From Chiloscyllium plagiosum (Eukaryota), in NCBI RefSeq assembly GCF_004010195.1, contig NC_057719.1, positions 39,312,712-39,357,203 on the forward strand: DNA of 44,492 nt, given 5' to 3'. The number at the start of each line of letters is the position of its first letter. Positions within the stretch are counted from its first letter, which is position 1. Positions 1-44,492 of this stretch are shown in pieces. The notes under the pieces are model-generated. The model was not told the DNA's origin, did not search any database, and saw only the letters and a list, made by a program, of their open reading frames with translations. The translations under genes were made by a program, and so were the position numbers.

Positions 1-129
1 TATCCTGTCTATACCTGACATATGCTTCCTTCTTTTTCTTAACCAAACCCTCAATTTCTTTAGTCATCCAGCATTCCCTATACCTACCAGCCTTTCCTTT
101 CACCCTGACAGGAATATACTTTCTCTGGA
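1..129 (-). mobile_element. CR1-clade LINE ORF2 fragment, cut by window edge
   Basis: Reverse complement encodes ...CWMTKEIEGLVKKKKEAYVRYRQ, the typical CR1 ORF2 endonuclease-RT linker; a similar segment is at ~4280-4340 (+). Confidence 0.8.
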
Positions 130-658
130 GATCTGCAAGTCTTTACAGAACACTTAGCTTGGAGCAGCAGCAGCTGGGAGGTGGGGACAGTAACCGGTAA
201 GCCTTTAAATCTGAGAGGGACTCAGTAATCGGTAGGCCTATAAATCTAAAATGGCGCGGATTTGGGCCTAGTCTTTACAGGGCACTTAGCTTGGAGAAAC
301 AGCAGCTGGGAGAGACACAGTAACCAGAAAATTGCAGTAGGAACACTGAGAATCTTCAGTGTGGCTCTTGCTGACATCATAGAACTTCAGGCTACGGATC
401 GGCGAGTACTGGGCACCTGACAATTATTGGTTAACTGTTTCTTATTCTACAACTTTAGAGCAGTGGGAACTTAGTTACAGTTAACCTTTTCAAAACCTTA
501 GTCATAGAGTGGGAAGTTGAACAAAATCAGACAAATAATTCTAGTCTAAGGCATTAATTGCAAGTTTAAGAGATGTCAGGACAGGCCTCCCGAATGGAAT
601 GTGCAGCTTGTCATATGTGGGGAGTCCTGGATGCTACCTGTGTCCTAGATGACCACAT

Positions 659-1397
659 AGGGATCTTGATGAAATGGGTCAATGGGCTGAAAAATGGTAG
701 ATGGAGTTCAACCTGAATAAACGTGAAGTATTGCATTTTGGTACAACAAACAAGGGTCAAGCTTATATGGTTAATGGTAGGGCCTTGGATAGTGTTGTAG
801 AACAGAGGGACCTAGGAGTGCAGGTACATAATTTTAAAATTTGCATCACATATAGGCAGGGAGATTAAAAAGGTATTTGGCACACTTGCCTTCATTACTC
901 AGTCCTTTTGAATACAGGAGTTGGGAAGTCATGTTGAGGTTGTGTAGGATAGTGCGGAGGCCTCTTCTGGAATACAGTTTAGTTTGGTAAAGAAAGGCTG
1001 GGACTTATTCTCACTGAAGAGTAGGAGATTGAGAAGCGATCTTATAGAAGTTTATTAAATAATGAGCGGTATAGATAGGGTTAATGGTAGTTGTCTTTTT
1101 CCTAGGATAGGGGATTTCAAAACCAAAGGGAGACAATATTAAGGTGAGTGGAGAGAGATTTTAAAAACATTATGCGAGTAATTTGTTTTATACAGAGGGT
1201 GGTTAGTGTGTGGAATGAACTCCCAGAAGAAGTGATAGATGTGGGTACAATTACGACATTTAAAAGATATTTGGATAAGTACATGAATAGGAAAGGTTTG
1301 GAGGGATATGGCCCAGAATCAGGCAGGTGGGACTGGATTAGTTTGGGATTATGGACTAGTTGGACTGAAGAGTCAGTTTCCATGCTTTGTGACTGTA
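659..1397 (+). mobile_element. 5'-truncated CR1/HER1-type 3' fragment inserted in the ORF1 zinc finger of element A
   Basis: RT C-terminus (WAEKW.MEFN; QRVVSVWNELPEEV; FKRYLDKYM) and 3' UTR similar to the copies at 34132-35132 and 38155-38698. Host codons rejoin across it. Confidence 0.85.
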
Positions 1398-3766
1398 TGT
1401 ACAGAAAGTGCTACCAGCTGCCGAAGCTGAAGCTCCAGGTCTTTGAGCTTGAGCAGCTTCTGGAAACACTGTGGCACATCTGCAAGGCTGAGAATCACAT
1501 GGCCAGCACGCTTAGAGAGGTGGTCTCAGTACCGCTCAAGGCACTAGAGGAAAAAAGGGAATGGGTGACTACTAGACAGTCCAGAAAGAACAAGCAGGTA
1601 ATGCAGGAGTCCCCTGTCGTCCCACTCACTAACCGGTATTCCATTTTGGAAGCTGATGGGAGTGCTGATACCTCAGAGGAATACAGTCATGGTCAAGCCT
1701 CTGGCACCGTTAGCAGCTTGACTGTACAGTAGGAGAAGAAGAAAGGAAGAGCAATAGTGATAGGTGATTCTTTAGTGGGGGGAGTAAACAGGCATTTATG
1801 TGGCAGAAGACGTGAACTCCAGGATGGTGTCTTGCTGCCCTGATGGGAGGGATGTCACGTATCTCACTGAACAGCAGCCTGAGAGGGCAGGGTCATGAGT
1901 TAGAGGTCCTGGTAGATGTTGGTACCAATGATATAGGCAAAGTGAGGAATGAAGTCTTGCATCAAGAGTTCAGGGAGCTAGGCAGCAGATATAAAAAAGA
2001 CCTCAATGGTTGTAATCTCTGGATTACTCCCAATGCCATGTATTTACTAGCTGAGAAATAGGAAAATAGGACAGACGAATGCATGGCTCAAGAGTTGGTG
2101 CAAGAGGGAGGGTTTTAGATTCCTGGATCACTGGTCCCACTTTTTCAAAAATAGTTCATGTCAAATGGGATGGTCTACACCTGAACCATGTTGGGATCAA
2201 CATCCTTGCAGGTAGGTTGGCCAGTGGTGTTGGGAGGACTTAAACCAGTCTGGGAGGGGAGGGGACACAGGCTATCAATGAAACAGTCACACAGGCTAAA
2301 GCAAAGGAAGCAACTCACAGTGAGTTCAGCTATGTTGGGTGTCAAGAGAGTAAGGCAAGGCTGGATGGTCTTTAATGCTAGGAATGTAATGGGCAAGACT
2401 GACGAGTTAATGGTGTGGATTGATACATGGAAATATGACATTGTTACCATTACAGAAACACAGTTGAGGGAAGGGCTGGACAGGAAACTCAACATTCTGG
2501 AATATTGGATCTTTAGGCTGGACAGAAGAGGTGTGTAAAAAAGGTGGTGGTGTAACACTATTAATTAAGGAGTCAATTGCAATAAGGAGGGATGATACCT
2601 TGGAAGGATCCTCAAATGAGACTTTGTGGTTAGAACTTAGGAACAAGGAAAAAGATGATCTGAAAAGATAGCTTTAGACTGGGGAAAGGCAAGTTTTAGT
2701 AAAATAAAGTAGGATTCGGCCACATTAAACTGGGAACAGCTCCTTGGAAGTAAGCTTCACTTAGGTGGATCATTGGGATCCCTTCCAGGGAAGGTGGGAC
2801 CTGTACAAGGAGGAAGGGTTGCACCTAAACTGGACAGGCACCAACATCCCAGTAGGGAGGTTCTATAGTGCCCCTTGGGAGGGTTTAAACTAGTATGGCA
2901 GAGGGGTGGGATCTGGAGCAGCAGGTCAGAAAGTTGAGACTGGGGAAGAGCTTGAATCCAAGGCAAATATAGCTAAGAGGAAGAGCAGTCAGGGAAAGTT
3001 TGCTGAGCTCAGCGGAACTGGAGGCGTGGACTGTATTTGCTTCAATGCAAGAAGTATAACAGGATGAACAGCCTGCAATTATAATGTTGCCAAATTAAGA
3101 GACATGGTTGAAAGAGGGACAGGATTGTTAGCTTTACATTCCAGGATTTCAATGTTTTAGATGAGATATAGAAGGAGGCAAGAGAGATGGGGTAGTTGCA
3201 TTACTGGTTAGGAAGCATATCAGAGCTGTGTAGAGGGAGGTCACCCTGGAAGAATCTTGCAGCAAGGCATTGTGGATAGAACTCAGGAATAGGAAGCATG
3301 CAATCATAATGCTGGCAATGTACTCCAGACCACCCAGCTGCCAGCGGAAGATGGAGAAAGAAATATGTTGTCAGATTCTAGAAAGATGTGAAAATAACAG
3401 GATAGTTGTGGTGAGTGATTTAAACATCCCCCATATTGACTGGGACTCCCTTAGTGCCGGGGGTGTTTAGATGGGGAGCAATTTGTTCAGTGTCCAGGAG
3501 GTTTGTTTTTGAAACAGCATGTGGATAGTCCAATGAGGGCCATTACTGGACCTGGTATCAAAATTTCAGTGGGGGAACATTTTGGGAATAATGACCTTAT
3601 TTCCATAAGTTTTCAGATACATATGGATAAAGACAAGAGTGGACCTCAGATGAAGGTGTTAAATTGGGGAAAGTCCAACTCTAAGTGAATTAGGTAAGAA
3701 TTGGAGAATGTTGAATGGGAGTAGTTGTTTGAAGGTAAATCCAGATCTGATATGTGGAGGTCTATT

Positions 3767-4126
3767 CATAGAATCCCTACAGTGTGGAAGCAGGCCATTT
3801 GGCCCATTGAGTCTATACCAACTCTCCGAAGAGCACCTCAACTAGACCCATCTACCTACTCTGTCCCTGTAATCCAGTGTTTCCCACCTAGATAGCCCAC
3901 ATGGATAGCCCACCTAGTCTGCATATCATGTCCATTATGGTTAACTTAGCACGGCCAATCCACCTAACCTGCATATCTTTGGACTGTGCAAGGAAACCAG
4001 AGCAACCCGCAGAAACCCATACATAGGGAAAATGTGCAAACTCCACACAGACAGTCACCCAAGAGTGGAATCGAACCCAGGTCCCTGGAGCGATGAGGCA
4101 GCAATGCTAACCATTGTGCCACCCTG
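3767..4126 (-). mobile_element. HE1-type tRNA-derived SINE
   Basis: Reverse complement has A box (tggcacaatggttagc), B box (ggttcgattcc), the gtgtggagtttgcaca body and a LINE-shared tail (gcctgcttccacactgtagggattctatga). Confidence 0.9.
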
Positions 4127-4136
4127 TAAATTCTCA

Positions 4137-4208
4137 TTCCTTGACCAGGAATCGAACTTGGGCCAAGGTGGTGAAAGTGCCAAGGCCTAACCACTAGACC
4201 ACCAGGCA
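4137..4208 (-). pseudogene. tRNA-Glu(TTC) pseudogene / tRNA-derived module
   Basis: Reverse complement TGCCTGGTGGTCTAGTGGTTAGGCCTTGGCACTTTCACCACCTTGGCCCAAGTTCGATTCCTGGTCAAGGAA (72 nt) aligns without gaps to the vertebrate tRNA-Glu sequence as I recall it, with about 12 mismatches, many CpG-type. TTC anticodon; stems disrupted. Confidence 0.85.
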
Positions 4209-4723
4209 AAGTAAAAGATCAGTTGAGACAGGCAATGTTCCTGTGAAAATGAAAGTCAGGAATAACAAGATTCAAGAACCATGGATGACAGGGGAAATTA
4301 TCAGCTTTGTCAAAAAAAAAGGAAGCATACTTAAGGTCTAGGCAACTGAAACCAGACAAAGTCCTATTTCAGAATATAGAGAAAGTAGGAAGCAGCTCAA
4401 ATGTAGAGTTAGGAGGACTGAAAAGGGCTAGGGAATGCCCTTGGCCAGAAGGATTAAGGAAAATTCCAAGGCATTTTATACATGTATTTAGGAGCAACAG
4501 AGTAACTAGAAAGAATAGGTCCACTCAAGGATAAAGGAGGGATGTTAAGTGTAGAGCCAGAGGAAATGGGTGAGATCCTTAATGAGTATATCTGTATTAA
4601 CCAAACAGCAGGAACTGAGGGATGTTGAGGTTAATAATCTTGAGCACATCAACATTATGAAGGAGGAAGTATTGGTGTCTTGAAATATATTAGGGTACAC
4701 AGGTCCCCAGGACCAAAGATCTA

Positions 4724-4941
4724 GGCAAAAGTGAGGACTGCAGATGCTGGAAACCAGAGTTTAGATCAGAGTGGTGCTGGAAAAGCACAGCAGGTCAGGC
4801 AGCATCCGAGGAGCAGGAAAATCAATGTTTCTGGCAAAAGCCCTTCATCAGGATGAAGGGCTTTTGCCCGAAACGTCAATTTTCCTGCTCCTCATATGCT
4901 GCCTGACCTGCTGTGCTTTTCCAGCACCACTCTGATCTAAA
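4724..4941. mobile_element. Fold-back Penelope-derived short element, family A, copy P1
   Basis: ~90-bp inverted arms (4759-4849 / 4852-4942). Matches the terminus of the coding PLE at 23164. Degenerate TSD ccccaggaccaaagatcta / ccccagacaagatcta. Confidence 0.85.
4822..4852 (-). ncRNA. Minimal hammerhead-like motif, family A, decayed
   Basis: Reverse complement cCTGATGA-a-gggc-tttt-gcca-GAAAcattga. The opposite arm retains GGGCTTTTGCCC-GAAACGTC. Confidence 0.6.
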
Positions 4942-6403
4942 CCCCAGACAAGATCTATCCCAGAAGACTGTGATGCAAGGGAGGAAATAGCTGAGACGTT
5001 AACTGGATATCTTTGCAACCTCTTTGGCCTCAGGCAAGGTTCTAGAGGCCTGGAGAATGGCCAAAACTGTTCCTTTGTTTAAGAAGGGAAATAGTGATAA
5101 TCCAGGTAACTACAGGCTGATGAGCCTGGCGTCAGTGGTGGGGAAGCTGTTAAGAAGACAGTGAGAGACAGGACTTTTTCACATCTGGAAACAAATGGAC
5201 TTGATAGGGATAGGCAGCATGGATTTGTGCAGGGAAGGTTATGTCTCACCAACTTGATTGAGGTTTTTGTGGAGGTAACAAGAATGATTGATGAAGGAAG
5301 GGCAGTAGATGTTGTCTACATGGACTTTAATAAGGTATTTGAAAAGATACCTCATAACAGTCTAGTACAGAAAATAGAGGCTCATGGGATCTGGAGTGAG
5401 CTGGCTAGATCGATACAAAACTGGCTCAATCATTGAAGACAATAGCGGTGGAAGGGTGCTTTTTGGAAAGGAGATCAGTAATTAATGTTGTGCTGCAGGG
5501 ATTAGTGCTGGGATCTTTGTTTATAGTACATATATTATATGTAGGAAAATGTGGGTGGTCTCATTAGTAAGGTTGTGATGATACCAAAATTGGCAGGTTG
5601 CAGAAAGGCAGATTGTCAAGGGATACAGTGGGATATGGATAGATTGCAGATTTGGGCAGAGAAAGGCAGGAGGAGTTGAATATGGACAAATGCTGACTGG
5701 TGCATTTTGATAGGTCAAATTCAGATGTGAATTATACAATAAATGGCAGAACCCTTAAAGCATTAACATCTGGGTGTAAATATCCACATATTCCTGAAAG
5801 TGGCAACACAGATGGATAAGATGGTAGATAAGGTTTATAGAAGGTGCATACACCTCGCACACCTTCATTGACTGTGGCATCGAATATTAAAGTTGGCAAA
5901 TTATGTTAGAACTATATAAAACTTTAATTAGGCCACATTTAGAAAACAGCATGCAGTTCTATTCGCCAAACTACCAGAAGGAGATGGATGCTTTGGAGAG
6001 GGTGTAGAGATGGTTTACCAGCATGTTCCTAGTCTGGAGAGTTTTAGGGATGAGGAGAAGTTGGGTAAACTCAGATTTTTTTCATCAGAAAGACAGAGGC
6101 TGAGGGGCAACAAGTGATCAAAATTGAGAGACGTAGATAGGATGGATAATCTGAGGCTTTTCCCCAGGGTGGGAAAGTCAATTGCAAAAGGGCACACGTT
6201 CTTACCTTAAGAGGGGGTAAAGGTTAGGGGAGAAATGCAGGCAAAACTTTTCAGAGGGTGATGGGTGCCTGGAAGGCACTGCCTTGGATTTGGTGGAAGC
6301 AGGCATGTTAACAACATTTACGGCATATCTTGATAGACAGATGAACAGGAGATGAACAGAAGGATGCAAACCATGTAAGGGCAATGTGTAGCTGGTCTAA
6401 GTA

Positions 6404-6433
6404 AGAATTAGAATTAGAATTAGAATTAGAATT
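6404..6433 (+). repeat. (AGAATT)5 microsatellite in the CR1 3' UTR
   Basis: Directly visible. Confidence 0.9.
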
Positions 6434-7730
6434 GGTGTACCAAAGGGCCTGTGCCTGTGCTGTATTGTATAAGTCTACAGTGGACCAAATGGGAGGAGGG
6501 GGGAGACATTCAAAAAGAAGCCGGGGAGAGTACAGGTCCAACATAGTACGTTTAAAGGGAAATGAAGGAGCAATAAGTTCACAGGGCTTATTGGGCGTCG
6601 AGGACAATTAGGACTGCACAGAGAAAGTAGGGCATTTAGCAAGTTTGAAGGGAGCAATTCAGCTGTGGCCCTAAGGGAATATAGGAAGTGTAGGAGGGAA
6701 CTTAAGAAGAGCAAAAAGGGGCATGAAAAATGACTTACGAACAGGATTAGGAAGAATCCTAAGATATTTTATAAATACACTAAAAGGAAGAAGTTCCCAG
6801 GGAAACAGTAGGACCCATTAGGGACCAAGGGGGCAACCTGTGAGTGAAGCCACAGGATATTGGAAGGTGGTTGAATAAATACTTCTTCTCTTCGGTCTTC
6901 ACTCTGGAAAAGGAGAATATAGGTACGAATTCAGGAAAAAGGGACTGGGAGGAACTTGCACAGGTGACATAGAAAATGGGAAGGTATTGGAGGCTGGTAG
7001 GCTTAAAGCCAGACAAGAACACTGGCCCAGCTGAAGTGCACCTGCGAGGCGAGGCAGAAAATCGCAGGGGATCTGACACAAATTTTTATTTTCTCTCTGG
7101 CCACAGGGAAGTGCCAGAGGACTGGAGGACAGGTAATGTCATTCCACATTTTAAGAGGGATAGTAGAGGTAAGCCAGGAAATTACAGACTGATGATTGTC
7201 ACGTCAGTGGTAGGGAAATTATTGGAGAAAATTCTGAAGGGAATTAATACCCACTTGGACAGACATGGGCTAATTAGGGATAGTCAGTGTGGCTTCATCA
7301 GAGGGAGATGATGCCTAACAATTTTTTTGAAAATGTAATCAAGCATGTGGATGACAGAAATTTAGTTAATGTAATTTATATTGATTTTAACAAAGCTTTT
7401 GACAAGGTCCCAAACAGGGCACTGATTGAGAAGGTTAAAGCACATGAACTGAGGGAAACTTGATGAAATGGATCAGAAATTAGCTTAGCAATAGGACACA
7501 AAAGATAATGGAAGAAGGCTGTTTGAGTGACTAATGACCACTGTCCATTGGTGTACCACAAGGATCAACATTGGGACCCTTATTGTTTGTTATAGATGAA
7601 AATATGAGAGGAATGTTAAGCAAATTTGCAAGATTGTTAGAGTGGTTAATAGCAAAGAAGTTAATTATAGTTTACAGGAATATATAAATGGGTTGGTCAG
7701 ATGGGCTGACCAGTGGCAGATGGAATTTCA

Positions 7731-8062
7731 CAGAATGATTGAAATCCTACAGCGTGGAAACAGGCCATTCAGCCCATTGAGTCCATACTGACCCTCTGAA
7801 GAACATCCCATCCAGATCCAACCCTCTACCCTACATTTCCCATGGCTAATCCACCTAACCTACATATCCCTAGTCTTTATGGGCAATTTTGCATGGCCAA
7901 AGCACCTAACCTGCACATCTTTGGACTGTGGGATGAAACTGAAGCACACGGAGGGAGCCAATGCAGACATGGGAAGCATGTGCAAATTCCAGTCACCCAA
8001 GGTGGAATTGAATCTGGTGCTGAGAGGCAGCAGTGCTAACTAGTGAACCACCGTGCCACCCT
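7731..8062 (-). mobile_element. HE1-type SINE inserted in element A RT region
   Basis: Same head, body and tail as 3767-4126; host WQMEF / ..KWEVMHF rejoins across it. Confidence 0.9.
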
Positions 8063-9846
8063 CAGAAGTGGGAGGTGATGCATTTTTGAAGAAACAAGAT
8101 GAGGGAGTATTTTATGAATGGCAGGACACTGGGTAGTTTAGAGAAACAGAATGATCTTAGGGTAATTATTCACAGAGCCCTGAAGGTGGCAGAGCATTGA
8201 ATAGGATAGTTAAGAATGCACATGGGCACTTGCTTTCATCAGTGGTAGCACAGAGTATAAGAGCAAGGAGTTGTACAGAGTGTTGGTCAGGCAATAACTG
8301 GAGTACTGTGTGTAGTTCTGGTCACTTCACTACAGGAAGTATGTGACAGCACTAGAGGGGGTCCAGAGTATGGTCACCAGGATACTTCCTAGAAATGGAG
8401 AAATTGAGCTGTAAGAAGAGATTAGATAGGCTTGGATTGTTTTCTTTAGAGCAGAGAAGACTGAGGAGGGGGGCATGATTGAGGTGTGTAAGATTGAGGG
8501 GTAGGGACAGGGTGAATAGAGAACAGCTGTTCCCCTTGGTTGAGTGATCAATCATAGTTTTAGTGTAAGGGGCAGGAGGTTCAGAGAAGATTTTGAAAAA
8601 AAATGATCAGTCAGTGGGTGGTGGGAATCTGGAATGTATTGCCTGAAAAGGCAATGGAGGCTGGAAATTGTATAACCTTTAAAAAATATTTGGATGAGTG
8701 CTTCAAATATCCTAACAATCAAGGATATGGGCCGAGTGCAGGAAATTGGGATTAGCACACTTTTAGTTATGTTAGTGCAGGCTCGATGGGCTGAAAGGTG
8801 TTTGCTGCACTGTATGACTCTAGGAATCCGTGAGTATTCGTCTTCTAGAGAGTGAGAATGCAGGGGTAATGTAGATAATAAAGAAATGGTGGATGAAACA
8901 AATAATTTGCTTGTCTCTTCACTAAAGAGGATACAAAAAAGAATATTCCAGTAATATCTGTAAATCAGAAAGAAGAGAGAGAGGAAATTAATGAAATTAT
9001 CATTAGGAAAGTGGCTAAAAGCAAACTTGCTGAAATGACAACCACAAGGGAAGTTGTACTAAGCAAACTGATGGAGTTGTATGTTAGAAGATACCAGGTC
9101 CCAGTAGACTAAAAGAGGTGACTAATGAGTGAGTAGATGCATTGGTGTTAACTTTCTAACATTTCCTTGATTCAGAAAACATTCCATCAGACTGGAATGT
9201 TGCAAATATAACCTCTTTATTCAAGAAGGGGAGAGAGGCAGAAAGTAGGAAACTATAGGCCTGTTGTTTTGACATCTATCATGAGAAACATGTCAGAATT
9301 GATCATGACAGAAATTATAGGAGTGCATGTAGAAGTACTAAAGGTAATCAGGAAGAGACTGTGTGGTTTTGTCAAGAAGGAATTGTTAATAAATTTATTG
9401 GAATTATTTGAAGGAATAACATTTGCTATAGATAAAAGGGAGTCTGTAGACACGCTGCAGTTGAATAGTTGAATTTCCAGAAAGTGTTTGATAAGCAATA
9501 CAAAAGGTTGCTGCAGAAAATAAAAAGCTGAGTGTAGGGGTAACATATTAGCATTGGATAGAAGATTGGCTGGCAGAAAACAGAGTATGCAGACCTGGGT
9601 CTTCACCTGATTGGCAGGTTGTGAGGAGTATGGCTCTGCTAGGTTCTGTGCTGGGTCCTCAACCTTTTATAATTTATGTTCATGACTGAGATAAGAGGAG
9701 TGAAAGCATGGTAGCTAAGTTCACAGATCACACCAGGAACTGTAGAAAAGTTAAGTTCTGCAGATGACATAGGAGGTTACTGATTGATTGATTGATTGAT
9801 TAAGTGTGAGTGGGCAAAAATCTGCCAGATGAAGTCCATATTTTTA

Positions 9847-9947
9847 ATATTCAGACATGTTATTAATAACCTCTGAAGCAGATGGGACATGAACGCAGAC
9901 CTTCTAGCTCAGAGGTAGGGACATCACCACAGCACCACAAGAGCCCC
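9847..9947 (-). mobile_element. Short tRNA-derived SINE-like element (~110 bp family)
   Basis: Reverse complement gggctcttgtggtgctgtggtgatgtccctacctctgagctagaaggtctgcgttcatgtccc...; homologues at 25150-25238, 23110-23163+24864-24890 and 36790-36870. Confidence 0.65.
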
Positions 9948-10085
9948 CCAAATAGAGTATAATGTGGCAGAAGTAAAATATTCACTTTGTCAGAAAGAAT
10001 TTTTAAAAAGTGAAGTATTATTTAAATGGAGAATGACTGTTGAAATTGAAGTGCAGAGAGATTTAGTTGTTCTAGGGCATGAGCT

Positions 10086-10297
10086 CGAGAGTGTGGTGCT
10101 GAAAAGGCACAGCAAGCCAGGCAGCATCTGAGGAGCAGGAGAATTAACGTTTCGGACATAAGCTTTTCATTAGGAATGAGCCTGATGAAGGGCTTATGTC
10201 CGATACGTCAATTCTCCTGCTCCTCTGATGCTGCCTGGTCTGCTGTGCCTTTCTATTCTAGACCCTGATCTCCAGCATCTGCAGTCCTCACTTACTC
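10086..10297. mobile_element. Fold-back Penelope-derived short element, family A, copy P2
   Basis: Inverted arms centred at ~10178; CTGATGA at 10182-10188. TSD ctagggcatgagct (10072-10085) / ctagtgcacgagct (10298-10311). Confidence 0.85.
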
Positions 10298-11234
10298 CTA
10301 GTGCACGAGCTGCAAAGGGTTGGTATGCAGGGACAACACTTGATCCTCTCCTTTATGCAAAATTAATTGAATTTAAATGTAAGGTTGTTATACCACAGTT
10401 ATACAGGATACTGGTAGGTCACATCACAAACAATTTCAGTCTCCTTTTTGAAATAAGGATGTAAATGCATTGAAGGTAGTTCAGAGGAGGTTTACCAGAT
10501 TCATAGCTGGAGTGAGTTGGCTGTCTTCTGAAGAGAGGCTGGACAGACTGGGCTTGTTTCCATTAGACCTTAGAACAGTGAGGCGTGACTTAATTGAAAT
10601 GTATAATATCCTGAATGGTCCTGAAAAGATGGAAATGGAAAGGATGTTTTCCTGTGTGTTAGTCCAGAACTAGGGACCATTGTCATAAAATGCCAAAAGG
10701 TAATAGTAAAACAGTAGAAGGGATTTTTTTTTTGTCTCAGTAGTTTGTGAGACTTTGAAACTCTGCCTCAGAAGGCTGTGAGGTGGGATCATTAAATATC
10801 TTTAAGGCAGAAGAAGGTAGATTCTTGTTGGACAAAGAAATCAAATGTTATTTGGGGAAGGTGAGAGTTTGGAATGCGGAACAAATAGTTCAGCCATCTT
10901 TTTGAATGTGGAGCAGAATCAAGGGGCTGAATAGTCTACTTCTGTTCCTATTTTGTATGTTCATGTAGAAAAGAAAGTTGGAAAAATACAACATTTTTTA
11001 AAAACTGTTCATTCCAAAAGGCATTTAAAAATGAAGATAAGCAAGTGAAATTATTGAAATAGCAATATATTGAATGAGAATGAAATGCAATTTTACAATT
11101 TCTGGACATGAGAGTCTGAACACTGGTGAACTCTTGGTTTTATTAGGTTTAAAAATCAGAAGTGAATGTAGGTTAAAGTTATCAATACTAAACTACTTTT
11201 TTTGCTATACTTAAAACTATGTTGCGGATACCTA

Positions 11235-11505
11235 TAAAAAGGAACAGGAGTACGCTATTTGTTCCTTCAAGCTTGCTGTCATTCAATATGCTCTATGATC
11301 ATGGCTGATTATCCCACTTGGTGTCCTGTTCCTACTTTCCCTCTATACCCTTTGATTATTTTATCTCAAAGAACTATGTTTAACTCCTTCTTGAAAGCCA
11401 CCTCAACTCCTTTCTATGACAGAATTCCACAGTCTCCCTATTTTTTGGGTGAAGAAATCTCATCTCAATCCTAAATAGCTTACCCTATATCCTTAAACTG
11501 TGACA
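11235..11505 (-). mobile_element. Decayed CR1-clade 3' end
   Basis: Similar to the 3' end at 15624-15910 (ggaacaggagta...ccattc...tatgatcatggctgat; agaattccaca). Confidence 0.7.
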
Positions 11506-14500
11506 CCTGAAAAATTGCACTTGGTGACAGCGGTGTTTTTATTTATACTAAAGCTGGTAATGTATTCTCATGAAACTTGATGAAAAATAATAAAGCTTTT
11601 CATGCTCATCATCTTATATCTATGCCCTCTCCCTCTGGACACATTCATCAGCAGAAATAGTCTATTCCTATGTGCATTCTATTAGTTATAAATACTTTCA
11701 TCAAATTACCCCTTAATCATAGAATGGCAATGTACAACATAAAGTTGTTCAGTTATGTAAATCTATGCTGATTCTCTAACAGCAATCTAGTTAGTTCCAC
11801 TTGCTGCTTTTTCTCATAACCCAAAATGTTTTTTCTCTTTGAAATATTTATCCAATTCCCTTTTGAAGCTACTATTGAATCAATAACCATCGAACTATAA
11901 GGCAGTACATTTCAAATCTTATTCTCATTGCGTGAAACTATTTTTCACGTCACCTTTAGTGATTTTGCTGCACATTTTAAAACATTTTTCTCTCATTATC
12001 AATGCTTCAACCATGAGAAATAATTTGTTTACTTATTTAATAAAATATTTCATTACTTTAAACATCTATCAAGAAATTAATTTCCTCAGTTCAATGAAAA
12101 CAGTTCCAATTTTCATATTTCTTATGCAGCAACAACCTACAAATCTGCACGGTGCCTCCATCTGCTGCCTCACCACTGTAATGCCCAAAGCTGCAGTACT
12201 CCAACTGTAACATCACTATAATTGTTACAAAGATTCACCCTGTATTTCAACTTTTATATTCTCAACCTCATGCCATGAACTCAGTGTTCCATTTGTGGTT
12301 TTATATTTTTGAGATTCTGCTTTTAATAGCAATGTGAATTCTCAAACTTCTTGTGCTTCCAAATCAGCCAGCTTTTCCCCATTCAAAATAAAAGTAATTT
12401 AAAATACACCATGTCACATTTATGGACACTTTATTCCTTGCTATTTTTCTATACCCATTCCACTAGTTTATCAATAAAACTTTGCAACTCCCATTGGTTT
12501 TCAGTCATTAACTCTGCCATCTATATTTCCATTTTTGCAAATTTGAACACTACCCCTTTTGCCTCTATCTAAACTAACGTGTATACTGTACATTTGATAC
12601 CACATCTATTATTTTTACATTTTCTATTAAATATTACTGTAAAACATTTATTATTTCACATACCTATATTAGTGCTGCCTGTGCTTCGCAGTTCCAATTC
12701 TGAACAAGTGGAAGTGAGAAGTTTGAAGATATTATCTATGAATTTCCTGTAACTTACCTAATCAGGATATGTGCATATTGCAATTTCTGAAAACTACCTG
12801 GGGATTCCCTGTGGTAGGTCTATACACGCTGATGGAATGTGACATAGCTGAAACTGCCTTGTTACAGATAACAAAGCACACCTTTATTCTCCTATTATAT
12901 AATGTTTGTTTGATGACATGTTCTCCTGAGGGTTGTTGAGCAGGTTCCCATTCTGCACACTATTGTTTTAAACAAAACATTTTAACTGGTAAGCACAAAA
13001 TTTATTTTAAGCTACTAAGTCTTTATGATCATGTTAATTTGCATGATCTGACATATTATAGTTGTACAGATCTATATTTGGAATGTCTCTTGCCTATCAC
13101 TGCTGGATTACAAACAAACTTATAGATAATATTTTAAATTTGTGCATGATGAATAAGCTGAGAATTTGGGGGAAGGAGTTGGCAATGAAACTGTTTTTGT
13201 CATCATTGCTAAAAGAGCTCATGGCAAATTGGATCTTAGTTTCTTACAATAAACGAGTTACTTTTCCATTATGCCTACTTTAATTTAATGTTGTATTCAG
13301 GATTTTCTAAACGATTTACTAGTTAATTTACCTTGATAAGATCACCCATTCATATTTTTTCCTCCTAAATGAGGCCTCTGACAACAAGCATCAACTTGTG
13401 ACTTTTCTCTGCATTCCTGCCAGTACTTAAATGGCTACCATGTTTCTTTGCAACCAGAAACGGAAAGAGGAGACAAGGTATTCTGTGATCAGGGTACAGC
13501 ATAGTTTCTGCTATTTTGCTTATGTCCAGTGGCAGTGTTGATTGGCTGATCTGCATCTACGAGACATATTGAACATTGAGTTATTTAAGACTTCTAAACT
13601 TCCTTTCAATTTCTTCCCTGGTTATTCTGTTATTTATAAAAGGTACACAGTGCCCATTTTCCTTCCTTTGCAGTGTCTAATATTTTTGTGTTAAAGTTTG
13701 TTGGTCATTATTTACCCCATTCACATTTTGCTAAACTCATTCTGTACTTTTTAGACAAGTTCCTTCCTTTCTACTGCTTTTGCAAGTTCAGTATGAAGTA
13801 CAAATGTCAGCAAATTTTATATATTTTAAAAATTAATATAACTATGCAAACTGGAAACAGGAACTGTGCTCCCAGGCACTCCATTTAATTCTAAACCCAA
13901 TACGGTCTGACATTATTTTCTTTTAATTTTGGGCCAATTCCCAATCAATCACTTTTTGACCCAAGCTCTTAAAGCCACGGGTAGAATTTTAAGCTTCCTT
14001 AGACAGCATGTGCGATGGCAAGCAAGTTAGAGAACTTCAGTGAAAATAGAAAAATCAGATTCTAGATATGAAGTAAAATATTTCCGATTTCCCTTTGGAA
14101 TGTAACCAATGAGTTTTGAATCTTGTTAATGAGTAGTAATGCCCTTATTTCAGGCACTTACATCTCATTATTACATAATATCAACTCATTTTTATCAATT
14201 CCCAAATCAGCCCTCCTTCCCCAAGATATTACATTGCGACAATTCCCAACATGAAGGTAGATCACTTTTGACGAGTGCTGAAAATGTGTCTTTACATCTC
14301 TACATGGTACATTATCATTCTTCTTTGGTTGGATGTAATATGTGATGTTTGTATAGAGTTTATGTTAGAATTTGGAGTTTGAACTAACAACATGTGGGTT
14401 TTGATCTGTTTGCAAGAGAGATTTTAATGGTTAACTTGTCAATATTTCTGGAGCCATGATTTTTTAAAAGCAGTATGATACAGTCTCTGGGTGATAATGG

Positions 14501-14825
14501 AAATTTGTTTGCATTGGGACAGTTTTACAAGTGCAGACAGTAAACAATGAGAAGTATTAGCTTGCTTTCAGTTTAAAAGGATCAGAGTTTTTATTTTGCT
14601 TAGGGGAAAATCCCATGGTATAGAAAGCTTTTGTTTTAAATGTGCAGCAGTCCTTGTTGAAGTTAGATGTGTGAAATAGATTCTCCTAGAGAAATTAGTT
14701 AGTCCAGAAAAGTTAGGAAATGGGTTACCTGAGTTTTATTCGAAATCTCCAGACCAGAAGTGTTTGTTTAGAACCAGGAGAGATTATTTGAAGGTGGGAA
14801 AGTCTAGGTGCAGATATGATTAATA

Positions 14826-15143
14826 AAGATTAGATTAGATTAGATTACTTAGTGTGGAAACAGGCCCTTCGGCCCAACAAGTCCACACCGACCCACCGAA
14901 GCGCACCCAACCAGACCCTACATTTACCCCTGCACCTAGCACTATAGGCAATTTAGCATGGTCAATCCACCTATCCTGCACATTTTTGGACTGTGGGAGG
15001 AAACCGGAGCACCCGGAGGAAACCCACGCAGACACGGGGAGAGTGTGCAAACTCCACACAGTCAGTCGCCTGAGGCGGGAATTGAACCCGGGTCTCTGGC
15101 GCTGTGAGGCAGCAGTGCTAACCACTGTGCCATCGTGCTGCCC
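14826..15143 (-). mobile_element. Young HE1-type SINE with (TAATC)n tail
   Basis: CpGs retained, intact A/B boxes, gattagattagattagatta tail, short ataaa(a)g flanking repeat. Confidence 0.95.
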
Positions 15144-15623
15144 ATAAAAGCTACACAACTTTCAAGGAATGGAAAGAAACAGGCCTAATAATGTAAGAGA
15201 ATGGATTCTCTCTATTGTTTGCGTACTGTAACATAATGGTGTTGAGCGAGATGAGATTGTATTTACTGTTTCTCAAAATCCTTAGATGTAAATAGAGTTA
15301 TAGAGATGTACAGCAAGGAAACAGACCCTGTGGTCCAACTCATCCATGCCGACCAGATATCCTAAATTAATCCATTTGCCAGCATATCCCTCTAAAACCT
15401 TCCTATTCATATACCCATCCAGATGCTTTTTAAATGTTGTAATTGTACCTCTGCCACTTCCTCTGGCAGCTCATTACATACACACAACCATCCTCTCTGT
15501 GAAAGAGTTGTCCCGTAGGTTGCTTTTAATTTTTTCCCCTCACATTAAACCTATGCCCTCTAGTTTTGGACTCCCCTACCTCAGGAAAAAGTCCTTGGCT
15601 ATTCATCTTATCTATGCTCCTCA

Positions 15624-18600
15624 CAGAAACATAGAAAATAGGTGCATGAGTAGGCCATTCAGCCCTTCATGCCATCATTCAATACAATTATGGCTGATCA
15701 TGCAATCTTAGTATCTCATTCCTGCCCTTTCCCTATATCCCTTGATCCCTATAGCCACAAAGGCCACACCCAGTTCCCTCTTGAATATATCCAATGAACT
15801 GGCCCCAACAGCACCATGTGGGAGAGAATTCCACAAGTTCACAACTCTGAATGAAGAAATTCATCCTCATCTCAGTCCTGAATGTCTTACTACTTATTCT
15901 TAGACTATGATACTTTGTTCAGGACTTCCTCAACATTGGGAACATACTTCCTGCACCCAGCCTGTCCAGTCCCATCAGGATTTTGTATGTTTCTATGTGA
16001 TCTCCTCTCAATCTTCTGAATTCTAGCGAATACAAACCCAGTCGATCCAGTCTTTCATCATGTGTCAGTCCCACCATCCTGGGAATCAGTCTGGTGAACC
16101 TTTGCTGGACTCACTCAACAGCAAGAATGTCCTTCCTCAAACTGGAAGACTCAAAACTGCACACAATACTTAAGGTGTGGCCTCACCTCGGCCCTGTATA
16201 ACTGCAGCAAGACATCCTTACTCCGATACTCAAATCCTCTCACTATGAAGGACAGCATGCCATTAGCTTTTCCCATTGCCTGCTGCACCTGCATACCAAC
16301 CTTCAGCGACTGTTCCACCATGATACCAAGGTCTCATTGTACCTCACCTTCTCCAAAACTGCCATCATTCAGAAAATAATCCACCTGCCTGTTTGTGACT
16401 CAAGTGGATAATCTCGCATTTATACACATTATATTGCATTTGCCAAGTATTTGCCCACTCGGCCAACCTGTCCAAGCACCTTCCAACTTCTTAGCATCCT
16501 CCTTACAGCGCACACTGCCACCCATTTTAGTGTCATTTGCAAATTTGGAGATATGGCATTCAATTCCTTTATCCAAATCCTTAACATATATTGTGAATAG
16601 CTGAGGTCCCAGCACTGAACCCTGGAGCACCCTACTCATCACTGCCTGCTACTTTGAAAAGGATCCATTTATTCCAACTCCCTGCTTCCTGTCTGTCAGC
16701 CAGTTCGCTATCCATATCAATACACTACCTCCAACACCATGAATTTTAATTTTCATGACTAATTTCTTGTGTGGGATCTTGTTAAAAACCTTTTGAAAGT
16801 CCATATTATCAACATCTACTGATTTACCATTGTCTATTCCATGTCAAGCATGATATCCCTTTAGTGAATCCATGCTGACTAGGACTGATTCAGTCACCAC
16901 TTTTCAAATGATCAGTTATTATATCCTTAATGATTTGACTCCAGTATTTTCCCCACCACCAATGTCAGGCTAACCAGCCTATAATTCCCCATTATCTCTC
17001 TCCCTCTTTTTTCACAGAGTGGAGTTACATTAGCTACCCTCCAGTCAATTGGAACTCTTCTAGAGACTACAGAATGCTGGAAAATGATCATCAATGCATC
17101 CGCTATTTCTCAGGCCGCTTCCTTAAATACTCTGGGATGCAAAGCATCAGGCCCTGAGGACTTATCGTTTTAATCCATCAATTTCTCCCAATACCATTTC
17201 CTGACTAATAAGGATTCCTTCCAGTTCCTCCTTCACGCTTGATCCTCCATCCCTTGGCATTTACTGAAGGTTATTTATGTCCTCCTTAGTGAAGACAGAT
17301 CTAAAATATTTGTTCAACTGGTCTGCCATTTCTTTGTTGTCCATTATGAATTCACCTTATTCTAACAGCAAGGGACCTACATTTGTCTTTACCAGTCTTT
17401 CTCTTCACATATCTGTAGAAGCTTTTGCAGTCAGATTTAATGCTTTCCACAAGCTTACTTTCATATTTTATTTTCTCTTTCTGAATTAAACCATTTGTCC
17501 TCCTCTGCTGAATTTTAAATTTCTCCCAGTCCTCAGGTTTGCTGGCCAAATTATATGCTTCTTCTTTGGTCTAACACTGCTCCTGATTTGCCTTGTTAGC
17601 CATGGTTAAGCCACCTTCCCTGATTTACTGTTACACCTGACAGGGATGTACAATTGTTGAAGTTCATCCATGTGTTCTTTAAGTGTGTGCCATTGCCTCT
17701 TAAGTATCCTTGGCAAGTTTATCCTAACCAATATATGCCTCAAAATATCAAAGTTAGCTTTCTTTAAGTTCAGGACCCTAGTTTCAGATTTAATTGTGTC
17801 ACTCTGCATCTTAATGAAGAATTCTACCATACTACAGTCATTCTTCCCCAAAGGATCTCGCACCACAATGTTGCTAACTAATTCTCCTTCATTACATAAT
17901 ACCGTGTCTAGGATGGCTTGCTCTCCAATTGGTTCCACAAAAAATTGGTCAAGGAAACCATCCTTAATACATTCCAGGAAATCCTCCTCCATCGGATTGC
18001 TATCAGTTTGGTCGTCTAATCAATACGTAGATTGAAGTCGCCCATAATAACTACCCTTACTGCAGGCATCTCTAATTTCCTGTTTGATACAGTCCCCAAT
18101 ATTACAGCTACTGTTTGGTGGTCTGTACACTACTCCTACTAACATCTTTTTTCCTTTGGTGTTGCGCAGCGCCACCCATACAGATTCCACATCATCCAGG
18201 CTAATGTCCTCCCTTAATATTATGTTAATCTCCTCCTTAACCAGGAATGCTACCCCACCTCCCTTTCCTGTCTGTATGTCTTTCCTGAAAAATCGAACAA
18301 CCCTGGATGTTGAGTTCCCATCCTTGGTCACCTTGGAGCCAGGTCTCTGTGATCCCAATTACATCATATCCATTAATAACAGTTTGCGCAGTTAATTCAT
18401 CCACTTTATTACAACTGGTCCTCACATTGAGACACAGAGCCTTTGGGGTCATTTTTTTGATATTTATTGTTATTTAGGAGTCATTGTGAAATATGGCCCT
18501 TTTTGATTTTTGTCTTTAGTTTCTCTGCCTTCAGTTTCACTTCCCCTTACTGTCCTTTGTTTCTGTTCCCATTTTACTTCCTTCTGTGGTTTCCATGGCC

Positions 18601-19890
18601 CTGTCATATTAGTTTAAACCTTTCCCAACAACACTAACAAACACTTCCCCCAGGACATTGGTTCCAGTCCTGCCAAGAAGAAGACTGTCCTGTCTGTACT
18701 GGTCCCACTTCTCCAGAGCCGTTTCCAATGTCCCAAGAATTTGAATCCCCCCCTCTTGCACCATCCTTCAAGTCATATATTCATCTTCGCTATCTTGCCA
18801 TTCCACCTCTGGCTAGCATGTGGCATTGGTAGCAACCCCGAGATTACTACCTATTGAGGTCCTACTTTTTGGGTTAACTCCGAACTCCTTAAATTCAGCT
18901 TGTAGGACATCATCCTGTTTTTTTCCTCGCATATGTACTTAGTGACCACAACAGCTGGCTGTTCTCCTACCACCTCCACATTCTCAACATCCACTTTCGT
19001 CCACAACCCCCAGGATATCCTGCAGCTGGTCTGAGAAATCCTTGACCCTTGCACAAGGGTGGCAATATACCATCCTGCACTCTTATTTGGGGACACGGAA
19101 AACCTATCCATATAGCTCTTTTTCCTGCCCTCCTGTGCATTCAGCCACAGTGCCATGAACCTGGCTGCTGCCACCCTCCCCTGGTGAACCATTCTACCCA
19201 ACAGTATCTAAAACACTGCCTTCTTAACCTTTCGCTGTCTGTTGGTCACCCATTCCCTACATTGTTCAGTCATTTTTATCTGTGGTGTGACCAAGTTACT
19301 GAACATGCTATCCATGATTCCCTCAGCCTCGCGCATACTCCAAAGTTAATCGAAGCTGCAGCTGCAGCTCCAGATCTGTCAAGTGATCTGACAGGAGCTG
19401 CAGCTGGACTCACTTCCGGCACGTGAAGGAGTCAGAGACATCAGAACAGTCCCTGAATTCCCATATCACACAGGTGGAGCATGACTCTCGTGCCATGACT
19501 TAACCCTTAAGTTAACAACAGTAGCAAAAATGAGAGAAAATAAGAGAAGGAAAACTACTCACCAGTCACTCACTTATCTGCTGCCTGTGACTTCACAGTT
19601 AAACGTCCTTCTACTTCTCCCTTACCTTTTGTCACCGAAGCCAGGTATTCTCTTAAGCCTACCTTTAAACCTCTAGCAGCACTCCAACCACAAAGCTGCC
19701 CTTCTGAAAATGGCTGCTCCAAAAATAGCCATCTACTATAGGTTGCCTTACTTTTATTCACTCCTGGACAGTGACTGAGGTGACTCTTCCCAGAATAGTT
19801 TTCAGCAGCACCCTCTTTGTTGGAAGCCCTTGCATGGTTCACTAAGACCAGCTCTTCACTCACCTCCCCAGTCGCAGTGACTGAGATGCA
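15624..19890 (-). mobile_element. Near full-length degenerate CR1 LINE (element D)
   Basis: ORF1 MARESCSTCVIWEF...FTCRK at ~19495; APE ALCLNVRTSCNKVDEL, ITETWL, GVVYRPPNS (18020-18452); RT QGSVLGPQLF...SKFANDTK (16400-16642); 3' tail at 15624. Confidence 0.9.
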
Positions 19891-20810
19891 TCATAAAGTC
19901 ATAGAGATGTTTGGCACAGAGTCCTTCCAGAATCCTTCTCAGAAGTGCCCTCATGATTTTATAAACTTCTATATGGTCACCCCTCAGCCTCAATCTCCAG
20001 GAAAGATAGCCCCAGCCTATTCAGCCTCTTCCTATAGCTCAAACCCTTCAACCCTGCCAACATCTTTGTAAATCTTTTCTGAACCCTTTCAAATTTCACA
20101 ATATCCTTTCTATAGCAGGGAAACCAAAATTGAACACACTATTCCAAAAGTGGCCTAACGAATGCCCTGTATAGCCTCAACATGACCTCCCAACTCAATC
20201 AATACACTGACCAATAAAGACAAACACTTTTCCACTATCCTGTCTAGTTGCAACTATACTTTCAAGGAACTATGAACCTGCACTGCAAGATCTCTCTCTT
20301 CAGCAACATTCCCCAGTATCTTACCATTAAGTGTATAAATCCTGCCCTGATTTGCCTTTCCAAAATGCAGCACCTCACATTTATCTAAACTAAACCCCAT
20401 CTACCACTCCTCAACCCATTGGCCCATTTGATCAAGGGCCCATTGCATTCTGAAGTAATCTTCTTCACTGCTCACTACACCTCCAATTTTGGTGTCCGCT
20501 GCAAACTTACTAACCATACCTCATATGTTCGCAACCAAAACATTCATATAAATGACAAAAAGCAGTGGACCCAGCACCGATCCTTGTGGCAACTGCTGGT
20601 CATAGGTCCCCAGGCTGAAAAGCAAGTCTCCACCAAACCCTCTGAACTCCTACCTTTGAGACAGTTCTGTATCCAAATGGCTGGTTCTCCCTGTATTCCA
20701 TGTGATTTAACCTACCAACCAGTCTACCATGAGGAACCTTACTGAAGTCCATGTAGATCATGCCCACTGCTCTGCCTTAAAACCTAATCATTACTTCTTC
20801 AAAAACCCAA

Positions 20811-21975
20811 TGTTCCCATTGAACCAACAGATCCATGTCAGATGCCACATCACTTGCCCTTCACTCTTCCCTAGAACATCTTGACACCAAGAACAGCTAC
20901 GCAAGAATCCTACCCATTGACTACAGTTCAGGCTTCAAAACTATTATCCCCTCCAGACTGATTACTAAACTTAGTGATCTCAGACTAAGCACACTTTCTG
21001 CAACTAGATCCTCAGTTTTCTGACCCACAGGCCACAATCAGTGAAGATATATCTTCACTAACACTCAACACTGGAGTCCCCCAGGGGTGCATACTCAGCC
21101 CCCTACTGTACTCACTGTATATCCATGATTGCGTCGCCAAATACCAGACTAATGCCATTTACAAAAATTCGCTGATGACACCACCATAGTCAGTTGAATC
21201 TCAGATAGCAACGATACAGACTACCATCGGGAGATGGAAGACCTGGAAAAATGGTGCACTGAAACAACCTAGCTCTCAATTCGAGTAAAACCAAGGCACT
21301 CATTATTGACTTTCGGCCGGATGTTACTCATACCCCTCTACACATTAACAGCACAGAGGTAAAACGAGTGCAGAGTATCAAGCTCCTGGGTGTGGCCATC
21401 AACAACAAACTTTCTTGGACTCTTCATGTGGATGCACTGGTTACAAAGGCCCAACAACGTCTCTTCTTCCTCAGGCAGCTGAGAAAATTTGGCATGATGG
21501 CGAATACGCTTGCCAACTTTCACAGTTGCGCCATCGAGAGCATTCTATCTCAATGTATCGGTACCTGGTACGGCAACTCAACCATTCAAGATCGGAGACG
21601 GTTACAGGGAGTGGTGAACTCGGCCCAGACAATCACAAAAGTCAACCTCCCATCTATAGAATCCACCTACCAGGCCCGCTGTCAAGAAAAGGCCGCCAGC
21701 ATTCTCAAAGATACATCCCAACCTGGCAATGCTTTTCTACAACCTCTACCATTGGGGAGAAGATAGAGAAGCTTGAACACACCCATCAGCTGGTTTTGTT
21801 ACAGTTTCAACCCTACTGTTGTTAGAATACTGAATGGACTCAAATTCTTAACATGCGCCTGTACCTATGTTTTGGTTTTTGCCACTGTTTACCTATTATT
21901 TGCTTACTTATGCAATTTAACTATGTGATCTGCCTGTATTGCTTACAAGTACACGTGACAATAAATTCAATTCAA
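20811..21975 (+). mobile_element. 5'-truncated Rex1/Babar-clade LINE
   Basis: [53 protein letters not shown] and KAQQRLFFLRQLRKF are Rex1-type RT signatures; 3' end gtgacaataaattcaattcaa. Confidence 0.85.
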
Positions 21976-23163
21976 TCAAGTTAGTGAAACATGATTTCCC
22001 ACATACAAAGCCATGTTGACTATCTCTCATCAGTCTTCATTTCTTTTGTGTGATAAGCTTCTGTTTAATTTTTGAAGTTAGATCTGCAACATTCCATACT
22101 TGTGTATCAATGTGAAACCACCTCCCTTAAGTTGAAAAGAGAGCTATCAAGCCACATTTCAGTTTGGGATCAAAATTGCCCAGTAACAACATCAGCTGGG
22201 ATTGTAACCATTGTACCTTTCGTTGTGATCATTGTTTGGATTCCTTACAAGTGTCATCCACCACTTGAGAGGGTAGTCTTGATCTGCTGCACTGTAGGAT
22301 TCTATGATTCAAGGAGACATTCACTTGTTTTGTTTTGAGGAATGAGAATCTCAGGAAGTTGACCAGTATAGAACAAAAGTATAATGGTAGCTACCTGGTG
22401 GTCTTTTGGTGGTTACAGGCAAGTTAGAATTGATTCCATTTTCATTAATGAAGGCTCTAAGGGATCTAGAGGCATGGTAAGATGTGGAGTGTTCACTTTA
22501 ACCTTAATTATAGAAGGATCTTTTACCTCTGACTAGTTACAAAATCACCTTGGCATATACTTTCACATTTTACAGAAGTCATCAAGTTTATCATGCTAGA
22601 TACGGAAGAATTATACTTAATAAACCCTGTGGAACTATTTGGTCCACTTAGAGAGCACCAGCTCGTACACCTGGCTCCTTGTATTCTGTTGATTGAAGTC
22701 TGTTTTTCTTCTTTACTTTTGCACCTAGCTGCTAAATGTTACTGCATATTAATCCTTGCTAGTCACTACCTCTGATTGGCTTGCAGTTGCATGAACAGCA
22801 TATGATTAGTCTCAGTTTGGCAAGGCAGTCTATGACCAATAACTCATTTTTTCCACCAAACTCACATAATTTCGTGTTATTTTCTGCCAAGTTCCCTAAG
22901 GTGTTACTAACCTTTTAAAAGGACAGTACTATCTCTTTTACAGATTATATTTTTCCAGAAATAGATGGGGGAACAGGCTTTAGGAGAATTCTTATTGGAC
23001 CGTATTAGATATGTTCCAAGAATCAAATTTATTGCACTGAATTTGTACAGCCTAGATTGTCTAAAAAGAAATCGCTATATAGCTAACTGAGGCAATAATG
23101 TAAGAAATACATGGTGGTAGTATCCTTACCTCTGAGCCAGAATTTGGTTTCAAATCCCTCCTG

Positions 23164-24863
23164 GGAGAAAGTGAGGACTGCAGATGCTGGAGATCAGAGT
23201 CGAAAGTATGGTGCTAGAAGTCAGGCAGCATCCAAGGAGCAGGAGAGTCGATGTTTCTGGCATAAGCCCTTCATCAGGAATGTGGGCTGGGGGCTGAGAG
23301 ATAAATGGGAGAGGGTGGGGCAGGGGGGAAGGTAGCTGAGAATGGGATAGGTAGATGAAGATTGGGAAGAAGGTGATAGGTCAGAGAGAAGGGTGGAGTG
23401 GATAGATGGGAAAGTTGATGGACAGGTTAAGAGGGTGGTGCCGAGTTGGAGGTTTGGGACTGGGATAATGTGGGGGGAGGGGAAATGTGGAAACTGATGG
23501 AATCCACAATGATCTCATATGGTTGCAGGGTCTCAAGGCAGAATATGAGTCATTCTTCCTCCAGACGTCGGGTGGTAAGTGTTAAGTAATGGAGGAAGCC
23601 CAGGACCTGCATAGCCTTGGCGGAATAGGAGGGGAAGTTGAAGTGTTCAGCCACGGGGTGGTGGGGTTGGTTGGTGCAGGTGTCCCAGAGGTGTTCTCTG
23701 AAATAATCCACAAGTTGGTGTCTTGCCTCCTCGATGTAGAGGAGACCACATCAGATGCAAAGGACATAGTAGATGACATTGGTGGAGGTTAAAGCAAATG
23801 TCGTGTCAGATATGGAAGGATCCTTGGGGGCCTTGGACGGAGGTGACGGGGGAGGTGTGGCACAGGTTTTGCACTTCCTGCGGTGGAAGGGGAAGGTGCT
23901 GGGAGTGGGATTGATCTTGGAGGGAGAGTGTGGAGTTGCCGAGAGAGTTGCGGGGAGATTGGTCTCTCTGGAATGATAATAGGGATGCAGAGGTAAATAT
24001 ATCTCTGATGGTGGGGTCCATTTGTAGGTGGCAGAAGTGGCGGAGGATGATGTGATGTATACAGAGGTTGTGGGGTGGAAGGTGAGGAAGAGGGGCGTTC
24101 TGTCCTTGTTGTGTTGGGAGGGATGGGGTTTGAGGGCGGAAGTGTGAGAAGTGGAGGATATGCGCTGGAGGGCATCATCGACCACGTGGGGGTGAAATTG
24201 CGGTCTTTGAAGAAGGTTATCTAGAATTTTCTAAGGTAGAAGTGGTCATCCTGGGAACACATGCGACGGAGGCAGAGGAATTGAGAATAAGAGATGGCGT
24301 TTGTACAGGAGGTAGAGTGGGAGAAGATGTAGTCCAGGTAGCCGTAGGAGTCGATGGACTTGAGTAGATGTCCGTAGTTGGTCGATTGCTGGAAATGGAG
24401 ATGGAGAGGTCCAGGAAGGGGAGGGAGGTGTCCAGGAGAATTTGAGGTCAGGATGAAAGGTCTTAATGAAGTTGATGAACTGTTCAACCTCCTCGTGAGA
24501 CCACAAGGTGGCACCAATACAGTCGTCGATGTAGCGGAGTAACAGGTTGGGAGTGGCGCCTGTGTAGCTGTGGAAGATGGAATGTTCCATGTAGCTAACA
24601 AAGAGGCAGGATTATCTGTTTGGTTTGATGGAAGTGGGAGGATTGGAAGCAGAAGTTGTTAAGGTGAGGACCAGTTCAGCCAGGCGGATGAAGGTGTCAT
24701 TGGAAGATTACTGGTTGGGACGGCGTGACAGGAAGAAACGGAGGGCTTGGAGGCCTTCGTCGTGGCAAATGGATATGTACAGGGACTGGATGTCCATGGT
24801 GAAGATGAGGCATTGGAGCCAGGGAAATGAAAGTCTTGGAGGTGGTGAAGGGCGTGGGTGGTG
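23164..24863 (-). mobile_element. Penelope-like retroelement, family A: decayed RT plus GIY-YIG endonuclease and 3' pLTR
   Basis: RT motifs FTMDIQSLYISI and LLRYIDDCIG; CCHH-like linker (RRKCKTC); GIY-YIG NVIY...CGLLYI.E, VAEHFN, LEEE.LIF.LETLQP. Inserted into a short SINE with a degenerate tccctcctg / tcccatctg repeat. Confidence 0.92.
23247..23280 (-). ncRNA. Minimal hammerhead-like motif in the PLE pLTR, family A
   Basis: Reverse complement ttcCTGATGA-a-gggc-ttat-gcca-GAAAcatcgac, sense to the PLE ORF and downstream of it. Confidence 0.7.
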
Positions 24864-25149
24864 TCCCATCTGTTCCACAGGTGTATAATAGCCTTTTTGA
24901 ACTGAAAAAAAGGAAGGTATCATTGCAAAGTATTTAGGAAACACAAGTCACAAGAACTACATTCAAAACTATATTACAAAACCTAATTTCAAAAGAGGTT
25001 AGTAACATATTTTAAAGAATGTGGCTGTTGCTCTTTTAAGCACTTTAAGTTAAAAAGCGAAGCCAATTCAGGCCAAGAACTGTGACCTCAAACAAAGCTG
25101 TTTACTTGCCACAATTTACATTGACTTTTTTTAAAAATCCTATTTTCGT

Positions 25150-25238
25150 AATCAACCTGCTCAGATCTGGAGCAAGTGGGACTTAAAATGGGCCTCCCAA
25201 TCCAGGGGTAGGGACACTACCATCATGCCACAAGAGCC
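25150..25238 (-). mobile_element. Short tRNA-derived SINE-like element
   Basis: Homologous to 9847-9947 (gtagggacactacca...ccacaagagccc). Confidence 0.65.
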
Positions 25239-25433
25239 CACCTCCCCCCGGGAAGATGTCATCCCTGAGTGGTCTCATATCACCAAATTTCCAGCTGAAC
25301 ATTAAACTACAAAATGGCCTCACATTCATCCCAACATCAAACAATAAACTCATGACTTTACTTTTAACTGGAAACCATACGTTGATTCCCTCTTGACAGC
25401 AGCAACATAGCTACCAAGGTCTCTGTAGTGTGA

Positions 25434-28259
25434 TAGAGTCATAGAATCATAGAGATGTACAGCATGGAAACCCATCCATGCCGACCAGATATCCCAACCC
25501 AATCTAGTCCCCCCTCTCACCCTAAATCTATGCCCTCTAGTTCTGGACTCCCCGACCCCAACGAAAAGACTTTGTCTATTTATCCAATCCATGCCCCTCA
25601 TAATTTTGTAAACCTCTATAAGGTCACCCCTCAGCCTCCGATGCTCCAGGGAAAACAGCCCCAGCATGTTCAGCCTCTCCCTGTAGCTCAAATCCTTCAA
25701 CCCTGGCAACATCCTTGTAAATCTTTTTTGAACCCTTTCAAGTTTCACAACATCTTTCCAATAAGAAGGAGACCAGAACTGCACGCAATATTCCAACAGT
25801 GGCCTAATGTCCTGGACAGCCGCAACATGACCTCCCAACTCCTGTACTCAATACTCTGACCAATAAAGCATACCAAACGCCTTCTTCATTATCCTGTCTA
25901 CCTGTGACTCCACTTTCAAGGAGCTATGAACCTGCACTCCAAGGTTTCTTTGTTCAACAACACTATCTAGGACCTTACCATTAAGTGTATAGGTCCTGCT
26001 AAGTTTGTTTTCCCAAAATGCAGCACCTCGCATTTATCTGAATTAAACTCCATCTGCCACTTCTCAGCCAATTGGCCCATCTGGTCCAGATCCTGTTGTA
26101 ATCTGAGGTAACCCTCTTCGCTGTCCACTACAATTCCAATTTTGGTGTCATCTACAAACTTACTAACTGTACCTCTTATGCTCGCATCCAAATCATTTAT
26201 GTAAATGACAAAAAATAGAAGACCCAGCACGGATTCTTGTGGCATTCCACTGGTCACAGGCCTCCAGTCTGAAAAACAGTCCTCTACCAGCACCTTCTGT
26301 CTTCTACCTTTCAGCCAGTTCTGTATCCAAATGGCTAGTTCTCCCTGTATTCCATGAGATCTAACATTGCTAATCAGTCTCCCATGGGGAACCTTGTCGA
26401 ACGCCTTACTGAAGTCCATATAGATCACATCTACTGCTCTGCCCTCATCAATCTTCTTTGTTACTTCTTCAAAAAACTCAATTAAGTTTGTGAGACATGA
26501 TTTCCCACGCACAAAGCCATGTTGCCTATCCCGAATCAGTCCTTGCCTTTCCAAATACATGTACATTCTGTCCCTCAGGATTCCCTCCAACAACTTGCCC
26601 ACCACCCGACGTCAGGCTCACCGGTCTATAGTTCCCTGGCTTGTCTTTACTACCCTTCCTAAACAGTGGCACCACGCTTGCCAACCTCCAGTCTTCCGGC
26701 ACCTCACCTATGACTATCGATGATACAAATATCTCAGCAAGAGGCCCAGGAATTACTTCTCTGGCTTGCCACAGAATTCCAGTTACACCTGATCAGGTCC
26801 TGGGGATTTATCCACCTTTAACCGTTTCAAGACATCCTGCACTTCCTCCTCTGTAATCTGGACATTTTGCAAGATGTCACCATCTATTTCCCTACAGTCT
26901 ATATCTTCCATATCCTTTTCCACAGTAAATACTGATGCAAAATATTCATTTAGTATCTCCCCCATTTTCTGTGGCTCCACACCAAGGCCACCTTGCTGTT
27001 CTTTGAGGGGTCCTATTCTCTCCCTAATTACCCTTTTGTCCTTAATATATTTGTAAAAACTCTTTGGATTCTCCTTAATTCTATTTACCAAAGCTATCTC
27101 ATGTCCCCTTTTTGCCCTCCTGATTTCCCTCTTAAGTATACTCCTACTTCCTNNNNNNNNNNNNNNNNNNNNNNNNNNNNNNNNNNNNNNNNNNNNNNNN
27201 NNNNNNNNNNNNNNNNNNNNNNNNNNNNNNNNNNNNNNNNNNNNNNNNNNNNNNNNNNNNNNNNNNNNNNNNNNNNNNNNNNNNNNNNNNNNNNNNNNNN
27301 NNNNNNNNNNNNNNNNNNNNNNNNNNNNNNNNNNNNNNNNNNNNNNNNNNNNNNNNNNNNNNNNNNNNNNNNNNNNNNNNNNNNNNNNNNNNNNNNNNNN
27401 NNNNNNNNNNNNNNNNNNNNNNNNNNNNNNNNNNNNNNNNNNNNNNNNNNNNNNNNNNNNNNNNNNNNNNNNNNNNNNNNNNNNNNNNNNNNNNNNNNNN
27501 NNNNNNNNNNNNNNNNNNNNNNNNNNNNNNNNNNNNNNNNNNNNNNNNNNNNNNNNNNNNNNNNNNNNNNNNNNNNNNNNNNNNNNNNNNNNNNNNNNNN
27601 NNNNNNNNNNNNNNNNNNNNNNNNNNNNNNNNNNNNNNNNNNNNNNNNNNNNNNNNNNNNNCCCTTTCTTATTTCTCAGTTCCATCCAAATAACTTCCCT
27701 GGATGTATTTCTGGGTATATCCTCCCTCAGCACAGCTGTAATGCTATCCCTTATCAAAAATGCCACTCCCCTCCCTCTCTTGCCTCCCTTTCTATTCTTC
27801 CTGTAGCATTTGTATCCTGGAACATTAAGCTGCCAGTCCTGCCCATCCCTGAGCCATGTTTCTGTAATTGCTATGATATCCCAGTCCCATGTTCCTAACC
27901 ATGCCCTGAGTTCATCTGCCTTCTTCCCTGTTAGGCCCCTTGCATTGAAATAAATGCAGTTTAATTTATTAGTCCTACCTTGTTCCTCCCTGCCCTGACT
28001 CACTTCTGTTCTCAGCTGTACCCATCCTAGTTTAAATCCTCCCAAGCAGTTCTAGCAAATTTCCCTGCCAGTATATTAGTCCCCTTTCAACTTAGATGCA
28101 ATCCGTCCTTCTTGTAGAGGTCACTTCTACCTCAAAAGAGATTCCAATGATCCAAAAACGTGAACCCTTCTCCCATACACCAACTCCTCAGCCATGCATT
28201 CATCTGCTCTATCCTCCTATTCCTTCCCTCACTAGCTCGTAGCACTGGGAGTAATCCAG
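25434..28259 (-). mobile_element. Relatively young HER1/CR1-type LINE (ORF1 end, ORF2, 3' UTR) spanning an N-gap
   Basis: APE CIYFNARGL...AITETWL; RT 212-aa ORF with QHGFVRGKSCLTNL, YMDFSKAFD, SKFVDDTK; C-terminus RPLLEYCVQFWSP. Frameshifted. Confidence 0.95.
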
Positions 28260-29814
28260 TACAAATGTCTTACATTGACCACGATTAAATAAAATACAAT
28301 AATAATACCTTACTTGGTTGATCATTACATACAACAAAATGATAATTAATTGTTGAAAAATAAACTCAAACTTGCAGCATGTCAATTACCACGGGTCAAC
28401 AGTTGATGGTTTGCTGGACTTATAGGAGGCCAACTGAATAAGAAAGGTCGAGGTCTTTATGGTTGGTCTCATCTGTTGAGGTCCCATCGTTTATATGACA
28501 TTGTTAACTTGTTTATGGCCAACAGATTGAGATTCTGCATAATATCTGCAGATCCTTGGAAGGAAACAGAGTCAAAGAAATTGAGAACTGTGGTGAATTT
28601 GACAACCATAGGCAATGCATAGCAACCTGCTTAAGTTGGTAGACGTTCTTCCTTCAGGAGTACTAATGTTAGCAACCACCTGGTGGGAAATACTGCTCAT
28701 CCTAAGGCAGTCAGTCCTATCCATGAAGCTTAATCCCTACCTGTAATCCCGATATTAGGGATATCAACTCCTGCAAGCTGGAGCCTTTTGTTCATCCTCT
28801 CTCTCTCTCATAGGTGAACAGTAGGTGATTGAAGAGAAACTGCCGCTCCTGTTGTTACTCTTCATTTGAAGACTAACGGCTCCCATGCTGATCTGAAAGC
28901 CAACAACTGCAAAATGTAGATGAAAGGCAAAAGAACTCCAACCACCGAAAGAACTCCAAATTAAGTCAAAGAGCAGTGAAAGCATATTCTCAAAGCATGA
29001 TCTACTGCAAAAAATTTCACTGAGGCAACAAAGCAAATGTGAGATCTCAGTGTTTAAAGGATTTCTTGGCTGCCACCTGATCAGCTACTTCAAATCACAT
29101 TGTCTTTCTCATTACTTTAGCAAGGATCTCAGAAAACTCCACGCTCACACAATTAAAATCAATTCAAAGTTAAAGAAGCAAATAAATTATCAATTGAGAT
29201 AGCTAGCATACTTCTTTCCCAAAGGTTTTGCAAATGTTGTATATTTCATTCAGGTTAAAGGCAAAGATTGGCTGAGTCCTACCACTTTCCCAGCACCCCA
29301 AAAATTTCAGTGTTTTTAACCTGTCATCAGCTTCCAAACCCACCTACTCTATCAGCTTAATAGTTCCCCATATCTCTGTGCTCTTGATTACCAAGACAAT
29401 TTAATCAACAGACAGTTATGATTAATTAATTTAAAACTACTGCATAATAAGAGCCCCAAACTTTAACTTTTGCTCTCGGTCTGATTGTTTCAGGTGTTAT
29501 TTACTGCTCAATGCTTTGTTATTGCTATTTGCATAGTGTAAACTGAAATTACTTTCATACACAGCAATTCAAATATAATATATTAAAATAGTTGCTAAAT
29601 GAGAAATTGGGGTAATTTTCAGCAAAAATGCTGGAGTTTATTTTCCATAAGATATTGTCCTGGCAGCACTGAGATGGAAATTCCACCTTATATTTCAAAG
29701 AAGAGGATTTTGCTTGGGTAAATTCCAAAGAAAAAGACACTAATGGAAAATTTATCATCTTGTTCTTAGCAGAGTTTGTCTCCTGTTTTCTGTTCCTGTC
29801 AATCTCCTAATGAC

Positions 29815-30110
29815 TATCACCATGTTACTAACAACTTCTGAAAGCTCCCTGTGGAGAGCAACCTGGCACTTCAAAATTATTTTCTTCGATTCGCTTCAAC
29901 TTTGAAGCTGGAAAATAAAATTGTGATTTGACTTTTTTTTCCTTTTAGATTAGATTACAGTGTGGAAACAGGCTCTTCGTATCACCATGTTACTAACAAC
30001 TTCTGAAAGCTCCCTGTGGAGAGCAACCTGGCACTTCAAAATTATTTTCTTCGATTCGCTTCAACTTTGAAGTTGGAAAATAAAATTGTGATTTGACTTT
30101 TTTTTCCTTT
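29815..30110. repeat. 131-bp direct duplication flanking a 34-bp retroposon tail
   Basis: 29815-29945 and 29980-30110 differ at one base seen (gaagct/gaagtt). The spacer is the minus-strand HE1/HER1-type 3' tail. Confidence 0.92.
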
Positions 30111-30124
30111 CTCAAAACACAAAG

Positions 30125-30960
30125 TAATTAGTAAGTTTGTAAATGACACCAGTGAAGAAGGTTATCTAAGATCACAAAGATATCTTGATCAGTTGTGTAA
30201 ATAGGCTAAAGAGTGGCAGATGGAGTTTAATTTGGATAAATGCCCAGGTATTTCATTTTGGTAAAAGAAACAAAGGCAAGACTTATGTAATTAAAAATAG
30301 GGCTTTGGGTACTGTGAGGGTACTGAGAGATAGTGAGGACTGCAGATGCTGGAGATCACAGTTGAAACATGCGTCACACGAAATGCACAGCAGGTCAGCC
30401 AGCATCCGAGGAGCAAGAGAGTTGACATTTCGGGCATAAGCCCTTAATCAGGAAGGGCTTCTGCCCGAAACATCGACTCTCCTGCTCCTTAGATGCTGCC
30501 TGACCTGCTGTGCTTTTCCAGCACCACATTTTTTGACTTTGGATATTGTTGTAGAACAAAGAGACCTAGAGCTTCACACATCTAATTTTTTTGAAGTTTG
30601 CATCACATATAGGTTGGTGAAAAGGCATTTAGCATGCTTGCCTTCAATGTTCAGATCTTTAGTATAGACGTTGGGGGATTTCAAGACTAGGGCACTTATC
30701 TTTAGGGTGAGAAGAGAAAGATTTTAAGGACTTGAGGGGCAATTTTTGTTTTTTTTACACAGTCGTTCATGTGTAGAATGAACTTCTGGTGTAAGTGGTA
30801 GCTGCAGCTATAGTTACCACATTTAAAAGACATTTAGATAAGGACATGAATAAGAAATATTTGAAGGGATATAGGCCAAGTGAAGGCAGGTGGGACTAAT
30901 TTAGTATGGGATTATGGTTGGTATGTACAGGTTGGACCCAAAGGTCTGTTCAGAGCTGTG
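30125..30960 (+). mobile_element. Decayed, internally deleted CR1/HER1-type 3' fragment
   Basis: SKFVNDT, WQMEFNLDKC and a 3' UTR like the other copies. Confidence 0.8.
30316..30536. mobile_element. Fold-back Penelope-derived short element, family A, copy P3
   Basis: Arms centred at ~30449 (gcccttaatcaggaagggc). TSD-like ctttgggtactgt (30303-30315) / ctttggatattgt (30537-30549). Confidence 0.8.
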
Positions 30961-31199
30961 TGTACCTAGGTATGGGAACAACCATGCTCTAGGTCAGCTT
31001 GTAAGTACCCACTTCTGCAAATATAAGAATAAACAGGAAATGGTAAAGGATTTACTGTAATATACTTTGGCTTTTCTCAGAAATATCAGATGTAACTGAT
31101 TATGTACTGTAACCGCAAATGGTTCATTTGGTAAAGCTAAATCATATTGATAGTTCCATACTGGACTCCCTGTTTGTGCTGAGTAAACTATTTAGAACA

Positions 31200-32020
31200 T
31201 AGCAGCAGGAGTAGTTCATTTGAGTTTGCCATTTAATGAGTTTGTGGTTCAGCTGATGGTGGTTATGACTCCACATTCCTGCCTGCTCCCTTAACCCTTC
31301 ATTCCATTGTCTGTCAAAATCTAACTCTACCATGAATAAATTCAATGATGTTGCCTCCACTGTGTTGTTGTCAGAAAGATGTTTCTCAACTCCATCTTAA
31401 AACGGAGACCTTTTATTCTTGAGCTGTGTTACCTATCTCCAGTCTCTTTTAAAAGTCAAATATACTTTCAGAATCCTGTCAATTCCTTTCACAATATGAT
31501 GTGTTTCAACAAGATCACTTTGCATCCTTCTAACTCCAAAGAATAAAAGGCTCAACATGTTCAAACTTCCTTCTTAAGATAACCCCTTTACCCCAAAAAT
31601 GAGCCAAGCGAACTTCCTCTTAATGCTCCTAAAGCAATTATATCCTTCTTCACATAAGGAGATCAAAACTATACAGTGTCAAGATGTGTTCTTACCAATG
31701 CCCTGTACAATTATAGGAAAACTTACTGACTTTTAGAATCCAGTCCTCTTGCAATAAGCAACAACATTCTATTTCCCTTCCAAATCACTTGTTGCAACTG
31801 CAAACTATCTTTTTTGTGATTCATATATCAGCACATCCACATCCTTCTGTACCTCCATGCTCTGCAGTCTCTCTTTTATTTAAATAGTGTACTGTTTCCT
31901 AATGTTCCTGCCATAGTGGATATAGTTCTACTTTTCCATGTGCCAATTTATTCCCCCATTCACATAACCTTCTGTAACCTTTTTAAGACTCTCTATCTTC
32001 TCTTGACAACCTACTTCGCT
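31200..32020 (-). mobile_element. Old CR1-clade 3' fragment
   Basis: Colinear with 15630-16520 (ggagatcaaaactatacag; cttaccaatgccctgtacaa). Confidence 0.7.
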
Positions 32021-32029
32021 CCCTTAAAA

Positions 32030-32155
32030 AAATCAAAGAACTGCAGATGCTGAAAATCAGAAACAAAAACAGAAATTGCTGAAAAAACTCAGCAGATCTG
32101 ACAGCATCTGTGGAGAAAAAGTAGAGTTTATGCTTTGGGCCCAGTTCTGAAGAAT
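32030..32155 (-). mobile_element. Probable decayed PLE terminus of a further family
   Basis: aactgcagatgctgaaaatc...ctcagcagatctgacagcatctgtggag parallels the family A terminus (actgcagatgctgga...cagcaggtcaggcagcatc) and is followed by ttCTGAAGAa. A similar relic lies at ~35505-35615. Confidence 0.5.
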
Positions 32156-32517
32156 AAAGGAACTCAATATTGTTTAAATGGAGAAGGATGGCGGAAAGTT
32201 GCAGCACAGAGAGATTTAGGAGTCCTCCTCCATGAATCATAAATAGCTAGCGTCCAAAAGCATCAAATAACGTGAGCATAACCAATCTTGATATTATTGT
32301 AGCATTTAGTCAAGGGCACCAAAATTTCCTAACAAAGTGAACTCAATGAGAATTGGGAGAAACTCTCTCTTGGTTAGAACTACACTTAACACAAGTACCC
32401 CTCCAAGACACCATCCTGACATGGAAAATATTGATGTGGAGGTGCCGATGCTGGAGTGGGGTGAGCAAAGTTAAAAATCACACAACACTAGGTTCTAGAC
32501 CAACAGGTTTATTTGGA

Positions 32518-32555
32518 AGTACTAGCTTTCGGAGCACTGCTCCTTCATCGGGTAG
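32518..32555 (-). ncRNA. Minimal hammerhead-like motif, family B
   Basis: Reverse complement tac-CCGATGA-a-ggagc-agt-gctcc-GAA-AGCT-A-gta: stem I tac/gta, palindromic AGCU, CUA triplet. Confidence 0.65.
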
Positions 32556-32966
32556 CTAGTGGGGCAGAATCATAAGACACAGAATGTATACCACAAGATC
32601 ATTAATTCAAACAACTGATATGATATATTGAACAAACCTAGATTGTTGTTAGGTCTTTCATCTTTCAGAAAGGGTTGCAGGTTTTGATTCATTAATATGT
32701 AAATCCCAAAAAGTCTTTCAAGTCACAGTCCCAATAAACCTAAGGTTTTATTTTTTAAAAAGTGACATCTCAGCTTAGACAATGCATTAAAGGTGTGAGG
32801 TTAGAGTCTGTCTGTATTCCAATCTTGAGTCAGATTGGTTCTATTTCCAAAGTAGGAATTTATAAAATGTCACATGGATTGACTGCCTGCAGACTGTGTG
32901 CTTTTGAGCAAAATAGAATGTATCTGCAAATACAATTCTGCAAATGCAAATTCACTCCATAGACTT

Positions 32967-32967
<1 letters not shown>

Positions 32968-32999
<32 letters not shown>

Positions 33000-33000
33000 G
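32968..33000 (+). repeat. (TG)n(AG)n compound microsatellite inside the PLE 3' region
   Basis: Directly visible. Confidence 0.9.
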
Positions 33001-33755
33001 AGGAGAGTGTGATGAAGTATAAGCCTGTGAGAGGGTGTGCATGTGGGTGACAGTGTGGGGGGTGTATGTCTGAGACATTGTGTTTATGACAGAGGGTCTG
33101 CATGAGTGTATGTGTGCTTGTGTGTGAGTCTATGTGACAGTGTATAGTGTACTGGGGTCACCTGTAGTGTGACATGAACCCCAGATCCCAGTTGAGGCCA
33201 TCCTCATGGGTTGGAATACAGACAGAGTCTAACCTCACACCTTTAATGCATTGACTAAGCTGAGATGTCACCTTATTTTTAATAAAACCTTAAGTTGTCT
33301 TGAGAATGTGACTTGAAACAAATTCTGGGATTTACATATTAATGAATCGAAACCTGCAACCCATTCTAAAAGGTGAATACTTTAACTCAGTTAAACCAGA
33401 TCTCATCCCATGAGATACTGCTTTCCATGCAGGCTCAGGTGTACTGCCTACTGATTTGGTTCGCCACACACCATTTTGTGGTCCATTACTAATTACTTGT
33501 AAAGCATGATTTATGATTGGACCTCCTAAACAAAAAAATCACAGGAGGGTGGGAAGGAACCCCAGGGCTGAACCAGGTCGGCTTAAGAAATATCTATTTT
33601 ACCAATGTATGCCTTCAAAATTCCTGAAATTAAATTATATTCCAGTGAGCATGCACTGATTTGAAAATATTTTTACTTGAATGGGATGGGACAGAAACTA
33701 GACAAAACAGTCAAAACATATGAGACACCATATATACTCCACTCATGAACTGTAA

Positions 33756-34095
33756 CTGCCGCACGATAGCTCAGTGGTTAGCACTGCTGCATCACAGTGC
33801 AAGAGACCCAGTGTTGATTCCACTCTCTGGTGACTGTGTGGATTTGGCACATTATCCCCATGTTGGCGTGGGTGTCACCCTGGATGCTCTGGTATCTGCC
33901 CACAGTCCAAGGATGTGCAGGTTAGGTGAATTGCCATGCTAAATTGCCCATCGTTTCCAGGATTAGCCATGGGAAATGTAGGGTAACATGGATAGGTAGT
34001 GGGTGGGTTTGGGTAAAATACTCTTTGGAGGGTCAGTGTGGACTCAATTGGCCGAATGGCCTGCTTCCATGCTGTAGGAATTCCATGATTCTATG
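33756..34095 (+). mobile_element. HE1-type SINE
   Basis: A box tagctcagtggttagc, body gatgtgcaggttaggtgaattg, tail ccatgattctatg. Confidence 0.9.
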
Positions 34096-34131
34096 GAAGG
34101 TTTAACAGCAATCTATGTTTGTTCGATATAT

Positions 34132-35132
34132 ATGGACTTTAGTAAGGCGTTCGGCAAGGTTCCCCATGGCAGACTGGTTGGCAAGGTTAGGTCTCATGAA
34201 TACAGGCAGAACTAGCTATTTGGATACAAAATTGGCTCAAAGATAGAAGACAGAGGGTGGTGGTGGAGGGTTGTTTTTCAGACTGGAGGCCTGTGACCAG
34301 GATGGAGTTTAATTTAGGTAAATGCGAGGTGCTGCATTTTGGGAAAGCAAAGCTTAGCAGGACTTATACACTTAATGGTGAGGTCCTAGGGAGTGTTGCT
34401 GAACAAAGGAACCTTGGAGTGCAGATTCATAGCTCCTTGAAAGTAGAATCGCAGGTAGATAGGATAGTGAAGAAGGCGTTTGGTATGCTTTCCTTTACTG
34501 GTCAGAGTATTGAGTACAGGAGTTGGGAGGTCATGTTGCGGCTGTACAGGACATTGGTTCGGCCACTGTTGGAATATTGCATGCAATTCTGGTCTCCTTC
34601 CTATCGGAAAGATGTGGTGAAGCTTGGAAGGGTTCAGAAAAGATTTACAAGGTTGTTGCCAGGGTTGGAGGATTTGAGCTATAGGATTTGAGCTATTCTG
34701 AGCTATAGTTGAATAGGCTGGGGCTGTTTTTCCTGGAGCATCAGAGGCAGAGGGGTGACCTTATAGAAGTTTATAAAGTCATGAGCAGCATGGATATGAT
34801 TAATAGACAAAGTATTTTTCCTGGAGTAGGGGAGTTCATAACTACAGGGAATAGGTTATGGGTGAGAGGGGAAAGATATAAGAGACCTAAGAGGCAACGT
34901 TTTCACACAGAGGATGGTACGTGTATGGAATGAGCTGCTAGAGGAATTGATGGAGGCTAGTACAATTGCAACATTTAAAAGTGATCTGGATGGATATACG
35001 AATAGGAAAGGTTTGGAGGGATATGGGCCAGGTGCTGGCAGGTAGGACTAGATTGGGTTGGGATATCTGGTTGGCATGGATGAGTTGGACCGAAGAGTCT
35101 GTTTCCGTGCTGTACATCTCTCTGACTCTATG
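34132..35132 (+). mobile_element. HER1/CR1-type 3' fragment with internal deletion at ~34300
   Basis: YMDFSKAF, RPLLEYCMQFWSP; closely matches the reverse complement of 25434-26420. Confidence 0.92.
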
Positions 35133-35200
35133 TAATATCAGTCGTATGTCACAATGAACTTGTGCTATAAATTCTGTATCTTATGATCCTGCTCCATTAG

Positions 35201-35238
35201 CTACCTGATGATGGAACAGTGCTCCGAAAGTTAATACA
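35201..35238 (+). ncRNA. Minimal hammerhead-like motif, family B right arm
   Basis: tac-CTGATGA-t-ggaac-agt-gctcc-GAA-AGTT-A-atac. Confidence 0.6.
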
Positions 35239-35699
35239 TCCAAAGAAACCTGATGGATTATAATCTGGGGCTGTGTGATTTTTAACCATGGAAAATATTA
35301 CCATTCCTTTGCTATCTGTTGGTCAAAATCCTAGAGGTCTCTCCCTAAAAGTACCTATGGGTGTACTTAGATCATACAAACAGCTGCAGTTCAAGAAAGC
35401 CACTCACCACAACCTAAAAGGACCATTAAGAATACACTGGCTAGTTAGCAATGGAAGCATACTTCCTAATAATTCACAGAAAGCTCATTGTCATCTTTTC
35501 CATTAAAGCAAAGTAGTGCAGATGCTACTAACCTGAAATAAAATTTAAAAAATGCTGGAAAAGGTGGACAAACGATAATTAGCGTTTCACTTGGATGAAC
35601 ATCTCTCAGAGAATTGACCCTAAGAAGGTGGATAGAAACCTCCCCCCCAACAGATCTGCCCACTGGTGCATTTGGGAACGGTCAAAAAAAGTTCCAATA

Positions 35700-36240
35700 T
35701 TACATTCCCACGTAAATACTTTGTTTTGTATTGGAATTTTGTGTGTTTAGCCCCTCTTTAAAAATGAATCCGCTCTTCCGCTTTTTAAACTAAATTAATC
35801 TTGCGCCTTTGTAGCTTTCCCCACCAACGCAGAGCCTGGGTCTCCGTAGCTGCTTTAAGTTCACGCGATCTGCCTTTCATTTGGTAGTGTCCGGTAGTCT
35901 GCGGTCGTCAGCTGGCATTGAATGCAGTAAATTCTCCTCGGAATGTGTGCTCTGTGTAGCAGTGGGAAAGGGGAGGGAACATGCTAGGACGAGGCGAGCT
36001 GTTAGCCTGGAGGAGGGAAATTCCTCAGGGGATCCAGGAATGCACTGACAGAGAGCAGGGTTTGGTGTCTGTGGGTTTTCAGAGAAAAAAAAACTAGGTT
36101 GATAAGTCAATCGCAGGAAAGGAAGAGCAATTGCGTATTTCACGCAGGAAGGCGGATGTTGATGTTGCAGTTTGTCATGAGATGGGGAGGAGGCCGGCTC
36201 AGAGCATAGCGGGTTAAATCAGAAAGTTCCGGAGCCTCTA
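35700..36240. promoter_or_regulatory. CpG-enriched non-repeat region, candidate promoter/enhancer
   Basis: About 20 CpGs in ~530 bp against CpG-depleted flanks; perfect kB site GGGAAATTCC at 36015-36024; ETS-like cttccg/caggaa motifs. Confidence 0.45.
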
Positions 36241-36590
36241 ACAGATGGGAAAGAATTAAGTGAGCAAACGAAAATGATAATTAGACAGAAATTCGACTGA
36301 AAATGCCTTACAATTTAGAAGACTCATATTAGTAAGTTTATTTTCACATGATTCTTACAATCCACAATAATTTTGTCAAGCGTCAGATGGCAGAGGGACC
36401 TCTTTCAAGATGTATTCCCACTATATCTAGACCTCAAAGTGACAAAATTCTCCGATGATGCCAGACCCTGGAGAATTCTCCAAGACCAAAATAACCATTC
36501 TGTGATTTCCCCGTTTTAAACCAGTCTGCTGAGATGCTAAGCTGCCATTCCACAATATAAAGATTTGTCACTTGACTACAATGTGGGAGG

Positions 36591-36776
36591 GTGTGGTGCT
36601 GGAAAAGCACAGTAGGTCAGGAAGCATCCGAGGAGGGGAAGAGTCCACGTTTCTTGATGAAAGGCTTTTGCCCGAAACGTCGACTCTCCTGCTCCCCAGA
36701 TTTTACCTGACCTGCTGTGTTTTTCCAGCACCACACTTCGACTCTAACCTCCAGCATCTGCAGTCCTCACTTTCGC
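36591..36776. mobile_element. Fold-back Penelope-derived short element, family A, copy P4
   Basis: Perfect 15-bp TSD ctacaatgtgggagg (36576-36590 / 36777-36791). Centre cgtttc-TTGATGA-a-aggc-tttt-gccc-GAAACGTC-ga. Confidence 0.9.
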
Positions 36777-37681
36777 CTACAATGTGGGAGGACTCGTGGC
36801 ATAATGGTAGTGCCAGAAAGCTGGGGTGCAAGGTTTCAGAGGTGTCATAACATCTCTGACCAGGTTCATTAAAGTTGCCTGCCTGAGATGTGGGCTGCAA
36901 ATTTGAACTATCCCAACGTAACATTCTCATCCTATTTCTGCCCTAGTCTTCAACTCCATCCCTCAATCTTGTTATGCAAATTCGTTCTAGAAATTACCTA
37001 CAAATGTTCAACAAGAAAAACATGTCCCAACCATAGTATAAATTGATTTTGAAATATTCCCATCTAGTCTCCATCTTGTTTTTTTCCCATTTGTTCATGG
37101 GATATGGGCATTGCTGGCTAGGCTGAATGCTGTGCAATCAGTGAATTTCTTCAATTCTGACCTCAGTGGAGGACTCCTGATGCTATATTTGGTCAAATGC
37201 TGCCTTTGATGTCAAGAATGGTCAGTCTTGCCTCACCTCTGGTGTTCAACTCTTTTGTCATAACAGGGACCAAAGTTCCTGCATATTCATCACTGGATTT
37301 GTTATGGACAGACCACACACCTCAAAATATTTTAAGAATGTAGCCTAGACCCTAACTTTTTCTTATTTTAAAGGTAGATGTGAAGTGCATGTTGCGGATG
37401 TGATGCGACTGGTCAAACTACACAACATCAAGCAATTTATTTAAACACTAGTTAAAATACAAACAAGAGAAAAAGGAATTTATAACTATTGGAAAACTTA
37501 ACCGAATAATAGATACAGTACCTATTATAATTAACTGTTCCAATATAATAACATTCCATAAACACACACCCCTTGGCAAAAAGGTAAGTTCAGACACAGT
37601 CTCTTATGCAGTTTTCCAATCCAGGAGGAAACAACATCAAGAAAGATTTCAGAGAAAGTAGCAGCTTGAAATCATTTACCA

Positions 37682-38015
37682 AGGCACGATGACTGAGTGG
37701 TTAACACTGTTGCCTTACAGAACCAGTGACCCGGGTTTGATGCTAGTCTTGGGCGACTGTCTATGTTGAGTTTGCACACTCTCCCCGTGTCTGCGTGGGT
37801 TTCCTCCGTGTGCTCTGATTTCCTCCTACAATCCAAAGATGTGCAGGTTAGGTGAATTGGCCATGCTAAATTGCCCCATAGTGTTCAAGGATGTGTGGGT
37901 CAGGTGCATTGGTCAGAGGAAATGTAGGGTAATGGGTCTGGGTGGGATACTCTTTGGAGGGGCTTTGTGGACTTGTTGGGTCAATAAAGGCCTGTTTCTA
38001 CACTGTAGGGATTCC
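37682..38015 (+). mobile_element. HE1-type SINE
   Basis: ggcacgatgactgagtggttaacact head, gagtttgcacactctccccgtgtctgcgtggg body, cctgtttctacactgtagggatt tail. Confidence 0.9.
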
Positions 38016-38154
38016 AATTCCAGTTCTAAGCTTCCAACCGTTCTGGGACCACAAATAGCTTCTAACTGCTGTAGCTGAAAATACTAGAAAGCCCAGTCTG
38101 TGAGAACTGGCCACTCCCCTTCCATTGTCACAACTGTGTTAAAAAAAACCGGAA

Positions 38155-38698
38155 GGGGTACAAGTTATTGGTCAGGTCACATTTTGCGAATATTGCATGC
38201 AATTCTGGTCTCCCTCCTATAGGAAGGATGTTGTGAAACTTGAAAGAGTTCAGAAAAGATTTACAAGGCTGTTGCCAGGGTTGTTGGGTTTGAGCTATAG
38301 GAAGAGGCTGAATAGGCTGGGGCTGTTTGGAGGCTGAGGGGTGACCTTATAGAGGGTTATAAAATCATGAGAGGCTTGGATAAGATAAATAGACAAGGTC
38401 TTTTCCGTGGGATGGGGGAGTCCAGAACTAGAGGGCATAGGTTTAAGATGAGAGGGAAAAGATGTAAAAGAGATTGGAGGGGCAACGTTTTCACGCAGAG
38501 GGTGTGTATGTATGGAATGAGCTGCCAGAGAAAGTGATGGAGGCTGATATAATCATAACATTTAAAAGGCATCTGATGGATACATGAATAGGAAGGGTTA
38601 AGAGGGATATGGACCAGGTGCTGGCAAATGATTAATCTCAGCATGGACGAGTTGGACCAAAGGGTCTGTTTCCATGCTGTATCTCTCTATGACTCTGT
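38155..38698 (+). mobile_element. HER1/CR1-type 3' fragment
   Basis: EYCMQFWSP, ERVQKRFTR; tail ctgtatctctctatgactct. Confidence 0.9.
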
Positions 38699-38829
38699 GC
38701 CTCCTAAATTGTTGATTTACATTATCTCCAGTAGCCAGTTTGATACCTTTGCCTTTACAACCTCTCTTCAGAAAAAAAACAAGGACAAAATAACATTTCT
38801 AAAGTGATAATATCGTCACAGATGTCAGA

Positions 38830-39340
38830 GAGGCAATCTAATAAAGACATTGGACATGCCAAGAGAGGTTATGGTGAGATGGAGCAGGGTAGTATTGACA
38901 TAAAAGTGAAAACTAATGTGATATCACATGATGTCTCTGAAGACAGCTTGAAAATGAGAAATAAGAGAGTACCAATGATAAGTCCCTGGGGAGTACTAAA
39001 GTTAAAAGTATGGGAATGGAAAGACAAGCCATGGATGGCAATTCTCTATCTATAATAAGATAACTAAGAATAAAACTATGCAGATGCAGTCTTTCCTAGA
39101 TGGGCCATAGTGGATTGGTGTTGGAGAAAAATGATATGATTAACTGCATCAAAGGCTGCTGATAAAATGATAAGGAGTTATGGTTCACCTTTGTTACAGA
39201 CACATATGATATCATTTGCAACTTTGATAATTGCCTTTGGTGCAGTGGCACTGGCAGATTGGAGGAATTCAGTGTTCTGGGAAAAAGGGGCACAGACTAG
39301 AGAGTGATGACATATTCAACGATTTTTAAATGAGATGGTA
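38830..39340 (-). mobile_element. Ancient L2-like RT relic, probably continuing at ~40755-40887 and 41608-41840
   Basis: Reverse complement gives TPQGLIIGTLLFLI (GVPQGSILGPLLF-like) and LSAAFDAVNH. Confidence 0.6.
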
Positions 39341-39388
39341 GTTTCCGAGTCAGGACAGAACAAGAATTATTTTGTCAAGCAAAAAGAG

Positions 39389-40752
39389 AGACCGTATTGT
39401 TGAAGAGGAGAGTGTGAAACGGACTGGTAAGCTAGAAGAGATACTTGTTAGGAAGGAAGATGTGTTGGGCATTTTGAACAACTTGAGGATAGACAAATCC
39501 CTCGGGCCTGACGGGATATATCCTAGGATTATGTGGGATGCAAGAGAGGAAATTGCAGAGCCGTTGGCAATGATCTTTTCGTCTTCACTGTCAACGGGGG
39601 TGGTACCAGGGGACTGGAGAGTGGCGAATGTTGTGCCCCTGTTCAAAAAAGGGAATAGGGATAACCCCGGGAATTACAGGCCAGTTAGTCTTACTTCGGT
39701 GGTAGGCAAAGTAATGGAAAGAGTACTGAGGGATAGGATTCATGAGTATCTGGAAAGCCACTGCTTGATTAAGGACAGCCAGCACGGATTTGTGAAGGGT
39801 AGGTCTTGCCTTACAAGTCTTATTGAATTCTTTGAGGAGGTGACCAAGCATGTGGATGAGGGTAGAGCAGTGGATGTAGTGTACATGGATTTTAGTAAGG
39901 CATTTGATAAGGTTCCCCCTGGTAGGCTTATGCGGAAAGTCAGGAGGCATGGGAAAGAGGGAAATTTGGCCANNNNNNNNNNNNNNNNNNNNNNNNNNNN
40001 NNNNNNNNNNNNNNNNNNNNNNNNNNNNNNNNNNNNNNNNNNNNNNNNNNNNNNNNNNNNNNNNNNNNNNNNNNNNNNNNNNNNNNNNNNNNNNNNNNNN
40101 NNNNNNNNNNNNNNNNNNNNNNNNNNNNNNNNNNNNNNNNNNNNNNNNNNNNNNNNNNNNNNNNNNNNNNNNNNNNNNNNNNNNNNNNNNNNNNNNNNNN
40201 NNNNNNNNNNNNNNNNNNNNNNNNNNNNNNNNNNNNNNNNNNNNNNNNNNNNNNNNNNNNNNNNNNNNNNNNNNNNNNNNNNNNNNNNNNNNNNNNNNNN
40301 NNNNNNNNNNNNNNNNNNNNNNNNNNNNNNNNNNNNNNNNNNNNNNNNNNNNNNNNNNNNNNNNNNNNNNNNNNNNNNNNNNNNNNNNNNNNNNNNNNNN
40401 NNNNNNNNNNNNNNNNNNNNNNNNNNNNNNNNNNNNNNNNNNNNNNNNNNNNNNNNNNNNNNNNNNNNNNNNNNNNNNNNNNNNNNNNNNNNNNNNNNNN
40501 NNNNNNNNNNNNNNNNNNNNNNNNNNNNNNNNNNNNNNNNNNNNNNNNNNNNNNNNNNNNNNNNNNNNNNNNNNNNNNNNNNNNNNNNNNNNNNNNNNNN
40601 NNNNNNNNNNGCAGAGTCAGAATCATTGGCGACCTTTAAGCGGCAATTGGATAGGTACATGGATGGGTGCTTAAGCTAGGACAAATATTCGGCACAACAT
40701 CGTGGGCCGAAAGGCCTGTTCTGTGCTGTATTGTTCTATGTTCTATGTTCTA
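39389..40752 (+). mobile_element. Young CR1 LINE RT fragment spanning an N-gap
   Basis: Open frame GNYRPVSLTSVVGK, QHGFVKGRSC, YMDFSKAFDKVP; CpG-rich; (gttctat)3 tail. Confidence 0.95.
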
Positions 40753-40887
40753 TAATGACATCACTTTTGAAGGTGGCAGGGAAAATACTTGTGGAGTGAA
40801 AACTGTTAACTGACAGCATGGGAGTCAGGAAGGGATGTAAGTTGGCTGATCAATAGTTTAGTAAAAGTAGCATTGACAGTAGGAGAT

Positions 40888-41597
40888 TTAAAGTTTTTGT
40901 GAAGATCTGTAGCTCGGAGCTAGCTGGATTCATTGTTGGTCTGTTCACTGACCGGGCAGACATTTTGTCCCCTTTCTAGTTGACATCATCAGTGCTGTGT
41001 TGCCTCCTGTGAAGTGTTGCTGAACTGTTCCGCTTTGAATTGATGTGGTTCTGTTTGAGCTGTTTCCAGTTAGTGTTGGTTCCGGTTTTGTATTGCAGCG
41101 GTTTGTATATTGGGTCCAGGTCAACGTGTTTGTTGATGGAATCTGAGGAGTACAACCATGCTTCCAGAAGTTCTCTTGCTGTTCTTTATTTAGCCTGTCC
41201 TAGTAATAGTTGTGTTGTTCCAGTCGAACTCATGGTTCCTGATGTCCATGTATATGGATATACATGGTATAGCCACTATACCAACTAGCAACCGATTGAC
41301 ACGACCAACTCTCCCTGATATCCATACACACGGACATCAAGAAGCTCGAGTTTGACTGGGACTTCACAATTATATGAGGACAGGCTAAACAAAAAACAAC
41401 AAGAGAATTCCTGGAAGCATGGTGGTACTCCTCGGACTTCATCAACAAACAAGATGACCTGGACCCAATATACAAACTGCTACAATGGAAAACTGGAATT
41501 GGCACTGACTGGAAAGAGCTCAAACAGAACCACATAAATTTAAAGCAGAACAGTACAGCAGCACTTCACAGGAGGCAACTGATGATGTCACCTAGAA
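40888..41597. mobile_element. Fold-back PLE, family C (GIY-YIG C-terminus plus pLTR)
   Basis: ~290-bp inverted arms (40973-41261 / 41318-41597); 10-bp TSD agtaggagat (40878-40887 / 41598-41607). Encodes EFDWD...GQAKQKTTREFLEAW...INK...LDPIY, a Penelope/Poseidon-type endonuclease end. Confidence 0.88.
40956..40995 (-). ncRNA. Minimal hammerhead-like motif, family C, CpG-decayed
   Basis: Reverse complement gca-CTGATGA-t-gtc...gac-AAAATGTC-tgc; two CpG transitions from gacGAAACGTC; stem I gca/tgc. Confidence 0.6.
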
Positions 41598-42419
41598 AGT
41601 AGGAGATGGATTGCTAAAACAAAATTAGCTTGGAGAAGATGTGAGGAGAGATAAGAAATAAACCAAAATAAGCTACAAAAAAAGGAGGCTCCTTATAAGC
41701 AGTTTGATCTGGAGTTCTAGGGAATGAACAGAATTTCAGAGATAACAGAGCATCATTAGGATTGAGATCAACCAAAGATGAGTTTCTCATATTTTGTTTG
41801 GAATTAGGGTGTGTCAGGAATTAGGGAACAGTTTAAAGAAGATGATTTACAGAAATGAAATGTCAACGGTTTACCTTTCCATTCCAGAATGATCCACTTT
41901 CTATAGCATTGTGCATTGAATGGAAAATCATGGCATTCTTCAATGTTACAAGTACACTAAAAAGTTAAAAATGATGTGTTAGAAATAGCATACTTAATTG
42001 AATTTTTCCTATCATTTAATAAGGTATATATCATTTTAAATTTTTAAAAAGCTTCACTTTTGATCCTGGAACAGTAGGGAATTTTCACAGATGAAAGCAT
42101 GATTCAATATTCCTTATGTGGTCCAGCCAGTTTTGGTCGTGAATAGTTAAATCACTTCTCCATGAGAATCATTGAAATCTGTGTCCTTTAAACTCAAGGA
42201 GTGGGAATGGCAGCTGTATTCTCCTCAGCTCCTCTCCCCTCACCATTTCTTTCACCAGATAGCTTGGAGAGAAATTATGTTTTTCCAAGCTTAAGATTTA
42301 GCACATCATTGGACTAGCAAAGAGGGAACTCTGTGTTGCATTTAGCCATGATACACCTAATGTAGGATGCTTTCCAGAGCATTGGGTGTGTTGAATGAGA
42401 AATCATGTCATTCTTCAGT

Positions 42420-42793
42420 AAGTGACTTTATAGAGGTTTATGAAATTATGATGGACATGGATAGGGTAAATAGACAAGGTCCCTGATGTGGGGGAGCCCA
42501 GAACTAGAGGGCATAATTTTAGGGAGAGGGAAAAGATTTAAAAGGGTCCTAAGGGACAACTTTTTCACACAAAGGGTGGTATGTGTCTGAAATGAGCTGC
42601 CAGAGGAAGTGGTGGAGGCTGATACAATTGCAACATTTAAAAGGTATCTGGATGGGTATGTGAATAGGAAGTGTTGAGAGAGATATGGGCCAAGTGCTGG
42701 CAAATGGGAATAAATTAATTTAGGATATCTGGTCGGCATGGACAAGTTAGACCAAAGGTCCTGTTTCTGTGCTGTACATCTCTATGACTCTAT
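42420..42793 (+). mobile_element. HER1/CR1-type 3' fragment
   Basis: NELPEEVVEA, FKRYLDGY; tail gtacatctctatgactctat. Confidence 0.9.
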
Positions 42794-42954
42794 AAGTCTT
42801 AAAAATAATAGTTAGAAATAGCAGATTTAATTCAATCTTCACCCTTATTAAAGTATATATAATTTTAGATAGTTTAAAATAAATCCAGGTTCCAGTAAAT
42901 AAGAAGGCACAGGAATATTGTAGATCCAAATTTAGATAGATGAACCTTTTTAAA

Positions 42955-43270
42955 ATTCATTCACAGGATGTGGATGTCACTGATGACACCAGCATTTATT
43001 GCCCATCCCTAATTATCCCGAGGGCAGTCAAGAGTTTACCACATTGCTGGAAGTCTGGAGTACAGGCCAGACAAATAACGATGGCAGATTTCCATCCCTA
43101 AAGGACATTAATGAACCGGATGGATTTTTATGAAAATCAACAGTGGTCACATGGGTACCATTAGACTACCTTTTATTAAGTTCAAATTCCTTATGCCTTG
43201 TCTCCAGAGCACAGGCCTGAGCTTCTAGATTGCTTATCCAGTGACTTTACCTCTAGACCACTAGCTTCCC
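42955..43270 (-). mobile_element. tRNA-derived SINE with L2-type tail
   Basis: Reverse complement has head gggaagctagtggtctagaggtaaagtcactgga, core ggttcattaatgtcctttagggatggaaatctgcc and tail aattagggatgggcaataaatgctgg. Confidence 0.7.
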
Positions 43271-44335
43271 TGGATTACAGATCACAATGTAATTTTAAAC
43301 TAAAATAAGTCGTTTAGTTTTTTTGTCTGTTTTTATATCCTTTTTTTAAAAATATTTTTGAAATGCAGAACATATTTGCATAATAAATTGGAAGATTTTA
43401 TTCATACACTATTGATAATATTATCAAATCTTGAGAAAAGTTGACCTAAATTTATATTATGTGATACCAGTTCCTGAAATGAATAAATTTGAAATTGTTA
43501 TCTGCTAAAAATGGTTAAACTACATGCTTAAAAATAAATGAGCTATTGCTGACACAAATAGTGGAGAGAGTAATTTTAGACATTAAGTACTCACACTAAA
43601 ATACCACAGCATATTTTTCAGGGTTATTATGCTTAACATTGTAATCAACCAGGATTAATAATCTAATGAAACATCTGAACATTGCAAACACTAATTTAGA
43701 ATAGGATCTTCCTTCAGTATTTTTGGTCCACCTTAATACTTCTTTACAAAGAATGTGACAACATCTGAAAACTTGCTTTGTCAATGTATGCCTGAAAATC
43801 GAATTTCAATCCATATTATTAAAATTCCTATTGACCTTGTTATATAACATTCTTGAAATCAAGAAGAATGAAAATTACTGTGATCCAATGAAAATTACTG
43901 TCAGTTTTGATGCATTGGAAGAATTAGGATAAACCACATCACACTCTGTCTTAATTATCAATTTAATTTTATATCATGGAGATTTGCAATACAACTTTGT
44001 TCTGATCAAAATTTAAAGATTTTGAAAGCAAAAGCTTTACAAGTTTCATTAGTGTTCAGAAATATTAGTTGTCCTATTATAGCTACATTAGTTACATTGA
44101 CATTCAGAGCTTTTATTTCACAGTTGAAGCAAATGCAATGTTTAGCTGCTGAAGAAATTTATTGGAAGATAGACGCTTAATTCACAGCTACTTGGCTTTT
44201 CGAAAAAAATTAAGCATTAAACATTCTGCGTGATGAGATTTCTCACTGTGACCACAGCAGCCATATTCATAATGTAGATGGAACATTTGCTGTTCTCAGA
44301 AGGCAGCTTATTGTCAATGGATGATAAGTATAATT

Positions 44336-44492
44336 AAGTGTACGAAATAAGGTAGGTGCAGTTGCAGCGTGGGTTGGTACCTGGGATTTTGATGTTGTGG
44401 CTATTAAGGAGACATGGGTAGAACAGGGACAGGATTGGCTGTTGCAGGTTCCAGGGTTTAAATGTTTTAGTAGAGTCAGAGGTGGGGGTAAA
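44336..44492 (+). mobile_element. CR1 ORF2 APE endonuclease start, cut by window edge
   Basis: SVRNKVGAVAAWVGTWDFDVVAIKETW. Confidence 0.85.

Follow-up and report, generated by a model that had tools for sequence, protein, structure and literature searches.

The window analysed here, a stretch of 44,492 nucleotides of the Chiloscyllium plagiosum contig NC_057719.1, carries degenerate copies of three Penelope-like families, designated A, B and C. The loci are as follows.

4724..4942: family A fold-back stub, cores at 4824-4851 (minus strand) and 4850-4877 (plus strand)
10081..10299: family A fold-back stub, cores at 10146-10173 (minus strand) and 10182-10209 (plus strand), both damaged
23164..24827, minus strand: family A 5'-truncated element with hammerhead at 23250-23277, 3' UTR and long tail
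30327..30532: family A fold-back stub, cores at 30424-30451 (minus strand) and 30447-30474 (plus strand)
32037..32171, minus strand: decayed remnant resembling a fourth, A-related family
32431..33211, minus strand: family B 5'-truncated element, hammerhead at 32523-32551 (U4 changed)
35133..35286, plus strand: family B end repeat with TATAAA upstream, hammerhead at 35205-35233
36592..36778: family A fold-back stub, core at 36654-36681 (plus strand, C3 changed)
40956..41597: family C, two 5'-truncated GIY-YIG ends in inverted arrangement, with a damaged hammerhead at 40959-40992 (minus strand)

In the stub at 4724..4942 two end-repeat arms stand head to head and are joined at the hammerhead core. 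The left tail is long, the right tail is short, and the flanks share a word of 8 nt. The left arm of the stub at 36592..36778 ends short of the core, and this stub has a 15-nt target-site duplication. The element at 23164..24827 retains a broken reverse transcriptase (RT) at 24438-24827 and remnants of the linker and GIY-YIG domain at 23598-24375, while that at 32431..33211 consists of the GIY-YIG end (33161-33211), a CA-rich 3' UTR, AATAAA and a long tail. The family C pair has a half core at 41579 on the plus strand.

A covariance model was trained on 18 core-intact genomic copies, and its E-values are rough. It gives 15 matches in the window at E <= 3 and recovers all eight sites that the initial annotation had named as minimal type I hammerheads.

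4818-4857, minus strand: E <= 0.003
10176-10215, plus strand: E 0.17
23244-23283, minus strand: E <= 0.003
30418-30457, minus strand: E <= 0.003
32517-32557, minus strand: E <= 0.003
35199-35239, plus strand: E <= 0.003
36648-36687, plus strand: E <= 0.003
40953-40998, minus strand: E <= 0.003

Partner arms are matched at 4848-4883 (plus), 30444-30480 (plus) and 10140-10179 (minus), and the remnant at 32037..32171 has a single weak match (32141-32171, plus strand, E 0.77). An Rfam scan of the window gives 7 matches at E <= 5 with no hammerhead family among them; these matches are sub-threshold, mostly microRNA models on fold-back hairpins, and were rejected. The minimum-energy folds of the window arms do not contain the active hammerhead fold and were excluded as evidence.

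All 12 window arms (8 A, 2 B, 2 C) depart from the core of their own family, by 1-5 bases in families A and B, and the two family C arms carry their damage in the 3' half of the core. The hammerhead at 35205-35233 is the only family B copy of the window that keeps the invariant core bases; it has lost pairing at the closing pair of stem I and at one pair of stem II. The hammerhead copies of the window are mutated stubs that are probably inactive. The proposal that every copy carries a substitution is thus correct for the window. However, it does not extend to the genome, where 21,180 exact family A cores and 16,625 exact family B cores are found, each against 0 control matches. Predicted activity need not be restricted to consensus sequences, as had been supposed, with tens of thousands of genomic copies having exact cores. 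The family C core as originally written occurs 84 times (control 0), and cores with other forms of N7 and position 17 occur too. A generic core pattern matches 165,389 times in the whole genome and 206 times in the control; in 34 of 36 sampled matches stem II is paired and helix III is palindromic. In an unbiased 1-Mb sample there are 70 structurally complete motifs, against 0 in reversed DNA.

The invariant core CUGANGA ... GAAA ... UH is present in the genome-wide cores, and its columns are invariant among the 18 copies. It had been noted that the stems differ between families yet stay complementary, and this is borne out: across the 18 copies 88.9% of the cells are paired (57.6% when shuffled), with a covariation of 0.78, where slid partners reach no more than 0.19, although these copies are hand-picked and related and the result therefore leans towards structure. 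In the same hand-picked set, stem II is 95.8% paired and stem I 77.8%, and changes on both sides occur in 8 of 10 stem pairs. Pairing at the outer position of stem I is lost in 10 of the 18 copies. Helix I is the weak part of the motif, and in the main A subfamilies it consists of only 2 bp, a U.U mismatch and one further pair. The loopless palindrome described for stem III is also found: pair 15.2/16.2 is formed in 17 of 18 copies (10 CG, 3 GC, 4 UG). The closing pair G10.1-C11.1 is G-C in 17 of 18 copies and G-U in one. The cut is predicted after GUC (families A and C) or CUA (family B).

The unpaired base between A9 and stem II is A in families A and B and U in family C. This extra base after CUGANGA had been regarded as peculiar to this animal, but it is already part of the published consensus CUGANGAH (PMC4209133). 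The available text of that report (Cervera and De la Pena 2014) describes minimal hammerheads with the same CUGANGA-H core, G-C closing pair and GAAA, a loopless palindromic helix III, a short helix I and several covarying families per genome. There, too, solitary truncated copies predominate, with some close pairs on opposite strands. Since the motif is already known, the present finding contributes one more taxon and a very high count. The term shark is absent from the searchable supplement of that report. Its top vertebrate counts are about 4,000 (coelacanth) and 9,000 (Xenopus) against 165,389 here, although the descriptors differ and the counts are not strictly comparable.

Each of the three families is tied to RT/GIY-YIG coding sequence in the genome, which upholds the initial claim of three Penelope-like families with one architecture. 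Family A has the RT, a CxxxxCxxC linker and GIY-YIG on separate open stretches; its longer homologues (n=105) are mostly of 700-1,000 aa with RVT_1, PF26215 and PF28514, some with GIY-YIG. In family B the CxxxxCxxC linker and GIY-YIG lie on open stretches, and the RT motifs lie inside a direct-repeat element of 3,415 nt; a whole copy is frameshifted. No intact full frame was seen for A or B. Family C has a 658-aa frame running from RT to GIY-YIG, flanked by direct hammerheads and without the linker. Direct pLTR pairs span 3,415 nt in B, and 2,431 and 2,502 nt in C. Pfam on 10 short fragments gave a weak GIY-YIG match, for family C (E 0.013), and two unrelated weak matches, and a PDB search gave no match at E < 0.001. 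The proteins of the three lineages are about 27% identical.

The CX2-5CxxC linker between RT and endonuclease is present in A and B and absent in C. By the linker motif alone, A and B would be of Neptune type and C of Poseidon type, matching the zinc-finger split between Neptune/Nematis and Penelope/Poseidon in the accessible part of Craig et al. 2021 (PMC8557442). The C-terminal GIY-YIG, the tail of 30-40 bp, the partial tandems and the inverted 5'-truncated copies are also as described there for EN+ elements. Taken together, the motifs are almost certainly minimal type I hammerheads in the pLTRs of three Penelope-like lineages.

The starts of the copies, which the available text of PMC4209133 does not map, were also counted. 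The census covers 1.2 Mb of blocks; the 166 family A rows, less 12 of other families and 2 at gaps, leave 152. Starts fall at -14..+4 of the core in 83 of the 152 A arms (4 at -59..-15, 13 longer) and in 32 of 72 B arms (7 at -59..-15, 17 longer), and the pile-up lies 4-8 nt upstream of the core in both families. Family C is without such a pile-up (1 of 29 in the zone, 1 Mb). A 3' splice site was rejected as the source: 0 of the arms inspected for this ended at -15..-30, despite AG-ending pyrimidine tracts at about -18 (subfamily A1) and -26 (A2).

The base that precedes the start is informative, as in LINE-1 insertions of full length an additional G is the sign of the cap (PMC11702581, as available). 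Before B starts, G occurs 2,533 times and A and T together 530 times. Before A starts the excess is modest (G 5,405, A 3,519; 1.5-fold), the A count being inflated by palindromic joins. In a small clean solo set the G is seen in 7 of 14 A copies and 2 of 3 B copies. Among 7 solo A copies with a duplication beside the start, an extra G lies in between in 3 and a G shared with the target in 4. The family's own upstream sequence is retained in 0 of 30 inspected B loci. In 3 of these 30 the G is possibly templated by the inverted arm, and microhomology is possible in several more. Family B has TATAAA at -38, that is, 30 nt ahead of A(-8). These data suggest that most short A and B copies are, quite probably, cDNAs of the front end of a capped and uncut RNA. 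A literature search, thin on subscription journals, found no cap signature or strong-stop model for Penelope-like elements.

A promoter and start within the pLTR are known from Drosophila virilis Penelope (Schostak et al. 2008, PMC2377424), and TATA plus initiator were noted in Adineta Penelope pLTRs (Arkhipova et al. 2013, PMC3846280), as far as the accessible texts go. The fly element differs in having an internal promoter that lacks a TATA box and an intron ahead of its hammerhead (PMC2377424), while family B has its TATA upstream and a predicted start at -8.

The pile-up could instead be a hotspot of joining or stalling, where cDNAs anneal at the near-palindrome or reverse transcriptase halts at a bound protein. 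Microhomology is present at many junctions and 73 of the 152 A arms sit in fold-backs, as such a hotspot would have it. However, the 40 clean solo A arms pile up in the same place (mode -4), the upstream drop is sharp (4 arms over 45 positions), and neither the B TATA spacing nor the G excess is predicted, which makes this explanation quite improbable. Counting against the capped start, 14 of the 54 solo A arms that begin in the zone have shared upstream sequence or are pyrimidine-rich; they may belong to other subfamilies and not be true ends.

If the ribozyme cut a real share of the template in vivo, fossil copies starting at the cut should occur. In the A census 3 of 152 arms start at +28, against 12 over 16 neighbouring positions (Poisson p about 0.04; the 1.2-Mb sample is underpowered), and by eye about 7 clear and at most 13 ambiguous +28 starts are seen in the first 100 of 3,814 pattern matches. 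However, these numbers are small with neighbours reaching 7-9 per 100, GA microhomology with the core accounts for many of the +28 cases, and of about 70 B arms no more than 1 begins at the B cut. Such cutting is considered somewhat unlikely.

The RNA evidence is from run X21, whose organism holds the repeat and may differ from this species. Family B reads are sense by about 9:1, and family A reads fall on both strands. Poly(A) follows positions 2743 and 2746 of family B (378 and 458 reads), 12-15 nt past AWTAAA, and the used site is about 30 nt downstream of the predicted cut. Read depth across that cut is 1,259 and then 1,292, with no dip. At no position do many molecules begin among the RNA reads; a depth step near the predicted start could be produced by read length or by embedded stubs. 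For family A, poly(A) was seen at none of the 6 loose ends listed of 182. In family B the TATA comes first, followed by the start, the hammerhead, AWTAAA, the poly(A) site in use, a GU-rich stretch, the tail and, at about +119, the ATG of the coding region, near which the long-tailed copies stop.

The Anolis Poseidon element PAc (Frangieh et al. 2024, PMC11167929) is similar, to judge from its accessible text, in having two tail lengths, use of both strands, an uncut RNA as main template and no reads that end at the cut. It differs in that its ORF starts inside the hammerhead, while the likely ATG of family B lies about 119 nt after the core and the family C ORF ends inside loop II. In the same text no cap signature or poly(A) site is reported, unlike family B.

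The following mechanism is, as a whole, our best explanation and probable: Penelope-like hammerheads, stubs with a capped start, and slow cutting by dimers or with protein aid. RNA polymerase II would start at an A 4 nt (family A) or 8 nt (family B) ahead of the core, from a putative promoter in the preceding 3' UTR. The element protein would nick both target strands, and reverse transcription would begin inside the RNA, at two tail sites about 80-127 nt past the core. The available part of PMC11167929 shows in vitro that the lizard element starts internally, uses mainly uncut RNA as its substrate and is cleaved with the help of protein. A start in the 5' tail would yield about 90-135 nt of cDNA before the template ends at the cap, which would give a stub, and two joined stub cDNAs would give a fold-back. 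A start in the 3' tail of read-through RNA would give a long copy. Long and short tails are paired in 30 of 36 fold-backs, and 23 of 36 have a flank word of at least 10 nt common to both sides. Direct and inverted pLTRs, an optional tail and a target duplication are all found, and head-to-head inverted pLTRs with target duplications are likewise described in the accessible texts on Adineta (PMC3846280) and the fly (PMC2377424). The ribozyme would cut slowly, as a dimer or helped by protein, and reduce tandem or read-through transcripts to unit length; it may be dispensable for most insertions. For this trimming role, in which cleavage is predicted only, the chances appear even. Published minimal hammerheads cleave poorly in vitro (PMC4209133, available text), and 8 of 9 frog hammerhead dimers were uncut; dimer cleavage is attributed to Lunse et al. 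2017 in the accessible part of a review (PMC6765202).

Another possibility is that the motif is retained as a protein-binding or promoter structure and cutting has been lost. The weak helix I, the plentiful uncut RNA in poly(A) reads and the low in vitro activity published (PMC4209133, in part, and the frog dimers) would fit. However, the catalytic core bases do not vary among three lineages with only about 27% protein identity, all stems covary in the 18 hand-picked copies, and the lizard motif cleaves with protein help (PMC11167929, accessible text). Loss of cutting is accordingly held to be very unlikely.

Replication could also proceed by cutting and circularization or by a strand jump, the stubs being failed intermediates. 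The polyadenylated mRNA of family B would have a reverse-transcription start only near its 5' end, so that long copies would need a circle or a jump; the poly(A) site precedes the tail and the ATG, and the long-tailed B copies end near that ATG. Ligated ends would also leave no pile-up at the cut. The route of pLTR regeneration is not obvious according to Schostak 2008 (PMC2377424), and circles were proposed by Cervera 2014 (PMC4209133), both in the texts as available. However, leaky read-through of the poly(A) site is a simpler source of a 3' tail, neither circular RNA nor a jump is seen among the reads, where the few joints are consistent with genomic fold-backs, and poly(A) is missing from the 6 family A loose ends listed. 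In addition, hammerhead mutants insert normally in vitro (PMC11167929, accessible part). Such replication is therefore judged unlikely. The jump itself, in which a short cDNA that stops at the cap is transferred to the 3' end by way of the repeated hammerhead region, as in retroviral strong-stop transfer, is viewed with the same doubt. The R region would then be essentially the hammerhead between the cap and the poly(A) site, followed by the reverse-transcription start. A Neptune-type end repeat laid out like a retroviral LTR, with stubs as integrated strong-stop-like cDNAs and the repeat regenerated via a ribozyme circle or a cDNA jump, is no more than a tentative proposal. If true, it would account for how pLTRs are regenerated and give the ribozyme a role.

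Copy ends, numbering tens of thousands, place the likely RNA start, both reverse-transcription starts and the family B poly(A) site. The mapped coordinates make the rebuilding of the pLTR and the purpose of the ribozyme in Penelope-like elements directly testable.

The non-LTR retrozymes described in the accessible part of bioRxiv 10.64898/2026.07.22.740005 form head-to-tail arrays, while in the window no such array with a hammerhead in each unit is found and the copies are dispersed, inverted or fold-back. Their hammerheads are, as here, of type I and are derived from pLTRs, and the sample studied there included one cartilaginous fish.

The hammerhead motifs of the Penelope-like families A, B and C are real, and the initial annotation identified them correctly. 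A covariance model built from 18 core-intact genomic copies gives 15 matches in the window, including all eight sites named there and three partner arms (an arm being one end-repeat copy with the core). Every individual copy had been described as damaged, and indeed all 12 listed window arms carry defects. The stems covary between the families as proposed (88.9% paired, covariation 0.78 against at most 0.19 in slid controls) in a set that is hand-picked and related. The Rfam search of the window returned no hammerhead match for these motifs. Four of the five family A window sites are fold-backs, each about 190-220 bp long, with two arms joined head to head at the core:

4759-4942, fold-back hairpin
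10081-10299, fold-back hairpin
30327-30532, fold-back hairpin
36592-36778, fold-back hairpin

The frequency of the motif is far above chance. Exact cores number 21,180 for family A, 16,625 for family B and 84 for family C in the form first given, each against 0 control matches, and the generic core pattern occurs 165,389 times against 206 in the control. A 1-Mb sample contains 70 structurally complete hammerheads, with 0 in reversed DNA. Sample blocks also contain additional families, whose stem II is GGGTC/GACCC or GGGT/ACCC and whose helix I is of the TT/AA type; one decayed relative lies at window 32037-32171.

The hammerhead architecture and its extra base are present as claimed but are not new, since Cervera and De la Pena 2014 (PMC4209133) defined the same motif in pLTRs, with a base between A9 and stem II, a G-C closing pair and a palindromic helix III. 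The available text of that paper also describes several covarying families per genome and low cleavage as dimers; no shark term was found in its searchable supplement. One cartilaginous fish is included for tandem retrozymes in the accessible part of a 2026 preprint (bioRxiv 10.64898/2026.07.22.740005). The value of the present data lies in how many copies there are and in the anatomy mapped around the predicted ribozyme, rather than in the architecture.

In each family the hammerhead is located downstream of a Penelope-like coding sequence, and protein identity between families is about 27%. Family A encodes a reverse transcriptase (RT), a CxxxxCxxC linker and GIY-YIG; its longer homologues contain RVT_1, PF26215 and PF28514, some with GIY-YIG. 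One stretch of the window holds its remnants:

23598-24827, family A coding remnants

The linker and GIY-YIG recur in family B, where RT motifs can be read in the broken frames of one 3,415-nt element that carries direct hammerheads. In family C, direct hammerheads flank a frame of 658 aa that runs from RT to GIY-YIG and lacks the linker. A linker of this kind between RT and EN is a clade criterion in the consulted text of Craig 2021 (PMC8557442), and by it A and B, which possess it, would be of Neptune/Nematis type and C, which lacks it, of Penelope/Poseidon type.

The family C reading frame passes through the hammerhead core, with its stop codon in loop II (L071:2417-2430, minus strand; window 40959-40992). 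In a Glu/Asp codon of this frame the variable N7 base occupies the third position, and thus the core is read as both protein and ribozyme. Runs of N are frequent in long copies (window 27153-27661 and 39973-40610; loci L068-L098), so that intact elements are under-represented among readable sequence. Inverted arms of 79-90% complementarity (window 32657-32822 and 33211-33377) flank the CA-rich 3' UTR of the family B element and belong either to that insertion or to another copy in inverted orientation.

The starts of the copies pile up just upstream of the core. Of 152 family A arms in unselected blocks totalling 1.2 Mb, 83 begin at -14 to +4, counted from the first core base, against 4 across 45 positions upstream (14 of 166 rows were excluded as another family or a gap). 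The corresponding values for family B are 32 of 72 against 7. In a 1-Mb sample, one of 29 family C arms begins in this zone. The pile-up also holds for solo copies: of 54 solo family A arms that start in the zone, taken from blocks and off-centre locus parts, 40 have unique flanks, with a mode at -4. Genome-wide, family B copies truncated at A(-8) are preceded by G in 2,533 cases against A or T in 530; for family A copies truncated at A(-4) the values are G 5,405 against A 3,519, the latter inflated by palindromic joins. Seven solo family A copies have a target duplication at the start, with an extra G in three and a G common to the target in four. In full-length LINE-1 insertions, an extra G is described as marking the cap (PMC11702581). 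The starts near -4 (A) and -8 (B) probably correspond to capped RNA 5' ends. Family B has TATAAA 30 nt upstream of A(-8). In family A, A(-4) is flanked by pyrimidines, which we take to fit the initiator consensus. A TTATCT word about 22-36 nt upstream of the core is common to its subfamilies, as is an AG following a pyrimidine tract (L007:1440-1500, L087:1440-1500, window 23278-23340); this region might stand in for a TATA box or act as a splice acceptor.

The predicted cut itself, after GUC (A, C) or CUA (B), gives a weak hint of an excess of starts. In family A, three of 152 arms begin exactly at this point (+28), against 12 over 16 neighbouring positions; in family B at most one arm begins at its cut. 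Among the first 100 of 3,814 genome matches for family A, inspection by eye gave about 7 clear cases and up to 13 that are ambiguous, and microhomology can explain many of these.

The ends of family A arms lie near +80-95 or +125-128, and one long tail is combined with one short tail (the part 3' of the core) in 30 of 36 fold-backs. This agrees with a lizard element, for which the accessible account reports two internal RT starts, two-strand priming and uncut RNA as the main template (PMC11167929). In a whole family B element, the coding region begins with an ATG at about +119, near the point where long tails end. The fold-backs, 36 in 1 Mb, are hairpins reaching about 90 bp and resemble microRNA precursors; if transcribed, they would supply abundant double-stranded RNA.

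A poly(A) single-cell run from an organism that carries the repeat (not necessarily this species) yielded 2,819 aligned family B reads, with sense reads prevailing by about 9:1 across the core and poly(A) at two positions, 12-15 nt past AWTAAA. These reads show no dip at the predicted cut. Short cleaved fragments would be lost from such data, which are also unable to reveal the transcription start. Family A reads map to both strands, and none of the loose read ends listed carries poly(A), as expected from embedded stubs (short copies).

These features allow us to propose that transcription begins immediately upstream of the predicted ribozyme and that RT would initiate within the tail. Starting in the 5' tail, it would halt at the cap and give stubs and fold-backs; starting in a 3' tail of read-through RNA, it would produce the long copies. 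The predicted ribozyme would most likely be a slow trimmer of tandem RNA, acting as a dimer or assisted by protein. A bolder rival explanation is that long copies require circularisation or a jump from cap to 3' end; if true, this would fill a gap noted in the available text of Schostak 2008 (PMC2377424). No published account of this reading was found in the portion of the literature open to search.

The window also contains numerous dispersed repeats of another class, with RT-like coding words and common 3' ends, which presumably are CR1-type LINEs:

785-1400, dispersed repeat fragment
5180-5390, dispersed repeat fragment
7320-7450, dispersed repeat fragment
34030-35120, dispersed repeat fragment
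38320-38710, dispersed repeat fragment
39830-39950, dispersed repeat fragment
42420-42800, dispersed repeat fragment

Two 131-nt copies, 99% identical and separated by 165 nt (window 29815-30110), reflect either recent duplication or an artefact of the assembly.

Follow-up and report, generated by a model that had tools for sequence, protein, structure and literature searches.

Insertions of endonuclease-positive (EN+) Penelope-like elements (PLEs) are described as carrying an inverted pLTR, an optional 31-bp tail on one arm, target site duplications (TSDs) of 8-10 bp and palindromes at the junctions (PMC3846280, PMC8557442). What gives rise to PLE insertions in tandem or inverted form, and to the tail on one side, has been called unresolved (PMC8557442, PMC11167929). 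Minimal metazoan PLE hammerheads, which occur mostly in truncated copies, consist of CUGAUGA, one extra base, stem II, GAAA-CG-UH and a palindromic 15.2/16.2 (Cervera and de la Pena 2014, PMC4209133); opposite-strand pairs of these motifs, 100-700 bp apart, were already noted there in Schistosoma. For PAc, a Poseidon PLE of the green anole, the tail is as long as the interval that separates two RT start sites, a dimer is predicted for the protein, and in vitro both strands were nicked and extended with uncleaved RNA as the main template (Frangieh et al. 2024, PMC11167929).

Four short hairpins in a window of 44,492 nucleotides of Chiloscyllium plagiosum DNA (the whole stretch analysed) resemble EN+ PLE complex insertions (Arkhipova et al. 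2013, PMC3846280; Craig et al. 2021, PMC8557442; Schostak et al. 2008, PMC2377424): a 5'-truncated copy is joined head to head, one arm has a tail of 30-40 bp, a TSD is present, the inverted junction shows a palindrome or a short overlap, and the pLTR contains a hammerhead motif; the architecture of inverted pLTR, tail and TSD is thus already known. They differ in having TSDs of 13-15 bp (published, 8-10) and, as far as the accessible parts of these publications go, in consisting of two terminal units of about 200 bp in all, whereas the published examples enclose an ORF or captured host DNA, and in tailed-arm starts that fall within a 3-nt band. Compared with other metazoan PLE hammerheads (PMC4209133), the paired motifs of a hairpin adjoin or overlap each other, and every one is degenerate. 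The two RT start sites of PAc, about 110-120 nt downstream of its hammerhead, can be likened to the shark family; however, PAc is a Poseidon element and prefers an ATT target, whereas the shark family has what looks like the remnant of a Neptune-type CxxC linker and 4/5 tailed ends in the window follow a CTA/TAG-like target, and inverted insertions are not treated in the accessible part of PMC11167929. In the open literature searched, no description of these hairpins was found and, judged by listings, no work on PLE twin priming. Repbase, Dfam or subscription papers (Arkhipova 2006, Evgen'ev and Arkhipova 2005, Luense 2017) may already contain solo inverted pLTRs.

The hairpins and a parent-type element

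All four hairpins listed by the first-pass annotation were found where it had placed them (Table 1), as confirmed by self-inverted matches (c1, 4759-4942, 92%, E 1e-72; c2, 10103-10252, 85%; c3, 30380-30518, 83%; c4, 36591-36736, 78%) and by alignment to a PLE terminus. In each, the final 65-130 nt of the PLE are present twice, head to head, the inverted copy being 5'-truncated (4/4); both arms align to the 3' end of a truncated PLE in the window (23161-23280), which bears out the earlier description as a terminus plus an inverted, truncated copy. The elements are 186-221 bp long and contain no ORFs. The one adjustment to their extent concerns c3, of which 30326-30536 is element and 30316-30325 a 10-nt partial second copy of the target, outside the element proper. 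The ends are asymmetric, as had been claimed: the ...ctgcagtcctcacttt end lies on a single arm, left in c1 and c3 and right in c2 and c4, as part of a one-sided tail of about 35-40 nt (4/4) that matches the published PLE tail. When c1 and c4 were folded whole as RNA, z scores of -23.9 and -10.1 were obtained, equalled by 0/200 shuffles; at the level of sequence, the predicted hammerhead remnants on both strands and a potential for long dsRNA are likewise present. Sub-threshold miRNA matches were returned by Rfam, and a pattern scan with a 22-nt tail motif gave 0 loci in viral_contigs and 0 in metagenome_contigs.

Table 1. Coordinates of the hairpins, their target sites and related features in the window.
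Feature	Position	Strand	Remarks
c1 left TSD	4713..4723	+	14-bp target minus 3-nt deletion
c1 hairpin insertion	4724..4943	.	in LINE RT remnant
c1 tailed arm	4724-4853	-	PLE sense strand
c1 tail	4724-4758		35 nt
c1 short arm	4852-4942	+	PLE sense strand
c1 right TSD	4944..4957	+	14 nt
c2 left TSD	10072..10085	+	14 bp; partner 10298-10311, 2 mismatches
c2 hairpin insertion	10086..10297	.	
c2 short arm	10086-10180	-	sense strand; extends 7 nt upstream of core
c2 tailed arm	10181-10297	+	sense strand
PLE, parent type	23161..24870	-	5'-truncated, decayed
RT remnant of PLE	about 24830-24438	-	YIDD, then thumb/linker
GIY-YIG remnant of PLE	to about 23520	-	then pyrimidine-rich spacer and 120-nt terminal unit
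Minimal type-I hammerhead of terminal unit	23250..23277	-	C3 at 23277, cleavage predicted after 23250; this copy degenerate
c3 left TSD	30303..30315	+	13 bp; partner 30537-30549, 2 mismatches
c3 hairpin insertion	30316..30536	.	in LINE remnant
c3 tailed arm	30326-30454	-	sense strand
c3 short arm	30452-30536	+	sense strand
c4 left TSD	36576..36590	+	15 bp exact; partner 36777-36791
c4 hairpin insertion	36591..36776	.	
c4 short arm	36591-36654	-	sense strand; starts at hammerhead GAAA
c4 tailed arm	36651-36776	+	sense strand
c4 tail	36737-36776		40 nt
Hairpin insertion, different PLE family	40890..41598	.	about 300-bp arms; 10-11 bp TSD

The truncated PLE was identified by tblastn with the full-length relatives P0079, P0120 and P0126 (E down to 6e-40), which have Pfam RVT_1 and GIY-YIG matches; five frame-shifted ORFs of the window gave no significant Pfam match. 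Used as a protein query, the in-frame RT stretch gave 524 matches and a mostly out-of-frame ORF 0/525 candidates. A TSD was sought for this copy and none was found. The arms of c1-c4 are therefore the terminus of an element encoding a PLE RT followed by GIY-YIG at the C terminus, and the hairpins are almost certainly extremely 5'-truncated insertions of an endonuclease-positive PLE. Neptune-clade PLEs have a CX2-5CxxC linker between RT and EN; with HRRKCKTC in the window copy (first Cys missing) and CDRRRCSTC in the relatives, the family looks Neptune-like from its linker.

Target sites, junctions and the ribozyme motif

A TSD was present on each copy, as the first-pass annotation had stated; its range of 13-19 bp narrows to 13-15 bp (14, 14, 13 and 15 bp for c1-c4, with unrelated sequences). 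The 19-bp reading of c1 was rejected on comparison with the uninterrupted LINE copy at 39440-39560, on which the c1 flanks overlap by 14 nt, and the c3 TSD sequence occurs once where the LINE is uninterrupted (copy at 651-914). Among 5000 flank pairs drawn at random, an equal anchored repeat was obtained at a frequency of 0.001 for c2, 0.0034 for c3 and 0 for c4; this test was ungapped and scored the gapped c1 TSD as 0, so c1 was settled with the LINE paralogue.

Junction positions were taken from the arm alignment and from the sequence at the hairpin centres. The arms overlap by 2 nt (GA) in c1, not at all in c2, by 3 nt (GAA) in c3 and by about 3 nt in c4; the centres differ as had been quoted, and an identical inversion junction was found in 0/6 pairs of the four copies, so that junctions vary rather than recur. 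Relative to C3, the inner ends lie at -2, -1, -3 and -3 in the tailed arms, which thus begin 1-3 nt ahead of the hammerhead core, and at +2, -7, +5 and +19 in the short arms. Seven of the eight inner ends (-7 to +5) are beyond the entire hammerhead structure; the eighth, in the c4 short arm, stops at the 3' base of stem II and the 5' half of the motif is absent. As all eight lie upstream of the predicted cut site (after +27), the template RNA was apparently uncut. The claim that the centres fall at or within the ribozyme motif therefore stands for its 5' half and fails for the predicted cut site. The outer ends of the short arms coincide in 3/4 elements, the fourth being 9 alignment columns off.

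The arms diverge by 9 to 22% within elements. Ten derived non-CpG variants are shared when arms are paired by element, the top score among the 105 possible pairings (mean 2.4), and the arms of one element are, on this comparison, copied from one donor sequence. Because the c2 short arm has 6 nt absent from the tailed arm and the tailed arm has a tail absent from the short one, neither c2 arm is a plain copy of the other. Since the junctions all differ and the arms share private variants, each hairpin was probably built at insertion.

The motif itself, laid out after PMC4209133, is recognisable in the terminal unit and intact in 0/9 copies. Rfam gave no hammerhead at E<=1 (5 matches, all under the gathering score), and a strict hammerhead scan gave 9 matches, by which 2/9 family copies were recovered; several were chance LINE matches. 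RNAs of single units are not unusually stable (z -1.2 to +0.6), and in the body-linked copy the core region is predicted to be able to form a small alternative hairpin. Fold-back near a hammerhead is family-specific, since the hairpin of a different PLE family at 40890..41598, with a one-sided tail of about 80 nt, has its fold-back within the ORF at the endonuclease end, some 270 nt upstream of the CTGATGA of that family.

Public contigs from three runs (X1, X5 and X9; two species labels, about 90,000-104,000 contigs per run) were compared with the window copy of the PLE. Summed contig depth at 23190-23249, which is not copy number, was 37-55x the median and about 5x the top of 26 body bins. 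Loose contig ends piled up at 23282 in X1 (654) and X9 (615), with an agreement of 0.32-0.33, and at 23286 in X5 (82); such breakpoints can be produced or displaced by the 11-nt deletion of the reference copy and by its divergence around 23201-23220 and 23282-23289. Head-to-tail 118-nt dimers of the terminal unit occur, and among the 15 of 962 joints listed the best supported was head-to-tail, 23281->23164 (44, 15 and 51 contigs). The same 15 included tail-only tandem pieces, 23196->23164 (4, 6 and 6 contigs), and opposite-strand joints that in 5/5 cases connect 23277-23282 with 23199-23205; direct core-to-core fold-backs were not among them. Judged by these sequences, the public contigs show the same 5' boundary, 23277-23282. 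In the roughly 6% of one raw RNA run (X22) that was read, 0 reads matched, a sample too small to bear on transcription.

Origin of the hairpins

The first-pass annotation had offered two readings, of which independent de novo products of PLE retrotransposition is supported by the distinct junctions and the element-wise pairing of arms. We favour, at a probability of roughly 55%, a scheme in which the RT/GIY-YIG protein would nick both target strands 13-15 bp apart and two short cDNAs, one primed at each nick, would be joined head to head. Priming at one nick from an outer RT start site would give the tailed arm, and priming at the other from an inner site the short arm. The start sites would lie close to where an uncleaved transcript begins, its 5' end being 1-7 nt upstream of the hammerhead core, and the cDNAs, short because of this proximity, would run off the RNA after about 85-130 nt. 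Focusing by the ribozyme structure is doubtful. The RT had copied through the whole motif and the cut site before the tailed arms stopped, 1-3 nt past the core's 5' edge, and run-off at the RNA 5' end suits this better than cleavage or stalling. It is likely the start of the template RNA, and not cutting by the ribozyme, that makes the hairpins meet at the ribozyme's front edge; the motif would show where the RNA begins and would not itself cause the fold-back. An initiator-like TCATTCC occurs at the 5' boundary, weak support given 11 such motifs per 360 nt of region.

The scheme works like the twin-priming inversions of L1, in which both target nicks prime cDNA and the ends join by microhomology. 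In L1, the parts of the RNA that become joined are adjacent and do not overlap, whereas the arms of c1-c4 cover the same stretch and so form a hairpin. To obtain two overlapping and near-identical cDNAs, twin priming would call for strand displacement on a single RNA or for two RNAs of one donor.

Less likely, though it would yield de novo PLE products just the same, is a snap-back in which a single nick primes the tailed cDNA, whose 3' end folds over at the hammerhead core, a quasi-palindrome, and is extended on its own strand, the hairpin then being opened at the inner tail boundary by the endonuclease or a second target end. Self-priming on an antisense template has been proposed for PLEs (PMC3846280), and published views tie the tail to endonuclease resolution (PMC8557442, PMC11167929). 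Shared private variants, the 2-3 nt overlaps at the c1, c3 and c4 junctions, the alternative core hairpin predicted for the body-linked copy and the tailed arms of c3 and c4, which end at -3 with a terminal GAA matching TTC further back, all agree with it. However, c2 would need a later one-sided deletion at its centre and c1 either a loop of 1-2 nt or the subsequent loss of 1 nt, and snap-back alone leaves the tail-only tandems (23196->23164) and the tail-to-core opposite-strand joints unexplained. Snap-back of the tailed cDNA fits c1, c3 and c4 equally well (c3 with a 3-nt stem and a 5-nt loop, as its sequence reads).

The other reading of the first-pass annotation, an amplified non-autonomous hairpin retroelement with retrozyme-like masters mobilised in trans by the PLE protein, is improbable. 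Non-autonomous PLE derivatives are known (PMC8557442), the four elements are similar in size, and the terminal unit is very abundant in public contigs, with head-to-tail dimers. Against this, no junction is common to any of the 6 pairs, subfamily variants are particular to each element and present on both of its arms, the arms diverge by 9-22%, none of the 9 hammerheads is intact, and in a hairpin transcript the motif would be hidden within a long duplex. Non-LTR retrozymes (bioRxiv 10.64898/2026.07.22.740005; PMC7229834) are likewise non-coding, PLE-derived and hammerhead-bearing; they are head-to-tail arrays with a complete hammerhead per unit, whereas c1-c4, in which neither head-to-tail units nor a complete type-I hammerhead was found, are head-to-head singletons with broken motifs.

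It is very improbable that RT stalling at the folded ribozyme, a splice junction or ribozyme cleavage, rather than transcription start, sets the 5' boundary. Only the c4 short arm, ending at +19, fits a stall; the other seven inner ends are past the full structure, and single-unit RNAs lack unusual stability. In Penelope of D. virilis, what lies immediately upstream of the hammerhead, at helix I's 5' edge and 46+75 nt after the start site, is an intron end and not an RNA 5' end. In contrast, the c2 short arm continues as CTCATTCC, which matches the AGGC start of the 23282 loose-end consensus, so no exon-1 sequence is visible. Cleavage is excluded as the source of the boundary by the position of all inner ends upstream of the cut. 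Finally, a MITE of a DNA transposon, suggested by the short, non-coding, palindromic form and by the palindromic 200-bp Harbinger repeats of frog, has a negligible probability and was ruled out by direct PLE-terminus homology and the one-sided tail, the asymmetric ends and unrelated 13-15 bp TSDs also speaking against the fixed TIRs and short TSDs of such a family, which the first-pass annotation had named as the contrary case.

Significance

A family with many TSD-bounded products of 200 bp and a sharp 5' boundary lets genome data separate twin priming from snap-back. The hairpins are also relevant to annotation because they resemble MITEs or miRNA precursors. In the lizard, Penelope comes second among the LINE-class repeats with heavy A-to-I editing, and in the frog a palindromic repeat dominates editing (PMC5625713); by analogy, self-folding PLE stubs could be a notable source of dsRNA. 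More tentatively, and with the odds somewhat against it, the family may, in this shark-type genome, mostly retrotranspose a 125-nt leader and not its body, from two RT start sites close to the 5' end of uncleaved RNA, a dimeric RT/endonuclease priming at both nicks. If so, hairpins, tail-plus-unit inversions and tandem dimers would be one combinatorial set from three fixed boundaries. Such a set would record across the genome, in fossil form, how the still unsolved second half of the PLE cycle proceeds, and sharks might have in it a major self-folding dsRNA/ADAR substrate.

Structure and target sites of the hairpin insertions

All four hairpin insertions of family A, a Penelope-like element (PLE) family, were present at the positions claimed for them in the first-pass annotation (c1–c4; see table). 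Both arms of each matched the last 65–130 nt of the body-linked copy of family A, and one arm (tailed arm) carried an extra tail of 35–40 nt. RNA folding of c1 and c4 gave z scores of −23.9 and −10.1, respectively, against 200 shuffles. The insertions are real and statistically clear; they are miniature PLE insertions with an inverted PLE terminal repeat (pLTR) and tail, and belong to a known kind rather than to a new element class. An inverted pLTR, an optional 31-bp tail on a single arm and target site duplications (TSDs) of 8–10 bp are described in PMC3846280; inverted 5′-truncated copies and a 30–40 bp tail are listed among general PLE features in PMC8557442, which terms their mechanism undefined, and PMC8969392 gives the PLE features as well. 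Variable inverted repeats, with an internal TATA-less promoter, are reported for D. virilis Penelope (PMC2377424), and editing for Penelope (lizard) and a palindromic repeat (frog; PMC5625713). No paper on these shark hairpins was found in searches of the open literature.

Coordinates of the hairpin insertions and of other features in the window. Self-complementarity is from inverted-repeat comparison; arm starts are relative to C3 (hammerhead-core base, 23277 in the body-linked copy), ± overlap.
Feature	Position	Self-complementarity	TSD (bp)	Tailed-arm start	Short-arm start	Junction overlap	Remark
c1	4724–4943	92 %	14	−2	+2	GA	
c2	10086–10297	85 %	14	−1	−7	none	
c3	30316–30536	83 %	13	−3	+5	GAA	
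c4	36591–36776	78 %	15	−3	+19	~GAA	
Family A, body-linked copy	23161–24870 (−)						
Family A-like stub	32024–32160						antisense; ~73 % like family A; ends in plus-strand CTGAAGA
Hairpin insertion, second PLE family	40890–41598		10–11				same layout as c1–c4
Third PLE-type family	32432–33377						hammerhead-like motif 32551–32523 (−)
Third PLE-type family, second short copy	35129–35286						
Direct repeat	29815–30110						two 131-nt copies, 99 % identical, 165 nt apart
Assembly gaps (N runs)	27153–27661; 39973–40610						both within young LINE copies

TSDs were recovered at all four insertions (13–19 bp had been proposed), but that of c1 measures 14 rather than 19 bp once its flanks are compared with LINE copies elsewhere in the window that lack an interruption; its left copy carries a 3-nt deletion. 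Among 5000 random flank pairs, an anchored repeat as good arose by chance in 0.1 % (c2), 0.34 % (c3) and 0 % (c4). LINE remnants are interrupted by c1 and c3, and by flank alignment both targets are single-copy in the uninterrupted LINE copies. In c3, a 10-nt partial second target copy (30316–30325) between TSD and element suggests primer slippage during insertion. The remainder of the window consists mostly of LINE fragments; the direct repeat is a recent tandem duplication or an assembly artefact.

Target bases before the tailed end were CTA, CTAG, GTAG or CTG-like in four of five cases (ends 4723, 10298, 30325, 36777 and 23163) and fell within the TSD in c1, c2 and c4; the loose-end consensus ahead of 23164 ended in CTA in all three public DNA runs. 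An endonuclease preference or a primer–template match is possible, whereas an ATT preference is reported for an anole PLE (PMC11167929).

Parent element and other PLE families

The 23150–24900 translation contained YIDD, a thumb segment and remains of GIY-YIG, and was broken by frameshifts and stop codons. The in-frame RT stretch of the body-linked copy matched 524 proteins (E≤0.001), including two close relatives labelled whale shark (62–66 % identity), so that a cartilaginous fish is the probable host. Three long relatives aligned across RT and endonuclease (E down to 6e-40) and carried Pfam RVT_1 and GIY-YIG, one GIY-YIG score being below the curated cut-off. A remnant of the CxxC linker, a Neptune-clade feature (PMC8557442), suggests from sequence that the parent may belong to that clade.

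In the second family, the TSD (null 0.1 %) encloses arms of ~300 bp (79 % alike) with a one-sided tail of ~80 nt. The arms end at 41267 and 41313, ~270 nt upstream of the family's CTGATGA, with the fold-back inside the endonuclease-end ORF; the short arm ends within the hammerhead stem II region. The third family holds an internal inverted piece (33203–33377, matching 32657–32829) that excludes the hammerhead; no TSD was found for 32432–33377. Fold-back at the hammerhead occurred in 4/4 family A insertions versus 0/2 in the other families (small numbers); since the latter fold back elsewhere, it is a property of family A rather than a general one. The family A-like stub may be a hammerhead fold-back that lost its second arm.

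Junctions, arms and terminal unit

With the motif layout of PMC4209133, which defines the minimal hammerhead and describes opposite-strand pairs 100–700 bp apart, cleavage is predicted after +27. All arms start upstream of this site, from which it follows directly that every cDNA crossed it and that the template was uncleaved; uncleaved RNA is also the main template in PMC11167929. An intact hammerhead core with stems was found in 0/9 copies. Short-arm outer ends shared one alignment column in c1–c3 and lay nine columns earlier in c4. Both arms of an element had private non-CpG variants in common: the true pairing gave 10, c4 contributing none, and ranked first among 105 pairings, which averaged 2.4. 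Divergence between arms was 9–22 %, which indicates insertion events of differing age.

Contigs of three public runs (~90,000–104,000 per run) were matched to 23130–24900 at 80 % likeness. Summed depth, which is no copy number, was compared with 26 bins of the body: the terminal unit (~120-nt PLE end with minimal type-I hammerhead) reached 37–55× their median and ~5× the highest. In two runs, 654 and 615 contigs had heterogeneous loose ends at 23282; in the third, such ends accumulated at 23286 (82 contigs). Among 15 of 962 joints listed, five were opposite-strand (each 23199–23205 to 23277–23282; breakpoints near 23201–23220 can arise from the reference copy's own deletion), two head-to-tail (23279/23281 to 23164; best 44, 15 and 51 contigs), seven were skips and one joined the tail to itself in tandem (23196→23164); none was a direct core-to-core fold-back. 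These data support three recurring boundaries: the tail end, the inner tail boundary and the hammerhead 5′ edge. Head-to-tail dimers of a 116–118 nt unit and 33-nt tail-alone tandems (joints on 23164–23282) occurred in all three DNA runs and are possible raw material for retrozyme-like arrays; the arrays described in a retrozyme preprint are head-to-tail only (bioRxiv 10.64898/2026.07.22.740005).

Origin of the hairpins

Twin priming with run-off is the preferred explanation (probability about 0.55). Each 3′-OH of the staggered cut continues into antisense PLE sequence that begins at the outer tail boundary on one side and at the inner boundary on the other, the pattern expected of two primed cDNAs; the joining of the two arms we infer. 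The transcript would begin just before the hammerhead core, with RT start sites at ~85 and ~125 nt within the unit, so that initiation close to its 5′ end would yield short run-off cDNAs. These would jointly account for the terminal-unit excess, sharp boundary, tandem dimers and hairpins. In PMC11167929, both strands are nicked and extended, the protein is a predicted dimer and the tail is defined by two internal RT start sites.

Snap-back of the cDNA, a tentative alternative, is a strong contender to explain c1, c3 and c4; in c2, each arm holds sequence absent from the other, which favours two cDNAs. Palindromes at head-to-head junctions, with self-priming on an antisense template proposed, are described in PMC3846280. 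Amplification of a master copy, which the first-pass annotation had set against de novo formation, is improbable because all four junctions differ; de novo origin follows directly. That an RT stall or splicing sets the boundary is very unlikely, and a MITE origin can practically be dismissed. Insertions of this type are a natural data set on the mechanism of PLE insertion.
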